NCBI GenBank assembly: GCA_965225945.1
Contig: CBDDBZ010000033.1
Coordinates: 1-64,000, forward strand
Origin: Alphaproteobacteria bacterium
GTDB taxonomy: Bacteria > Pseudomonadota > Alphaproteobacteria > GCA-2731375
Reading direction: 5' to 3'
DNA: 64,000 nucleotides
The notes under the pieces are model-generated. The model ran no database searches, was not told the origin of the DNA, and worked only from the letters and a program-made list of their open reading frames with translations. Positions within the stretch are counted from its first letter, which is position 1, and each line of letters opens with the position of its first letter. Made by a program: the position numbers and the translations under genes. Below, piece by piece: positions 1 through 64,000 of the stretch.

Positions 1-381
1 CAACCCCTTCCCGCCGGCGAGGACGCGGTGCTGGCCGAGATCGGGCATCCGGTGCCGATCTGCGCCGACGAATCCTGTCATACACGGGCGGATCTCGAGG
101 CGCTGGCGGAGCGCTACGACGTGGTCAACGTGAAGCTCGACAAGACCGGCGGTCTGACCGAGGCCTTGGCGCTGGCGCGGGCGGCGCGTGGGGCGGGGCT
201 CGACGTCATGGTCGGCTGCATGATCGCCACTTCGCTGGCCATGGCGCCGGCGATGTTGGCGGCGGTCGGCGCGCGCTTTGTCGATCTCGATGGGCCGCTG
301 CTGCTGGCGCGCGATCGCGCGCCGGCGATCCGGACGCACCGAGGAACCATGAGCCCACCGGAAGAAGCGCTCTGGGGCTAG
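1..381 (+). CDS. Dipeptide (L-Ala-D/L-Glu) epimerase, enolase superfamily, 3' part only
   Basis: Motifs PICADES, NVKLDKTGGLTEAL, MVGCM and DLDGPLLL; runs off the window start; its TAG overlaps the left end of the MITE. Confidence 0.85.
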   Translation, partial: QPLPAGEDAVLAEIGHPVPICADESCHTRADLEALAERYDVVNVKLDKTGGLTEALALARAARGAGLDVMVGCMIATSLAMAPAMLAAVGARFVDLDGPLLLARDRAPAIRTHRGTMSPPEEALWG

Positions 382-664
382 TGGATAAAATCCAACATAT
401 GGTACCCCTACGACGGTTTCCCGAGTTCGTCCGGAAAGGCGCCCGGTGCGCCGTGATGGGGGCGCATCACAAGCGCCGGGCAACGCCTCCGGCGGGCTCG
501 GGAAGCCGCCCTTCGGGTCCCATATCCTGGCTTCTCCCAAATCCTGGCTTCTCGGGGCGTCGGGCACCCTTGACGATGCCCCGGCATCGCCGGCGGGCGC
601 CCTCCTGGCGAGAAACCAGGATATGGGATCGTAGGGGTACCATATGTTGGATTCTATCCACCAG
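378..664. mobile_element. MITE-like non-autonomous element, ~287 bp
   Basis: 36-bp imperfect terminal inverted repeats: ctagtggataaaatccaacatatggtacccctacga (378-413) and tcgtaggggtaccatatgttggattctatccaccag (629-664); inner IR 519-536/610-627; no credible ORF. Confidence 0.75.
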
Positions 665-757
665 AGCATGATCCGCCCGCGCGGCGGGCGCTGGCCGGGC
701 CGATCCCGCCTCGCCGTCGGGGGAAGGGATCGCGCAGCCGGATCGGTCGCTGGTCTA

Positions 758-1936
758 GTGTCCCGATCGATAAATTGATATGATTATGTCTCTATTTGTT
801 TTCAGGAGGCGCGATTGATGGCGAGAGTGGCGGTGACGATCTCTTTGAGCGATGACGAGCGCGCCGAATTGGAGGCGCTGTCTCGTCGTCGCAAGACGTC
901 GCAGGGGCTTGCGCGGCGGGCTCGGATCGTCTTGGCGGCGGCGGAAGGGTTGGAGAACAAGGAGATCGCCGTTCGTCTCGAGGCGAGCGCGGACACCGTG
1001 GGCAAGTGGCGTCGCCGCTATGCGGCGGAGGGCCTCGACGGTCTGTACGACGAACCCCGCCCCGGCGCGCCGCGTCAAATCGGCGATGACGCCATCGCGG
1101 AAGCGGTCCGGCTGACGCTGGAAGAGACGCCGCCGGACGCGACCCATTGGAGCCTTCGCTCGATGGCGCGGGCGAGCGGCCACGCGCCCTCGACCATTCA
1201 TCGCATTTGGCGGGCCTTCGGCTTGCAGCCGCATCGCTCGGAGACCTTCAAGCTGTCGAGCGATCCCTTCTTCGTGGAGAAGGTCCGCGACATCGTCGGT
1301 CTGTATTTGGCGCCGCCGGATCGTGCCCTGGTTCTCTGTGTCGACGAAAAGAGCCAGATCCAGGCCTTGGACCGTTCCCAGCCCCTCTTGCCGATGCGCC
1401 CCGGGCAGGCGGAGCGGCGCAGCCACGACTACAAGCGCCACGGCACGACCTCTCTCTTCGCGGCCCTCGACATCGCCACGGGAGAGATCATCGGCAAATG
1501 TTTCCCGCGCCATCGGGCCCGAGAGTTCCGCAAATTCCTCGACCTCGTCGAGGCGAACGTCCCTGCTGATCTCGACATCCACATCGTCATGGACAACTAC
1601 GGGACCCACAAGACCAAGGCGATCCGCGACTGGTTCGCCAAACGGCCGCGCTGGCAGGCCCATTTCACACCCACCAGCGCCTCCTGGCTGAACCAGGTCG
1701 AGCGCTGGTTCGGGCTGCTGACCGACAAGCAGATCAGGCGCGGCGTCCATCGCTCCACCAAGGAGTTGGAGCGCACCATCCTCGACTACATCGACACGAC
1801 AAACCAGAACCCCAAACCCTTCAAATGGACCAAATCCGCCGATGACATCCTCGGCGCCATCCAGCGCTTCTGCCTCCGAACAATCGAAACCGCTGAACAG
1901 CAGGCGAAAATCATGCGAACTTCGGAATCGGGACAC
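758..1936 (+). mobile_element. IS630-family insertion sequence (type A)
   Basis: Ends gtgtcccgat...atcgggacac, each flanked by TA inside CTAG (755-758, 1936-1939). Confidence 0.9.
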
Positions 1937-1939
1937 TAG
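818..1939 (+). CDS. IS630-family transposase
   Basis: HTH N-terminus; DDE motifs [22 protein letters not shown] and [10 protein letters not shown]. Confidence 0.93.
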
Positions 1940-3489
1940 CAGCCTGTCGGACTGAGGTCCGCGAGAAGGGGTGTGGACGGATCGGGATGTGGAGAGGTCA
2001 TGGGTTCGGGCATCTTTCGTGAGGACATGGCGTCCGGCCGCTTGCTCGCGTGTATCGCGAGGCGAGCATACACTTTAGGCCCTTTCGCGAGGACACGGAG
2101 TTGGGCCGCTTGCTCACGCGTATTGCAGGGTGAACATTCTTTTGATGTTCCAAGCCAGGGTCACCAAGTTCCATTCGCCCCTGACCTTGTCCAGGCCGCG
2201 TAGCGAGAACTGGCGGAAGCCCATCACCGATTTGATGATGCCGAACACCGGTTCCGGCGTTTGCTTGCGCAGGGCGTAGAGTTGCCGGCCCTCGGGCGAG
2301 GCCAGTCGATGGCGCATCGCTTCCAGCGGCGTCGGGTTCTCCGGGGGCGGCGGTGCTCCGGCGAAGCGGTCCTTCCAGGAGAGATGATGGTGCTCCCGAG
2401 CGGGCGCGATCAGCGGCGCGATCCCGGCCTCGGCGCAGGCCTTCACGTTGGCCTCGCTGAAGTAGCCGCTGTCCGCCAGCAGGGTCTCGGGCGCGCCCAG
2501 CGCCTCGGAGAGCCGCTCGAGCGCTTCCAGCGCCGGCTCGATGTGTTGCTTGTCGTTGGGGGCCTGGACCACATCGTTGGTGACCACCAGCAGGCTGTCG
2601 ACCGCCACCGTGGCCTGGGCGTTGTAAGACTGTTCGAAGCCACCGCCGGCCACCGGCGGCTTGGGCGGACGGCCGCCCGGCTTGCGGCCCGTCTTCCCGG
2701 CCTTCTCCGCGCGCGCCTGGAGCTTCGCCTCGTACTCGGCCCGCTCCCGCTCATGGCGTTCGCGCGCCCGCGCCTCGATCGCCGCCTTGGCCTCGGCGAT
2801 GCGGGCCAGACGATCCTCGCGCCGGGCCAGTTCTTCCGGTACCGACATCCCGTCCGGCACATCCGCCGCATCGGCCGCCTCCGCCAGCCTCATCAGTTCC
2901 ACCACCTCGGCCTTCAACCGGGCTTCGATCTCGCAGGCGTGTTTCCACGACAAGGCACTGTGGCGGCTCGCGTTGGCATGCACCTTGGTGCCGTCCAGCG
3001 CCACCGTGCCCAGCTTCAGCAGCCCGGTTTCCCGAGCCAGCAGCAGCACCTCGACGAACAGCCCTGCGATCGAAACGAGAAAGCGCCGCCGGAAGCTGGC
3101 GATGGTGTCGTGGTCGGGATGGTCGTTGGCGGCGATGAAGCGGAAGGCCACCGAATCATAGGTCGCGCGCTCCAGCTTGCGGCTCGAAAACACTCCCGTG
3201 GCGTAGCCGTAGACCAGAAGCCCCAGCAGCACGCTCGGGTGATAGGACGCCGAGCCCGAGCCGCGATAGGCCTTCACGAACGCCGAGAGGTCCAACTGCT
3301 CGATCACCTCGACCACGAAGCGCGCCAGATGCCGCTCGGGAAGCCATTCATCCACCGACGGCGGCAGCAGAAACCCCGTCTCGCGGTCCACCGCTCGGAA
3401 GTTGCTCATCACGGCCTCCATCAATCGCGGGCGAATCAACCGATGCCATCGAATCAGATCACACCCCTCGGCTCAAGTCCGACAGGCTG
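1940..3489 (-). mobile_element. IS1182-family insertion sequence
   Basis: TIRs cagcctgtcggact / agtccgacaggctg; CTAG duplicated at 1936-1939 and 3490-3493. Confidence 0.9.
2114..3409 (-). CDS. IS1182-family transposase, probably with an internal in-frame deletion
   Basis: DUF772-type N-terminus (LLPPSVDEWLPERHLARF, SSRKLERA, PDHDTIASFRRRF), ALDGTKVHANAS, LADSGYFS, EPVFGIIK; the usual TDxDSRIM segment before PVAGGGFEQ is not seen. Confidence 0.85.
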   Translation of the reverse strand: MSNFRAVDRETGFLLPPSVDEWLPERHLARFVVEVIEQLDLSAFVKAYRGSGSASYHPSVLLGLLVYGYATGVFSSRKLERATYDSVAFRFIAANDHPDHDTIASFRRRFLVSIAGLFVEVLLLARETGLLKLGTVALDGTKVHANASRHSALSWKHACEIEARLKAEVVELMRLAEAADAADVPDGMSVPEELARREDRLARIAEAKAAIEARARERHERERAEYEAKLQARAEKAGKTGRKPGGRPPKPPVAGGGFEQSYNAQATVAVDSLLVVTNDVVQAPNDKQHIEPALEALERLSEALGAPETLLADSGYFSEANVKACAEAGIAPLIAPAREHHHLSWKDRFAGAPPPPENPTPLEAMRHRLASPEGRQLYALRKQTPEPVFGIIKSVMGFRQFSLRGLDKVRGEWNLVTLAWNIKRMFTLQYA

Positions 3490-3740
3490 CTAGGCCGCCG
3501 GCGGCCGGTTCTCGACGCCGGCGGCGCGATGGTAAACACTTGTAAAATCGGGGCGCCAGAAGTATGTTCCTTGCCTATCCGGTTATCACCCACACCCACT
3601 ATATGTAGTGTGTCTCCTTGGACTGCAGGCAAGGGCCGGCGCAGGCGCATTGAGGAGGCGATCCGGCTAATTCTTGATTGTTCTGAAAACCGAACCGGAG
3701 TTTAATTCACGTCACGTACTTAACATCGGGGGACGGAACG

Positions 3741-4049
3741 GTGGCGACCAAGGGAAAAACGAAGAAACCCACGGCCAGACGGGAAGCTGCTGATGAAACG
3801 ACATCGTCTGAGCGATTGACGGCACTAGTCGAAGAAAGCGACGCGCTGGCACGAATCGTTGCGAAGAACCCGTCCGCGCCTGTTAGTCTCCTGCGCGTTT
3901 TGAGTCGCAGCGAAGACGAAGCGACACGCAAGAACGTGATCCTCAATCCGTTTACTTCATATGACGTATTGAGCGAACTTGAAAACCAGTTCACAGAGCT
4001 ATTTGTGAATAATCCGGCACTCGAATCCTACAATTCAATGAAGCTCTGA
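3741..4049 (+). CDS. 102-aa LRV/HEAT-like helical repeat protein (cassette passenger)
   Basis: GTG start after GGGGGACGG; repeated VAKNPSAPVSLL, VILNPFTSYDVL and FVNNPAL units; ORF intact in all four copies. Confidence 0.65.
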   Translation: MATKGKTKKPTARREAADETTSSERLTALVEESDALARIVAKNPSAPVSLLRVLSRSEDEATRKNVILNPFTSYDVLSELENQFTELFVNNPALESYNSMKL

Positions 4050-4188
4050 TTTCCTGGAATATTCCATCGGTGTCGTTCACCTCCGATTTCAGATAAATTT
4101 CAATGAAGTGACGGTCCTTTATGCAACGTGGCGTTTTGCCAAATCCGACTCAATGATTAGGATTTCCACCACGCTAAAGTGTCGCCTA

Positions 4189-5363
4189 ATACCAGGCGAC
4201 ATTGATCAAAACCCATGGGCCCATTGACGCTTGCCGATGGATTTGATTTTGCCCGGTTTATTGATGAGTTTGTTCCAGGCTTCGCAGCAGCAGTCGACGA
4301 TCTCTTCCTCGGATTGGAATACGATGTTGGAGAGCCAGTTGTCTCGCATGTATTGCCAGATGTTTTCGACCGGATTGAGTTCCGGTGAGCGTGGCGGTAT
4401 CGGGACGAGGGTGATGTTGTCTGGAATGGTCAGATCGTCGGTGATGTGCCACCCGGCCTGATCGAGAAGCAGGAGGGCATGAGCGCTGGTGTGGACCTGG
4501 GAGGAGATTTCCTCCAGATGGCGCTGCATGGCCTCGGTGTTGCAGCGCGGGAGCACGAGGGCTGCGCCGGTTCCACGTTCGGGACAGATGGCGCCGAAGA
4601 TGTAGGCCGACTTGGTGCGCTGGTCATGCGGCGCGCGGGGACGGCTGCCGCGTCGGGCCCAGCGCCGGGTGATCTTGTTCTTCTGGCCGACGCGGGCCTC
4701 GTCCTGCCACCAGATTTCTATGTCCGCGCCGTCGGGCAGGCTTTCGCGGACTTGCGAGACCAGCTCGGGGAATTTTTTTTGAAGTCGTCGATGACGCCCG
4801 CCTCCTGGGCATGGTGGCGCGGGCGCGCCGTCAGCTTGGTGAAGCCCATCGCCTTCAACTCGCGGCTCACCGTCCTCTCGCCGAGCGAGATCTGGAACTC
4901 GTCCTGGATCCAGCGCGCCAAATCCTCCAGACGCCAGCGCACCACGCCGTCCGTCACCGGATCCGGTCCGGCATCGACGCGCGCCGCCAGTGCCTCGCGT
5001 TGTGCATCGTCGAGTTTCGACGTCGCCCCGGGGACCTTGCGATCGATCAGGCCATCCGGGCCCGTCGCATTGAAGCGCAACACCCAGTCCCGGATCACCT
5101 GAAGGCCGACGCCGCCGGTCCGCGCCGCATCCCGCCGACGACCGCCATCATGGATCACCGCCAGCGACAACAGACGACGGCTCTGATCCGCGTCTTTCGA
5201 AAGCCGCGCAAGTCGACGAAGTTCGTCCGCGTCATAGTCCTCCCGAAGCTTGATCGCCGCGCCCATCGTCAATCTCCTCCTCAATCCCGAATCACCAGAA
5301 TTGAGTCAGAAATCAACCGTCAGGGAAATCCCAAATGTGAGTCTCCGTCAGCGTCAGTTGGTA
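4189..5363 (-). mobile_element. IS630-family insertion sequence (type B, two ORFs)
   Basis: TA duplicated at 4187-4188 and 5364-5365 relative to gtcgccTAaaagg in the uninterrupted cassette copies; imperfect TIRs (ataccaggcgacattga / tcagcgtcagttggta). Confidence 0.9.
4206..5266 (-). CDS. IS630 transposase, OrfA+OrfB joined by a probable programmed -1 frameshift
   Basis: OrfA HTH (MGAAIKLREDY); A8 run on the minus strand at 4773-4780; -1 frame reads FPEL..WWQDEARVG..LLDQAGWH..SPELNPVENIW. Confidence 0.85.
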
Positions 5364-5574
5364 TAAAAGGCGCTACAATGCCGTCCGAGTCCCTGCTCGG
5401 CATCGCCGGAGATATCTCCGCTTCGACCTGCACCGAGCTTTACTCAGGAAAATGGGTGCACACTACATATAGTGGGTGTGGGTGATAACCGGATAGGCAA
5501 GGTATGTTCTACGTGATCGTTTCACAGTTGTGGCCAGATCATGACGTGTTGGCCGAGCCGTGAACAAAACCAGA

Positions 5575-6604
5575 CCTGATTACGCACTTTACTCAGCCGG
5601 ATTGATGTGGTACAAATCGTGAACATTTGGTGGTTTTTCTGGAGGTTCACAATGCCACGCAACAAGGTTCAGTTCCAGAAGGGGCTCAGCGAGCCGCGTT
5701 TTCGTGAGTTGTACGGTACCGAGGAGCAGTGTCGCGAGGCCCTTTTCCGCTGGCGCTGGCCGGAGGGGTTCTCCTGCCCCCGATGTGGCGCCACGCGCCA
5801 TTGCGAGATCGCCGGGCGAAAACTCTACCAATGCGCCGCCTGCCGTCATCAAGTCTCGCTGACCGCCGGCACGCTCTTCCACGCGACCAAGCTGGCGCTG
5901 ACCCTGTGGTTCTCGGCGATCTATCACATGACCCAATCGAAGAAAGGGATCTCCTCCCTCGAACTCGGCCGCCGGCTCGGCGTCACCCAGACCACGGCCT
6001 GGAAGATCAAGCAGAAACTGATGCAGTCCATGCTCGAGCGCGATGCCAAATTGCCGCTCACCGGGCGGGTGGAGATGGACGATGCCTACCTCGGCGGCCG
6101 GCGTTCCGGGGCCAAGCGCGGCCGGGGCGCGCCGGGCAAGACGCCGTTCGTCGCCGCCGTCCAGACCACGGCGGAGGGCCAGCCCGTGCGCATCAAGCTG
6201 CGCCGCGTCAAGGGCTTCCGCAAGAGCGAGATCGCCAAGATGGCCAAGCGCGACCTGAGCCCTGGGGCGACCGTTTTCAGCGACGGGCTCAACTGCTTCA
6301 CCGCCGTCACCACGCGGGGCTGTGCGCATCATCCGATATCCACCGGCTCCGGACCCGGGGCCGTCGCCGTGCCCGCCTTCAAATGGGTCAACACCACCCT
6401 CGGCAACCTCAAAAACACCCTGCGCGGTACCTACCATGCGATCCGACCCAAGCATGTGCCGCGCTAACTGGCGGCGTTCCAGTACCGATACAACCGCCGC
6501 TACCGGCTCGCCGACATGATCGAAGCCCTCGGCCGCGATGCCCTGCGCACGCCGCCCATGCCATATCGGCTCCTGAAATTGGCTGAGGTTAGTGCGTAAT
6601 CAGG
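5575..6604 (+). mobile_element. IS1595-family insertion sequence (IS1595 group)
   Basis: TIRs cctgattacgcact / agtgcgtaatcagg; 8-bp duplication AAACCAGA (5567-5574, 6605-6612). Confidence 0.92.
5652..6599 (+). pseudogene. IS1595 transposase with a premature stop
   Basis: Zn ribbon (CPRC..CAAC), VEMDDAYLGG, VFSDG, WVNTTLGNLK; TAA at 6465-6467 where Tyr is expected; the frame continues LAAFQYRYNRR to 6599. Confidence 0.85.
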
Positions 6605-6766
6605 AAACCAGAAGAGTGTTGTACTGCTGCTAGGTATGGATACTACGGAGGATCCTCATGTTGAGGTTCATCACGAAAGCTCAATCAAGCGTATATGCCT
6701 TGAAGCGCAAGCTTCGCAAGTACATGTTGGTGTATCGCACCCGGTTCCTTGGGCACAAGTTTGTCT

Positions 6767-7521
6767 CTTGCCTATCCGGTTATCACCCACACCCACTATA
6801 TGTAGTGTGCACCCATTTTCCTGAGTAAAGCTCGGTGCAGGTCGAAGCGGAGATATCTCCGGCGATGCCGAGCAGGGACTCGGACGGCATTGTAGCGCCT
6901 TTTAGGCGACACTTTAGCGTGGTGGAAATCCTAATCATTGAGTCGGATTTGGCAAAACGCCACGTTGCATAAAGGACCGTCACTTCATTGAAATTTATCT
7001 GAAATCGGAGGTGAACGACACCGATGGAATATTCCAGGAAATCAGAGCTTCATTGAATTGTAGGATTCGAGTGCCGGATTATTCACAAATAGCTCTGTGA
7101 ACTGGTTTTCAAGTTCGCTCAATACGTCATATGAAGTAAACGGATTGAGGATCACGTTCTTGCGTGTCGCTTCGTCTTCGCTGCGACTCAAAACGCGCAG
7201 GAGACTAACAGGCGCGGACGGGTTCTTCGCAACGATTCGTGCCAGCGCGTCGCTTTCTTCGACTAGTGCCGTCAATCGCTCAGACGATGTCGTTTCATCA
7301 GCAGCTTCCCGTCTGGCCGTGGGTTTCTTCGTTTTTCCCTTGGTCGCCACCGTTCCGTCCCCCGATGTTAAGTACGTGACGTGAATTAAACTCCGGTTCG
7401 GTTTTCAGAACAATCAAGAATTAGCCGGATCGCCTCCTCAATGCGCCTGCGCCGGCCCTTGCCTGCAGTCCAAGGAGACACACTACATATAGTGGGTGTG
7501 GGTGATAACCGGATAGGCAAG
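6767..7521 (-). mobile_element. Transposase-less cassette, copy 2 (755 bp)
   Basis: Same 43-bp TIRs; duplication GTTTGTCT (6759-6766, 7522-7529). Confidence 0.92.
7042..7350 (-). CDS. 102-aa LRV/HEAT-like passenger protein, copy 2
   Basis: Same translation as 3741..4049. Confidence 0.65.
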   Translation of the reverse strand: MATKGKTKKPTARREAADETTSSERLTALVEESDALARIVAKNPSAPVSLLRVLSRSEDEATRKNVILNPFTSYDVLSELENQFTELFVNNPALESYNSMKL

Positions 7522-7528
7522 GTTTGTC

Positions 7529-8440
7529 TCATGCGGCGGGCCTGAGTGACATCGCGGTGTGCCACGCCTGACGAGCTTGAGCGGGGCTCAGGGAGCCGTT
7601 CTTCTCCACGATCCACTGGGCATTGTACTGTTCGACGAACCCGCGGACGGCGTTCCGCAGCTCCGCGATGTTGCGGTAGATGCGGCCATGGATGATCTGT
7701 TCCTTGAGCGTGCGATTGAACCTCTCGGCGACGCCGTTGGTCTGGGGCTGTTCGACGAAGGCGTAGGACGGCTGGATGCCCCAGAACTTGATCTGGTTGG
7801 TGAAGTGGTCCGACAGATACTGGGAGCCGTGATCCATCCGCAAGGCCAGCCCCCGCGCCGCACCGGCGGAGGTCGAGGCATACAGCCTCGCAAGCCCCAT
7901 GGAGATCGGCTGAAGGGCGGCGAAGCGGTCGCCTCGCTTGCACACATGCCAGCCGACGCACTCGGCGTTCCAATGCTCGATGGCGGTGAATATCCAGCCC
8001 CAGCCGTCGTCCACCGTGAACACCCGAACGCCGTCCGTGCCCCACATGAGGTTGGGGGCATGGGTGATGATCTCACCGACATGGGGATTTCCGCCACGGC
8101 GGCGGCAGCGATGGGGCGAGAGCAGGTTGTTCTCGCGCATCACCCGGAGCACCCGCTTGCGGGAAACACGGATGCCACGACAGACCCGAAGCCGAGCCCA
8201 GACCTTGCGGTGTCCCTCGCCCTCCCAGGGGGATGCCTCCAGGTCGGCCTCGATGGCCACCAGCAGAGCCTCGTCCGAGATCGAGGGCTTCGGTCCCCGG
8301 CGCTTTGCTGGTGGGCGCTCAGCGGTGGCCTGCTGCCGGGATTTCATGGCGTAGAACGAGGAACGGGCAAAACCCCAGGCCGCACAGACCCGCTGGAGGC
8401 CGTAGGCCAAACCCGTGCCGGGAGAGGTGGCGGCACTCAT
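7529..8440 (-). CDS. IS3-like transposase OrfB (integrase core)
   Basis: GEGHRKVWARL, WGTDG, LRMDHGSQY, PQTNGVAERFNRTLKEQ. Confidence 0.9.
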   Translation of the reverse strand: MSAATSPGTGLAYGLQRVCAAWGFARSSFYAMKSRQQATAERPPAKRRGPKPSISDEALLVAIEADLEASPWEGEGHRKVWARLRVCRGIRVSRKRVLRVMRENNLLSPHRCRRRGGNPHVGEIITHAPNLMWGTDGVRVFTVDDGWGWIFTAIEHWNAECVGWHVCKRGDRFAALQPISMGLARLYASTSAGAARGLALRMDHGSQYLSDHFTNQIKFWGIQPSYAFVEQPQTNGVAERFNRTLKEQIIHGRIYRNIAELRNAVRGFVEQYNAQWIVEKNGSLSPAQARQAWHTAMSLRPAA

Positions 8441-8868
8441 CGCCGCGACCTCCGCCGCCCCAAAGGGCCGGACGTCTCCGTCTTGGCCTCCAGCAGTTCC
8501 ACCTGCATGATCAACTCCCCGATCCGCTTCATGGCGATGTCCAGTTCCGCCTTTACCGGATCGCCCTTGCGTTCCTTGAGCGAGGCATCGATCCCGGCGA
8601 TCGCCTTCTCACGCCACTGCTCGAGCCGGAAAATCTCCACGCCCAACTGCCGCGACAAAAGTTCCACCGGCTCGCCACGCAAAAGCCGCAGGGCAACCTC
8701 ACGCTTGCGCGTCACCGTCCACCGCTGGCCAAGTCCCAGCGGGCCTGCCGGCGAAACCTGGCCCGGGGAAAACGTGGACGAGCCAAGCTCGCCCTCGTTT
8801 ACCACAGGCCCATCAACAGCAACTTTGTTCTCAAAATTGTCGGTCATGTTCCGGTCCTCCTTGGACAC
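8437..8868 (-). CDS. IS3-like OrfA (HTH)
   Basis: RWTVTRKREVALRLLRGEPVELLSRQLGV HTH plus coiled coil; ATGA overlap with OrfB. Confidence 0.8.
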   Translation of the reverse strand: MSKEDRNMTDNFENKVAVDGPVVNEGELGSSTFSPGQVSPAGPLGLGQRWTVTRKREVALRLLRGEPVELLSRQLGVEIFRLEQWREKAIAGIDASLKERKGDPVKAELDIAMKRIGELIMQVELLEAKTETSGPLGRRRSRR

Positions 8869-8879
8869 TTCGATTAAGC

Positions 8880-9633
8880 CTTGCCTATCCGGTTATCACC
8901 CACACCCACTATATGTAGTGTGCACCCATTTTCCTGAGTAAAGCTCGGTGCAGGTCGAAGCGGAGATATCTCCGGCGATGCCGAGCAGGGACTCGGACGG
9001 CATTGTAGCGCCTTTTAGGCGACACTTTAGCGTGGTGGAAATCCTAATCATTGAGTCGGATTTGGCAAAACGCCACGTTGCATAAAGGACCGTCACTTCA
9101 TTGAAATTTATCTGAAATCGGAGGTGAACGACACCGATGGAATATTCCAGGAAATCAGAGCTTCATTGAATTGTAGGATTCGAGTGCCGGATTATTCACA
9201 AATAGCTCTGTGAACTGGTTTTCAAGTTCGCTCAATACGTCATATGAAGTAAACGGATTGAGGATCACGTTCTTGCGTGTCGCTTCGTCTTCGCTGCGAC
9301 TCAAAACGCGCAGGAGACTAACAGGCGCGGACGGGTTCTTCGCAACGATTCGTGCCAGCGCGTCGCTTTCTTCGACTAGTGCCGTCAATCGCTCAGACGA
9401 TGTCGTTTCATCAGCAGCTTCCCGTCTGGCCGTGGGTTTCTTCGTTTTTCCCTTGGTCGCCACCGTTCCGTCCCCGATGTTAAGTACGTGACGTGAATTA
9501 AACTCCGGTTCGGTTTTCAGAACAATCAAGAATTAGCCGGATCGCCTCCTCAATGCGCCTGCGCCGGCCCTTGCCTGCAGTCCAAGGAGACACACTACAT
9601 ATAGTGGGTGTGGGTGATAACCGGATAGGCAAG
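8880..9633 (-). mobile_element. Transposase-less cassette, copy 3 (754 bp)
   Basis: Same TIRs; flanks GATTAAGC (8872-8879) and GATTAAAC (9634-9641), one mismatch. Confidence 0.9.
9155..9463 (-). CDS. 102-aa LRV/HEAT-like passenger protein, copy 3
   Basis: Same translation; a 1-bp shorter upstream G run explains the longer 124-aa ORF call. Confidence 0.65.
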   Translation of the reverse strand: MATKGKTKKPTARREAADETTSSERLTALVEESDALARIVAKNPSAPVSLLRVLSRSEDEATRKNVILNPFTSYDVLSELENQFTELFVNNPALESYNSMKL

Positions 9634-10055
9634 GATTAAACCAATTCTGTGTCCAAGGAAATCGGGTCCGACTCACAAGTACATGTTGGACGATTTTGGC
9701 GCCACCGCGATCGAATACGGTTTGATCGCCGCCGGTATCGCCGTCGCCCTCATCGCGGCGGTGTTCGCCATCGGTGACGAACTGTCCAACTTCTTTATGG
9801 CTGTGCAGACGAAGCTGGAAGACTCCATGAGCTAACTCGCTTAGCCTAGTTGGTGGCAACCGCCACCACGTCGCCGTCTCGCTTCAAGGAGCCGGTGGCG
9901 AGGGATTGACGAGGGCGCGTCGGGGTCGGCGCGTCCTCGTACCGTTCAAATTCCGACGGATCGCCATTGGGCGGTTCGGGCATTCGGGGCCGCATGGGTC
10001 GGCGCGGGGCGCGACACGCCCGTGTTTCGGGGCAGCGACGAGGGGGGTGACCGGC

Positions 10056-10574
10056 ATGATGTCGGGCTCGGAAGTAATCGAGATAGTCGTCTTGCTGCCC
10101 TATCCGGTGGCCCTGACCTGGGCCATGTGCAGCGATTTGGTGAGCTATCGCATTCCCAACGCCATTCCGGTCGTCCTCCTGGTCGGCTTCCTGCTCGCGG
10201 CCATCGCGATACCGGCGCGTCTCGACGTGGTCATGCTGCAACTCGGCCTCGGCGTGGCGGCACTGGTCGTCGGCATGATCATCTTCCACTTCGGTCTGAT
10301 CGGTGGCGGCGACGCCAAGCTGCTGGCCGCCGCAGTGCCCTGGATCGATGTTCGCGCGTTGCCTGGGTTTTTGCTGTGGATGGCCGTCGTGGGCGGAATT
10401 CTCGGCCTCGGCGTGCTCCTCATCCGCCGCTTGGCGTTTCGGGGACTGCCGATTTTCGAGCATCGGGGCGCCGAAAACATGCCCGGAAAGAGCGGAATTG
10501 CCTTGCCCTATGGGGTGGCGATTGGGTGTGCCGGATTGATCACACTGCCAAATTTATCGCTAATTACCAACTGA
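10056..10574 (+). CDS. cpaA: Prepilin peptidase A24 (CpaA/TadV)
   Basis: SDLVSYRIPN, IGGGDAKLLAA, LPYGVAI; hydrophobic; follows flp. Confidence 0.92.
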   Translation: MMSGSEVIEIVVLLPYPVALTWAMCSDLVSYRIPNAIPVVLLVGFLLAAIAIPARLDVVMLQLGLGVAALVVGMIIFHFGLIGGGDAKLLAAAVPWIDVRALPGFLLWMAVVGGILGLGVLLIRRLAFRGLPIFEHRGAENMPGKSGIALPYGVAIGCAGLITLPNLSLITN

Positions 10575-10596
10575 TCGACAGCATTTCGACGGGATA

Positions 10597-11734
10597 TACC
10601 CCGACTCCCCGCAGACCCGAAAAAGTTCTGGCAATCCGGCTGCGGATCGATTCTTCTCGCGGTCATGATTCGCGGTGGATTTCTGAGCATCGAGGAACGC
10701 GCGGCCCTGGAGGCGGTGATGGGGCATCCGAGCGAGACCCACGGGGTGGCGCGCCGCGCGAACGCCGTTCTGCTCTTGGATGACGGCTTGAGCTGCGTCG
10801 AGGTGGCGAAGGGGCTCTACCTCGACGACGACACGGTGCGGACGTGGCTGAAGCGCTACCGTGCGGGCGGCCTGGATGAAATGACGCTGTTCGACTGGCA
10901 TGGCCGGTCGGGCCATCTGAGCCGGGAGCAAGAGGCGGAGCTTTCGGCCCATCTGAGCCAACGGCTTTACCGCGATACCGGCGAGGTGGCGGCCCATATC
11001 AAGGCGACCTACGGAGTGATCTACAGCCATTCGGGCTGCATCAAGGTGATGCATCGCCTGGGCTTCGAATACAAGCGCCCGAAAAGCCTGCCGGCTCAGG
11101 CCGATGAGGCCGAGCAGGCCGCCTTTATCGAGGCCTATGATAAGTTGCTCAACGGCTTGGCCGCCGACGAGGTGGTCTACTTCGCCGATGCGGTGCACCC
11201 GGAATTCCAGTCCCGCCCAGTCCATGGCTGGGTCAAGAAGGGCGACAAAGTGGCGTTACGCCGGACCTCGGGGCGCCAGCGCATCAATCTCCACGGCGCG
11301 CTCAACCTGGAAAACTTCCACTGCCCCTTGGTCCAGGCCGAGAGGATCAACGCCGCCTCGACGATCGCGCTGTTCGAGATGCTGGAGGCCACCAATCCCG
11401 GCAAGTCGCGGATCTATGTCTTCGCCGACAATGCCCGCTATCACCACGCCCGCCTGGTCCGACAATGGCTGGAGAGACCGGGTTGCCGCATCAAGCTCTT
11501 CTTCCAACCGTCCTACGCTCCCCACCTCAACGCCATCGAGCGATTATGGGGCGTCATGCATCGCGAGGTGACCCACAACAGCTTCTACGCCAGCTTCGCC
11601 CTCTTCACCGAAGCCATCGACGATTTCTTCCGCCGACGACTGCCACGAGAGTGGACGACGTGGCGCGACACCATCACCGACAATTTCCGAATCATCTCGC
11701 ACAAGGATTTTCGGGTTCTGGGGTGAGGCGAGTA
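10597..11734 (+). mobile_element. IS630-family insertion sequence (type C), copy 1
   Basis: TA-flanked ends taccccgactcccc / ggggtgaggcgagta; second copy at 40850-41987. Confidence 0.9.
10665..11726 (+). CDS. IS630 transposase
   Basis: YFADAVHP, FADNARYHH, YAPHLNAIERLW. Confidence 0.92.
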   Translation: MIRGGFLSIEERAALEAVMGHPSETHGVARRANAVLLLDDGLSCVEVAKGLYLDDDTVRTWLKRYRAGGLDEMTLFDWHGRSGHLSREQEAELSAHLSQRLYRDTGEVAAHIKATYGVIYSHSGCIKVMHRLGFEYKRPKSLPAQADEAEQAAFIEAYDKLLNGLAADEVVYFADAVHPEFQSRPVHGWVKKGDKVALRRTSGRQRINLHGALNLENFHCPLVQAERINAASTIALFEMLEATNPGKSRIYVFADNARYHHARLVRQWLERPGCRIKLFFQPSYAPHLNAIERLWGVMHREVTHNSFYASFALFTEAIDDFFRRRLPREWTTWRDTITDNFRIISHKDFRVLG

Positions 11735-11785
11735 TATTCGGATGCAATTTCTGTAGAGTTCCATGGTACACGTTCTGTAGAGGTC

Positions 11786-13033
11786 CATGGTACACGACGG
11801 CATTTACGTAGGACGTTGAAAAGGTTGTAGGATTCCCGATTCACTCCACGACGAGTCAAGAGGGAAATCATGCGAGACAACCCGATCAACGCCCTGCGTG
11901 AGACGCTACGATGCGGCTTCGCCTTTCGCAAGAGCCGTCTGGAGAGCCTTTGCGTCTTGGTCTTCGGCGTGTTCGTCGCCCGGACGGTGAACCTCTCTCA
12001 CTTGGCCTGCCACTTTCCGGGGCGCGCGCGATCCAGCTCCAACTATCGGCGCCTGCAACGGTTTTTCGAGCAAGTCGATTTCGATTACGATCGCCTCGCC
12101 GAGTTCCTGGTCGCGATGATGGGGCTCCAGGCGGGGCCGTGGCGGCTGACCATGGACCGGACCAACTGGCGGCTGGGTCGCCGCGACGTCAACATCTTGA
12201 TGATCGGCATCGTCAACCGCGCCATCGCCATTCCCGTGTGCTGGCGGGTGCTCGACAAGGCGGGCAATTCCAATACCAAGGAGCGGATCGCGATCCTCGA
12301 ACACGTCCTCCGGCTCTTCGGGGTCGACAAGATCGCCAGCCTCCTGGCCGACCGGGAATTCATCGGCGACGCCTGGCTGGCATGGTTGCAGGAAAAGGCC
12401 ATCCCCTTTCACATCCGCATCCGATCCAACATCAAGATCGCCAACACGCGTGGTCGCATGGTCAAGGCGAGGGAGCTGTTTCGCGACCTCAAACCCGGGG
12501 AAAGCCGCATCCTCTCCAACGCCAGGCGCCTCTCGGAGGCCAGAAAACCCAAGGCCAGGCCCGTCTTCGTCGCCGCGCTCCATCTCAAGACCGGCGAACT
12601 GTTGATCGTCGTGACCAACGACGCGCCCGAGGAGGCCTTGGCCATCTACGCCCAGCGCTGGCAAAGCGAGACCCTCTTCGCCGCCTTGAAAACCCGTGGC
12701 TTCAACCTCGAAGACACCCACATGACCGACCCGGAGCGCATCTCCAAGCTCACCGCCGTCCTTTCCATCACCTTCTGCTGGGCGCACAAAGTCGGCTTCT
12801 GCTGGGCGCACAAAGTCGGCGATTGGCTCCACGAGGCCGAGCCGATCCGCCTCAAAACCCACAAAAGGATGGCAAAATCCATCTTCCGATACGGTTTCGA
12901 GTGGATTAAGGCGACAGCTCGTCAATCCTATCGACAGGCGTCAAGCCATTGAGCTGATTCGTTTCCTCGTCCCCGGAAAACCACCAGTCCAGGTGCCCAG
13001 GCCAAAGCCAGCATGAACGAGTCGTGTACTGTG
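11786..13033 (+). mobile_element. IS4-family insertion sequence, copy 1
   Basis: Ends catggtacacgac / gtcgtgtactgtg; 9-bp duplication GTAGAGTTC (11753-11761, 13034-13042) with a 24-bp tandem duplication of the left junction. Confidence 0.85.
11870..12952 (+). CDS. IS4-family transposase, probably damaged
   Basis: MDRTNW, LLADREFIG, YAQRWQSETLFAALK; 8-aa tandem duplication FCWAHKVG; likely +1 shift near 12909 (the other frame reads RRQLVNPID..KPA*). Confidence 0.8.
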   Translation: MRDNPINALRETLRCGFAFRKSRLESLCVLVFGVFVARTVNLSHLACHFPGRARSSSNYRRLQRFFEQVDFDYDRLAEFLVAMMGLQAGPWRLTMDRTNWRLGRRDVNILMIGIVNRAIAIPVCWRVLDKAGNSNTKERIAILEHVLRLFGVDKIASLLADREFIGDAWLAWLQEKAIPFHIRIRSNIKIANTRGRMVKARELFRDLKPGESRILSNARRLSEARKPKARPVFVAALHLKTGELLIVVTNDAPEEALAIYAQRWQSETLFAALKTRGFNLEDTHMTDPERISKLTAVLSITFCWAHKVGFCWAHKVGDWLHEAEPIRLKTHKRMAKSIFRYGFEWIKATARQSYRQASSH

Positions 13034-13195
13034 GTAGAGTTCGGTAAATCAAAACGATACTCAAGTAACTTCATTCGACAAGTGAATGATTTCTTGAGTG
13101 TTGACGGAGAATCTACATTGGCAGCATAATCCTCGGGGCTGTCGCGGAATCGCTCCGTGCGACACGCTCGATGGGCCGCTCGGGAGATAATCGTC

Positions 13196-15061
13196 GTGAA
13201 TGTAGCTCGCATCGTACTGATCGTCGTAGCTCTCGCCGCGGCAGGCTTGACGGTATTTCTAATTCGAAATTACCTGGCGGACCAAGTGCCGCCGCCGCAG
13301 CAGCAGCCGGTGGCGACGATCGCCTCGATCGATGTGCTTGTCGCCGAGCGTGATCTGCCGGCCGGCACCATCCTCAATCCCGAGGCCTTTCGTTGGCAGC
13401 CTTGGCCAAAGAAGGCGATCAACGAGAACTATGTCCAGCGCAAGGACGGAACCGACCCGATCAAGGAGTTGACCGGGGCGGCGGTGAAGCGAATCATCAC
13501 CGCCGGCGATCCGATCATTCGCCAGAAGCTCGTCTCGCCCGATACGCCGGGCTTCCTCGCCGGCGTGCTGCCGCCGGGCACGCGCGCCATCAGCATTCCC
13601 ATCAGCGGCCCCGAGGCGGCCTCCGGCTTCATCCTGCCCGGTAACCTGGTCGACGTCGTGCTGACGCAGCAGCACGGCGTGACGCTCACCAGCGGTGCGG
13701 AGGCCAGCCGGCTGGTCAGCGAGACGATCATGGAGAAACTCCGCATTCTCGCCATCGATCAGAGTGTCGACGACAGTGGCGCGCACGCCCGTATCGGCAC
13801 GACGGTGACCGTCGGCGTGTCGCCCAAGGAAGCCGAGATAATCACAGTGGCGAAACGTATGGGAACGCTCTCGCTGCTGCTCCGCAGCCTGACCGAGCCG
13901 GAGACCAAGATGGCGTCGGACGGGACCATGACGAAGCCTCCGGTGCGGGCCATCCCCTACACGCAAAACACCGAGGTCAGCAAGTTCCTCATCATGGAGA
14001 AGTCCATCCGGCCTCGTTACATGGTCACGACCCGGGATATCCCCGCCGGCTCTCTGCTGCGCGATCTGGACATAGGATGGGACATCCTCGATCAGGGTGC
14101 GCCCAGCGAAGGTCTGATCCTGGCCGGCACGCCGATCGCTCCCCTGCGCGGCGCCTATATCAAGACGCCGATCAAGAGGGGCGGGGCGATCAGGGAGGGC
14201 GATGTCATCAGGCCGCGCGAGCACGGCTTCATCATTGCCGCCCTGCAGCCGGGATTGCGTGCGGTCAGCATCACCATTTCGAACCTTACCGCCGTATCGG
14301 GTTATATCTCGCCGGGTGATCGCGTCGACATCATGCTGACCCAGACGGTCGGCGGCGGTGGCGCCGACAGTGGGATCGCCCAGCTCGTCACGCGAAAGTT
14401 CACCGAGACCGTGTTCCGTGACATGCGTCTGCTGGCGATCGACAGGCGCGTGGATCAGGCCACCGGGCGGCCATCCGCCGGCGGAACGGCGACGTTCGAG
14501 GTCACGCCCCGCGAGGCCGAGGAGTTGGCCCTGGCCCAGACCATGGGGCAGATGTCGCTGGTTCTCCGCTCCGTGCCGGCCGCCGAGGCGCCAGGGGAGC
14601 CGTTCAGGCTGCCGGAAGGCGAGCGGCTGCCTTACACCACCGACATCTCCTTCTCTCGCGGCTTGATCAATCTTCTCGTCTACGGCACCAAATCCGAGCC
14701 TGAACTGGTGCGGGCGCGGCAGTCGCGCCGAGGCGCGGGCATCGGCATCACGACACCGCAAAGGCGCATCATTCGCACCGCGCCCCGGATCGCGTCGGGC
14801 GCCGAGGCGCCCGCCTCGCTCGGGCCGGCGCTCCCGCCGTCCAGCCGAACGCCACGGCCGACCGGCGTCGCGCCCGGCCTGACGGCCGAGCTGCCGGCGG
14901 TGCCCAAACTTCAGCCGCGGTCGGAAGAACCGTCGAGCGCCGGCAAGGACATCGCGCCGGAAAGCGAGGTCGCCTTGGAACCGGAGACCGTCGAGCCGGC
15001 AGAGCCGTCGATCATTCGGATCTATCGAGGTGGTGGTCTGTCAACGGTACAAGTCGAGTAG
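13196..15061 (+). CDS. cpaB: Flp pilus assembly protein CpaB/RcpC with a duplicated SAF+RcpC module
   Basis: N-terminal TM; VLVAERDLPAGT..PPGTRAISI..SGFILPGNLVDVVLT..RILAIDQ, then again MVTTRDIPAGS..PGLRAVSI..SGYISPGDRVDIMLT..RLLAIDR; ends IRIYRGG. Confidence 0.88.
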   Translation: MNVARIVLIVVALAAAGLTVFLIRNYLADQVPPPQQQPVATIASIDVLVAERDLPAGTILNPEAFRWQPWPKKAINENYVQRKDGTDPIKELTGAAVKRIITAGDPIIRQKLVSPDTPGFLAGVLPPGTRAISIPISGPEAASGFILPGNLVDVVLTQQHGVTLTSGAEASRLVSETIMEKLRILAIDQSVDDSGAHARIGTTVTVGVSPKEAEIITVAKRMGTLSLLLRSLTEPETKMASDGTMTKPPVRAIPYTQNTEVSKFLIMEKSIRPRYMVTTRDIPAGSLLRDLDIGWDILDQGAPSEGLILAGTPIAPLRGAYIKTPIKRGGAIREGDVIRPREHGFIIAALQPGLRAVSITISNLTAVSGYISPGDRVDIMLTQTVGGGGADSGIAQLVTRKFTETVFRDMRLLAIDRRVDQATGRPSAGGTATFEVTPREAEELALAQTMGQMSLVLRSVPAAEAPGEPFRLPEGERLPYTTDISFSRGLINLLVYGTKSEPELVRARQSRRGAGIGITTPQRRIIRTAPRIASGAEAPASLGPALPPSSRTPRPTGVAPGLTAELPAVPKLQPRSEEPSSAGKDIAPESEVALEPETVEPAEPSIIRIYRGGGLSTVQVE

Positions 15062-15065
15062 GCCC

Positions 15066-16451
15066 ATGATGTCGTCAACAGCATTCCGTTTTCTCGGCGT
15101 GGCGCTTCGCGTTGCCGCCGTCACGGCGATCCTGGCAACGGGCGCGACGGCCCAGGACGACCCGGGCGCGCAACTGAGCCCGATCGAACTGGAGAGCGTG
15201 GCGCACGGTCAGTCCGTCACGGTGGCGGTCGGCAAGGCGCGTATCATCCGCTTGTCCACCGATGTTCGCGATGTCCTGGTCGCCAATCCGGGCGTCGCCG
15301 ACGTCATCGTCAAGACGCCGCGAACCATCTACATCCTGGGCGGTGGGGTCGGCGCGACGAACGCCTTCTTCTTCGATGGCGACGGCAACGAGATCGCCCG
15401 GCTGGAGATCAGGGTCCAGATCGATACGGTCGGCATAACCGATGCGATCGAGTCCCTGATGCCGAACCTCGACGTCAAGGTCACCGCGGTCGCCAACGAC
15501 GTCTTTCTGACGGGTAGCGTGCGCTCCGCCCGGATATCGGAAAACCTTCAACAAATCGTCACGCGTTACATCGGCGGCGGCCGGGTCGTGAACCTGATGT
15601 CGATCGTCGAGGATCAGCAGGTTCTGCTCCAGGTGCGCATCGCCGAGGTCAGCCGCGGCGCGCTGAAGGACGTGGGGATCAATTTTCAGGCGGTCGCGAA
15701 CACCGGGAAATTAGCGGTTGCGTTGGCGACGGTGGGCGGGTCTGCCGGCTTCCTCACCGGCGCCGCGAGCGTAACGAACGGCAACGACAGTCTCACCGGG
15801 ATCTTGAACGCGTTGGAGACCAACGGCCTCGTCAGGACCCTCGCCGAGCCGACCCTGACCGCGATGTCGGGCGAAAACGCGAACTTCCTGGCGGGTGGCG
15901 ATGTTCCCTTTCCGGTGGCGCAGGAGGGGGGCGCGATCGGGGTTATCTTCCGCAGCTTCGGCGTCGGCCTGAATTTCACCCCCACGGTACTCGATTCCGG
16001 GCGAATTTCGATCCGCCTGTCGACCGAGGTGAGCGCGCCGGATGCCGCCACGACGGTCGGCGGCTTGTTCGGTTTCAGTGTCCGGCGGGCGGAGACCACG
16101 GTGGAGGTGCCCTCGGGCGGCAGCATCGTGATCGGCGGTTTGCTGCAGGAATCCCTGACGACCGATATCGAGGGTCTGCCCTGGGTCAAGAATGTTCCGA
16201 TCCTCGGCGCGTTGTTCCGCAACAATACCATCAATCGGACCGAGCGTGAGCTGATGGTGGCCATCACCGCATATCTGGTCAAACCCGTGGAGCGGACCGA
16301 TATTCGCTACCCGACCGATACCGTCGTGCCGCCGAGCGACGGCGAGCTGTTTCTGCTGGGTCGCCTCGAGGCGATATACGGCGGCAGCGAGGATGGACCG
16401 GGCGCCGCGACGACGTCGTTGAAGGGGCCGATCGGCCACATCGTACAATGA
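15066..16451 (+). CDS. cpaC: Tad secretin CpaC/RcpA
   Basis: DVLVANPGVADV, QQVLLQVRIAEVSR, LAEPTLTAMSGENANFLAGG, PILGALFR. Confidence 0.93.
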   Translation: MMSSTAFRFLGVALRVAAVTAILATGATAQDDPGAQLSPIELESVAHGQSVTVAVGKARIIRLSTDVRDVLVANPGVADVIVKTPRTIYILGGGVGATNAFFFDGDGNEIARLEIRVQIDTVGITDAIESLMPNLDVKVTAVANDVFLTGSVRSARISENLQQIVTRYIGGGRVVNLMSIVEDQQVLLQVRIAEVSRGALKDVGINFQAVANTGKLAVALATVGGSAGFLTGAASVTNGNDSLTGILNALETNGLVRTLAEPTLTAMSGENANFLAGGDVPFPVAQEGGAIGVIFRSFGVGLNFTPTVLDSGRISIRLSTEVSAPDAATTVGGLFGFSVRRAETTVEVPSGGSIVIGGLLQESLTTDIEGLPWVKNVPILGALFRNNTINRTERELMVAITAYLVKPVERTDIRYPTDTVVPPSDGELFLLGRLEAIYGGSEDGPGAATTSLKGPIGHIVQ

Positions 16452-16476
16452 GACCCCCTTGCGAGAGAGAGGTGCC

Positions 16477-17151
16477 ATGCGAAGGCTTTTGAAACTGTCC
16501 ATCGTCTGCGGCGTGGGCTTCCTCGTCGCCGGTTGTACGGGAGGCGGGTTCGGTAACGATGGCCGCCATGTCAGCGACGTGGAGCGGGACCATCCGATCA
16601 CCGTCACCTCTAGCCTCGTCAGCGAGGAGATCGCCGTGGCGCCGGGCGCGCGCGAGCTGGGCGCCCCGGATGCCGCCAAGCTGTCGCGTTTGGTCGGCGA
16701 TTTCGTCCGCCGCGGCGGTGGCATCTTCGAGATCGCCGTGCCGGTCGCGGGCGGCGATGTGGCCGGGGCCGAGGCCCGCGCCCAGGTGGTCAAGGATCAG
16801 GTGATGAAGGGCGGTGCCCATGATCGCGAGATCAAGGTGCGATTCAGCGATATTGCGGGCAGTGGCCCTGTCGTCGTAAGCTATGAGGCGTTTATGGTGA
16901 CGCCGCCGAAATGCCGACCGACGGAGAAGAACTCAACCTTCAATGTGCGTAACACGGTTCAAGACACATATGGTTGCGTGACGCAACATAATCTGGCCAT
17001 TATGCTGTCTCGACCGGCGGATCGGGCGAAGAGCGCCGCGAGGAGCCGTTTCGAAGCGACCCGACGGTCCAGGGTCGTCACGGACCATAGGGCCGGCGAG
17101 CAACCGTCCTCGAGCGGCGGCGTGTCGGCCGGTCCCGCCAGAGGGTTTTAA
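16477..17151 (+). CDS. cpaD: CpaD pilus assembly lipoprotein
   Basis: Lipobox LVAGC, HPITV, YGCVTQHNLAIMLSRPAD; lies between cpaC and cpaE. Confidence 0.82.
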   Translation: MRRLLKLSIVCGVGFLVAGCTGGGFGNDGRHVSDVERDHPITVTSSLVSEEIAVAPGARELGAPDAAKLSRLVGDFVRRGGGIFEIAVPVAGGDVAGAEARAQVVKDQVMKGGAHDREIKVRFSDIAGSGPVVVSYEAFMVTPPKCRPTEKNSTFNVRNTVQDTYGCVTQHNLAIMLSRPADRAKSAARSRFEATRRSRVVTDHRAGEQPSSSGGVSAGPARGF

Positions 17152-17247
17152 GTCCGTCTAGGTCCGTCTAGGCCGGGTTGCGCGGACAAGAATACAGGTG
17201 CTGCCATTATTAGAGTCAACATACATGCCTGGACCCTGGACGAGACG

Positions 17248-18411
17248 ATGCTGAATCTCGTGCAGGAGGGGTTGAGCGATCGCAAGCTCTCGAGGTGCGT
17301 CGTGCAGACCGAGATCGGCGGCCTGGACGCGGCCGTTCACCACTACGCATCAAATCAGACACCGCACATCGTCATCATCGAGTCGACGGAAATCGGCGAC
17401 GAGTTGATGATGGGACTGGAGAAGCTGGCGGAGGTTTGTGATTCCGGCACCAACGTCGTCGTCATGGGTGATTCGAACGACATCGAGCTCTATCGCGATC
17501 TGGTCAGACGCGGCATCAGCGAGTATCTGGTGAAGCCGGTGGCGCCACGCCGCCTGTTCGACACCGTCGTCGAAATCTGCATGGATCCGGATGCGGCGCC
17601 GATGGGGCGCATGATGGCCTTCATCGGCAGTCGCGGCGGGGCCGGGAGCAGCACGTTGGCGCACAACGTCGGCTGGTTCCTCGGTCAGGAATACGAGGAA
17701 GAGGTCGTCATCGTCGATCTCGACATTCCCTTCGGGACCGCCGGACTGGCTTTCAATCTCGAGACGCCGCAGGGTATCCACACCGCGCTCGCCGAGCCGG
17801 ACCGTTTGGACGACGTCCTACTCGAGCGGTTCCTGGCGGAGTATGACGAGTATGTCCGCCTGCTGGTGTCGCCGGCCGCGCTCGACGGCGAGGAGGGCCT
17901 CTACATGGATGCCCTGGATCCACTGTTGGAACTGGTCCGCCGGCGCTCGAGTTTCGTTGTCATCGATCTGCCGCACCGTTGGGCGCCTTGGACCCAGCAA
18001 TTGCTGTTGGACGCCGACGACGTCGTGGTCGTCAGTTCGCTCGATCTGGCCGGGCTGCGGGATAGTCGTCATCTGACGTCGCGACTTAAGGAGTTGCGAG
18101 GCGACCAGGCGCCGGTGCATTTGGTCTTGAACCATGCCGGGGCTTTCAAGAAATCGGAGCTGACTCCGCGAGATTTCGAGAATGCGGTCGAAATGGCACC
18201 GGAAATCGTGCTACAACATGATCCGAACCTGTTTGGTGCGGCATCGAACAATGGGCAAATGCTGGGGGAAGTGAATAGACGCCACAAGATCTCGGAGCAG
18301 GTTCGCCAGCTGGCGATGAAGCTGGGTGGACGCCAACCGAGGGAGCAAAAGAAAAAAGGCGTTATGGGAATGCTGTCGAAGTCCAACAAGGTGAAGTCTA
18401 AGGCAAGCTGA
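17248..18411 (+). CDS. cpaE: CpaE/TadZ (receiver-like plus MinD-like ATPase); start uncertain
   Basis: NDIELYRDLVRRGISEYLVKP, GSRGGAGSSTLAHN, DLDIPFGTAGL, LFGAASNNGQML. Confidence 0.9.
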   Translation: MLNLVQEGLSDRKLSRCVVQTEIGGLDAAVHHYASNQTPHIVIIESTEIGDELMMGLEKLAEVCDSGTNVVVMGDSNDIELYRDLVRRGISEYLVKPVAPRRLFDTVVEICMDPDAAPMGRMMAFIGSRGGAGSSTLAHNVGWFLGQEYEEEVVIVDLDIPFGTAGLAFNLETPQGIHTALAEPDRLDDVLLERFLAEYDEYVRLLVSPAALDGEEGLYMDALDPLLELVRRRSSFVVIDLPHRWAPWTQQLLLDADDVVVVSSLDLAGLRDSRHLTSRLKELRGDQAPVHLVLNHAGAFKKSELTPRDFENAVEMAPEIVLQHDPNLFGAASNNGQMLGEVNRRHKISEQVRQLAMKLGGRQPREQKKKGVMGMLSKSNKVKSKAS

Positions 18412-18454
18412 GGATGTTCGGTAAGCGTAACGCGCCTCCATCGATCGATCAAGC

Positions 18455-19208
18455 CTTGCCTATCCGGTTATCACCCACACCCACTATATGTAGTGTGCAC
18501 CCATTTTCCTGAGTAAAGCTCGGTGCAGGTCGAAGCGGAGATATCTCCGGCGATGCCGAGCAGGGACTCGGACGGCATTGTAGCGCCTTTTAGGCGACAC
18601 TTTAGCGTGGTGGAAATCCTAATCATTGAGTCGGATTTGGCAAAATGCCACGTTGCATAAAGGACCGTCACTTCATTGAAATTTATCTGAAATCGGAGGT
18701 GAACGACACCGATGGAATATTCCAGAAATCAGAGCTTCATTGAATTGTAGGATTCGAGTGCCAGATTATTCACAAATAGCTCTGTGAACTGGTTTTCAAG
18801 TTCGCTCAATACGTCATATGAAGTAAACGGATCGAGGATCACGTTCTTGCGTGTCGCTTCGTCTTCGCTGCGACTCAAAACGCGCAGGAGACTAACAGGC
18901 GCGGACGGGTTCTTCGCAACGATTCGTGCCAGCGCGTCGCTTTCTTCGACTAGTGCCGTCAATCGCTCAGACGATGTCGTTTCATCAGCAGCTTCCCGTC
19001 TGGCCGTGGGTTTCTTCGTTTTTCCCTTGGTCGCCACCGTTCCGTCCCCCGATGTTAAGTACGTGACGTGAATTAAACTCCGGTTCGGTTTTCAGAACAA
19101 TCAAGAATTAGCCGGATCGCCTCCTCAATGCGCCTGCGCCGGCCCTTGCCTGCAGTCCAAGGAGACACACTACATATAGTGGGTGTGGGTGATAACCGGA
19201 TAGGCAAG
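18455..19208 (-). mobile_element. Transposase-less cassette, copy 4 (754 bp)
   Basis: Same TIRs; duplication GATCAAGC (18447-18454, 19209-19216). Confidence 0.92.
18729..19037 (-). CDS. 102-aa LRV/HEAT-like passenger protein, copy 4
   Basis: Two substitutions relative to the other copies (LNP>LDP, NPA>NLA). Confidence 0.62.
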   Translation of the reverse strand: MATKGKTKKPTARREAADETTSSERLTALVEESDALARIVAKNPSAPVSLLRVLSRSEDEATRKNVILDPFTSYDVLSELENQFTELFVNNLALESYNSMKL

Positions 19209-20669
19209 GATCAAGCCCAAATCGGCGCCGGAACCCGCCGCCGCGCCGGAAGACGCGGGCGGTGCGCCCGCCGCGGCGGTACCGGCGATCACCCCCTCGA
19301 CGGCGCCCGCCGAGACCAGTCGCGGCGGCGGCCGTCCCTCCACTAGTCCCGCGATCTCCGGCGGCGAAGACCGCTACGTGGACATTAAAACCAACGTCTT
19401 CACGGCGCTGGTGGAAGCTGTCGATCTGACCGAGCTGGGTAAGTGGAGTTCCGCTCAGGTTCGCGAGGAAATTACCGACATCGTCGGCGAAATCATCGCG
19501 ATGCAGAATCAGGTTCTGAGCGCGATCGAGCAGCAGAAACTAATCAACGATATCTGCAACGATGTCCTCGGTCTCGGACCGCTGGAGCCGTTGTTGGGGC
19601 GCGACGACATCGCCGACATCATGGTCAACGGCTCCAGTCAGGTCTACATCGAAGTCGAGGGCCAGATGGAGACTACGGACATCAGCTTCCGTGACAATGC
19701 TCAGCTGATGAACATCTGTCAGCGTATCGTCGGTGCCGTCGGGCGTCGCGTGGACGAGGCGAGCCCGATCTGCGATGCCCGTCTGGCCGACGGTTCGCGC
19801 GTCAACGTCATCGCGCCGCCGCTGGCGATCGACGGGCCGTGCCTGACGATTCGGAAGTTCAAGAAGGACAAGCTCACGCTCAACAGCCTCGTCCAATTCG
19901 GCTCGATCACGCCGGATGGGGCGAAGCTGCTGCAGGTCATCGGCGCCTGCCGTCTCAACACCCTGGTCTCCGGTGGCACCGGATCGGGCAAGACGACGTT
20001 GCTGAACGCCCTGACCGGCTTCATCGAGCTTTCGGAACGGACGATCACCTGCGAGGATTCGGCGGAACTTCAGTTGCAGCAACCGCACGTGGTGCGGCTG
20101 GAGACGCGGCCCCCGAACCTGGAAGGCATGGGCGAGGTCACGATGCGCGATCTGGTCAAGAACTGCCTCAGGATGCGCCCTGAACGCATCATTGTGGGCG
20201 AGGTGCGCGGGCCCGAGGCCTTCGATCTGTTGCAGGCGATGAACACCGGCCACGACGGTTCCATGAGCACCGTCCACGCCAACAATCCGCGCGAGGCGAT
20301 AAGCCGGATCGAGAACATGGTGGCGATGGGCGGGTTCAATCTGCCCGCCAAGACAGTGCGCGAGCAGATCGCCAGCGCGCTCAACGTCATCGTACAGGCG
20401 GCGCGACTACGCGACGGGTCGCGCAAGATCACCCATGTGACGGAGGTCGTGGGCATGGAGGGTGACGTTGTCACCTTGCAGGATCTTCTGGTATATGAAA
20501 TCGAAGGTGAGGACGAAGACGGCAAGCTGATCGGGCAACATCGCCCGACCGGCTTGCGGCCCGCGTTTTGGGATCGTGCTCGTTATTTCGGCCGGGAACG
20601 GTTGCTCGCGGAAGCCCTCGGCATGTAGCGCGGGCGGTCGGGCCGACCGATTTGGGACGGAGAATCGCC

Positions 20670-21674
20670 ATGGATCAAGATCTTTTGGTTATCGTCATCG
20701 GTGGCGGTGGCGCCTTGACGATGTCCTTGCTGCTGTTTCTTGCCTTTGCCCCGAGAATGGGCAACCGTGCCAAGACCAAGCGGCGGGTGTCCTTGATCAC
20801 GGAGGGCGGTGATCGGCGCTCGCGCGCAGGTCGGCGCGACAAGCAGAAAAGTCGCCAGAAGGACATTCAGCAGCGACTGCGCGACGCGGAAAGCTCGAAA
20901 AAGAAGGAAAAAACCTTTGTCCAACGCTATCGCAAAATGTTGCGGTCGGCCGGGTTCTCTATATCCCTGCAGCAATTCTTGCTCATTTGCACAGTGCTGT
21001 GCCTGGGCAGTGCGATCGGCTATCTGGGCCTGGCCTATCTCTTCGATCTCAAGGCGGTGGTGACGATCCCGTTCGCCATCACCATCGGCTTCGGGCTTCC
21101 GTTGTACTACGTGAAGTGGAAGGGCAAACGTCGGGTCAATCGCTTTACCCTGTTGTTCGCCGATGCCATCGACGTCATCGTTCGCGGCGTCAGGTCCGGC
21201 CTGCCGATCGGCGAGTGCCTCAACATGATCGCGCGCGAGAGCCCTGAGCCCGTCGGCGGCGTGTTCCGAGAGATCGTCGAGGCCCAAAAGCTCGGCGTGA
21301 CGGTCGAGCAGGCGCTGGCCCGCGCTCAGGAGACGATGCCGACGAACGAGCTCAGGTTCTTCTCCATCGTCTTGACGATCCAGTCGCAGACCGGCGGTAA
21401 CTTGGCGGAGACGCTGTCGAACCTGACTTCCGTGTTGAGGGCGCGCAAGAAGATGCGGGACAAGGTTCAAGCCTTGTCTTCGGAAGCCAAGACCTCGGCG
21501 ATGATCATCGGCGCGCTGCCGCCCCTCATCATGGCTATCCTGTGCCTGGTCAATTTCGAATATATCAGCCTGCTCTTCACCGAGGATCTCGGCAACGTCC
21601 TCATCCTGGCAAGTATGATCTGGATGGCGATGGGCGTTTTCATCATGCGTCAGATGATCAACTTCGACTTCTAG
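20670..21674 (+). CDS. tadB: TadB (T2SSF family)
   Basis: FADAIDVIVRGVRSGLP, IQSQTGGNLAETLSNL, ALSSEAKTSA. Confidence 0.92.
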   Translation: MDQDLLVIVIGGGGALTMSLLLFLAFAPRMGNRAKTKRRVSLITEGGDRRSRAGRRDKQKSRQKDIQQRLRDAESSKKKEKTFVQRYRKMLRSAGFSISLQQFLLICTVLCLGSAIGYLGLAYLFDLKAVVTIPFAITIGFGLPLYYVKWKGKRRVNRFTLLFADAIDVIVRGVRSGLPIGECLNMIARESPEPVGGVFREIVEAQKLGVTVEQALARAQETMPTNELRFFSIVLTIQSQTGGNLAETLSNLTSVLRARKKMRDKVQALSSEAKTSAMIIGALPPLIMAILCLVNFEYISLLFTEDLGNVLILASMIWMAMGVFIMRQMINFDF

Positions 21675-21689
21675 GCGGGAGGGTTTATC

Positions 21690-22661
21690 ATGGAAGCCTT
21701 AATCGATCCGGCCAATATCATCATGGTCATCGCCGGCGTCGGCTCGTTCTTGACCATCCTCGCCTTCGGGATGCCGATCGTCGCCCGCGACAATTTCAAC
21801 TCGCGCCTCAAGGCGGTCGCTGAACGGCGCGAGCAGCTTCAGGCCAACGCCAACCTGAAGAAGGAGGAATCTTTCCGCACGCGCCTGCGCCAGGAGCAGA
21901 GCAAGAACTTCATGCGCCTGGTGGTCGACCGCTCCAAGTTGCTGAACGAAGATCGCAGCCGGTCCATGCGTAACAAGTTGGCGCAGGCCGGGCTTCGCGG
22001 TCAGGGACCGCTCTACACCTATGCGTTTTTCCTCTTGATCGGTCCGCTGATTGCCGCCGTCGTCACGGCGATCTATATCTTCGTGCTGGCGCGCCCCGAT
22101 TGGGGTCTCGCGGTGAAGCTGATGGTCGTCGCCGGCGCAGGCCTGATCGGCCATTTTTTGCCGAAGATCCTGCTCGCCAATAAGATCAAGAAGCGGCAGC
22201 TAGTGATTTCCTGGGCGTATCCGGATGCGCTCGACCTCCTCGTCATCTGCGTCGAGTCGGGCTTGTCGATCGAGGCCGGCTTCAACCGTGTCGCCGAGGA
22301 GTTCGACGAGACCTGCCCGGCGCTTGCCGAAGAGATGGGATTGACCACGGCGGAAATGGCTTTCCTCCCGGATCGGAAGGCCGCGCTCGATAACCTTTAC
22401 AATCGGACGGGCTTGGCGTCGATCAAGTCGCTGGTCACGGCGCTGATCCAGTCGGAGACTTATGGTACACCCGTCGCGGTCGCCCTCCGGGTTCAATCGA
22501 ACAAGTCGCGCGAGGAGCGAATGTCCAAGGCGGAAAAAAAGGCAGGCTCCCTGCCGGCGCAGCTCACGGTGCCGATGATCGTCTTCTTCCTGCCGGTGAT
22601 CTTCATCGTCATCCTGGGACCGGCGGTTATCATGACGCTCGAAACCTTCTCGAACAGGTGA
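21690..22661 (+). CDS. tadC: TadC (T2SSF family)
   Basis: PDALDLLVICVESGLSIE, ALIQSETYGTP, LTVPMIVFFLP. Confidence 0.93.
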   Translation: MEALIDPANIIMVIAGVGSFLTILAFGMPIVARDNFNSRLKAVAERREQLQANANLKKEESFRTRLRQEQSKNFMRLVVDRSKLLNEDRSRSMRNKLAQAGLRGQGPLYTYAFFLLIGPLIAAVVTAIYIFVLARPDWGLAVKLMVVAGAGLIGHFLPKILLANKIKKRQLVISWAYPDALDLLVICVESGLSIEAGFNRVAEEFDETCPALAEEMGLTTAEMAFLPDRKAALDNLYNRTGLASIKSLVTALIQSETYGTPVAVALRVQSNKSREERMSKAEKKAGSLPAQLTVPMIVFFLPVIFIVILGPAVIMTLETFSNR

Positions 22662-22788
22662 CGAACCGAGGCCGGCGCGCCGCCGAGGCTCTCGCCTTGA
22701 CCGCGCTGGATGGCCAAAACCGATCGGCCCGCAACGCGGCGCCATGATGCTCGGGCGAGGGAGGGGGCGTGGCGAAACGCCTCGGCGA

Positions 22789-24636
22789 TCAGCGTCGGCG
22801 CAGAACCAGGCAACCGACTTCCCGGCTCTTGAACTTGCGGCAAACCTCGGCCGCGGCGACGCGAGACGCAAACGGCGCCGTCATCACGCGGAAGTAGTCG
22901 CCAACCTCGGGAAGGGTCACCGCCATGATGCCGAGTTCGACCTTTCCCAGAATGTCGCCGTGGCTGGTCTGTAGAATTTGAATGCCTTTGTTGGCGTCGT
23001 CTCGGTTGCGATAACTGCCGAGTTGGACGCGGAAGACTGAGGCGTCTCGCCCGGAGCTCGCGCTCGAGGCCGGAGTCGTCGCCTCGTCGGTCCGGCCTCG
23101 GGCGGCGAATTCCTTCTTTTCGGCCGTCGTGGCGTCGCCACCCCTCTCGCCGGCCCTCGCCTCGGTCGGAGATGATGGTGGCGGGGTCGTGGTCTCCGAT
23201 TTCACCGGCGGCGTGCGCGCGATGGGGGCACCGTCGGCCTTGGAAGACGCGTCTGGGGTGCTGTCCGTCTCGCTCAAACCCCACGCGGGCGCGGCGGGCC
23301 TGGCGGCGACGGTGGCGGGTTCGTCGACTTGGTCGCTAAGCATTGCCGCGAGCGGCGTACGTGGCGGCACTTCGGTCCGCTCCGATTCCGTCGACGCCGC
23401 CGATTTCTCGCTTCGGGTCTCTGGCGCGGACTGGGTCTCGCGCGCTCCCGCTTCGGCCGGTGGCTTCTCGCGGATCTCGGATTCGCCCCTGGGCGAGGTC
23501 GCGGCGGCGAGGTCCTGGACTTGGCTGTCGGTCTCTGTCGGCGGTGATCGGTCGAGCGCGGTATCGCTCGGCGCCGTCGGCGCCGAGGGCGCGGATGGCT
23601 CGACCCGCACATCTCCGGGCGACGGCCGCGATTTGGTTTTCCTCGGCGCCGTCTCGGCGCTGGAAACCTCCGTTCCGGGCGCCGCCTCGCGCATGCCGGG
23701 CGGTGGCGGCGGTACGATTGGCGTTACCTTGACGCCGTGGGAAGGACTCGTGGCCAGAACATCGCGGGCGGGGATGTCGCCTTTCGACACTTGCAGCGTG
23801 ACGATATTCGTGCCGGACCTGGACGACGGCCCCGACGGCTTCACCGGGACCGCAACCGGCTCACCTCGACTATTTCTGGAGAGCCAGCGGTAGTACAGCA
23901 TGTTGTCGTTCGCGGTCTGCTCGTCGAGGTCGCGTCTGACCAGTTGCTCGGCGGAATCGATGCGACCCTTCGCCGCATAGAGCAATGCCAGATTCTGCCG
24001 CACGTGCGCGGTGGCGTCGGGCATCGAAGCGGCTTTCTCCAGGATGGCGATAGCTTCGTCCAGCTTGCCGATCTGTGCCTTGGACAACGCCATGTTGTTC
24101 AAGACGACGGGATTGGTCGCGTTCTGCTTGAGAGCGAACTGGTAACGTCGCGCCGCTTGATCGTACATGCCGATGCGGTCATAGGCGACGCCGAGGGCCG
24201 AATCCACGCGCCAGTCGCCCGGTTGCAGCGCGCCCGAGCGAGAAAGTGAATCGATCGCGGCCATGGGGTCGCCGTCGGCGAGCTGCGCCTTGCCGAGTTC
24301 GGCGAGGATATCCGGATTGCGCTTGTGCGCTTCCAGGCCGCGCTCGTCGATCGCGATCGCCTCCTTCGGCCTGCCCACGTTTCGAAGCGCGCGCGAGAGG
24401 CCCAGGATCGTGACGAGATTCGTCTTGTCGCGCTTGTAGGCCGATCGGTAGTGGGAGAGCGCGCCCAGATAATCGCCTCTTTGCTCGGCGCTCGCCGCCG
24501 CATCCCGCAGCGTCGCGTCCACCCGCTCGCTGAAGCTGGCGACCTTCTGTTGCTCCGCGTTTTGTTGCTGCGTCGCCTGGCAGGCCGTCACCGCGAGCGA
24601 AGTCGCGAGAAGCGCGAAGCCTCCGAGAATTCGCAT
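22789..24636 (-). CDS. TadD-like TPR lipoprotein with low-complexity linker and C-terminal SPOR domain
   Basis: LAVTAC lipobox; TPRs (SALGVAYDRIG, VLNNMALS, VRQNLALLY); C-terminal FRVQLGSYRN..YFRVMTAPF..C..C. Confidence 0.8.
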   Translation of the reverse strand: MRILGGFALLATSLAVTACQATQQQNAEQQKVASFSERVDATLRDAAASAEQRGDYLGALSHYRSAYKRDKTNLVTILGLSRALRNVGRPKEAIAIDERGLEAHKRNPDILAELGKAQLADGDPMAAIDSLSRSGALQPGDWRVDSALGVAYDRIGMYDQAARRYQFALKQNATNPVVLNNMALSKAQIGKLDEAIAILEKAASMPDATAHVRQNLALLYAAKGRIDSAEQLVRRDLDEQTANDNMLYYRWLSRNSRGEPVAVPVKPSGPSSRSGTNIVTLQVSKGDIPARDVLATSPSHGVKVTPIVPPPPPGMREAAPGTEVSSAETAPRKTKSRPSPGDVRVEPSAPSAPTAPSDTALDRSPPTETDSQVQDLAAATSPRGESEIREKPPAEAGARETQSAPETRSEKSAASTESERTEVPPRTPLAAMLSDQVDEPATVAARPAAPAWGLSETDSTPDASSKADGAPIARTPPVKSETTTPPPSSPTEARAGERGGDATTAEKKEFAARGRTDEATTPASSASSGRDASVFRVQLGSYRNRDDANKGIQILQTSHGDILGKVELGIMAVTLPEVGDYFRVMTAPFASRVAAAEVCRKFKSREVGCLVLRRR

Positions 24637-24668
24637 GTGAGCTCCCCCGGGCGCTGAATCCCAACATC

Positions 24669-24713
24669 ACGGCGCCACCCCGGGCGTCACGAAGGCGCCC
24701 GGGGTGGCGCCGT
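24669..24713. repeat. 18-bp perfect inverted repeat (hairpin) upstream of the TPR-SPOR gene
   Basis: acggcgccaccccgggcg / cgcccggggtggcgccgt. Confidence 0.8.
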
Positions 24714-24902
24714 CGCGGAACCGGCTCAAATCGTCTTGCGCGCCACGCTCTCTCTCGCCATGCAATCGGCCGGCGCGATCGAAGTCTTCACCGTTCCCAT
24801 GTGTGTCCTATTACACACGCTCGACCATCTGCCAAGCCTTTATTGAAAATCGACATGCTCAATACCGTTGTCTATTGATTCGCATCCGAATATGGTAAGG
24901 AT

Positions 24903-24942
24903 TCAATATGGTTATTCGGAAGTCAATATGGTTATTCGGAAG
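24903..24942. repeat. 20-bp exact tandem duplication in a divergent intergenic region
   Basis: tcaatatggttattcggaag x2. Confidence 0.9.
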
Positions 24943-24957
24943 TACTGTGAGCCGACC

Positions 24958-25521
24958 ATGACTCGCCTCCGCGCTATCTCGGGAATTCTCGCGCTCCTCG
25001 GCGCGGTGTTTCTATTTACGACCTCGGCCCTGGCTCAATCCGGTGATCCCATCAAGGTTGTTGTCGGCAAGACGACCTTGCTCCGGCTGGAAGCGCGGCC
25101 CGAGGTGATTTTCATCGGTAATCCCGCCTATGTCGACATCATCATCGAGCGGAACGACGTGGCCTTTCTGATCGGCCGTCAGACCGGCGAGACCAGTATG
25201 CATCTGCTCGATAGCGAGGGCGAAACGCTGATGCACGTGCCGATCGTCGTGGTGCCGGAGGAAGAGCGCCACGTAACGCTGTCGCGTGGTCGGGCCGAGA
25301 CGACGTTCAGCTGCAACCCGCGCTGCGCGGGCGTGCCCAATCCGCATGCGGCCGGCGCCTCGATCGCGCGCGGTCAGCAGACCATCGCCCCCGCTGATGA
25401 GGGCGGTGGCCAGGCTCAGGATGCCGCCGCCGCCGCGGCCGCCGCCGCCGCCGTTGCCGCCACGCAGCAGCCGGCGCAAGACAGCGGACCCTCGCGCCCG
25501 CCTTGGGCGCCCGTCAACTGA
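24958..25521 (+). CDS. Pilus-formation N-terminal domain protein (T2SS-T3SS_pil_N-like), secreted
   Basis: Signal peptide; IFIGNPAYVDI, GRQTGETS, TFSCNPRC. Confidence 0.75.
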   Translation: MTRLRAISGILALLGAVFLFTTSALAQSGDPIKVVVGKTTLLRLEARPEVIFIGNPAYVDIIIERNDVAFLIGRQTGETSMHLLDSEGETLMHVPIVVVPEEERHVTLSRGRAETTFSCNPRCAGVPNPHAAGASIARGQQTIAPADEGGGQAQDAAAAAAAAAAVAATQQPAQDSGPSRPPWAPVN

Positions 25522-25690
25522 TGACGTCGGCGCCCGAGGGAGCGGCCGAAACGCGTGCGCCAAGTTGACGGGGTGAGGGCCCCGGCGCACGATCGGGCGG
25601 CGCCGCGCCTGCGTTGAATACAAGGGGAGGCGAGCCGATAGCGGTAACTCCTGGACAGGGGCGCGAGGCGGCGTTACGTGAGGGTGCGGA

Positions 25691-26551
25691 ATGAAGGTCC
25701 TCGTTGTCGATGCCGACCATTTGTTCGCGCGCCTATTGAAAACCAAGCTCGAGCGATGGGGTCACAGAGTGGTGGTGGAAGCCGACGGCGCCATCGCTTT
25801 CGAACGGATTCGCAAGGAACCGTTTCGCATGGTGATCCTCGATTGGGATCTCGATGGGATCGACGGCCCGGCGCTCTGCACCAAAATCCGCAGGCTGAGA
25901 CGGCCACGCTACACCTATATCATCATCTACACCGCCTATGGCGAGAAGGAAAACCTGATGGCGGGGCTAGAGGCCGGCGCCGACGCGTATCTCACCAAGC
26001 CCCTGAACACGATCGAGCTCAGGCTCCGGATGAAGAACGGCAAGCGGTTGCTCACTCTGGAGGACGAGCTTCGCGAGGGCGTGAGCCGCGACCGCGCCAC
26101 GGGCATCGTCAATCGCGCCAGCTTCGATCAGTTCTACCGGATCATTCTCTCCGACGCGATCAGGACCGGAAGCCAGGGGGCCCTGCTCTACGTCAAGGTG
26201 CACAACTACCATGAGGTCTACGAGCGCGAGGGTTATACGCCGGCCCAGAACATGATGATCGAGATCGCGCGCATCCTCTCCGTGGCGATCCGAGAGAGTG
26301 ATCTCGTCGCCCGCGTCGAGGACGACGAGTTCTGCGCCTTGCTCCAGAATACCTATTGGGACAAGTGCGAGCCCTTCGCGGCGCGCATTCACGAGGACCT
26401 CTCGGCCCTCGTCGTCTTCGGGGACGACGTCGAGATCACTCCGAAATTCTCAGTGAGCCTGGTCAATTACCCCATCGAGGGGATGGATTTCAACGACATT
26501 CTGACCAAGGCCGAACGCCTCCCCTTCGGTGAGGTCGCCCACGCGTCTTGA
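25691..26551 (+). CDS. Response regulator, REC plus degenerate GGDEF
   Basis: ILDWDL, GLEAGADAYLTKP, DRATGIVNR, RESDLVARVEDDEF. Confidence 0.85.
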   Translation: MKVLVVDADHLFARLLKTKLERWGHRVVVEADGAIAFERIRKEPFRMVILDWDLDGIDGPALCTKIRRLRRPRYTYIIIYTAYGEKENLMAGLEAGADAYLTKPLNTIELRLRMKNGKRLLTLEDELREGVSRDRATGIVNRASFDQFYRIILSDAIRTGSQGALLYVKVHNYHEVYEREGYTPAQNMMIEIARILSVAIRESDLVARVEDDEFCALLQNTYWDKCEPFAARIHEDLSALVVFGDDVEITPKFSVSLVNYPIEGMDFNDILTKAERLPFGEVAHAS

Positions 26552-26760
26552 CGCCTCGGCGTCGGCCGGCGCGCCGTTTTCGACGCCGACGACGGGACGG
26601 CGGGCGAGCCTGGTCAATTACCCCATCGAGGGGATGGATTTCAACGACATTCTGACCAAGGCCGAACGCCTCCCCTTCGGTGAGGTCGCCCACGCGTCTT
26701 GACGCCTCGGCGTCGGCCGGCGCGCCGTTTTCGACGCCGACGACGGGACGGCGGGCGAGC
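26455..26760. repeat. 151-bp exact tandem duplication of the regulator 3' end and downstream hairpin
   Basis: Units 26455-26605 and 26606-26756, bounded by GAGC microhomology. Confidence 0.92.
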
Positions 26761-26790
26761 TGAGCTCGGACTCGAGAGAGAAGAACCATC

Positions 26791-27651
26791 ATGCAAATCT
26801 GCGCCTTCTTCCCCACCCGCGAGATCGGCAACGATGCGGCCAAGATCCGTGATTGGGCCCAAGCCGCCGAGGATCTCGGCTATGCCTGGATCGACGTTCC
26901 CGACCACGTGCTGGGCGCCGATCCGAGTTCCCGCGAAGGCTGGAAGCCGCCTTACGATCACCTGGACGATTTTCACGAAACCTTCGTGACCATGACCTAT
27001 ATCGCCGCCCACACCAGCCGAATTGGCCTGGCCAGCGGCGTGCTGATCCTGCCGCAGCGCCAAGCGGCACTCGTGGCCAAGCAGGCGGCGGAACTCGATC
27101 TGCTTTCCGGCGAGCGGTTGCGTCTCGGCGTCGGCGTCGGTTGGAACTTCGTCGAATACGAGGCGCTGGGTGAGGACTGGTCGACCCGGGGCGCTCGCCA
27201 GGCGGAGCAGGTGGAATTGATGCGCCGGCTGTGGAGCGAACCCCTGGTCAGCTTCGAGGGACGCTTCCACCGGTTCCACGACGCCGCCATCAAGCCGAGA
27301 CCCCGCCGGTCGATCCCGATCTGGTTCGGCGGCACCTCGGAGCCGACGCTACGTCGCGCGGCGCGCCTGGGCGACGGCTGGATCCCGATCCTGCAGCCGG
27401 ACGAGGTCGCCAAGGCGAAGCTGGAGACGCTGCGTGGCCACCTCGCCGACGCGGGGCGCGCGGACGACGACTTCGGCATCGAGGCCTGGATTCGCGCCGA
27501 TGGACCGGACCCGCAAGGCTGGGCCGCGTCCCTCGACGGCTGGCGCGAAATGGGGGCGACGCTCGCCACGCTCTATCCCCTCTACGAGCTCGCCACGACG
27601 GAGGCGCAAATCGAGTTGCTGCGCCGCTTCGCCGAGGTCGCCGCCGGCTGA
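26791..27651 (+). CDS. LLM-class (luciferase-like, putative F420/flavin-dependent) oxidoreductase
   Basis: AQAAEDLGY..PDHVLG, LILPQRQAALVAKQAAELDLLSG, LGVGVGWN..EY. Confidence 0.88.
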   Translation: MQICAFFPTREIGNDAAKIRDWAQAAEDLGYAWIDVPDHVLGADPSSREGWKPPYDHLDDFHETFVTMTYIAAHTSRIGLASGVLILPQRQAALVAKQAAELDLLSGERLRLGVGVGWNFVEYEALGEDWSTRGARQAEQVELMRRLWSEPLVSFEGRFHRFHDAAIKPRPRRSIPIWFGGTSEPTLRRAARLGDGWIPILQPDEVAKAKLETLRGHLADAGRADDDFGIEAWIRADGPDPQGWAASLDGWREMGATLATLYPLYELATTEAQIELLRRFAEVAAG

Positions 27652-27663
27652 ACCGGCGGCGGG

Positions 27664-29334
27664 CTATCGCTTGCCCTCGATAATCACCTCGACGAGGCGT
27701 GGGCCTCCGGCGTCGAAGGCCTCGCGGACCGCGTCCGCCAGCTCGTTCGGTTTGGTGATCCGTCGGCCGGGGACGCCCATGCCCCGCGCCAGCTCGACGA
27801 AGCCCAGCTCCGGCGGTGCCAGGTCCATGTGCGGATAGCCTTGGTTGGAGAGCACATCGAAGCGCTGGCGATAGGCGTCGATGTTGTGCTTCAGGACGCG
27901 ATATTCCCCGTTGGCCAGGATCACGAAGACGATGGCGAGATCATGGTGCGCCGCCGTCCACAGTGCCTGGATCGAATACATCGCCGAGCCGTCGCCAGAA
28001 ATCGTCAGGACCGGACGGCTAGGTTGCGCGAGCTTGACGCCGAGGGCACCGGCGAGCCCCTGACCGATGCCGCCGCCGCGCCCGCTGAAATAGTCGCCCG
28101 GTGCCCTGAACGAGAAGGCCTGGGCCAAGTCCTGGTTGGCGGTGATGGATTCGTCGACGACGACGACATCTTCCGGCGCTCCGGCGCGAACTTCCGCCAT
28201 GGCGCGGGCCATTGATATCGGGTCGCGATCCCAGCCGCGTTTCAGACGGCCCTCGTAGGCGGCACGCGCCTCGTCCCGCCGGGAGGCGTGCTCGGCGTTG
28301 CGCGCCTCGGCGCCGGCCCGGTAGCCCGCGTCCCGGCCGGCCACGAGCGCGTCGACGAGGGCACCCAATCCGGCCGCGAGATCGCCAAGCATGCCCACCT
28401 CGAGGGTATGATTGAAGCCGAGGCGGGCCGGCGAGGTCTCCATCTGGATCAGCTTCACCCCCGCTGGGAACGGTTCGCCCGGCGCGAACCAGACCTCTTC
28501 GAAAAACGGTCCGCCGAGCAGAAGCACGACGTCTGTGTCGGCGAACGCCTCGGCGATGCCCGCCGCGTCGAAGCCGAGCGCGCCCCTGGAATTCGGATGG
28601 TCCGTCGGGAAAGACGCGTGGTGGCGCAGCCCCTCGTGCCAGACGGCGGCGCCGGTCGCCTCCGCGAGCCGCTGGGCCGCCTCGTCGCCAGCACCGCGCG
28701 CGACGTCGTCACCGACCACGATTGCCGGCCGGCCGGCGTCCAGCAGCAGCCGCGCCGCCGCCTCGACGGCGCTCGCCTGCGGCGCCGGTAGGCGCTGGAG
28801 CGGGCCCGCCGTGGTCGCCTCGATTTCCGTTTCCGCGGCCATCACGTCGATCGGCAGCGCCACGAAGACGGGGCCGGCGGGCGGGTCGGTGGCAACCTTG
28901 AAGGCGCGGCGCAGGAGCGGCCCCAGCTCGTCGGCGCGCTCGGCCTGCGTGCTCCACTTGCTCACCGGCGCGGCGATGGCGGCGAGGTCGTGGCCCAGCA
29001 GCGGCTCGCGCAGGCGCATCCGAGTATCCTGCTGGCCCGCCGTCACCAGCATCGGCGAATTGGCCTTGAGGGCGCCGTAGATCATGCCCACGGCGTTGCC
29101 GAGGCCGGGTGCCACATGCAGGTTGACCACGGCCGTCTTGCCGCTCGCCTGGGCGTAAAAACTGGCGGCGCCCACCGCCACGCCTTCGTGCAGCGCGGTG
29201 ATGTAGCGAATAGCCGGATACTCCGGCAGCGCGTCGATCAGCGGGCTTTCCGTGGTGCCCGGATTGCCGAAGATGTGATCGACGCCGTGCGCCAAAAGGC
29301 TCTCCAGCAACACCTGTCGGCCACGTTTCGCCAT
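27664..29334 (-). CDS. ThDP-dependent enzyme, benzoylformate decarboxylase-like
   Basis: IFGNPGTTE, NLHVAPGLGN, GDGSAMYSIQALWTAA..N. Confidence 0.9.
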   Translation of the reverse strand: MAKRGRQVLLESLLAHGVDHIFGNPGTTESPLIDALPEYPAIRYITALHEGVAVGAASFYAQASGKTAVVNLHVAPGLGNAVGMIYGALKANSPMLVTAGQQDTRMRLREPLLGHDLAAIAAPVSKWSTQAERADELGPLLRRAFKVATDPPAGPVFVALPIDVMAAETEIEATTAGPLQRLPAPQASAVEAAARLLLDAGRPAIVVGDDVARGAGDEAAQRLAEATGAAVWHEGLRHHASFPTDHPNSRGALGFDAAGIAEAFADTDVVLLLGGPFFEEVWFAPGEPFPAGVKLIQMETSPARLGFNHTLEVGMLGDLAAGLGALVDALVAGRDAGYRAGAEARNAEHASRRDEARAAYEGRLKRGWDRDPISMARAMAEVRAGAPEDVVVVDESITANQDLAQAFSFRAPGDYFSGRGGGIGQGLAGALGVKLAQPSRPVLTISGDGSAMYSIQALWTAAHHDLAIVFVILANGEYRVLKHNIDAYRQRFDVLSNQGYPHMDLAPPELGFVELARGMGVPGRRITKPNELADAVREAFDAGGPRLVEVIIEGKR

Positions 29335-29408
29335 CGTCGTCCTCCCGTGTTCGAACTCGGGCGGGATCATAGACCGGGGTGGCGCGCCGCGTCAGGGCCA
29401 GGGAGTTT

Positions 29409-29900
29409 TCACCGATCCACTTCGTAGGCTAGGTCGGCGGGCGAAATCAGCACGTTGAACTGGGCGCACCAGACCACGACGCTCGGGTAGTTCGCCAGAT
29501 CGACGCCGGCGGGAACGGCATACTTCTGGCTGCCCTTGAAGGCCCTGAGGCGGCCGAGGTCGACGAACATCGTGCCCTCGACGTCGGCGCTCTGCCGGAT
29601 CGTCTCCTTGGGCACCAGGTAGAGGTGGAACTTGGGCCCCGGCCGCACCTCGAAGTCCGCCTCGAGATGCATCAATCCTTCGTAGACGGCGAGCTTGCCC
29701 TTGCCATGGTGGATCGGGTCGGACGGGTTGGCGTGAAGGAAGCCGCCCCGGGCGACGAGCCGGCTCCGCTCTTCCGCCGTCAAGGTCTCCATCGCCTCGG
29801 GCGGCGGGAAGACGTAGGGGAAGGCGAAGAAGCCGACGGCCACGCCGAACGCCGTACCGAAAACGCCGCCGAGCAGAAACATCGTCGCGGATCGCGACAT
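29409..29900 (-). CDS. DM13-domain protein
   Basis: PGPKFHLYLV, DLGRLRAFKGSQKYAVP, VVVWCAQFNV. Confidence 0.85.
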   Translation of the reverse strand: MSRSATMFLLGGVFGTAFGVAVGFFAFPYVFPPPEAMETLTAEERSRLVARGGFLHANPSDPIHHGKGKLAVYEGLMHLEADFEVRPGPKFHLYLVPKETIRQSADVEGTMFVDLGRLRAFKGSQKYAVPAGVDLANYPSVVVWCAQFNVLISPADLAYEVDR

Positions 29901-30077
29901 CGCAATTCTCCTTCGCGTGGCGGCCGCTCGCGTGGCGGCCGTCGGCCATCGCGCGCGGCCTTCGCGAAACGCCGAGCGTGGGGGATTGTCCGACGACCGG
30001 CTGTTGATTCACAAGCCGTTGAATGATCCTGGCGCCCCGGCGCCGGTGTGATAATCTCGGGCCGAAGGACGCGTGGT

Positions 30078-30509
30078 ATGAGCGAATTGGATTTCGGCGC
30101 CCTCAGGGCATTGATCGTCGACGACGAGATGTTCTCGCGCAAAGTGTTGTCCCAGGTGTTGAACCGCGTCGGCATCCGCGACGTCGTCGATGCCGAGGGC
30201 GGCGCCGAGGCCTTGGACAAGCTGAGCGAACTCGCGGATCAACGATTGGACCTCATCGTCGCGGACATCCGGATGCCGGACATGGATGGATACGAACTCA
30301 CGCGCCGTATCCGCTATGGCACGGTCGCGGCTCACAAGGACGTGGCGATCGTGATTTTGAGCGGTGACTTATCGGACGAGAATCTGCGCCACGCGCGGAC
30401 CCACAAGATCGACGCCTTGGTGGCCAAGCCCGCGTCGGTCGACGTGCTGAAGCTGGAGATTCTGGAGGCAATAAAGCGGGCGGAGGCCCGCCAGAAGTCC
30501 ACCGGATAG
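30078..30509 (+). CDS. Single-domain response regulator (CheY-like)
   Basis: LIVDDE, DLIVADIRMPDMDGYEL, VAKP. Confidence 0.88.
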   Translation: MSELDFGALRALIVDDEMFSRKVLSQVLNRVGIRDVVDAEGGAEALDKLSELADQRLDLIVADIRMPDMDGYELTRRIRYGTVAAHKDVAIVILSGDLSDENLRHARTHKIDALVAKPASVDVLKLEILEAIKRAEARQKSTG

Positions 30510-30687
30510 CCGCCGACGTCCCGGGCCGGTCCTCGCCACCTTGTGTTAGTCTTCCCTGGCCGTTGATGGAAACATTGGAGAGTGAAGCCTCGGAGCTCGC
30601 TTGGGATGATATCGAGGCGATGGAAGCCGACATCGCGGGCGAGTTCGAGCGCTTCAAGGCGCACTACGAAGCGAGTGGAGGCGGGGG

Positions 30688-31581
30688 ATGACGAGAGCGA
30701 CGGCGACCACCACGCGGCTCCGCGAATTGCTGGGCGCCGGCAGCTTCCTGCACCTGCCGTCGGTCCATGACCCGATCACCGCGCGCCTGGTCCAGGACGC
30801 CGGTTTCGAGGCGACCTATGTCGGCGGCTATGTCTCCGGCGCCTCGCGGGCGATCACCGAGCCGCTGCTGACCATGACCGAGCAGGTGGCGATCGCCCAG
30901 GAGGCGGCGGCGAGCGTCACCATCCCCGTCCTGGCCGACGCCGGCGCCGGTTTCGGCGAGCCCTTGCACACCATGCGCACGGTACGCGCCTTCGCCGCCG
31001 CCGGCATCGCCGGCATCCATATCGAGGACCAGCTCTATCCCAAGCGCGCGCACTATCACAAATACCAGGTGCACGCCGTGCCGATGGACGAGTTCGTCGC
31101 CAAGATCCGCTATGCCTGCCGGGCCCGCGACGAAGTCGATCCGGACTTCGTGATCATCGCCCGCACCGACACCTGCCGCGAGCTCGGTCTGGCCGAGGCC
31201 TCGGAGCGGATCAACCGCGCCGCCGAGGCCGGCGCCGACTTGGGGCTGTTGTTTCCACGTTCGGCGGAGGAGGCGGCGGAGGCGCCCCGCGTCTGCGACC
31301 TGCCCTTGGTCTATGTGCAGAGCCGGGGCAACCGCGACGGTCGCCCGCTGTTCGGCCGGGACGAACTCGCGGGGCTGGGCTACGTCGCCTCGATCGACGC
31401 CCTGGTGGTGCTCGCCACCGCCTTCGCCGCCCAGCGCGAGATGCTGGCGGAATTGCGCCGGACCGGCGACGTCACCGGCCTCTCGCCCGCGGACTTCACC
31501 CGCGCCCGCCAGCAGATCGAGGACATCATCGGCCTCGACGGCTATTACCGAATCGAGGCCGAGACGGTGGAGACGGGGTGA
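30688..31581 (+). CDS. Isocitrate lyase / PEP mutase family (PrpB-like)
   Basis: LADAGAGFG, GIHIEDQLYPKR, VIIARTD. Confidence 0.88.
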   Translation: MTRATATTTRLRELLGAGSFLHLPSVHDPITARLVQDAGFEATYVGGYVSGASRAITEPLLTMTEQVAIAQEAAASVTIPVLADAGAGFGEPLHTMRTVRAFAAAGIAGIHIEDQLYPKRAHYHKYQVHAVPMDEFVAKIRYACRARDEVDPDFVIIARTDTCRELGLAEASERINRAAEAGADLGLLFPRSAEEAAEAPRVCDLPLVYVQSRGNRDGRPLFGRDELAGLGYVASIDALVVLATAFAAQREMLAELRRTGDVTGLSPADFTRARQQIEDIIGLDGYYRIEAETVETG

Positions 31582-31841
31582 GGGGTGACTCGCAGGGGGT
31601 GACGACCATCTTGCAAATCCGACCGAGATTTTCGGGTTCTGGGGTTGCCCATGGAGCTGTCGTGTGATTGGCGGAGTCTTCGCATTCTAAGGTCTGGACG
31701 GCGAAATCGCCGCGTTCGCGGGATCCAGCGGCGCGGGTCCCCGGGAGAAGACGTTCTGGAATCCGCGCTTCGACAGATGCGTCGCCACCGTGGCGCTGCT
31801 CACCGCCCATAGCGCCGCCCGGGTTTCTTCCCCAAGGGCGC

Positions 31842-33038
31842 TCATGGCGCGTCACCGGCGAGCAGGCCGCGCGCCGCGAGATTGCCGATCAGCCAGCCGA
31901 CGCCATGGCGCCACGGTCGGATGGCATCGGTGTGGTTGACCCGGTTGGCGAGCGCGCCGAGTTCGGCCGAGGAGATCACCACCACGTCGCCGAGGTGATG
32001 GGTGAAGCCCTGGCCCGGCGCGTCGCGATCCTTGGCTGGCGCGAACATGGTGCCGGTGAAGAGCAGCAGGCCGTCGGGGAACTGGTTGTGGGCGCCGATC
32101 GCTTGGCCCGCGAGGTCGGCGACGTCACGGCTGATCTCGGCCAGCGACGAGGCGCCGTCGAGAACGAAGCCGTCGCGTCCCTCGACCCTGAGTGCGATCT
32201 CCATCGCCCGGACCTCGTCGAGCCCGAAACTCTCGTCGAACAGACGGATGAAAGGACCGACGGCGCACGACGCGCGGTTGTCCTTCGCCTTGCCCAGGAG
32301 CAGCGCGCTCCGCCCCTCGAAATCGCGCAGATTGACGTCGTTGCCGAGGGTGGCGCCGACGATCTCGCCCGAGGGCGCGATCGCCAGCACGACCTCGGGT
32401 TCCGGATTGTTCCAGTTGGAGGTAGGCAGGATGCCGATCTCCTCCCCCGGACCGACCGCCGCCATCGGCTGTGCCTTGGTGAAGATCTCCGCGTCCGGGC
32501 CGATGCCGACCTCGAGATAGGGCGACCAGAGGCCGCGCTGCTGGAGGACCTGTTTGACCCGCAAGGCGTCGTCGGAGCCGGGCACGACGTCGCGCAGGTT
32601 GTCGCCGATCTGCTCGGCGATCTCGTGGCGGATCTCGACCGCGCGGTCGGGATCGCCCTTCGCCTGCTCCTCGATCACCCGCTCCAGCATGCTGGCGACG
32701 AAGGTGACGCCGCAGGCCTTGAGCGCCTGCAGATCGGACGGCGCCAGGAAGTGCGCCTTGTCCCGATCGCGACGATCATGGCGGCTCTCCGCCAACAGCT
32801 CGGCGACGTCGCCGAGGCGCGGCCCCCTCGCCGCGCGCACGCGAAGCGCCGGCGCTTTCAGGGACAGCAGGCCGGCCAAGGTCGGCGCCAGGGCGGAGAG
32901 ATCGACGACAGCCTCCCCGTCCACACACACCGGAACCGGCCCGCCCGGTCGGCCCGGCGCCCACGCCCGGCCGACCAGACATGCGGCGGCGGCGTCCGTC
33001 GGCAGAACCGTTTCGGGGCTCAGATCCATCTCGCGCAT
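31842..33038 (-). CDS. Fumarylacetoacetate hydrolase family protein
   Basis: KACGVTF, AEIFTK, WNNPEPEV, TLGNDVNLRDFEGRSALLLGKAKDN. Confidence 0.9.
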   Translation of the reverse strand: MREMDLSPETVLPTDAAAACLVGRAWAPGRPGGPVPVCVDGEAVVDLSALAPTLAGLLSLKAPALRVRAARGPRLGDVAELLAESRHDRRDRDKAHFLAPSDLQALKACGVTFVASMLERVIEEQAKGDPDRAVEIRHEIAEQIGDNLRDVVPGSDDALRVKQVLQQRGLWSPYLEVGIGPDAEIFTKAQPMAAVGPGEEIGILPTSNWNNPEPEVVLAIAPSGEIVGATLGNDVNLRDFEGRSALLLGKAKDNRASCAVGPFIRLFDESFGLDEVRAMEIALRVEGRDGFVLDGASSLAEISRDVADLAGQAIGAHNQFPDGLLLFTGTMFAPAKDRDAPGQGFTHHLGDVVVISSAELGALANRVNHTDAIRPWRHGVGWLIGNLAARGLLAGDAP

Positions 33039-33068
33039 GGCGTTCTCCCGCCGCTGTCTCGGCCCACA

Positions 33069-34190
33069 CTAGGGCTTCTTCGGTCGATCCGCCTTCAGGC
33101 GATGCAACAGAGCCCGGGTGAGAACCCCGTCCCGGGCCAGGCTCTTCTCGCCCTGATAGGCGGCGAGCGCGCGGCGCGTCTCGGGCCCGAGCCTGCCGTC
33201 GAGCTCGCCCGGCCGGTAGCCGAGCGCCAGCAGCGCCACCTGGGCGAAAACCACCGAAGGCGGGTCGTCCACCGGCGCGTCGTCCCCCGCCGCCTCCGGT
33301 ACCGGCCAGGGCCGCCAGGCGCGCCAGCGTTCGATGGCCCGCTCGAGCTCGCCCTCGGCCATCATCTCCTCGACGACGCGGAGCAGCCGGTCGGCGTCGC
33401 CGAGGCCGGAATGCGAGGCGACGGAAAGCCAGACATGGGCCGCCACCAAGTTTCGCGGCACGCCCAAGCCGCCGAGGTGGAAGAGCCCGACCTTGTATTG
33501 CGCGCCGGCGAGGCCGAGCCCGGCGGCGCGCGCATACCAGCGGGCCGCCCAGGCGCGGTCGCGTTCGCCGTGCCAGCCGTCGCTGTAGGCATCGCCGCTG
33601 AGGTATTGGGCATGGGCTTGGTTCTGCTCCGCCGCGGCCTCCAGCCATTCGACCGCCTTGATCTCGTCCCTGGGCACGCCCCGGCCCAGGTGATAGGCGA
33701 TGCCGAGCAGATACTGCGCCTCCGCGTTGCCGCGCGCCGCCGCGCGCTGGAACCAACGCGCGCCCTTGGTCGGATTCAGCTGCCGGCCATCGCCCCGGTA
33801 GTAGGCGCGGCCGGTCAGCAACTGGGCTTCGATATGGCCGGCGCGGGCGGCGCGCTCGTACCAGTCCATCGCCAGCTTTTCGTCCCGGACGACGCCGAGG
33901 CCCTCCTCGCGGAGGCGCGCGACCAGGAAGGTGGAATCGCCGTGGCCCCGGTCGGCGGCGCCGCGAAGCAACTGGTAGGCGGCTTCCGGATCGCGCGGCA
34001 CGCCGTCGCCGTTCAGGTAGCGTAGCGCCAGTCGGAACTCCGTGGTGGCGTCGCTCACGGCCGACGGGGGATCGGGGTACCATGACCACTCGCCGCTCGG
34101 CGCCTCCTCGCCCAAGCAACCGGCGAGCCAACAGACGGCGGCGGAGGCGGCGATCAGACGGCGGGCGATGACGAAATCCGGGCCCGGCAT
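33069..34190 (-). CDS. Sel1-repeat lipoprotein with C-terminal peptidoglycan-binding domain
   Basis: LAGC lipobox; about six Sel1 repeats (AQYLLGIAYHLGRGVPRD); QVALLALGY..DGRLGPETRRALAAYQ. Confidence 0.85.
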   Translation of the reverse strand: MPGPDFVIARRLIAASAAVCWLAGCLGEEAPSGEWSWYPDPPSAVSDATTEFRLALRYLNGDGVPRDPEAAYQLLRGAADRGHGDSTFLVARLREEGLGVVRDEKLAMDWYERAARAGHIEAQLLTGRAYYRGDGRQLNPTKGARWFQRAAARGNAEAQYLLGIAYHLGRGVPRDEIKAVEWLEAAAEQNQAHAQYLSGDAYSDGWHGERDRAWAARWYARAAGLGLAGAQYKVGLFHLGGLGVPRNLVAAHVWLSVASHSGLGDADRLLRVVEEMMAEGELERAIERWRAWRPWPVPEAAGDDAPVDDPPSVVFAQVALLALGYRPGELDGRLGPETRRALAAYQGEKSLARDGVLTRALLHRLKADRPKKP

Positions 34191-34263
34191 GGCGCGAGTT
34201 TCTCGAATTCTCTCTCGCCAGACAACCGTCGCTTCCGGGAAGGCGACGCGAGCCCGCCGTCGT

Positions 34264-34344
34264 TTGAGCGCCGGGCCCCTTCGCGCTATCGTGGCTGCCC
34301 GCGCGGCAACGGCCGGGGGACGAATTTCGGGGGGGGGGGGGGGG
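34264..34344 (+). promoter_or_regulatory. Putative sigma70 promoter followed by a G16 tract upstream of the glycosyltransferase
   Basis: TTGAGC (34264)-17 bp-TATCGT (34287); G run at 34329-34344, 9 nt before the GTG at 34354. Confidence 0.5.
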
Positions 34345-34353
34345 TAGACGAGA

Positions 34354-35295
34354 GTGACGGCAAGGGATTGCACCCCCGAGTCCGCCGACGGCGAGGCGGA
34401 GCAGCCACGTCTCGCGGTGGTGATACCGGCCTACAACGAAGAGCATGGCGTGGGCGAATCACTGCCGAGCCTGCTTCGGGCGTTGGCAGGCGGAATGCCG
34501 CCCGCCGAGGTTATTGTCGTCGATGATGGCTCGCGCGACGACACCGCGCGCGCGAGCGAGCGGTTGCTGGCGGAGCACGCCGATGCACGGCTGTTGCGAC
34601 ACGACGAAAACCGAGGCTATGGCGCCGCCCTCAAGACCGGGATTCTGGCGACCGAGGCCGAGCTGATCGCGATCACCGATGCCGACGGTACCTATCCGAG
34701 CGACCGGCTGCCGGAACTCTGCGCCAAGCTGGTGGCGGAGGGCCATGACATGGTGGTCGGGGCACGGACTGGCGCCAACGTCTCCATCCCGCTGGTTCGC
34801 CGGCCGGTGAAATGGGTGCTCGCCCGCCTGATCGACGTGATCGCCGATGCGCGCGTGCCGGATGCAAATTCGGGGCTTCGGGTGTTTCGCCGCGACGTGG
34901 TGCTACGCTTCCTGCCGCTCTTGCCCGACGGCTTCTCCTTCACCACGACGATCACCCTCGCCATGCTGGTCAACGGCTATCGGGTCGCTTTCGTGCCGAT
35001 CGACTATCACCACCGGGTCGGCCGCTCGAAGATCTCGCCCGTCCGCGACACGCTGCGCTTCGTCCGCCTGATCGTCATGGTCGGGCTCTATTTCGCGCCG
35101 CTCCGCGTCTTCATACCGTTCGCCGGGTTCCTGTTTCTGCTCGCGGTCCTCTGGGCGCTGGTGAGTTATTTCCTGTTGGGCGAGCTCGCCGACGTCTCGA
35201 CCCTGGTGATCGTCATGGCCTCGGTACAGGTGGCGAGCCTCGGACTCCTGGCCGAACTGATCAACCGCCGGCTCCACAACGACCTCGAGCACTGA
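34354..35295 (+). CDS. GT2 glycosyltransferase (polyprenol-phosphate glycosyltransferase-like)
   Basis: VIPAYNEE, VVDDGSRD, NRGYGAALKTG, ITDADGTY, PDANSGLR; two C-terminal TMs. Confidence 0.9.
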   Translation: MTARDCTPESADGEAEQPRLAVVIPAYNEEHGVGESLPSLLRALAGGMPPAEVIVVDDGSRDDTARASERLLAEHADARLLRHDENRGYGAALKTGILATEAELIAITDADGTYPSDRLPELCAKLVAEGHDMVVGARTGANVSIPLVRRPVKWVLARLIDVIADARVPDANSGLRVFRRDVVLRFLPLLPDGFSFTTTITLAMLVNGYRVAFVPIDYHHRVGRSKISPVRDTLRFVRLIVMVGLYFAPLRVFIPFAGFLFLLAVLWALVSYFLLGELADVSTLVIVMASVQVASLGLLAELINRRLHNDLEH

Positions 35296-35301
35296 ACGTC
35301 A

Positions 35302-36966
35302 TTATTTCGGGCCGTAAAGGCGGAAGGGACCCGGCCGTTCGACTTCCGCGACTATTCGATAGTCGCGCTTCAGCGCCGCCATGAAGGGGCCGAGTAGCGG
35401 GCTCGGCGCCCGCTCGGCCCGGCCGGCCAACAGGATATAGTCCATGCGCCGCCCGGCGACGGGGTCGTTGAAGCGTTCCAGCGCCGGCACCGCCAGCACA
35501 TGGGCCACGCCGTCGTCGGGCATGGCGGTCATGTAGTTGTGCAGGTCCATCTCCGGGCGGTAGTGGACCGGGAAATTACGTGAATGGGCCTGATAGGCGT
35601 TGAGGAAGACGATGCCGCGCGCCGCCCCGGCGTAGCCCGCGTGATGCAGCAGCGGATTCGCTCGCCACGAGGGATCGGGCTCGCCGGGCGGGCTCTCGAG
35701 CGGGCCGACGAAGAGCGTGTAGAGCGTGCTGTTCGCCGCCATCTCGTCGAACAGGGTGTCGAGCGAAAGGCGATAGGCGTCGATCTCGCGATATTGGACG
35801 TTTCGATGGATCGGCAGCGCCAGCGCGAGGACGAACAGCGCGGCGGTCATCGTTCGCTGGAAGCTGGCGCTCATCGCCCGCGAGGCGAGCCAGAGCGCCA
35901 GCGTGATGTGGATATAAGGCTGCAGCCGGTGCATCAGCATGCCGCCACCGCCGAAATCCAGCGGTACGGCGAAGAACAGCGCCACCAAGACGGCGAAGGC
36001 GAACAGCAGGCGGTGATCGCCCTGCTCCTCGCGCCGGCCGAGCCGAAGATAGCGATAGACCATCAACACGATGGCGATCAGCAGACCTGAGGCGAACGGC
36101 AGATCAATCTTGCCATAAGCGACGACATAGCTTTGCGACAGCAGGAGATAGAGCCGGTAGGCGAGGCCCGAGCCGTCGTGGAACGGGCTTGCCGGCGTCT
36201 GCTGGCTGTAGGCCACGAAGGCCAGGATCGCCACCGCCGTCGGCAACAGCGCGAGAGCGGGGGGAAGCGCGTGGCGGCGAAAGCCGGCGACCCAGGAAAT
36301 CGCCTCGCCGTCGGCCCCGCGCCGGAGCGTGATCCAGCGCCAGAGCCCCGAGAGCCCGACGATGGTGACGATCGCCATCGCCGCGAAGATGTGGGTCGCG
36401 TAACCGAGGAGCGCGGCGAGCCCGAGCCAGAGCCAGTCGCGAAGCCGCGCCCGAGCCTCCGCCCGGAAGTACGCCGCAATTGCGATCAAAGCGGCGATTT
36501 GACCGTAGCAGTAGTTGTAGAAGCCGAAGTGGAACAACATACCGTAGCCGATCGGCAGGATCAGCAGAACGGCGATCCAGGCCTGCGCGCCCAGCGCCCG
36601 CGCGCAGAACCAGGTCGCGAGCGGCAGGCCCAGGAGATAGCCGCTGATCAGAATCTTCTCCGCGACCTGGGGCGAGGCGAGCTCCAGCAGCCAGCGCAGA
36701 AACACGAAGATCGTGAGGTTGGGCACCGGCCGCCATTCGGTGGTGAAGTAGGCGCGGAAAGCCTCGAAGGCGGGCGCGTCGTAAAACGCGACCACGGCGG
36801 CCATGAAGACGTGAATGGCGCCGTCCCCGGTCGGTGGCGGCAGGTCGGGAAGCCAGACCGGACCCATCAGCGCCAGGGCGAGAACGGCCGCGCCCGCCGG
36901 CGCGAGCCAGGACGAGCGAAATTCGTCCGCTGTCTTCCCCTCGGGCGGGGATGTTGGCGTGGTCAT
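35302..36966 (-). CDS. Polytopic membrane protein, possibly a GT-C-fold glycosyltransferase
   Basis: Many TM segments; PPTGDGAIH, FGFYNY, ATH motifs; convergent with the GT2 gene. Confidence 0.55.
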   Translation of the reverse strand: MTTPTSPPEGKTADEFRSSWLAPAGAAVLALALMGPVWLPDLPPPTGDGAIHVFMAAVVAFYDAPAFEAFRAYFTTEWRPVPNLTIFVFLRWLLELASPQVAEKILISGYLLGLPLATWFCARALGAQAWIAVLLILPIGYGMLFHFGFYNYCYGQIAALIAIAAYFRAEARARLRDWLWLGLAALLGYATHIFAAMAIVTIVGLSGLWRWITLRRGADGEAISWVAGFRRHALPPALALLPTAVAILAFVAYSQQTPASPFHDGSGLAYRLYLLLSQSYVVAYGKIDLPFASGLLIAIVLMVYRYLRLGRREEQGDHRLLFAFAVLVALFFAVPLDFGGGGMLMHRLQPYIHITLALWLASRAMSASFQRTMTAALFVLALALPIHRNVQYREIDAYRLSLDTLFDEMAANSTLYTLFVGPLESPPGEPDPSWRANPLLHHAGYAGAARGIVFLNAYQAHSRNFPVHYRPEMDLHNYMTAMPDDGVAHVLAVPALERFNDPVAGRRMDYILLAGRAERAPSPLLGPFMAALKRDYRIVAEVERPGPFRLYGPK

Positions 36967-37044
36967 GCGGGATCCCTCGCCGACGTCGACCAGACGTCGC
37001 CGGGCGAAGTCTATCGGGCGCTCTTCGGGCTGCCATCCGTTCGG

Positions 37045-37164
37045 CATGGTATCACGACGGCATTTACGTAGGACGTTGAAAAGGTTGTAGTGATTCACCC
37101 ATTCACTCCACGACGAGTCAAGAGGGAAATCATGCGAGCAACCCGATCAACGCCCTGCGTGAGA
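37045..37164 (+). mobile_element. Truncated left end of the IS4 element
   Basis: Matches 11786-11903 with small indels. Confidence 0.8.
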
Positions 37165-37289
37165 TCCGAATCCGAATGGAACGAACCGGTGCGGTTTCAT
37201 CCGTTCGGATAAAGTTGCTCTATTTTTCAATAAGTATAGAGTAGCCCGAGATCGCGCGCCTGAAGGGACTTTCCGCTCGGCCGGATATC

Positions 37290-37472
37290 ACGCCGAGCGG
37301 GATGGACAGGAAAGCCCGTGCGCTGGCGAAGGCGGGCCGGGCCGCCGACAAGGCCAGTCGCGGGGCCGAGTTGGGCCGGGTTTCGATTGACCAGAAATGG
37401 CTCGTCGAGATCGCCGCGCCGGCGGGCTCGCGCTTCAAGGGCGATGCGGATTATCTCATCCAGGACCTCATC
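37290..37472 (+). pseudogene. Transposase remnant (IS66-like)
   Basis: PSGMDRK..APAGSRFKGDADYLIQDLI resembles a transposase segment recalled from alphaproteobacteria. Confidence 0.45.
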
Positions 37473-37569
37473 CGCCTGCCGCCCGCCTCTCACGCCCCTT
37501 CCCGAGACACGCTCCTTGAAAGTCCGAAAATCCTTTAAGAACAAATCTTTAGCGACCCATTTCAAACTG

Positions 37570-37628
37570 CTTGACAGCTCGGAGCGATGCCGATATACCG
37601 CCTAGCACTCACATTCCGAGAGTGCTAG
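37570..37628 (+). promoter_or_regulatory. groESL promoter and CIRCE (HrcA operator)
   Basis: TTGACA (37571)-17 bp-TATACC; CTAGCACTC-N9-GAGTGCTAG at 37602-37628. Confidence 0.9.
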
Positions 37629-37668
37629 CAGCGATGTTGGCGAGAAACAGTCGAGTGGAGGATCAACC

Positions 37669-39608
<1,940 letters not shown>

Positions 39609-39630
39609 GCCGCCGCCACCGCGCGAAACC

Positions 39631-39661
39631 AAGGGGCCGCCCCGGGGGGCGGCCCCTTTTT
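39631..39661 (+). terminator. Intrinsic terminator after groEL
   Basis: aaggggccgccc-cggg-gggcggcccc followed by T6. Confidence 0.88.
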
Positions 39662-39699
39662 CGTCGGGCGGGCGCCGGTGATAGGCTTTCGCCCACGGC

Positions 39700-39774
39700 C
39701 TACAGATACACCGTTCCCCCATCCACCATGATGTTCTGGCCGGTGACGATCGCGACCCTGCCCTCCAGTTGCAT
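39700..39774 (-). pseudogene. SDR oxidoreductase reduced to fused N- and C-termini
   Basis: MQLEGRVAIVTG|QNIMVDGGTVYL*, with a GGAGG RBS. Confidence 0.75.
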
Positions 39775-39844
39775 GCCGTCTTCCTCCCTCGGGTGCGAAA
39801 TTCGCAGCGACCCTAGGCGCCCCGCCCGGCACCGGTCAATGGCT

Positions 39845-40010
39845 GGTGCCCGAACACCTCGAGTTCGCGGCAAAGCGCCACGAACTCCCAAAACACCCGC
39901 CGGAAGGCCGTCCGATCGACGCGCCGGAAGTCGGCGATCGTCTCGAAGTCGGGCGACAGACGGCGCAACAGGCGGGTCACCTCGATATCGCGCTCGGTCT
40001 CGACCTCCAG
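39845..40010 (-). pseudogene. IS1182-type transposase fragment
   Basis: Minus strand reads LEVETERDIEVTRLLRRLSPDFETIADFRR. Confidence 0.6.
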
Positions 40011-40148
40011 CGGGCTTTTGTCGAAGATGGAACTAATTAACGGTTATGATGTATCGTCGAGGCACCTGATGATTCGTGACGGTGTCGGCGTTTCCACGAC
40101 CGGTCGGTCTCGGTCAAGAAATGCAGCACGTGGAAATATGGGCCAATC

Positions 40149-42758
40149 ATGCAATTAGGTAGTCTTGTGCTTGCCAAGGGAATGGTATCTCGCGATGCCC
40201 TTGAACAGGCGCTGGTCTATCAGCGCGAGCACGGTGGGCAAATCGGCGATTGCCTGATCACGCTTGGCGCGCTTGCGGCCGAAGAGATTAACGATGTGCT
40301 CAGCGAGGTGCCGACATCGCCGCGCAACGCCGAGGAAATAGACATTGATCCGGTCTTCTTGCTCCAGCTGATGATCAAGGGAATCTACTCTGAAAACCTG
40401 GAGAGGCCCTCCCAGATCTCGAACGCCCTGAAGCTGGCGAACAGCGTTGTCACCACACTTTTGAAGAATGCCGTGGATCGCAAGCTGGTGGAGGCCGTTG
40501 GCCAAGCCGACAGTCCCTCCGGCAGGCTCGCCGAGATGCGATATGCGTTGAGCGGCGCGGGGCGTGATTGGGCGCTCGAGTCCCTGGAGCGATGCCAATA
40601 CTCCGGGCCGGCGCCGGTGTCGCTACAGGCTTATACGGAACGGATCGCACGGCAGCGGATCACCAACGAACGGGTGAGCCGGCCGGTGATGGAGGCGGCT
40701 TTCAAGGACCTTGTGATTCCCGATCGATTTCTAAGCCGCCTCGGCCCCGCCATCAATTCTGGCTCGGCCATACTGATCCACGGACCGACGGGCAATGGCA
40801 AGACGACGATCGCGGAAGTTATCGGCCAGATCTTTCAGAATGTGATTTATACTCGCCTCACCCCAGAACCCGAAAATCCTTGTGCGAGATGATTCGGAAA
40901 TTGTCGGTGATGGTGTCGCGCCACGTCGTCCACTCTCGTGGCAGTCGTCGGCGGAAGAAATCGTCGATGGCTTCGGTGAAGAGGGCGAAGCTGGCGTAGA
41001 AGCTGTTGTGGGTCACCTCGCGATGCATGACGCCCCATAATCGCTCGATGGCGTTGAGGTGGGGAGCGTAGGACGGTTGGAAGATGAGCTTGATGCGGCA
41101 ACCCGGTCTCTCCAGCCATTGTCGGACCAGGCGGGCGTGGTGATAGCGGGCATTGTCGGCGAAGACATAGATCCGCGACTTGCCGGGATTGGTGGCCTCC
41201 AGCATCTCGAACAGCGCGATCGTCGAGGCGGCGTTGATCCTCTCGGCCTGGACCAAGGGGCAGTGGAAGTTTTCCAGGTTGAGCGCGCCGTGGAGATTGA
41301 TGCGCTGGCGCCCCGAGGTCCGGCGTAACGCCACTTTGTCGCCCTTCTTGACCCAGCCATGGACTGGGCGGGACTGGAATTCCGGGTGCACCGCATCGGC
41401 GAAGTAGACCACCTCGTCGGCGGCCAAGCCGTTGAGCAACTTATCATAGGCCTCGATAAAGGCGGCCTGCTCGGCCTCATCGGCCTGAGCCGGCAGGCTT
41501 TTCGGGCGCTTGTATTCGAAGCCCAGGCGATGCATCACCTTGATGCAGCCCGAATGGCTGTAGATCACTCCGTAGGTCGCCTTGATATGGGCCGCCACCT
41601 CGCCGGTATCGCGGTAAAGCCGTTGGCTCAGATGGGCCGAAAGCTCCGCCTCTTGCTCCCGGCTCAGATGGCCCGACCGGCCATGCCAGTCGAACAGCGT
41701 CATTTCATCCAGGCCGCCCGCACGGTAGCGCTTCAGCCACGTCCGCACCGTGTCGTCGTCGAGGTAGAGCACCTTCGCCACCTCGACGCAGCTCAAGCCG
41801 TCATCCAAGAGCAGAACGGCGTTCGCGCGGCGCGCCACCCCGTGGGTCTCGCTCGGATGCCCCATCACCGCCTCCAGGGCCGCGCGTTCCTCGATGCTCA
41901 GAAATCCACCGCGAATCATGACCGCGAGAAGAATCGATCCGCAGCCGGATTGCCAGAACTTTTTCGGGTCTGCGGGGAGTCGGGGTATATATACCCTATT
42001 GCTTCGAAGTCGATGGTCAAATCATCAAAGTTTACGATCCAAGCATTCACAGAGCCATCGAGGAAATTGCCGTCGGAGATGCCGGGACTCCGAATCTTCG
42101 TCGATGGCAAACCGATGATCGTTGGGTACCTTGCTATCGGCCTACTGTTATTGCCGGCGGCGAGTTGACTCTCGCGATGCTCGACCTGCAGTTCAACGAG
42201 ATTGCGAAATTCTATGAAGCGCCGATGCACATCAAGGCGCTCAACGATACATTTGTAATCGACGACTTTGGTCGGCAGCTCGCAAAACCCGAGGACATTC
42301 TCAATCGCTGGATCGTGCCTCTCAACAGCAAGGTGGACTACCTCCGCCTACACACTGGCAAGAACTTTCAGCTTCCGTTCGACGGATTGGTCATGTTTTC
42401 CACGAACTTGCGCCCGTCCGACCTGATGGACCCCGCCTTTCAACGTCGGCTGGCTTATAAGCTCAAGACCGTGGCGCCGTCAGAAGCACTGTTCCCCGAG
42501 ATTTTCGAGAACATCACAAGCAAGCATGGTCTGCAACTCACGGATGAGATCTATGAGAAGGTCTTGGCGGGTATCCGTGCTAACGGCATGCCTTTGGCGT
42601 ATTTTCAACCTAATTTTATCGTGGAACAGGTGATGACTTCCTGTCGGTTCGAAGATATGGAACCGAGACTCACTCTAGAGAATGTCGAAGACGCAATGCT
42701 GAACATGTTCTCCGATGAGAACGACGATGAATTAATTGACTCCGGGCATCCAGATTAG
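40149..42758 (+). pseudogene. AAA ATPase with MshEN-like N-terminus, split by IS630
   Basis: HGPTGNGKTT..IFQNVIY then, after the IS, IPYCFEVDGQIIKVYD..GGELTLAMLDL..VIDDFGRQ..FSTNL..AFQRR; in frame when the IS and one TA are removed. Confidence 0.88.
40850..41987 (-). mobile_element. IS630 type C, copy 2 (transposase 40858-41919)
   Basis: Near-identical to 10597-11734 (two aa differences); TA duplication. Confidence 0.92.
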
Positions 42759-42997
42759 ATTGGCCTTCCATCACTTGCCTACTTCGTAGCTGAAAATTCT
42801 TCAAGAACCATTCCCGCGACAAGCCAGCCTCGAGCTTCGGCGCCAGTTTTACGCTCTCGCGGCGCCCGTCGGGCATGTCCGAGGCGTGCCGTGGGACGAA
42901 GGCCCGCGGGTCGGCCTATGGCCCCCGGATCTCGCCAGCAGCCCGCCGGGCGATATGATGGGGACGACGGCCGGGGCGGCGAGGGGGGCGAGGCGAC

Positions 42998-43851
42998 GTG
43001 CAGGACGGGTTTGCGGACTACGAGACCCTGCGGGTGACGCTGGTGGGCGCGGCCGTCGAGTTGATGCTCGATCGCCCGGCGAGGCACAACGCGCTCACCC
43101 ACCGGATGATGGAGGAGTTGGGCGACGTGGTGCGCCGCGTGGCCACGCGGGCCACGTCCGGGTTCTGGTGATCCGGGGTGCCGGCGGCAACTTCTCCGCC
43201 GGTGGCGACATCGGCTTCATGACCGAGATGCCGGCCCCGCCCGCCGCCGGCGCGACCGACCCCCTGATCGCGCCCTATCGCTATCTGGGCGAGGTGCTGG
43301 GTGCGCTCGACCGGCTGCCCCAGGCCGTGGTCGCGCTGGTCGAGGGGCTGGCGGTCGGCGGCGGCTTCGGCATGGCCTGCTGCGCCGACGTCGTCATCGC
43401 CGAGCGCGGCGCCACCTTCGGGATGCCGGAGCCGCGTTACGGCTTCATCCCCTCGCAAATCATCCCCTTCGTGGTGCGGCGGATCGGCATCGCCCGGGCG
43501 CGGGAGATCGCGGTCACCGGCGGCGTGCTCAGAGGGGAGGGGGCGCTGGAGGCCGGCATCGCCGGCCGCCTGGTCGACGGCGAGGCGGCGCTGCTGGCCG
43601 CCCGCGACCAGGTGGTGGGCGACGTGCTCCGCTGCGAGACCGGCGCCGTCGCCGAGGTCAAGCGTCTGGTCCTCGATTGCGCGCCCGTGGCGGATGCCCG
43701 CGCGCTGGACGACGCGGCGGAAAGCCTGGTACGCCTGCTGCGCCGGGCGGAAGCCCGCGAGGGCATGGCGGCCTTCCACGAGAAGCGGCCACCGGCCTGG
43801 GCGAGGGAGGGGCCGCCGGCCCCGGCGAGGGAGGGAGAGGAGAGAGAGTGA
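42998..43851 (+). pseudogene. Enoyl-CoA hydratase/isomerase, frameshifted near 43150
   Basis: 5' frame ..LDRPARHNALT..; 3' frame VRVLVIRGAGGNFSAGGD, GGGFG, MPE, EAREGMAAFHEKRPP; may be a sequencing error. Confidence 0.78.
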
Positions 43852-45506
43852 TGCCGCCGGTTCTGGGGCATATCTCGAGCGAGGAGCGCATCGCCGCCAT
43901 GACCGCCGGCGGGCAGTGGCCGGACCGGCTGCTGATCGACGATCTGGAAGCCTGCGTCCGCCGCCATCCCGACAAGTTGGTGATCACCGACCGCAACAGC
44001 GCCAGCGGCCTCCAGACCTCGTTTTCCTATCGCCAGCTCGACCGGATCACCCGGCGGATCGCCCTCGGCCTGGTCGCACTCGGGGTCGAAAAAGGCGACG
44101 TTGTCGCCTGTCAGCTGCCCAATTGGTGGCAGATCGCGGCGATGATCGTCGCCTGCTGTCGGATCGGCGCCATCATCAACAACCTGATGCCGATCTTTCG
44201 CGAGCGCGAGCTCGAATACATGCTGCGCTTCGCCGAGAGCAAAATCGTCGTCGGCGCGAGCGTCTTTCGCGGCTTCGATCACGCCCTCATGTTGCGCGGC
44301 TTGAAGGCGCGCTCGGCGAACCTGGAGCACGTCCTGATCGTCGGCGGCGAGGGCGAGGAAAGCTTCGAGGCGGCTCTGCTGGTGCCCCGCCACGAGGACG
44401 CGGGCGATGCCGAGGCGGTTCTGGCGACCCGGCGCCCCTCGCCCAACGATGTCATACAGCTGCAGTACACCTCCGGCACGACGGGCGCGCCCAAGGGGGC
44501 GCTGCACACCTCCAACACGCTCTACGGCAACATCGTGGCGGTCATCGAGGCGCTGCAGCTCGGGGCCGAGGAGGTGGTGCTGATGGCCTCACCCATCGCC
44601 CATCAGACCGGCTTTCTCTATGGCGTGATGATGCCCTTGATCCTGGGCGGGCGGACCGTCCTGCAGGACATTTGGGAGCCCTCGACCGCCGCCCGCCTGA
44701 TCCAGGACGAAGGCGTCAGCTTCACCATCGGCGCGACGCCGTTCCTGGCCGACCTCTCGGGCCTCGAGGGGCTGGAGGATTACGACCTCTCCAGCCTGCT
44801 TCGCTTCGCCTCCGCCGGCGCGCCGATCCCGCGCGTGCTGGTCGAGACCGCGACCCAGCGCCTGGGCGCGCGCGTCCTCTCCGGCTGGGGGATGACGGAG
44901 AACGGCCTGGTGACCGCGGTCCGGATGGACGATCCGTCGGAGAAGACCTTCCAGACCGACGGCCGTGCCATCGACGGCATGGAGGTCCGGGTCGTCGACG
45001 AGACGGGCGAGGACTCGGGCCCGGGCACCGAGGGCGAGCTGCTGGCGCGGGGCGCCGCCAACTTCGTCGGCTACATGGCCAAGCCCGAGCTCAACAACAT
45101 CGACGCGGAGGGCTGGTTCGATACCGGCGACCGCGCGGTGATGGACCAGGAGGGCTACATCCGGATCAGCGGCCGCTCCAAGGACATCATCATCCGGGGC
45201 GGCGAGAACATCCCCGTCGTCGAGGTCGAGGAGTTGCTCTACCGCCACCCGGCGATCGCCGACGCGCAGATCGTCGCCATGCCGGATCCGCGCCTCGGCG
45301 AGCGCGGCTGCGCCTTCGTGACCCTGAAGGCAGGCGAGCAGATGTCGTTCGAGGCGATGGTGGACTATCTGCTCGGGCAGAAGCTGGCCAAGCCATATCT
45401 GCCGGAGCGGCTGGAGGTGATTGGGGAGATGCCGCGCACGCCCTCCGGCAAGATCCAGAAATTCAAGCTGCGCGAGTTGGCGGCCGCGATGGCGCCGGAG
45501 GCGTGA
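43851..45506 (+). CDS. Acyl-CoA ligase (cyclohexanecarboxylate-CoA ligase-like)
   Basis: YTSGTTGAPKG, WGMTE, WFDTGD, GRSKDIIIRGGENI, PRTPSGKIQK. Confidence 0.9.
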   Translation: MPPVLGHISSEERIAAMTAGGQWPDRLLIDDLEACVRRHPDKLVITDRNSASGLQTSFSYRQLDRITRRIALGLVALGVEKGDVVACQLPNWWQIAAMIVACCRIGAIINNLMPIFRERELEYMLRFAESKIVVGASVFRGFDHALMLRGLKARSANLEHVLIVGGEGEESFEAALLVPRHEDAGDAEAVLATRRPSPNDVIQLQYTSGTTGAPKGALHTSNTLYGNIVAVIEALQLGAEEVVLMASPIAHQTGFLYGVMMPLILGGRTVLQDIWEPSTAARLIQDEGVSFTIGATPFLADLSGLEGLEDYDLSSLLRFASAGAPIPRVLVETATQRLGARVLSGWGMTENGLVTAVRMDDPSEKTFQTDGRAIDGMEVRVVDETGEDSGPGTEGELLARGAANFVGYMAKPELNNIDAEGWFDTGDRAVMDQEGYIRISGRSKDIIIRGGENIPVVEVEELLYRHPAIADAQIVAMPDPRLGERGCAFVTLKAGEQMSFEAMVDYLLGQKLAKPYLPERLEVIGEMPRTPSGKIQKFKLRELAAAMAPEA

Positions 45507-45730
45507 GCGGGGAGGGCTCCGAGACGCCGGCCCCGCCGCTTCCCGGCTATCGTGTTTACGATTCCGTAGACACCTTCGAGAACCAGGCCGGCCCGTTCTT
45601 CTGGCGCGAGCGGGCGGCGGGCGTGCATTATTTCGTGCTCCGGGCCGAGCCGCGCCACGGCATCGTCCGCCGCGGCGAGACGGTGTTGCTCACCGCGAGC
45701 GCGGTACTGAAGGCGATCCGGCCGGCTTGA
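45503..45730 (+). pseudogene. PaaI/hot-dog thioesterase with internal deletion (75 aa)
   Basis: FENQAGPFF..AEPRH|GIVRRGETVLLTASAVLK; the N..HGG..D core is absent; GTGA overlap with the ligase stop. Confidence 0.6.
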
Positions 45731-45740
45731 GTCGATTCGC

Positions 45741-47057
45741 CTATTGCGCGGCCACCAGCGCCTGGAAGCATTCCCGCGAGCCGGCCCGCTCGAAATGTGC
45801 CAGGCACTCGAAGAGCTCTCCCGTCCGGGCGCCGAGGGCGGGGGTGACGAGCGAATCGAACTTCGCCCGGAGATCGTCCCAGCTCATCGGGTTGCCGGGA
45901 TTGCCGAGGGCGAGCGTGGTCTCCTCGCTCGCCTCGCCGCCGTCGGCGAAGCGCACGGTGAGGCGGGCCGCGCGCATGTCGATTCCGTCCTCGCAGACCA
46001 GCTCGGTCTTGGCCACCAGCTCGCGGATCCGCGCCAGGGCCAGAATTTCGGGCGAGAAATCACCCTCCGTCGCCAGCCGCCCGGTGAGGCCGAGCGCGCT
46101 GCAGTAGGCGGTGGAGAACTTGCCCTCGAGCGGCGTGCTCGGCGCCGTCTTGCCCGCGTGCTGCTCGCAGGCCGGATTGACCCGGACCTCGATTCGGCTC
46201 ACCGGCCGCGCCTCGACCCGTTCGGCGAGGCGCCGCGCGGCGTCGATCACCGGGTGGGTCAGGAGGCAGGAGGCATAGGGCTTGAAGGTGTTGGCCAAGA
46301 TCTCCCAGCCGGCGTCGAAATCGAGGCTGCGAATTGCCGTGGCACCATCCTGCACCAGCGCGGCGACCATGGCACCGTCGCTCTCCAGCAGTTCGGTATT
46401 GGCGGCGAAACCCGCCGCCGCCAGCTCGGCGGCGAGGATGCCGTTGAAGGCCGCCTTGCCGGCGTGGAAGGGCTTCGACATGGTGCCGAAGGAGGCGGTG
46501 AGGCCACCGGTCTGGGTCGCCGCCGCGCCGAGCGCGTTGGCCGTCGCGTCCTCGTCCAGTCCGAGCAGGACCGAGGCCGCCGCCGCCGCGCCCAGGCAGC
46601 CGAAGACGCCGGTCGCATGCCACCCCCGCCGGTTCAGTGCCCCGCCCACGCCCTGGCCGATCCGCGCGCCACTTTCGAAGCCGGCGACGAAGGCCTGGAG
46701 GATGAGACTCTCGTCGAGTTCCAAGTGCGTGCCGAGCGCCAGCGCCGCCGCCCAGGTCGGCCCGCTCATATGCGCGACGGCGCCGACGTGGGTGTCGTCG
46801 TAGTCGAGGCAGTGCGCCATGGTCCCGTTGACCAACGCCGCCGCCGCCGGCGCCGCCCGGCCGCCGAGCACGATCTGGGCCCCGCCAGCCGTGCGCCAAC
46901 CGGCGACGGCGCGCCGCGTCGCCCGCTCGGCCGCCTCGCCCCGGGCGCCGATCGCCACCCCGCACCAGTCGACCAAGCATTTGCGTGCGGCGTCCAAGAC
47001 ATCGGGCGGCAAGTTCAGCCCCCGGGCAGCGGAAATAAACCGCGCCGTCGTCGCCAT
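45741..47057 (-). CDS. MmgE/PrpD family protein
   Basis: NGTMAHCLDYDDTH, GWHATG, KPFHAG, FKPYASC, GKFS. Confidence 0.9.
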   Translation of the reverse strand: MATTARFISAARGLNLPPDVLDAARKCLVDWCGVAIGARGEAAERATRRAVAGWRTAGGAQIVLGGRAAPAAAALVNGTMAHCLDYDDTHVGAVAHMSGPTWAAALALGTHLELDESLILQAFVAGFESGARIGQGVGGALNRRGWHATGVFGCLGAAAAASVLLGLDEDATANALGAAATQTGGLTASFGTMSKPFHAGKAAFNGILAAELAAAGFAANTELLESDGAMVAALVQDGATAIRSLDFDAGWEILANTFKPYASCLLTHPVIDAARRLAERVEARPVSRIEVRVNPACEQHAGKTAPSTPLEGKFSTAYCSALGLTGRLATEGDFSPEILALARIRELVAKTELVCEDGIDMRAARLTVRFADGGEASEETTLALGNPGNPMSWDDLRAKFDSLVTPALGARTGELFECLAHFERAGSRECFQALVAAQ

Positions 47058-47215
47058 GTTCCTCGGGTGCGTGCTCATGACGTCGCCTCCTCGCGCCTGT
47101 CGCCGAAGGGAGTATAGCCGGCGGCGGGAGAATCCTCGACCGGCGGATTCCGTGCTATTGCCTTCACCAAAGCACCTGTCGATCCATTGGCGCGAGGCGG
47201 GGGAGGCGAGGGGCG

Positions 47216-48397
47216 ATGCGACGATCCAGACTGCCGGCCGGCGGGGCCAACATCTTCCAGCTGATCCGCGCGCGCCGCGCGGAGGCCGAGGCCAGGGGCG
47301 TGGCGCTGCTCGACCTCTCGATCGGCGAGCCGAGGGGGCCGGCGCTGGAGAGCGCGCGCCGCGCGGCCGCCGAGGCGGTGCTGAGCGCCGAGGAGGCGAT
47401 GCACGCCTATCAATACAACGGCACTCCGGCGGTGCCGGACTTCGCCCGGCGTTTCGTCACCGCACACCTGTCCGCCGCGCCGCCGGCGGGCGAGATCGCC
47501 TATCTGCCGATCCCCGGGATCAAGCCGATGCTCGGGCTGCTGCCGCTGGCCACGGGCTGCGCGGTGGGCGCGCTCGAGGTGGCGACCACGAGCCGGCCCG
47601 GCTATCCGATCCCGGCGAACTGGTGCGACTATCACCCGAACGTCAGCCATCGGGCCCTGCCGCTCAGCCCCGCGAACGGCTTTTGCTTCGCGCCCGAGGA
47701 CGTGGCCCCGGGCACCGATTTGGTGATGATGAACTATCCCCACAATCCCTCGGGCCAGGTGGCGACGGCGACGTGGCTCGACGCGCTTTCGGCGCACTGC
47801 GCGCGGCACGACATTCGCCTGTTCAACGATGCCGCCTACATCTGCCTCGCCCATGGCACGGAGAGCGCCTCGCTCACCGAGATCGCGCCGAATCATCCCG
47901 GGCTTTCCTGGGCCGAGGCCTTCACCGCCGCCAAGCTGATCGGCAACGGCACCGGCTGGCATGTCGGCGCCATGGCCGGCTCGCCCGACTTCATCGCCGA
48001 TATCGCGGAGGTGAAAGGCAAGACGGATGCCGGCCTGGTGGCGCCGATGGCGGCGGGCGTGCTGGCCGCGCTGGAGGGCGACCAGGACGGAATTCGCAGC
48101 CACCGCGAGACCTATCGCCGCCGCCTCGAGGTGCTGGCCGAGCTGTTGGGGAAGTGCGGCATGCGCCTGGCGATTCCACCGCGCGCTGCCTTCTACACCC
48201 TCTGGGAGACGCCCACCCGCGCCTTCGGGCGGGCCATCGAGGGGGCGGAGGACTTCAACCTGGCGATGATCGAGGAGACCGGCGTGGTCGGCGTCAGCTT
48301 CGCCGAATATATCCGCTACGCCGTCTGCGCCGACGTCGAGGCGATTGCCCCGGAGCTCGATGCCGCCTTCCGCCGCGCCGCGGTCGCCTACGATTGA
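47216..48397 (+). CDS. PLP-dependent aminotransferase class I/II
   Basis: DLSIGEP, NYPHNPSGQ, NDAAY, TAAK..TGW. Confidence 0.85.
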   Translation: MRRSRLPAGGANIFQLIRARRAEAEARGVALLDLSIGEPRGPALESARRAAAEAVLSAEEAMHAYQYNGTPAVPDFARRFVTAHLSAAPPAGEIAYLPIPGIKPMLGLLPLATGCAVGALEVATTSRPGYPIPANWCDYHPNVSHRALPLSPANGFCFAPEDVAPGTDLVMMNYPHNPSGQVATATWLDALSAHCARHDIRLFNDAAYICLAHGTESASLTEIAPNHPGLSWAEAFTAAKLIGNGTGWHVGAMAGSPDFIADIAEVKGKTDAGLVAPMAAGVLAALEGDQDGIRSHRETYRRRLEVLAELLGKCGMRLAIPPRAAFYTLWETPTRAFGRAIEGAEDFNLAMIEETGVVGVSFAEYIRYAVCADVEAIAPELDAAFRRAAVAYD

Positions 48398-48414
48398 GCG
48401 GATAGGGCAACGAC

Positions 48415-51108
48415 ATGCCCCCGCCGACCGCGTCCCGCCTGGGCCTCCGCCTGACCCCGCAAGGGCACCTCGTGTCCGAGGAAGCCGAGGACTTTCCCGT
48501 CCTGGAAGACAGAATCGCGGCGCGGCTCGTCGAGGCTTTTGCCCAAGGGTCCGGATACGGCCTGATGTGGCTGGGGGCGGAAGAGGTCGGGCAGGCCTTG
48601 CCACCCGTCCTAGGTTGGTGGCGCGACTTCGCGGCGCGCTATGTGGGGGGGCTGTGCCTGGGATCGTCGGACACGGCCGTCACGGTGCCGCCACCCGAGG
48701 ACGGTGAACTCGCCACCCTGGTGCTGACGGCGCCGATGATGCCGGGCGCCGAATATCTGAACCAGGATATTTTGACGGCGCTCTGGGAGGAGATGGGCCC
48801 GGCGTTCGCCACCTCTCTCGGCTCCGCCGGAACGGATATCCAGGCCTTTCTCAAGAGCCTGAACCCGGTCTGGAACCTGGTCGGGCGGGTGCATTTCAAT
48901 CTGGCGGAGAACCGGCGCGATCCCGATTCTCCCTTCGCATTCGTGGCGACCTACACCACGGGGCTATCGGCCAAGGCCACGGCCCAACATGTGCAGCTCG
49001 GGCAGGCGCTGAGCGAATATGCCGGGGTGGCGAACCGCGACAAGCTGTTGTCGCTCCTGGTGCCGGTGCAGCGCGCCGCCGAAACCTGTGGCTGGCTGAA
49101 GACGATGGTCGACGCGGGAGAGATCTTCCATCCCCTGCGCTGGGGGGTGGGAGAAGCGGCGCGCTTCCTCGCCAGTGCGGTCGAGCTGGAAAGCGCCGGC
49201 GTGATCGTGCGCATGCCCGCCACGTGGCGCGCCAATCGCCCCGCGCGCCCGAAGGTCACGGCGACGATCGGCGCGACCGCCCCATCCGTCACCGGCCTCG
49301 ATGGGTTGCTCGATTTCCAAGTGGACGTGGTGCTGGAGGGAGAGCCGCTCAGCGACGAGGAGATCGCCGCGCTGCTCGCCGGCACCGAGGCACTGGTCTT
49401 GTTGCGCGGCCAATGGGTGGAGGTCGACCGCGAACGTCTGGAAGCCGCGATGCGGCAATTCGAGGAGGCCGAAGCCCTGGCCCGGGAGAGCGGCCTGTCC
49501 TTCGCCGAGGCCATGCGCATGCTGGCTGGGGCCCCGATCACCGAAGACGGCAACGATGACGACGTCGCCGAGTGGTCGCAAGTGACGGCCGGGCCTTTTC
49601 TCGCCGAGACGTTGAAGGCGTTGCGGAGCCCCGATGGCACGCTCGCCGATCTCGGCCCGGCCTTCAAGGGAACGTTGCGGCCCTACCAGAAGGTGGGCGT
49701 GCAATGGATGCACCTTCTGGGTGGGCTTGGGCTGGGGGCCTGCCTGGCCGACGACATGGGGCTGGGTAAGACGATCCAGGTGCTGTCGCTGCTTCTCGCC
49801 GGGGGGCGGAAAAGCAAGGAGAAACAACCGAGCCTGCTGGTCGCGCCGGCCTCGTTGCTCGCCAACTGGGTGGCGGAAATCGAGCGCTTCACCCCCAGCC
49901 TGAAGGCCAGAATCCTACACCCCTCGGCCATGACGCGCGAGGCGATGAAGCAGCTCACGCCGGAGCGCTTCGCGGGGCTAGACCTGGCGATCACCAGCTA
50001 TGGCACGCTCCTGCGCTTGGAGGTGCTGGCGGAGACGAACTGGAACCTGCTCGTCCTCGACGAGGCCCAGGCGATCAAGAACCCGAACGCCAAGCAAACC
50101 AGGGCGGCCAAGGCGCTGAAGGCGAAGGCGCGCATCGTGCTGACCGGAACCCCGGTCGAGAATCACCTGGGCGACCTATGGTCGATCTTCGATTTCATCA
50201 ACCCCGGCCTGCTCGGCACCTCCAAGCAGTTCGCCAAATACGCCAAGCAACTGGCGGCGCGCAGCCACAATCCTTATGGCCCGCTCCGCGATCTCGTGCG
50301 GCCCTATATCCTGCGTCGGATGAAGACCGACAAGTCGGTCATCGCCGACCTGCCGGACAAGACCGAACTCAAGGCCTACTGCGCCTTGAGTCGCAAGCAG
50401 GCGGCGCTCTATGGGCAGACGGTGTCGGATCTCGCCGAGGCGCTGGACGGGGCCGAGGGGATTCAGCGCAAGGGTATCGTGCTGGCGACACTGATGCGCC
50501 TGAAACAGATCTGCAACCATCCCTCCCAGTGGCTCAAAGACGAGGCTTGGTCGGAGGCGGACAGCGGCAAGTTCGCTCGCTTGCGTGAAATCGCCGAGGT
50601 GGTGGCGGCACGCCAGGAGAAGATGCTGGTGTTCACCCAGTTCCGCGAGACGACGGCGCCGCTCGAAGCATTTCTCGAAAAGATTTTCGGCCGCCCTGGC
50701 CTGGTTCTCCATGGTGGCACGGCGGTGAAGAGCCGCAATGCCATGGTGCGAAGCTTTCAGGAAGACGAGGCCGTCCCGTTTTTTATTCTGTCGTTGAAGG
50801 CGGGAGGCTCCGGCGTGAATCTGACCGCGGCATCCCATGTCGTGCATTTCGATCGCTGGTGGAACCCGGCGGTGGAGAACCAAGCCACGGATCGGGCCTT
50901 CCGCATCGGACAAAAGAAGAACGTCTTGGTGCACAAGTTCGTCTGTCGGGGAACGGTCGAGGAAAAAATTGACGCCATGATCGAGGCGAAGAAGACTCTG
51001 TCCGAGGATCTGCTGGCCGGATCGGGTGAGACCAATTTGACCGAGATGAAGGATGACGCGCTGCTGCGCCTGGTCACGCTCGATCTAGCCGCCGCAATGA
51101 AAGAATAG
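48415..51108 (+). CDS. SNF2-family helicase/ATPase
   Basis: LRPYQ, LADDMGLGKT, LDEAQAIKN, LTGTPVEN, LRRMK, HFDRWWNPAVENQATDRAFRIGQ. Confidence 0.95.
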   Translation: MPPPTASRLGLRLTPQGHLVSEEAEDFPVLEDRIAARLVEAFAQGSGYGLMWLGAEEVGQALPPVLGWWRDFAARYVGGLCLGSSDTAVTVPPPEDGELATLVLTAPMMPGAEYLNQDILTALWEEMGPAFATSLGSAGTDIQAFLKSLNPVWNLVGRVHFNLAENRRDPDSPFAFVATYTTGLSAKATAQHVQLGQALSEYAGVANRDKLLSLLVPVQRAAETCGWLKTMVDAGEIFHPLRWGVGEAARFLASAVELESAGVIVRMPATWRANRPARPKVTATIGATAPSVTGLDGLLDFQVDVVLEGEPLSDEEIAALLAGTEALVLLRGQWVEVDRERLEAAMRQFEEAEALARESGLSFAEAMRMLAGAPITEDGNDDDVAEWSQVTAGPFLAETLKALRSPDGTLADLGPAFKGTLRPYQKVGVQWMHLLGGLGLGACLADDMGLGKTIQVLSLLLAGGRKSKEKQPSLLVAPASLLANWVAEIERFTPSLKARILHPSAMTREAMKQLTPERFAGLDLAITSYGTLLRLEVLAETNWNLLVLDEAQAIKNPNAKQTRAAKALKAKARIVLTGTPVENHLGDLWSIFDFINPGLLGTSKQFAKYAKQLAARSHNPYGPLRDLVRPYILRRMKTDKSVIADLPDKTELKAYCALSRKQAALYGQTVSDLAEALDGAEGIQRKGIVLATLMRLKQICNHPSQWLKDEAWSEADSGKFARLREIAEVVAARQEKMLVFTQFRETTAPLEAFLEKIFGRPGLVLHGGTAVKSRNAMVRSFQEDEAVPFFILSLKAGGSGVNLTAASHVVHFDRWWNPAVENQATDRAFRIGQKKNVLVHKFVCRGTVEEKIDAMIEAKKTLSEDLLAGSGETNLTEMKDDALLRLVTLDLAAAMKE

Positions 51109-51112
51109 AGCG

Positions 51113-52195
51113 ATGTCAAGCTATTACGGAGGATGGCCGGCCTATGTCCCGGTCGCCGCGCGCCGCAAGAAGGCAGCCCGCGAGGTTGAGAAGTTGCGCA
51201 AGAAAGGGCGCGCGATCGCGCCGGTGGTGATCGAAGGGCGCCGAATCGCCACCACCTTCTGGGGCAAGGCGTGGTGCGACAATCTGGAGAGCTACCACGA
51301 TTTCGAAAACCGGCTGCCGCGCGGCCGCACCTATGTGCGCAACGGCTCGGTGGTCGATCTGCAAATCTCAGCCCTGGAAGTCCGCGCGATTGTCGCCGGA
51401 TCGTCGATCTACCAGGTCTCGGTCGCCATCGCGGCGGTGCCCGAGAAGCAGTGGCGAGCCATATGCGGAGATTGCGCGGGCGGCATCGATTCCCTGGTCG
51501 AGTTGTTGCAAGGACGCTTCTCCAAGGGGGTCATGGAGCGCCTCTGCCGCCAGGACAAGGGGCTGTTTCCCAGGCCATCCGAGATCGAGTTCTCGTGCAG
51601 TTGTCTCGACTATGCATCGATGTGCAAGCACGTCGCGGCGGTGCTGTACGGTATCGGCTCGCGGCTGGACGAAAAGCCGGAGTTGCTGTTCCACTTGCGT
51701 GCAGTAGACCGGAACGACCTGGTGGCCCATATCGAGGTGGCCCTGCCGCTGGCGAAGAATGGCCCCGACGCCGGGAAGGTGCTGGAGTCCGACGACATAT
51801 CCGCGCTGTTCGGCCTCGACATGGCGACGCCGCAAGCGGTGAAGAAAGGCGAGAAACCGCGAACCGAAGGCAAGCTCGGGGCTCGGGGACGAGTTGTTTC
51901 GCCACCTCCGGAAAGGCGTACGGCGAAGGCGAGGACGAGCAAGAACCGTGAACGCCACCCCGCCGCTTCGCCACGCCGCGAGAACGCCGTCTGGCGGGAG
52001 GTCGAGGGCCTTATTTCCCGACGCAACGGTACCGGATACGAGCGGGCAACGGCCTTGCTGCTCGACTTACGCGAGCGTTCCCGGAAAGGCCGAAAGACGA
52101 TCGACTTCGCCCGCCTCCTCGCCGCGCTGCGCGCCCGGCACGAGAGGAAGGCCAAGTTCATCGAGCGGCTGGATGCCACCGACCTCGGCTGTTAG
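51113..52195 (+). CDS. SWIM zinc-finger protein partnered with SNF2
   Basis: FWGKAW, NRLPRGRTYVRNGSV, CSC.D....CKH. Confidence 0.9.
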   Translation: MSSYYGGWPAYVPVAARRKKAAREVEKLRKKGRAIAPVVIEGRRIATTFWGKAWCDNLESYHDFENRLPRGRTYVRNGSVVDLQISALEVRAIVAGSSIYQVSVAIAAVPEKQWRAICGDCAGGIDSLVELLQGRFSKGVMERLCRQDKGLFPRPSEIEFSCSCLDYASMCKHVAAVLYGIGSRLDEKPELLFHLRAVDRNDLVAHIEVALPLAKNGPDAGKVLESDDISALFGLDMATPQAVKKGEKPRTEGKLGARGRVVSPPPERRTAKARTSKNRERHPAASPRRENAVWREVEGLISRRNGTGYERATALLLDLRERSRKGRKTIDFARLLAALRARHERKAKFIERLDATDLGC

Positions 52196-52408
52196 GCCCA
52201 CGCTGCCGCGATAGCTTTGTCCATCCCAAAGGACACCCCCGTGGGACAGCTCTCCGATGACCGTTCACAGGATACGAAAGGTCCGTAAGCGACGGAAAAT
52301 CGGCGACGGTTCCGGGCCATTTACAATCCAACAATATTTTTAACACCAATAACTCGAGCGTTGGCGGTGCAGGGAGGCGGGAGCGAACTCGTCTCTACTG
52401 TCGGCGGG

Positions 52409-53566
52409 CATGGTACACGACGGCATTTACGTAGGACGTTGAAAAGGTTGTAGGATTCCCGATTCACTCCACGACGAGTCAAGAGGGAAATCATGCGAGA
52501 CAACCCGATCAACGCCCTGCGTGAGCGGCTTCGCCTTTCGAGAGCCGTCTGGAGAGCCTTCGGTCTTCGGCGTGTTCGTCGCCCGGACGGTGAACCTCTC
52601 TCACTTGGCCTGCCTTTCCGGGGCGCGCGCGATCCAGCTCCAATCGGCCGCAACGGTTTTTCGAGCAAGTCGATTTCGATTACGATCGCCTCGCCGAGTT
52701 TGGTCGCGATGATGGGGCTCCAGGCGGGGCCGTGGCGGCTGACCATGGACCGGACCAACTGGTTGGGTCGCCGCGACGTCAACATCTTGATGATCGGCAT
52801 CGTCAACCGCGCCATCGCCATTCCCGTGTGCTGGCGGGTGCTCGACAAGGCGGGCAATTCCAATACCAAGGAGCGGATCGCGATCCTCGAACACGTCCTC
52901 CGCCACTTCCGGGTCGACAAGATCGCCAGCCTCCTGGCCGACCGGGAATTCATCGGCGACGCCTGGCTGGCATGGTTGCAGGAAAAGGCTATCCCCTTTC
53001 ACATCCGCATCCGCAAGATCGCCAACACGCGTGGTCATGGTCAAGCGAGGGAGCTGTTTCGCGACCTCAAACCCGGGGAGCTGCATCCTCTCCAACGCCA
53101 GGCGCCTCTCGGAGGCCAGAAAACCCAAGGCCAGGCCCGAATTCGTCGCCGCGCTCCATCTCAAGACCGGCGAACTGTTGATCGTCGTGACCAACGACGC
53201 GCCCGAGGAGGCCTTGGCCACGCCCAGCGGCAAATCGAGACCCTCTTCGCCGCCTTGAAAACCCGTGGCTTCAACCTCGAAGACACCCACATGACCGACC
53301 CGGAGCGCATCTCCAAGCTCACCGCCGTCCTTTCCAACCTTCTGCTGGGCGCACAAAGTCGGCGATTGGCTCCACGAGGCCGAGCCGATCCGCCTCAAAA
53401 CCCACAAAAGGATGGCAAAATCCATCTTCCGATACGGTTTCGAGTGGCGACAGCTCGTCAACGACAGGCGCCATCAAGCCATTGAGCTGATTCGTTTCCT
53501 CGTCCCCGGAAAACCACCAGTCCAGGTGCCCAGGCCAAAGCCAGCATGAACGAGTCGTGTACTGTG
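52409..53566 (+). mobile_element. IS4 element copy 2, degenerate with many small deletions
   Basis: Same ends as 11786-13033; 9-bp duplication GTCGGCGGG (52400-52408, 53567-53575); frameshifted transposase. Confidence 0.88.
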
Positions 53567-53580
53567 GTCGGCGGGTCAAG

Positions 53581-53797
53581 TTCCCTGTTATGCAGGGAAA
53601 TTACAGCCGAAATATCGGCGGAATCGAGGCCTCAATCGCCGCAGCGATGTCGTATCAGGGAAACAGCAGGGAATTTGTCCTTGCACGGCGCGACGGCGTT
53701 CGGCCGCCTCAAAGTTTTCTGCCGTTCACGATTTCCCTAACCACCCGAACAGGGAATTATGTCGCCGTATCAGGGAGAATTTGTCCTTGCACGGCGC
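53581..53797. repeat. Cluster of CAGGGAA motifs and a 21-bp direct repeat
   Basis: ttccctg-ttatg-cagggaa palindrome at 53581; CAGGGA at 53593, 53656, 53667, 53750 and 53771; gaatttgtccttgcacggcgc at 53671 and 53777. Confidence 0.8.
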
Positions 53798-54515
53798 CAA
53801 ACGACGACCACGATCGCGATCATCCGAACAGAAGGCATCGCGAAGCGTTGAATGGAGAGGACGAACGACGATCGTGTGCATGTTGGGGACACCATCCAGC
53901 CGAGGCCAAAAACGCCGGGACTTCCGCAACAGACGAGATTTTCAGGAAAACCACGGGGCTGACGCCAATGCCAGGATTTCCGCCGACGCCGACGAGCGAT
54001 CATGGGCCGGGTACCGGAATGAGCTGGACCAACGACAGGTCCTGGTCCGGGTCGAGGCGCGTCCCCGGCAGGGGCGAGGGTGTCGTTCCTCAAAACCTAT
54101 TCCGCGGCGCGGGCGGGTCCGAGACGAACGACCCGGGCGACAGTGTCGGTCGTTGGACTCGGCGGAAAGATTGCAACGGTCGCATCGACCGATATGCACA
54201 AGCTGAATGTTGGCGCTGTGTTCTTTTTCTCAACGGTGTCGGCGCAGCGGAAACGGGCCGCTCGCTTCTAGCAGCACCTCCTGGGGCAAATGCCGTTGTC
54301 GGTCCTTAGGCCGCGAGGCGCTCGTACCGGTGATGAAGTCCTCCAACTCGAGGAAACGCAACCACCTTTCCGCCGTCGGCCGACTGGAGGGGCCGGGAAC
54401 TCTCGGTCGAACCAGTCCCAATCCAGTGCTCGCCGGTAGAGCGGCAATCTCGTCTCGCTCGGATCGGTCATGATCTGTCCTCGAAGCCGTGTTCGCTCGC
54501 ACGCTCGAGCGCGCC

Positions 54516-55226
54516 TTATCGCACCACCATGAGATAGCGCCGCGCGATTTCGGGGTCGCGTTCGAACGCCTCCATGGTGCCTGAGAACACCATGTGGCCG
54601 CGATCGATGATGTAGATCCGATCGGCGGTATCGTGCACCAAGTGGAGCTGCTGCTCGGAGATCAGCATCGAGACGCCGAGCGATTTCAGCCTGTTGATGG
54701 CCCCCACAACGTCGCGGGCGACGATTGGCGCCAGGCCTTCGTGCGGCTCGTCGAGGAGCAGGAGTTGCGGGTTGGTCAGCAGCGAGCGGGCGATGCTCAG
54801 CATTTGCTGCTGGCCGCCGCTCAGATTGCTGGCGAGGCGCGAGCGGAACTCCGAGAGTTGCGGAAACAATTTCCCCACCTTGTCGACGGTCCAATAGCCG
54901 CAACCGCCCGGCGCCAGGGAGCGGGGCACGATCAGGTTCTCCGCCACCGTCAGGCTGGCGAACACGCGGCGATCCTCGGGGACGTAGCCGATGCCCTTGC
55001 GGGCGACGAGGTGTGGCGCGAGACCCGCGATCTCGTCGCCCTTGAAGCGAACGGAACCGCTGGTCACCCGGATCAGATCCTGCACGATGCAGCGCATGGT
55101 GCTGGTCTTGCCGGCGCCATTGCGCCCGATCATGCAGACGACCTCGCCCTCGTTCACCTCGAGGTCGATGCCGTGAAGCGCCTGACTTTGGCCGTAGGCC
55201 GCGCGAACCTGTTCCACGACCAGCAT
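54516..55226 (-). CDS. livF: Liv-type ABC transporter ATP-binding protein (LivF-like)
   Basis: GRNGAGKTS, VPEDRRVF, LSGGQQQML, LLLDEP. Confidence 0.9.
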   Translation of the reverse strand: MLVVEQVRAAYGQSQALHGIDLEVNEGEVVCMIGRNGAGKTSTMRCIVQDLIRVTSGSVRFKGDEIAGLAPHLVARKGIGYVPEDRRVFASLTVAENLIVPRSLAPGGCGYWTVDKVGKLFPQLSEFRSRLASNLSGGQQQMLSIARSLLTNPQLLLLDEPHEGLAPIVARDVVGAINRLKSLGVSMLISEQQLHLVHDTADRIYIIDRGHMVFSGTMEAFERDPEIARRYLMVVR

Positions 55227-55987
55227 TACGCATTCCCGCCCAGGTAGATGTCCTGGACCGCCGCGTTGGCGGCGATCTCGTCCGGCGTGCCTTCGGCGAA
55301 CACGCCGCCGAAGGCCATCACCGTGATCGACTCGGCGGCCTTGAAGACCACGTCGATATCGTGCTCGACGAAAAGCAAGGTCAGCCCCCGCTCGCGGACC
55401 ACCGTCAAAACCAGGTCGATCAGCTCGTGACGTTCGCCGAGCCCCATGCCGGCGGTCGGCTCGTCCAGCAGCAGCACCTTCGGCCGAGTCGCCAAGACCA
55501 TGCCGAATTCCAACCGCTTGCGATCGCCATGCGAGATGTCGTCGACGATCTGATCGGCCAGTCCGTCGAGCCGGATGGCTTCCAGATCGGCCATGACCGC
55601 CTCGCCGAGCGCGCGCAGCCGGTTGGCGCTCAGAGAGAACCAAGCCGTCGAGACGGCGTTGTGGGCGCAGAGCATGTTGTCGTAGACCGTCATCCGCCGG
55701 AAGGTGCTGGCGATCTGATAGGTGCGGCCGACGCCGAGTTTCGCCACCTGATGGGGGTGCCGGCGGCCGAGCCGCCGGCCGTGAATTTCGACGCTGCCCC
55801 GCTCGGCCACGATCTGACCGCTCAACACGTTGATGAGCGTCGTCTTTCCCGCCCCGTTCGGGCCGATGACGGCGCGGATCTCGCCTTCCCGCACGCTGAG
55901 ATCGACGCTGTCGAGGGCGACGAAGCGACCGAACTCCTTGTGCAGGCCGCGAACCTCCAGGGCGGGTCGTGGGGGGGCGGTGGACAT
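55226..55987 (-). CDS. livG: Liv-type ABC transporter ATP-binding protein (LivG-like)
   Basis: GPNGAGKTT, LLLDEPTAGM, VEHD, VQDIYLG. Confidence 0.9.
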   Translation of the reverse strand: MSTAPPRPALEVRGLHKEFGRFVALDSVDLSVREGEIRAVIGPNGAGKTTLINVLSGQIVAERGSVEIHGRRLGRRHPHQVAKLGVGRTYQIASTFRRMTVYDNMLCAHNAVSTAWFSLSANRLRALGEAVMADLEAIRLDGLADQIVDDISHGDRKRLEFGMVLATRPKVLLLDEPTAGMGLGERHELIDLVLTVVRERGLTLLFVEHDIDVVFKAAESITVMAFGGVFAEGTPDEIAANAAVQDIYLGGNA

Positions 55988-55993
55988 CGCGCT

Positions 55994-56989
55994 CTAGCGC
56001 CGGAACAGGCTCGTGAGACGCCGGACGAAGCCGGCGATGCCGCTCGGCGAGAGCAGCACCACGATGACGATGATCACTCCGATGACGAGCTGCCAATACT
56101 CGAAGTAGTGCGCCACCAGGTTGTCGAGAATCTTGTAGACGATGGCGCCGTAGATCCCGGCGCCGAAACTGTAGAGACCGCCGAGCACCACCATCAGCAA
56201 GCCGTCGACGGTGAACAGGATGCCGACATAGTCGGGAAAGACGTTGCCGTGGAAAATCCCGAAGAGCGTGCCGGCGACGCCGGAGAAGAAGGCCGATATG
56301 GTGAAGGCGATGAGTTGCACCCGTTTGCGCCCGTGTCCCAGCGCGGCGGCGCGGACAGAATTTTGCCCGACCGCCCGGATCGTCAGGCCGAGCGGCGAAT
56401 GGACCACCCGCCAGAGCATCAGGATCGCCACCGTCACCACGCCCAGGACCACCAGCCCGAACCAATGGGGCTGCAGCCCCAGCATCGCGGGCACATGGCC
56501 CGAAATGCCGGAATCGCCACCCGTGACGTCGAACCACTGGAACGCCACGGCGAAGGTCACCTCGGCGCAGGCGAGCGTCAGCATGGCGGCGTAAATCGCG
56601 GTGCGCTGCACGCAGAGCGCGCCATAGACCAGACCGAAGAACGCGCTGACGATCGGGCCGGCGACGATTCCGGCGGCGATCGGAAAGTCGAGATGGGTGA
56701 TCGTGAGCGCCAACCCGTAGGCGCCGAGGCCGAAATAGACCGCGTGGCCGAACGAGACCATGCCGCTGTAGCTGAGCAGGAGATTGAGCGCGCTGGCATA
56801 GAGGGCGAAGATCATGACCTCGATCAGGGCGAAGACCACCAGCGACGGCGAGACGAACAGCAGCACGCTCTGCAGCACGACGACCACCGCGACGAGACGC
56901 CAGTTGATCGCATAGTCGTCGGTCGTCCGGCTGGGGCGCGCGCGCACCGCCTTGTCGTCTCGCGTGGCCTCGCCTTCCGCCATGGTCAA
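55994..56989 (-). CDS. livM: Liv-type ABC transporter permease (LivM-like)
   Basis: SGMVSFGHAVYFGLGAY, TGGDSG, MVVLGG. Confidence 0.9.
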   Translation of the reverse strand: MTMAEGEATRDDKAVRARPSRTTDDYAINWRLVAVVVVLQSVLLFVSPSLVVFALIEVMIFALYASALNLLLSYSGMVSFGHAVYFGLGAYGLALTITHLDFPIAAGIVAGPIVSAFFGLVYGALCVQRTAIYAAMLTLACAEVTFAVAFQWFDVTGGDSGISGHVPAMLGLQPHWFGLVVLGVVTVAILMLWRVVHSPLGLTIRAVGQNSVRAAALGHGRKRVQLIAFTISAFFSGVAGTLFGIFHGNVFPDYVGILFTVDGLLMVVLGGLYSFGAGIYGAIVYKILDNLVAHYFEYWQLVIGVIIVIVVLLSPSGIAGFVRRLTSLFRR

Positions 56990-57849
56990 TCCGTCGTTCT
57001 GCGCAACGACCTGGCGAGGAGCACCACGGCCATGAGGAGGAAAATGATCACCATCGACAGTCTGGGCGCCCAGAGCAGACCCAGGGCCTTCACAATTCCG
57101 ACCGCGAGCGCGGCGAACAAGGCGCCGTAGAAATTGCCGAGCCCACCGATCACCACGACGATGAAGGCGAGCACGATGACCCGGGTGTCGAGCAGGTAGT
57201 TGATGCTCTCGAACGCGGCGGCGAAGCCGCCGGCGATCCCGGCCAGGAAGCAGCCGATGGCGAAGACCCAGGAAAAGACATGCGCCTGATTGGTTCCGAG
57301 CAGCGCCACCATGCCCCGGTCGTCTGTCGCCGCCCTGAGGATGATCCCGACCCGGGTGAATTTGAGGAAGCCCCAGACCACGGCCAGCACCGTCACGCCG
57401 ACGCCGACCATGACCAGCTGATAGGTCGGGAGATAGATGTCACCGATCACCGCCGCACCGGCGAGCGCGTCAGGCAACGGCACCGAAACGTCGTCCAGTC
57501 CCCAGATGAGCTTGGTCACGTCGCGAATGATCAGGACCGCGGCCAAGGTCAGCACGAGCTGCATCAGCGCCTCGGCATGGTAGACCCGGCGCAGCAGGAA
57601 GATCTCGAACACCACGCCCAGGAGCGCCACCAGCACGCCGCACAGCAGGATGGTGACGAAGAATCCGAACGTCGTGCCCACCGCGATCAGGGGATAGATC
57701 TGATAGGTCAGGAAGGCGCCGACCATGTAGAACGAGCCATGGGCGAAATTGACGATGCGCGAGACGCCGAAGATGAGCGTCAGGCCGGAGGCGATCAGGA
57801 ACAGGAAGACCCCTTCCATCACTCCTTGCAGCACTTGCACCAGGAGCAT
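56986..57849 (-). CDS. livH: Liv-type ABC transporter permease (LivH-like)
   Basis: ASGLTLIFGVSRIVNFAHG, FIVVVIGGLG. Confidence 0.9.
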   Translation of the reverse strand: MLLVQVLQGVMEGVFLFLIASGLTLIFGVSRIVNFAHGSFYMVGAFLTYQIYPLIAVGTTFGFFVTILLCGVLVALLGVVFEIFLLRRVYHAEALMQLVLTLAAVLIIRDVTKLIWGLDDVSVPLPDALAGAAVIGDIYLPTYQLVMVGVGVTVLAVVWGFLKFTRVGIILRAATDDRGMVALLGTNQAHVFSWVFAIGCFLAGIAGGFAAAFESINYLLDTRVIVLAFIVVVIGGLGNFYGALFAALAVGIVKALGLLWAPRLSMVIIFLLMAVVLLARSLRRTTD

Positions 57850-57951
57850 CAGCCGAATTCCGTCATGTCGACCCAATCCGGGCCACGGCCGGAGAGAACG
57901 GGGCGACGCCCGCGCGCGCCACCGCCGGCGCGCGCGGGCCCGGACCCGATG

Positions 57952-59181
57952 CTACTTGGCGGCCGCCGCGCGGAGCGCCTTCACCGTCGCTTCCGAGGGC
58001 AAGGTGACATCGCCGGAAATGACGTTGACGTCGGCCATCGTAGGGAAGGGATAGGCGTCCGTCATCTTCGTCACGCCCAGGTAGCTCGGCGCGTTGAAGG
58101 TATTGTCGATCAGCCGCATCTTCAGCGGACCCCGCATGGTGTCGAAGGTCATCGACGCCAGGGCTTGTCGGAACTTCGCCGGGTCGGTGCCGCCCGCCCC
58201 GTCGATGCCGCCCTTGATGATGTACATGGCGTCATAGGCTAGCATGCCCCAATCGTTCGGATATTCGCCGTCGTGCGCCTTGCGATACTTCGCGACGAAG
58301 GCTTTCGCCTTGTCGGTAGTGAGCGCGTAGAAGGGACCGCGCGCCCAACCGTGGACGCCGTCGGGAATGTCCTTGCCGAGGGACATGTAGCTCTCGGTGC
58401 TGAGGAAGGTCAGCAGCTCGGTCCGCTCCAGCAGACCATAGGACTTGCCCTGCTTGATCAGGCTGTTGGTGCCGCTACCGAACATCACCGCCATGATCGC
58501 GTCCGGCTTCTCGGCGAGCGCCGCGGTGATGTAGGAGGTGAGATTGGTCTCGCCGAAGCGCGGCCACAGTTGCTTCGAGATCTTCACCTCGGGCTTGAGC
58601 TTCGCCAGCTCTTCGGTGAAGACCTTGACCGTGGTGCGACCCCACTCGTAGTCGAGCCCCATGGTGACGATGTTGTTCCAGCCCTTGCGCGCCGCGTATT
58701 CCGCCAGCGCCTTGCCTTCCATCAGCGTGTTCGGCTGGGTCTGAATGACGTTCGGATGGCCGAAGTCGACCGTCGCCTTGTGGGTGCCGCTGATCGCGCT
58801 GATCAGGGGCACGCCGTATTGCTTCGAGATCGGGTTGATCGCCATGAAGACCGAGCTCGAGCAGACCCCGGTCAACAGATCGACCTTCTCGGTCAAGATC
58901 AGGTCGCGGGTCTGTTTGGCGCCCTCGTCGGGCTTGGTTTTGGAGTCGCGCCAGATGACCTCGATCTTACGGCCCGCCGCGCCGCCGGCCGCATTGATCT
59001 CCGCCAGCGCGATCTTCATCGCCTTGATGGCGGAATGGGTGAGTCCGCCACAAGGGCCGGATATCCCGCCGACGTAGCCGATCTTGATCGGCTCGGCGGC
59101 TTGTAGCGAACCCGCGATGCCGAGCGCGGTGGCGAGCGCCAGGGCCGCCGAATATCGCAAGAAATTCTTTCCGTGCATCAT
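57952..59181 (-). CDS. Liv-type ABC transporter substrate-binding protein
   Basis: Signal peptide, EPIKIG, EINAAGG..GRKIEV..RDS, DYEWGR. Confidence 0.9.
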   Translation of the reverse strand: MMHGKNFLRYSAALALATALGIAGSLQAAEPIKIGYVGGISGPCGGLTHSAIKAMKIALAEINAAGGAAGRKIEVIWRDSKTKPDEGAKQTRDLILTEKVDLLTGVCSSSVFMAINPISKQYGVPLISAISGTHKATVDFGHPNVIQTQPNTLMEGKALAEYAARKGWNNIVTMGLDYEWGRTTVKVFTEELAKLKPEVKISKQLWPRFGETNLTSYITAALAEKPDAIMAVMFGSGTNSLIKQGKSYGLLERTELLTFLSTESYMSLGKDIPDGVHGWARGPFYALTTDKAKAFVAKYRKAHDGEYPNDWGMLAYDAMYIIKGGIDGAGGTDPAKFRQALASMTFDTMRGPLKMRLIDNTFNAPSYLGVTKMTDAYPFPTMADVNVISGDVTLPSEATVKALRAAAAK

Positions 59182-59439
59182 CTCCCTCCTATTGACGCCG
59201 ACGATGACGACCGTGTCTCGTCGACGTTGCCTCGATGCCGAACCCGTTCCCCCGGGGCGCGCCAGTGTACAGAGATGAAATGCCGCGCATTCCCGGTGTC
59301 GGGAAGCCGAAAACCCGCCATTCGAGTTCGGTAGCGTCATGATTATAGGCACACTCGGACACGCAATGTATAGCCTTGCGAGGTGTCCGCATCTGGGTCA
59401 AGGTCTCCAGGATCCGATGCTGGTTGTCGTGGGTGAGCG

Positions 59440-61080
59440 ATGACGAAATTCGAAACACGCCTCACGGACGAGATGGTGACGAAGTTCCGCGAAGCCGGAT
59501 TCTGGCGAGGCGAAACCTTTCACGATGTCTTGGCGGCCCGCGCGGATCGCCATCCCGATCGCGAGGCGTTGTCGGACGGCCGCCGCCGCGTGAGCTATCG
59601 TGAGCTAGGCGACTGCGTCGACGCGGTCGCGGCGGAATTGCAGGCCCACGGCATCGGCCGCCACGACGTCGTCACCATCCAGCTTCCCAACTGGATAGAG
59701 TTCGCCTGTGCGTTCTTTGCCGTCGAGCGGCTGGGCGCCATCGCGATCCAGGTCAGCACCGATTTTCGCGAGCGGGAACTCGCCTTCATTCTCGAGTTCT
59801 CCGACAGCGCCGCCTTCGTGTGCGCCCGCGAGTTTCGTGGCTTCGATCACCTCGCCATGATCGACGAGCTCCGCCCGAGGCTGCCGGGGCTGCGGCTGGT
59901 GGCCTGCGTGGACCGCGAAAGTGGCGACGGCGTCGTTTCGTTGGCCGACGCGATCGCGGGCGGCGCGCCCTCCGCGCGGCTGACGGCACTCGCCATGGAC
60001 GCGGACGAGATCTTTCGCATGGCCTTCACCTCCGGCACGACCGGCAACCCCAAGGCGGTGATTCACAGTCACGACACGACGCTGTCGGCGGCGCGCATTC
60101 AGAACGACGATCTCGGCATCCGCGAGGACGACGTTCTTCTGCTCTATCTGCCGCTCGGCCTGAACTGGGGTTATCTGGCGCTGCTGCAAACGATCGTCGC
60201 CGGCGCCCGCGCGGTCCTCCTCGACCGCTTCTCCGCCGCCGCCGCGCTGTCGCTGATCGAATCCGAGCGCGTGACCTATGTTCCCACGGCACCCGCCTCG
60301 ATTATCGCGATGCTCAACGAGCCCGGCCTGGAGCGCCGCGACATCTCCTCGCTCAGGCTGGTGGTGAGCGGCGGCGCATCCTGCCCGGTCGAGACGATCC
60401 GCGAATTTCGAGCGAAGATGAAGGGTGACTTCATCGAGCTTTACGGCATGCTGGAATCGGGTTTCCACAGCTACACCCGCGCCACCGACGATCCGGAAGC
60501 CGTGAGCGGCACCGTCGGCAAGCCGGCCTCGGGTCTGGGGCTGCGCATCCTCGACGAGGCCGGCGACGACATCGCCGAGGGCGGCGAGGGCGAGATCGCC
60601 GGACTCGGCCCCTCGATCCATCTCGGCTATCACAACAATCCGGCCGCCAACGCCGCCGCCTTCACTGCGGACGGTTGGTTTCGAACCGGCGACCTCGGCT
60701 ATCTCGATCCGGCGAGCAACCTGGTGATCTCCGGTCGGAACAAGGAAATCATCAACCGGGGCGGCAAGAAGTTTCACCCCCGCGAGATCGAGGAAATCCT
60801 CTATACCAGCCCCAACGTCCTCCATGTCGCGATCATCGGCGTGCCCGACCCTCGGCTCGGCGAGCGCAATTGCCTCTGCGTCGTGCCACGCCCGGGAAAA
60901 TCGGTGGTCCTCGAGGAGATGCTGGAACTGCTTCGAGGCAAGGTTGCGACCTACAAGCTTCCGGAGTCGCTGGAAATTTTCGATTCCCTACCGTTCACGC
61001 CGACCGGCAAGCTACGGCGCCATCGTCTCGCCGAATGGATCGGGGAACGGACGTCAGCGCAAAATTCGCCCGAGCCGTAA
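59440..61080 (+). CDS. AMP-binding acyl-CoA ligase
   Basis: FTSGTTGNPK, YGMLE, WFRTGD, GRNKEIINRGG, TPTGK. Confidence 0.9.
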   Translation: MTKFETRLTDEMVTKFREAGFWRGETFHDVLAARADRHPDREALSDGRRRVSYRELGDCVDAVAAELQAHGIGRHDVVTIQLPNWIEFACAFFAVERLGAIAIQVSTDFRERELAFILEFSDSAAFVCAREFRGFDHLAMIDELRPRLPGLRLVACVDRESGDGVVSLADAIAGGAPSARLTALAMDADEIFRMAFTSGTTGNPKAVIHSHDTTLSAARIQNDDLGIREDDVLLLYLPLGLNWGYLALLQTIVAGARAVLLDRFSAAAALSLIESERVTYVPTAPASIIAMLNEPGLERRDISSLRLVVSGGASCPVETIREFRAKMKGDFIELYGMLESGFHSYTRATDDPEAVSGTVGKPASGLGLRILDEAGDDIAEGGEGEIAGLGPSIHLGYHNNPAANAAAFTADGWFRTGDLGYLDPASNLVISGRNKEIINRGGKKFHPREIEEILYTSPNVLHVAIIGVPDPRLGERNCLCVVPRPGKSVVLEEMLELLRGKVATYKLPESLEIFDSLPFTPTGKLRRHRLAEWIGERTSAQNSPEP

Positions 61081-61121
61081 TGTCGATCGGTGGCGCGATC
61101 GCCCGAAGGAAGTGACATTCC

Positions 61122-62765
61122 GTGCGCATCGACGATCCTCAGATCCCACCCTCCCGCATGAAAGCCTTCAGGGAGGCCGGATACTGGCGCGAGGCGACCA
61201 CGAACGAGTGGCTGGAGTCCGCCGCGCGCGCTCATCCCGAGAGAATCGCGTTGCAGGACCGGCGCGGCCGTCTCGACTACGCGTCGTATTTCCGGCGGGC
61301 GGAGCGCCTGGCGGCACGGTTCGTGTCGTTGGGGCTGACGGCGGACGACGTGGTTGCCGTCCAGCTACCGAACTGGAACGAGTTCGCCGTCGCCGTCAAC
61401 GCCACCATGCTGGTCGGTGTGCCCTTCTGTCAATACCACAGCGACTTTCGTCGTCGCGAGGTTGAATTCATCCTGGGCTTCACCGAGGCGTCGGTACTGA
61501 TCGTCCCGCGTGAGTTTCGCGGCTTCGACTATCTGGCCATGATCGAGGAACTGCGGCCGAAACTGCCGAGGCTCGAGCACGTGTTCGTCGTCGGCGACGA
61601 CGTCCCACCGGATTACTTCGACCTGCGCCGGTTCCTCGACCTCGACGCCGGTCTGGAGATTTCGCCGGAGAGCCTGCGCCGGCGGCGTCCCGACGCCGAC
61701 CAGCTGGCGCGGACCGCCTTTACCTCGGGCACCACGGGAAATCCGAAGGCGGTACTCCACGTCCACAACACCACCAACTGCGCGCTCGAATTTCTCAATC
61801 GCGGCCAGCGAATTACCGCCGACAGCGTCTTGATGGTGTTCCTGCCGGTCGGCCTCAACTGGGGACTCTTCAACACCTTGCAGGCGATCGGCGTCGGGTG
61901 CAGGGTGGTCTTTCAAGATATTTTCCGGGCCGAGGAGGCGCTGGCGCTGATCGCGCGCGAAGGCGTGACCCACTTCTGCTGCGCGCCGGCCCATCTCGTC
62001 GCCATGTTGAACGTGCCGAACTTCGAGCACCATGACCTCGCCAGCCTACAAGTGATCATGACGGGCGGTGCGTCCTGTCCAATCGAGGTCATTCGCGAGG
62101 TGCAAAGCCGCATGCCCGGACATCTCCTGGAGATGTACGGGATGTTGGAGTGCGGGACCCAGGCGCACACGCTTCTCACCGATGACCCGGAGGAGGTCTG
62201 CGGCACCGTCGGCAAGCCGGTGCCGGAAATGGGCATTCGCGTGGTCGACGACGAGGGCATTGACGTCCCGGCCGGCGCGGTCGGGGAGATCCTGACCCAT
62301 GGGCCGTCGGTCACCATCGGCTACTACAACAACCCCGAGGTCAACCGGGAAAGCTTCACGCCGGACGGCTGGTTCCATACCGGCGACCAGGGTCGTTTCG
62401 ACGACAAGGGCTATCTCAGGATCGTCGGGCGCAAAAAGGAGATGGTGATCCGGGGCGGCGCGAACATCTATCCACGCGAGATCGAAGAAGTTCTCTACCA
62501 GCATCCCAAGGTTCTCGACGCCGCCATCGTCGGTATCCCGGACCCGCGTCTCGGCGAGCGGGTTTGCGCCTGCATCGTCCCCCGGGCGGGAGAAAGCATG
62601 AGTTTCGAGGAATTGATCGACTTCCTGAAGGACAAGATCGCGACCTACAAGCTGCCGGAATTTTTACAGATCCACGGGGATCTTCCGCGCACGCCGACGG
62701 GAAAGGTCCAGAAGCGCCCCCTCGCCGATCTCGCCCGGCGGCGCCTCGAGGCCGAGGGAAGCTGA
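61122..62765 (+). CDS. AMP-binding acyl-CoA ligase (paralogue of the preceding gene)
   Basis: FTSGTTGNPK, YGMLE, WFHTGD, GRKKEMVIRGG, PRTPTGKVQK. Confidence 0.9.
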   Translation: MRIDDPQIPPSRMKAFREAGYWREATTNEWLESAARAHPERIALQDRRGRLDYASYFRRAERLAARFVSLGLTADDVVAVQLPNWNEFAVAVNATMLVGVPFCQYHSDFRRREVEFILGFTEASVLIVPREFRGFDYLAMIEELRPKLPRLEHVFVVGDDVPPDYFDLRRFLDLDAGLEISPESLRRRRPDADQLARTAFTSGTTGNPKAVLHVHNTTNCALEFLNRGQRITADSVLMVFLPVGLNWGLFNTLQAIGVGCRVVFQDIFRAEEALALIAREGVTHFCCAPAHLVAMLNVPNFEHHDLASLQVIMTGGASCPIEVIREVQSRMPGHLLEMYGMLECGTQAHTLLTDDPEEVCGTVGKPVPEMGIRVVDDEGIDVPAGAVGEILTHGPSVTIGYYNNPEVNRESFTPDGWFHTGDQGRFDDKGYLRIVGRKKEMVIRGGANIYPREIEEVLYQHPKVLDAAIVGIPDPRLGERVCACIVPRAGESMSFEELIDFLKDKIATYKLPEFLQIHGDLPRTPTGKVQKRPLADLARRRLEAEGS

Positions 62766-62804
62766 CGCCGCCGTCCACCACCCGTTCCCGGAGGGAGAGT
62801 CCAC

Positions 62805-63662
62805 GTGCGCTATATCGACATGCATTCACATTGGAAGACCCGGCGCGGCTATGTACTGCAGACCGAGGAAGAGTTGGCCAAGCAGCGTCATACTTGGCGT
62901 TCGGAACCCGACTACGTGAGCGAGGAGGAGATGGCCGACGACTTTCGCCGCGCGGGCATGCGTGTCGTTCTCGACTTCGGCTTCACCAAGTTCATCCCCG
63001 TCGCCGAGGCTCGCGATCTGCACGACTATGCCTTCGATACCCAGCGGCGCTTTCCGGACGCCATCGTCGGCAACTGGTTTCACTTCCAGCCCGAAAGCGG
63101 GCCCGAGGCATTGCGGGAATTCGAGCGCTGCCTGGATGTCGGCGCTGGATTCGTCGGCCTTGCGGTTTCGGGCTCGGGTGGCGTTCCGGCCAGCGACCCC
63201 ACCTACGAGCCCTTCTACCACCTCTGCATCGAAGCCAACGTTCCCGCCCTCGTCTTCGTCGGGACCACCGGCCTAGGTTCCGGCTTTCCGGGCGGCAACG
63301 GCATCCTGCTCGACCACTGCCACCCACGCCATCTCGACTATGTCGCCGCCCGATTTCCGAATTTGAAGATCCTGGCAGCGCGTCCGGCCTGGCCCTGGCA
63401 GGCGGAGATGATCGCCGTCCTCGTGCACAAGGCGAACGTTTGGTACGAACTGCACGGCTGGTCGCCGAAGTACTACACCGACGACCTCAAACACGAAATT
63501 CCACGCCGCCTGAAGGACCGGATCATGTTCGGCGCCGACTATCCGTTGTTGAGCTACGAGCGCCTGATCGCCGAGTGGGGTGATCTGGGCTACGAGGACG
63601 AGGTGATGGAAAAGGTCTTTCACCGCAACGCCGAGGCCTTTTTGGCCCAGCTGGGAAGCTGA
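62805..63662 (+). CDS. Amidohydrolase_2 family protein
   Basis: IDMHSH, VAARFPNLKI, AWPW, MFGADYP, FHRNA. Confidence 0.87.
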   Translation: MRYIDMHSHWKTRRGYVLQTEEELAKQRHTWRSEPDYVSEEEMADDFRRAGMRVVLDFGFTKFIPVAEARDLHDYAFDTQRRFPDAIVGNWFHFQPESGPEALREFERCLDVGAGFVGLAVSGSGGVPASDPTYEPFYHLCIEANVPALVFVGTTGLGSGFPGGNGILLDHCHPRHLDYVAARFPNLKILAARPAWPWQAEMIAVLVHKANVWYELHGWSPKYYTDDLKHEIPRRLKDRIMFGADYPLLSYERLIAEWGDLGYEDEVMEKVFHRNAEAFLAQLGS

Positions 63663-63663
63663 C

Positions 63664-64000
63664 ATGGATCTTGGACTCGGGGGCAAGGTCGCCATCGTCA
63701 ACGGGGCGAGCCAGGGGATCGGCTACGCCATCGCGCGGACCTTCGCCGAGGAGGGCGCGCGGGTTGCGATCTCGGCGCGCCGCGAGCCGGCGCTCGGCGA
63801 GGCCAGGAACCGGCTGGTGGCCGAGACCGGCGGCGAGTTCCTGGCCATACAGGGGGATATCCGCCGAGCGGAGGACTGCGCGCGCATCGTCGAGGAGGCG
63901 GCCGCGCACTACGGCGGCATCGACATTCTGGTCAACAACGACGGGGCCCCGCCCCTCGGGTCCTTCGTCGATTTCGACGACCAGGCCTGGAGCCGGGCGG
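63664..64000 (+). CDS. SDR oxidoreductase, 5' part only
   Basis: MDLGLGGKVAIVNGASQGIG, GGIDILVNN; runs off the window end. Confidence 0.88.
   Translation, partial: MDLGLGGKVAIVNGASQGIGYAIARTFAEEGARVAISARREPALGEARNRLVAETGGEFLAIQGDIRRAEDCARIVEEAAAHYGGIDILVNNDGAPPLGSFVDFDDQAWSRA

What the first reader, a model, noticed from the sequence alone, without database searches (positions are those of the whole stretch)
3570..19208. Four copies of a transposase-less 755-bp cassette carrying an LRV/HEAT-like mini-protein, all inside one pilus locus
Seen: copies at 3570-5501 (+, split by IS630), 6767-7521, 8880-9633 and 18455-19208 (-). They are near-identical, each has 43-bp perfect TIRs and its own 8-bp duplication (GTATGTTC, GTTTGTCT, GATTAARC, GATCAAGC), so these are four independent recent insertions. 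The interior is lower in GC than the host, has no transposase, and keeps an intact 102-aa ORF with xxNPxxPxxxL repeats behind a possible promoter (TTGTTC-17-TTTAAT). Knowledge, recalled: 8-bp duplications and ends matching nnnGcnTATC characterise the ISSod11 group of the IS1595 family, which is known to form passenger-carrying non-autonomous derivatives. Inference: the segment running into the right TIR (NAVR/SLLGIAGDISASTCTELYSGKWVH..*) is the C-terminal remnant of such a transposase, so this is a captured-gene cassette moved in trans. I know of no described cassette with an LRV-type cargo; the protein could be neutral or could act on transposition or a host protein.
Basis: partly seen in the sequence, partly recalled or inferred. 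Interest (0 to 1): 0.82.

Follow-up and report, generated by a model that had tools for sequence, protein, structure and literature searches.

The report
Protein-coding mini-transposon copied about seventy times
A 755-base jumping-DNA cassette with no transposase of its own, carrying a small conserved repeat protein, has spread to roughly seventy places in this bacterial genome, most likely by borrowing the enzyme of a related insertion sequence.

Summary
All four window copies exist with 43-bp perfect inverted ends, 8-bp duplications and a 102-aa ORF. They are not special to the pilus locus: the genome holds 69 full-length BLAST hits (67 true copies), 47 with perfect duplications.

The cassette is a mobile insertion cassette derived from an IS1595-family element. 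Its 3' part is a decayed transposase C-terminus. The same genome carries about ten copies of a 1105-bp autonomous IS, closest named relative ISAcr1 (82% aa). The cassette ends match each end of that IS (35/43) better than its two ends match each other (31/43). In 401 genomes sampled from the class, the same three carry both cassette ORF and this IS; 398 showed neither. A congener has the empty cpaE-cpaF site with a single GATCAAGC.

The cargo is a genuine LRV_2 protein (Pfam 34.1 bits; AF2 pLDDT 90). Related cassettes of about 540 bp are widespread in metagenomes. Between genomes dN/dS is 0.17-0.36 and 38 of 41 ORFs are intact. Within this genome copies decay neutrally (9 nonsynonymous : 1 synonymous).

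So this is a known kind of element in an unusual form: high-copy and coding for a selected mini-protein. That protein's function is not shown; my leading guess is that it aids the cassette's own spread.

The parts
3570..4189 (+). Cassette copy 1, left part (cassette positions 1-620), including left TIR 3570-3612 and ORF 3741-4049
   Evidence: 100% identical to copy 2 over 620-621 nt (I1). The ORF is listed.
4190..5363 (-). IS630-type element inserted into copy 1 (not part of the cassette)
   Evidence: ORFs 4206-4556 and 4718-5284 (minus) hit DDE_3 and HTH_33/HTH_32. The duplicate region on contig C22 lacks this insertion.
5364..5501 (+). Cassette copy 1, right part (cassette positions 618-755) with right TIR 5459-5501
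   Evidence: The sequence is shown.
3562..3569 (.). Target-site duplication of copy 1, GTATGTTC (second copy at 5502-5509)
6767..7521 (-). Cassette copy 2, identical to the genomic consensus; TIRs 6767-6809 and 7479-7521; duplication GTTTGTCT at 6759-6766 and 7522-7529
7042..7350 (-). 102-aa LRV_2 mini-protein gene of copy 2 (cassette positions 172-480)
   Evidence: Pfam LRV_2 34.1 bits against a cut-off of 27. AF2 pLDDT 90.4. 234 homologues. dN/dS 0.17-0.36.
6786..7022 (-). Decayed C-terminal remnant of an IS1595-family transposase (cassette positions 500-736), running into the right TIR
   Evidence: tblastn against resident transposase residues 279-338. The translation is open for 79 residues. 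Cassette 630-755 is 77% identical in DNA to IS 981-1105.
7385..7413 (-). Promoter-like TTGTTC-17-TTTAAT upstream of the ORF (unverified)
   Evidence: Located. Not flagged by the consensus scan. Only partly conserved among 41 cassettes.
8880..9633 (-). Cassette copy 3 (754 bp; one G lost from the G-run before the start codon); ORF equivalent 9155-9463; flanks GATTAAGC / GATTAAAC (7 of 8)
18455..19208 (-). Cassette copy 4 between cpaE and cpaF; ORF 18729-19037 carries N69D and P92L; duplication GATCAAGC at 18447-18454 and 19209-19216
   Evidence: The empty orthologous site with a single GATCAAGC in congener G001 is shown. N69 is invariant and P92 nearly invariant in alignment A2.

Best explanation
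The element is a non-autonomous mobile insertion cassette (MIC) of the IS1595 family.

Structure: two identical 43-bp ends of the ISAcr1 type enclose a short leader, a 102-codon gene for an LRV_2 alpha-solenoid mini-protein, and the decayed last ~60 codons of a transposase gene.

How it most likely works:
- It has no transposase. It is most likely cut and pasted by the transposase of a co-resident 1105-bp ISAcr1-like insertion sequence.
- That enzyme makes 8-bp duplications at a palindromic G-W-T-S-S-A-W-C target.
- This has produced about 70 copies in this genome, and the pair has moved between bacterial families.

The mini-protein:
- It is a real gene kept by purifying selection along the lineages that spread. 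Individual resident copies decay neutrally.
- From that contrast I infer it serves the cassette's own propagation or establishment. It could bind the borrowed transposase or the element's DNA through its acidic repeat body and basic N-terminal tail.

Shown: anatomy, copy number, true insertion, family of the ends, existence and co-occurrence of the partner IS, fold class, and selection on the ORF.
Inferred: mobilisation in trans.
Speculative: what the protein does.

My odds: MIC mobilised in trans about 0.85; cargo functional about 0.8; cargo serves the element about 0.3-0.35.
For: Copy number and insertion:
- 69 hits of at least 700 bp; 47 of 69 have perfect 8-bp duplications.
- Empty orthologous site in G001.
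- Palindromic target consensus from 47 sites.

Partner IS:
- The resident IS is 1105 bp with duplications GTTCGATC and GTAGGAAT.
- Its 339-aa transposase hits DDE_Tnp_IS1595 (128 bits), Zn_ribbon_IS1595 (52 bits) and NF033547 (192.6 bits).
- The closest named element is ISAcr1 at 82% aa.

Matching ends:
- Cassette against resident IRL 35/43, against IRR 35/43, against ISAcr1 IRR 39/43.
- The resident IS's own two ends match each other only 31/43.
- A transposase C-terminal remnant sits in the cassette.

Co-occurrence:
- In one sample of 401 class genomes the cassette ORF is in 3. The IS transposase at E<=1e-150 is in the same 3.
- The G213 cassettes are 98.8-99.6% identical to ours.
- Two independent cassette-8bp-IS tandems exist.

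Cargo:
- Pfam LRV_2. AF2 pLDDT 90.4, pTM 0.81. Best solved match 1lrv_A, Z 7.8. Small phage LRV proteins reach TMq 0.65-0.68.
- 234 homologues, mostly exactly 102 aa.
- 50 of 66 related loci show both IS1595-type ends around the ORF.
- dN/dS 0.17-0.36 in 15 pairs.
- Diversity by codon position: 0.19, 0.11 and 0.27 for positions 1, 2 and 3, against 0.31 in the leader. 38 of 41 ORFs are intact.
- The start codon is ATG, GTG or TTG in 41 of 41.
- Within the genome: 9 nonsynonymous to 1 synonymous, with density 0.033/bp inside and 0.045/bp outside the ORF.
- The cassette sequence is present in metatranscriptome assemblies of 3 studies.
Against: - No transposition assay exists. The partner's ends are similar to the cassette's, not identical (35/43), and a closer partner may exist elsewhere.
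- The co-occurrence rests on only three genomes from two families. They may simply share a habitat and mobilome.
- G029 holds at least 150 copies of the IS but only two cassette fragments. So the IS does not need the protein, and IS abundance does not predict cassette abundance.
- A diffusible protein could be used by broken copies too, so element-level selection needs cis-preference or invasion bottlenecks. Neither is shown.
- Nothing links LRV_2 to transposition. No hit in PHROGs, PADLOC, NCBIfam or PDB sequences.
- Fold matches are within the background range for helical repeats (note).
- RNA-library contigs do not prove transcription.
- 8 of 67 copies have truncated or extended ORFs yet keep good ends.
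Confidence: 0.6

Rival explanations
1. The mini-protein is a cargo that benefits the host, for example a repeat protein acting on a host or partner protein. The cassette is merely its vehicle. Selection acts on bacteria that keep at least one working copy.
For: - Purifying selection between genomes is equally expected under host-level selection.
- Known MICs are described as carrying cargo genes unrelated to transposition (passages in PMC3129680; listings for qnr-bearing MICs).
- The cassette-holding RNA runs include sponge metagenomes. That habitat is known, from recall only, for symbionts rich in repeat proteins.
- Small LRV proteins also occur in phages, which fits an accessory cargo of mobile elements.
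Against: - About 70 copies is far more than a useful gene needs.
- The ORF is found in only 3 of 401 sampled class genomes, which argues against a broadly useful function.
- The same cassette family occurs across many different metagenome records, always inside the transposon ends (50 of 66 loci). It is never seen as a resident chromosomal gene of this length class.
- There is no paralogue outside cassettes in this genome.
Confidence: 0.2
2. The mini-protein is a regulator that damps or redirects the borrowed transposase. It would be a copy-number controller or a competitor against the autonomous IS rather than a helper.
For: - Alpha-solenoid repeat proteins are typical protein binders (general knowledge).
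- In this genome cassettes outnumber intact IS copies about 7 to 1. Several IS copies are rearranged, as 1631-bp composite and 1121-bp start-less forms.
- In G029, where no intact cassette was found, the IS reached at least 150 copies.
Against: - That is three genomes only and no mechanism is tested.
- An inhibitor encoded by a parasite of the IS would also curb the cassette's own spread.
- The copy numbers have many other possible causes.
Confidence: 0.12
3. The ORF is a neutral captured gene fragment, the 5' end of a larger LRV-protein gene, with no function. It is still intact only because the family is young.
For: - Cyanobacterial homologues (43-56% identity) are the N-termini of 300-690-aa proteins, so a capture origin is plausible.
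- Within this genome substitutions look neutral.
Against: - Cassettes up to about 30% diverged in protein keep the 102-codon frame without indels.
- dN/dS is 0.17-0.36 at dS up to about 1.3.
- Codon position 2 varies least and the leader varies most.
Confidence: 0.05
4. The copies are assembly duplicates or chimeras of a metagenome-assembled genome.
For: - The genome is a 39-contig assembly with 5.58% estimated contamination.
- At least one region (window 1-6482) is present twice, on C33 and C22.
Against: - 47 copies have their own perfect and different 8-bp duplications.
- Only a few full-length copies share a flank.
- The empty site in a congener is documented.
- Near-identical cassettes occur in an independent 4-contig genome, G213, and in public runs.
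Confidence: 0.01

Closest known systems
Mobile insertion cassettes (MICs), e.g. MIC231 derived from IS231 in Bacillus cereus
   Same: IS-type inverted ends, no transposase, one or more passenger ORFs, target duplications, and activation by a cognate transposase from a related IS in the same genome. The definition comes from passages read in PMC3129680 and PMC3281130.
   Different: - It derives from the IS1595 family rather than IS231/IS4.
- It has a MITE-like copy number of about 70 per genome.
- The cargo is a 102-aa repeat protein conserved across a wide cassette family, not an enzyme or resistance gene. The MIC231 cargo is recalled, not read.
ISAcr1 (IS1595 family; Acidiphilium cryptum plasmids), the closest named autonomous relative
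   Same: - Ends CTTGCCTATCCGGTT... and an 8-bp duplication (ATATATTG); length 1080 bp.
- Its transposase is 82% identical to the resident partner IS.
- Its right end matches the cassette TIR at 39 of 43 positions.
   Different: ISAcr1 encodes its own transposase and no LRV gene. The cassette keeps only a decayed remnant of the last ~60 codons.
IS1595-family 'transporter IS' with passenger genes
   Same: Same IS family. IS copies with passenger genes unrelated to transposition are cited for this family in a passage of PMC3129680, referring to Siguier et al. 2009, which I did not read.
   Different: Those elements keep their transposase. No element with both the LRV gene and a transposase was seen in 77 related loci or among 12 longer homologues.
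MITEs (miniature inverted-repeat transposable elements)
   Same: Non-autonomous, high copy number, same ends as a parent IS, moved in trans.
   Different: MITEs are generally non-coding (general knowledge). This element carries a gene under purifying selection.
Small stand-alone LRV proteins of phages and the Azotobacter LRV protein (PDB 1lrv)
   Same: Same fold class. 1lrv_A gives Z 7.8, rmsd 3.9 over 89 residues. Phage proteins of 108-125 aa give TMq 0.65-0.68 at 25-33% identity. The ORF is a Pfam LRV_2 member.
   Different: None of these has a known function, and none is known to sit on a transposon. The solved-structure match lies within the background range for helical repeats.

Membership tests
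Mobile insertion cassette (MIC) | Terminal inverted repeats of an insertion-sequence type | tested here: met
   43-bp perfect TIRs. They match ISAcr1 IRR at 39/43 and each end of the resident IS at 35/43.
Mobile insertion cassette (MIC) | No transposase gene inside the element | tested here: met
   The only IS1595 signal in the cassette is a decayed remnant of the last ~60 residues. The only Pfam hit of the ORF is LRV_2/LRV.
Mobile insertion cassette (MIC) | Carries at least one passenger ORF | tested here: met
   A 102-aa ORF is present in 59 of 67 copies. It is conserved across 38 of 41 related cassettes.
Mobile insertion cassette (MIC) | Flanked by target-site duplications like the parent IS | tested here: met
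   47 of 69 hits have perfect 8-bp duplications. The resident IS and ISAcr1 also make 8-bp duplications. An empty site is shown.
Mobile insertion cassette (MIC) | Mobilised by a cognate transposase supplied in trans | not testable with these tools
   A candidate partner IS exists and co-occurs with the cassette. Proof needs an assay.
IS1595 family (derivative of) | 8-bp target duplication | tested here: met
   The family feature was read in a passage of PMC8101967.
IS1595 family (derivative of) | Transposase with N-terminal Zn ribbon and DDE_Tnp_IS1595 domain | tested here: not met
   The cassette itself has none, so it is a derivative and not a member IS. The partner IS has both domains and hits NF033547.
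IS1595 family (derivative of) | Ends homologous to those of a named family member | tested here: met
   39/43 to the ISAcr1 right end.
ISSod11 subgroup of IS1595 | Ends fitting nnnGcnTATC, and transposase clustering with ISSod11 | not testable with these tools
No text holding the motif was found, no ISSod11 sequence was at hand, and no tree was built.
MITE | Small and non-coding | tested here: not met
   The element is 755 bp (related forms 516-560 bp) and carries a selected ORF.
Pfam LRV_2 (PF25591) | Score above the curated gathering threshold | tested here: met
   34.1 bits against a cut-off of 27. Homologues carry PF25591 in precomputed annotation.
LRV fold (PDB 1lrv type alpha/3-10 solenoid) | Structural similarity clearly above background | tested here: inconclusive
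   1lrv_A ranks first at Z 7.8, but the tool notes such Z values are common for helical repeats. Foldseek against PDB gave no match at E<=0.001.

The most novel reading that the evidence does not exclude
The cassette is a hyperparasite with its own tool. The LRV mini-protein would be an element-encoded factor that captures the ISAcr1-like transposase, or shields or marks the cassette DNA, so that the borrowed enzyme acts preferentially on cassette ends. That would explain how a transposase-less element outnumbers its autonomous partner about 7 to 1 and why the gene is kept wherever the cassette spreads. It would be a bacterial non-autonomous transposon encoding a dedicated hijacking protein. 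A related bold option is that small LRV proteins on this cassette and on phages form a shared class of mobile-element accessory proteins, for example counter-defence factors or DNA mimics.
Probability: 0.25. Interest if true: 0.8.

Novelty: new variant of a known kind. Interest (0 to 1): 0.55.

Why it matters
Non-autonomous bacterial transposons are usually seen either as non-coding MITEs or as rare cassettes ferrying a useful host gene. This family behaves like a MITE. It has about 70 copies here, crosses family boundaries at 99% identity, and is common in metagenomes. Yet it keeps a small protein gene under purifying selection.

- If the protein acts for the element, it gives a tractable case of conflict between a parasite and its parasite in bacterial transposons, and a first functional handle on the uncharacterised LRV_2 domain.
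- Practically, such cassettes fragment assemblies: many homologues sit on contigs about the length of the element.
- They also disturb operons. In this window the Tad pilus locus is interrupted by one cassette copy and two other insertion sequences.

Tried and rejected
- Complex prediction (transposase plus mini-protein) was answered 'not available', so the binding idea is untested.
- Rfam found nothing on the cassette at E<=1.
- PHROGs, PADLOC and NCBIfam gave no hit for the ORF. PDB sequence search gave only chance-level hits. Foldseek against PDB gave nothing at E<=0.001.
- Earlier findings of this scan: none, by place or by sequence.
- Autonomous element carrying both the LRV gene and a transposase: 0 of 77 related loci. 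None of the 12 longer homologues carried IS1595 domains. In L040 the cassette is simply interrupted by an IS3-type element.
- Source gene in the host: no paralogue outside cassette copies.
- Genic versus intergenic insertion preference: the stop-free-frame proxy does not discriminate in a 66% GC genome, so I dropped it.
- A first within-genome substitution count was inflated by misaligned indel copies. I replaced it with exact-length copies only: 45 of 48 used, with 3 dropped for more than 12 differences.
- The two 82-84% 'full-length' hits (C28:77653-78519, C29:77311-78160) are rearranged or degenerate variants without the ORF. I excluded them from the 67.
- RNA-library contigs cover the cassette but cannot show transcription, strand or level.
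- Literature searches found no description of an LRV-carrying cassette. ISfinder itself could not be queried.
- The plasmid collection holds only distant cyanobacterial relatives of the ORF.

Full report
1. OBSERVATION

The four copies are real and lie at the stated coordinates.
- The repeat finder on window 1-25000 recovers them with 43-44-nt perfectly complementary ends (I14-I18).
- The three unsplit copies align with 98% mean column identity including flanks. Inside the element, copy 3 differs only by one missing G. Copy 4 differs by three substitutions and a 1-bp deletion.
- The flanking 8-mers are GTATGTTC (copy 1), GTTTGTCT (copy 2), GATTAAGC/GATTAAAC (copy 3; 7 of 8) and GATCAAGC (copy 4).
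- Each copy has the 102-codon ORF.
- Copy 1 is interrupted at cassette position 620 by a 1174-bp IS630-type element, whose ORFs hit DDE_3 and HTH domains.
- The cassette is 51% GC, with ORF GC3 55%. The contigs are 64-68% GC.

2. THE TITLE IS TOO NARROW

The window is contig C33:1-64000 of a 6.27-Mb, 39-contig genome.
- BLAST of the 755-bp unit against the whole genome gives 313 HSPs. Of these, 69 are at least 700 bp and 51 are between 60 and 699 bp.
- Two of the 69 are 82-84% rearranged variants without the ORF, which leaves 67 true copies.
- 47 of the 69 have perfect 8-bp duplications, nearly all different from one another. Several that lack one share half-sites with another copy (for example C24:55786 and C24:60415), as expected after recombination between copies.
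- A census of end sequences finds about 80 left and 70 right cassette ends.
- Only a few full-length copies share a flank.
- Window 1-6482 is present a second time, inverted, on contig C22 at 99-99.9% identity but without the IS630 in copy 1. Copy 1 and the C22 copy are therefore one insertion seen twice, either as a strain variant or as a segmental duplication.

In the window, positions 1-13000 are a pile of insertion sequences:
- IS630 at 815-1939
- a DDE_Tnp_1 element at 2114-3439
- an unrelated IS1595-family transposase at 5607-6467
- IS3 at 7529-8868
- IS630 at 10665-11726
- a second DDE_Tnp_1 element at 11870-12952

The Tad/Cpa genes are cpaA at 9906-10574 and cpaB to tadC at 13157-22661. 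Only copy 4 lies within the operon (cpaE | cassette | cpaF), and copy 3 abuts cpaA.

3. THE INSERTION IS REAL

The congeneric genome G001 lacks the cassette and has the orthologous cpaE-cpaF spacer at about 80% identity. There the sequence reads straight through a single GATCAAGC. The window has GATCAAGC, then the cassette, then GATCAAGC.

The 47 perfect duplications give a palindromic target consensus G-W-T-S-S-A-W-C. G occupies position 1 in 35 of 47, T position 3 in 33 of 47, and C position 8 in 31 of 47.

4. WHAT THE CASSETTE DERIVES FROM

Oriented with the ORF forward, the element reads:
- TIR, positions 1-43
- leader, 44-171
- ORF, 172-480
- a 232-bp tail, 481-712
- TIR, 713-755

Positions 500-736 form an open 79-residue frame. 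It aligns to residues 279-338 of an IS1595-family transposase encoded elsewhere in the genome, at 39% over 79 columns and about 70% over the last 31-32 residues.

That transposase belongs to a 1105-bp insertion sequence.
- An example is C26:2024-3128 with duplication GTTCGATC. Another is C34:125574-126691 with GTAGGAAT.
- Its 339-aa protein hits DDE_Tnp_IS1595 (128 bits), Zn_ribbon_IS1595 (52 bits) and NCBIfam NF033547 (192.6 bits against a cut-off of 75).
- About ten copies with a full-length reading frame are present.
- Cassette 630-755 is 77% identical to IS 981-1105, and cassette 1-32 is 94% identical to IS 1-32.
- In annotated plasmids the closest named relative is ISAcr1 of Acidiphilium ('IS1595-like element ISAcr1 family transposase', 82% aa). 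ISAcr1 is 1080 bp, has the duplication ATATATTG, and begins CTTGCCTATCCGGTT at both ends.

Over 43 positions the cassette end matches:
- the ISAcr1 right end at 39
- the resident IS left end at 35
- the resident IS right end at 35

The two ends of the resident IS match each other at only 31. An enzyme that must accept both of its own ends should therefore tolerate the cassette's.

The family features come from passages of PMC8101967: 8-bp duplications, an N-terminal zinc finger and a DDE domain. The ISSod11 subgroup and its end motif are recalled only. A text search for the motif found nothing.

5. ASSOCIATION WITH THE PARTNER

- In an even sample of 401 genomes of the class (G000 included), the cassette ORF profile matches 3: G000, G029 and G213.
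- The resident transposase at E<=1e-150 matches 3 of the same 401, and they are the same three. The other 398 showed neither.
- G029 and G213 belong to another family than G000. Their transposases are 99-100% identical to ours, and the G213 cassettes are 98.8-99.6% identical. The pair has therefore moved horizontally and recently.

Two cautions apply.
- Three genomes are few, and they may share a habitat.
- Copy numbers do not track each other. G029 has at least 150 IS copies but only two cassette fragments. G213 has about 30 IS copies and at least 6 cassettes. G000 has about 10 IS copies and about 67 cassettes.

Twice in G000 a cassette and an IS sit head to tail, separated by exactly one 8-mer (C26 and C32). 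In C26 the same 8-mer, GTTCGATC, lies on all three junctions.

Among 40 nearer relatives, DNA matches of any kind occur in 7, mostly to the shared end region. Near-identical cassette fragments occur in G002, G017 and G029.

6. THE CARGO PROTEIN

- The ORF scores 34.1 bits on Pfam LRV_2 (cut-off 27). It is sub-threshold on LRV.
- AlphaFold2 on a 60-row alignment gives pLDDT 90.4 and pTM 0.81, with eight short helices.
- Against solved structures, Foldseek finds nothing at E<=0.001. The exhaustive aligner puts 1lrv_A first (Z 7.8, rmsd 3.9 A, 89 residues), followed by designed alpha-repeat and HEAT-like proteins. That range is one the tool itself calls common for helical repeats.
- Against viral models, the best matches are small phage 'leucine rich repeat variant' proteins of 108-125 aa (TMq 0.65-0.68, 25-33% identity). 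The protein-atlas look-up likewise places the ORF among LRV_2 clusters, some of them phage-rich.
- The first 14 residues carry 6 basic and no acidic residues. The remaining 88 carry 8 basic and 15 acidic.
- No function is attached to any of these relatives.

7. THE CASSETTE FAMILY IS WIDESPREAD AND THE GENE IS SELECTED

- The protein search returns 234 homologues at E<=0.001 among 251 candidates. Most are exactly 102 aa and 74-90% identical, and many sit on contigs of 450-1500 bp, about the size of the element.
- Twenty of them align in 102 columns with a single one-residue gap.
- I fetched 15 loci from genome contigs, mostly alphaproteobacterial MAGs, and 62 from metagenome contigs.
- In the 66 loci I examined for ends, 50 have IS1595-type ends on both sides of the ORF, 13 on one side and 3 on neither. 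16 of the 50 have identical 8-bp flanks.
- The common form is 516-560 bp, with the ORF about 171 bp from the left end and 60-73 bp from the right. Three loci have the 754/755-bp form.
- L039 carries a diverged long form with a transposase remnant. The long form, which keeps the remnant, therefore looks ancestral to the short one.
- Nei-Gojobori dN/dS over 15 pairs of six ORFs is 0.17-0.36, at dS 0.13-1.3.
- Across 41 distinct cassettes, nucleotide diversity is 0.13-0.15 in the TIRs, 0.31 in the leader, 0.19, 0.11 and 0.27 at codon positions 1, 2 and 3, and 0.35 just after the stop. 38 of 41 ORFs are intact.
- The start is ATG in 35, GTG in 4 and TTG in 2.

Inside G000 the picture is different.
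- 45 exact-length copies (of 48; 3 dropped for more than 12 differences) show 10 distinct substitutions in the ORF. Nine are nonsynonymous and one is synonymous.
- The substitution density is 0.033/bp inside the ORF against 0.045/bp outside.
- 59 of 67 copies keep a 102-aa ORF and 8 are truncated or extended.
- Copy 4 of the window carries N69D and P92L, at an invariant and a nearly invariant column.

So resident copies drift, while the lineages that spread keep the protein.

8. ORIGIN OF THE CARGO

- The more distant homologues (43-56% identity) in cyanobacterial genomes are the N-terminal ~100 residues of 300-690-aa LRV proteins. This is consistent with capture of a 5' gene fragment long ago.
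- There is no paralogue outside cassettes in G000.
- No element combining the LRV gene with a transposase was seen in 77 related loci.
- None was seen among the 12 longer homologues either. Those look like sporadic read-through products, and none has IS1595 domains.

9. EXPRESSION

- Eleven RNA-labelled runs from three studies, including sponge metatranscriptomes, hold 78-87% of the cassette's sampled words.
- Contigs of three such runs cover cassette positions about 14-742 as one or a few unitigs.
- These are contigs from RNA libraries. They show presence, not transcription, strand or level.
- The proposed promoter is only a weak consensus match.
- A G-rich Shine-Dalgarno-like motif precedes the start in most cassettes.

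10. INTERPRETATION

Firmly supported: this is a mobile insertion cassette derived from an ISAcr1-like IS1595-family element. It is inserted by a DDE-type cut-and-paste or copy mechanism with 8-bp duplications. It has no transposase and coexists with a suitable donor of that enzyme. MICs and their activation in trans are an established concept (passages of PMC3129680, and PMC3281130).

Unusual: the MITE-like abundance combined with a small gene under purifying selection. Drift within a genome together with constraint between genomes is what one expects if the protein matters when the element propagates or founds a new population. Host-level selection for one working copy would give the same pattern.

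My leading guess (about 0.3) is an element-serving accessory factor acting on the transposase or on element DNA. Next come a host-acting cargo (about 0.2) and a transposition regulator (about 0.12). A neutral passenger is disfavoured by the codon data. The complex-prediction tool that could have given a first hint on transposase binding was unavailable.

11. NOVELTY

- Seven text searches of the open library gave no paper describing an LRV-carrying cassette or a MIC of this family. For most papers I saw only listings. I read passages in PMC3129680, PMC8101967 and PMC3281130.
- I rate it a new variant of a known kind, of moderate interest. It would rank higher if the protein proves to be a hijacking or counter-defence factor.

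Noticed in passing
L055:271-1901 (G000:C1:44070-45700); also G000:C14:57696-59326, C15:7573-9203, C33:95821-97478, C38:177697-179354: The partner IS also occurs as a 1631/1658-bp composite: the 1105-bp IS plus an inverted copy of its 3' half ending in a second right end. The whole unit is flanked by its own 8-bp duplication, so it seems to transpose using two right ends. C1 and C15 share flanks and may be one site assembled twice.
   Followed up: partly
L021:2283-3403 (G000:C19:59701-60821) and G000:C34:188810-189930: A 1121-bp form of the same IS has roughly 130-bp inverted ends and lacks the transposase start codon and first 14 residues. It is probably a second non-autonomous derivative. Each copy has its own 8-bp duplication.
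   Followed up: partly
L054:262-2129 (G000:C26:1261-3128); also G000:C32:60181-62048: A cassette and the autonomous IS lie head to tail, separated by exactly 8 bp. In C26 the same 8-mer, GTTCGATC, sits at all three junctions. This suggests repeated insertion into the duplicated target, or targeting next to an existing end.
   Followed up: partly
window 1-6482 versus G000:C22:1-5732: This stretch is present twice in the assembly, inverted, at 99-99.9% identity. The C22 version lacks the IS630 inside cassette copy 1 and differs near window 1804-1996. It is either a strain variant in a metagenome-derived genome or a recent segmental duplication.
   Followed up: partly
window 815-12952: There is a dense nest of at least seven insertion sequences of four families: IS630 three times, DDE_Tnp_1 twice, IS3, and an unrelated IS1595 member. 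Two of them separate cpaA (9906-10574) from cpaB (13157-15061), so the Tad pilus locus is probably disabled or re-wired.
   Followed up: partly
G029 (whole genome) and G213, loci L145, L146, L149, L150: The same IS (99-100% aa identity) is present in at least 150 copies in a 5.0-Mb single-contig genome of another family and in about 30 copies in a third genome. This is a massive, recent, horizontally shared IS expansion.
   Followed up: partly
window 13157-15061: The CpaB/RcpC homologue is 634 aa with two RcpC-domain stretches. From memory, these proteins are shorter.
   Followed up: no
window 6955-6928 (minus strand): A promoter-like site (TTGCCA-16-TAGGAT) lies in the cassette's 3' tail and points outward through the right end. 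It could drive flanking genes. It is only a consensus match.
   Followed up: no
window 378-413 and 629-664: A 36-nt inverted repeat, 94% complementary, encloses 215 bp. It may be another small non-autonomous element.
   Followed up: no
L041:2438-5297, L042:2147-3379, L043:2495-4567, L044:2462-3361: Cyanobacterial relatives of the cargo are N-termini of 300-690-aa LRV proteins. In L041 two such genes stand in tandem, followed by an ORF with a P-loop (GAPGIGKS) motif, seen by eye only.
   Followed up: no
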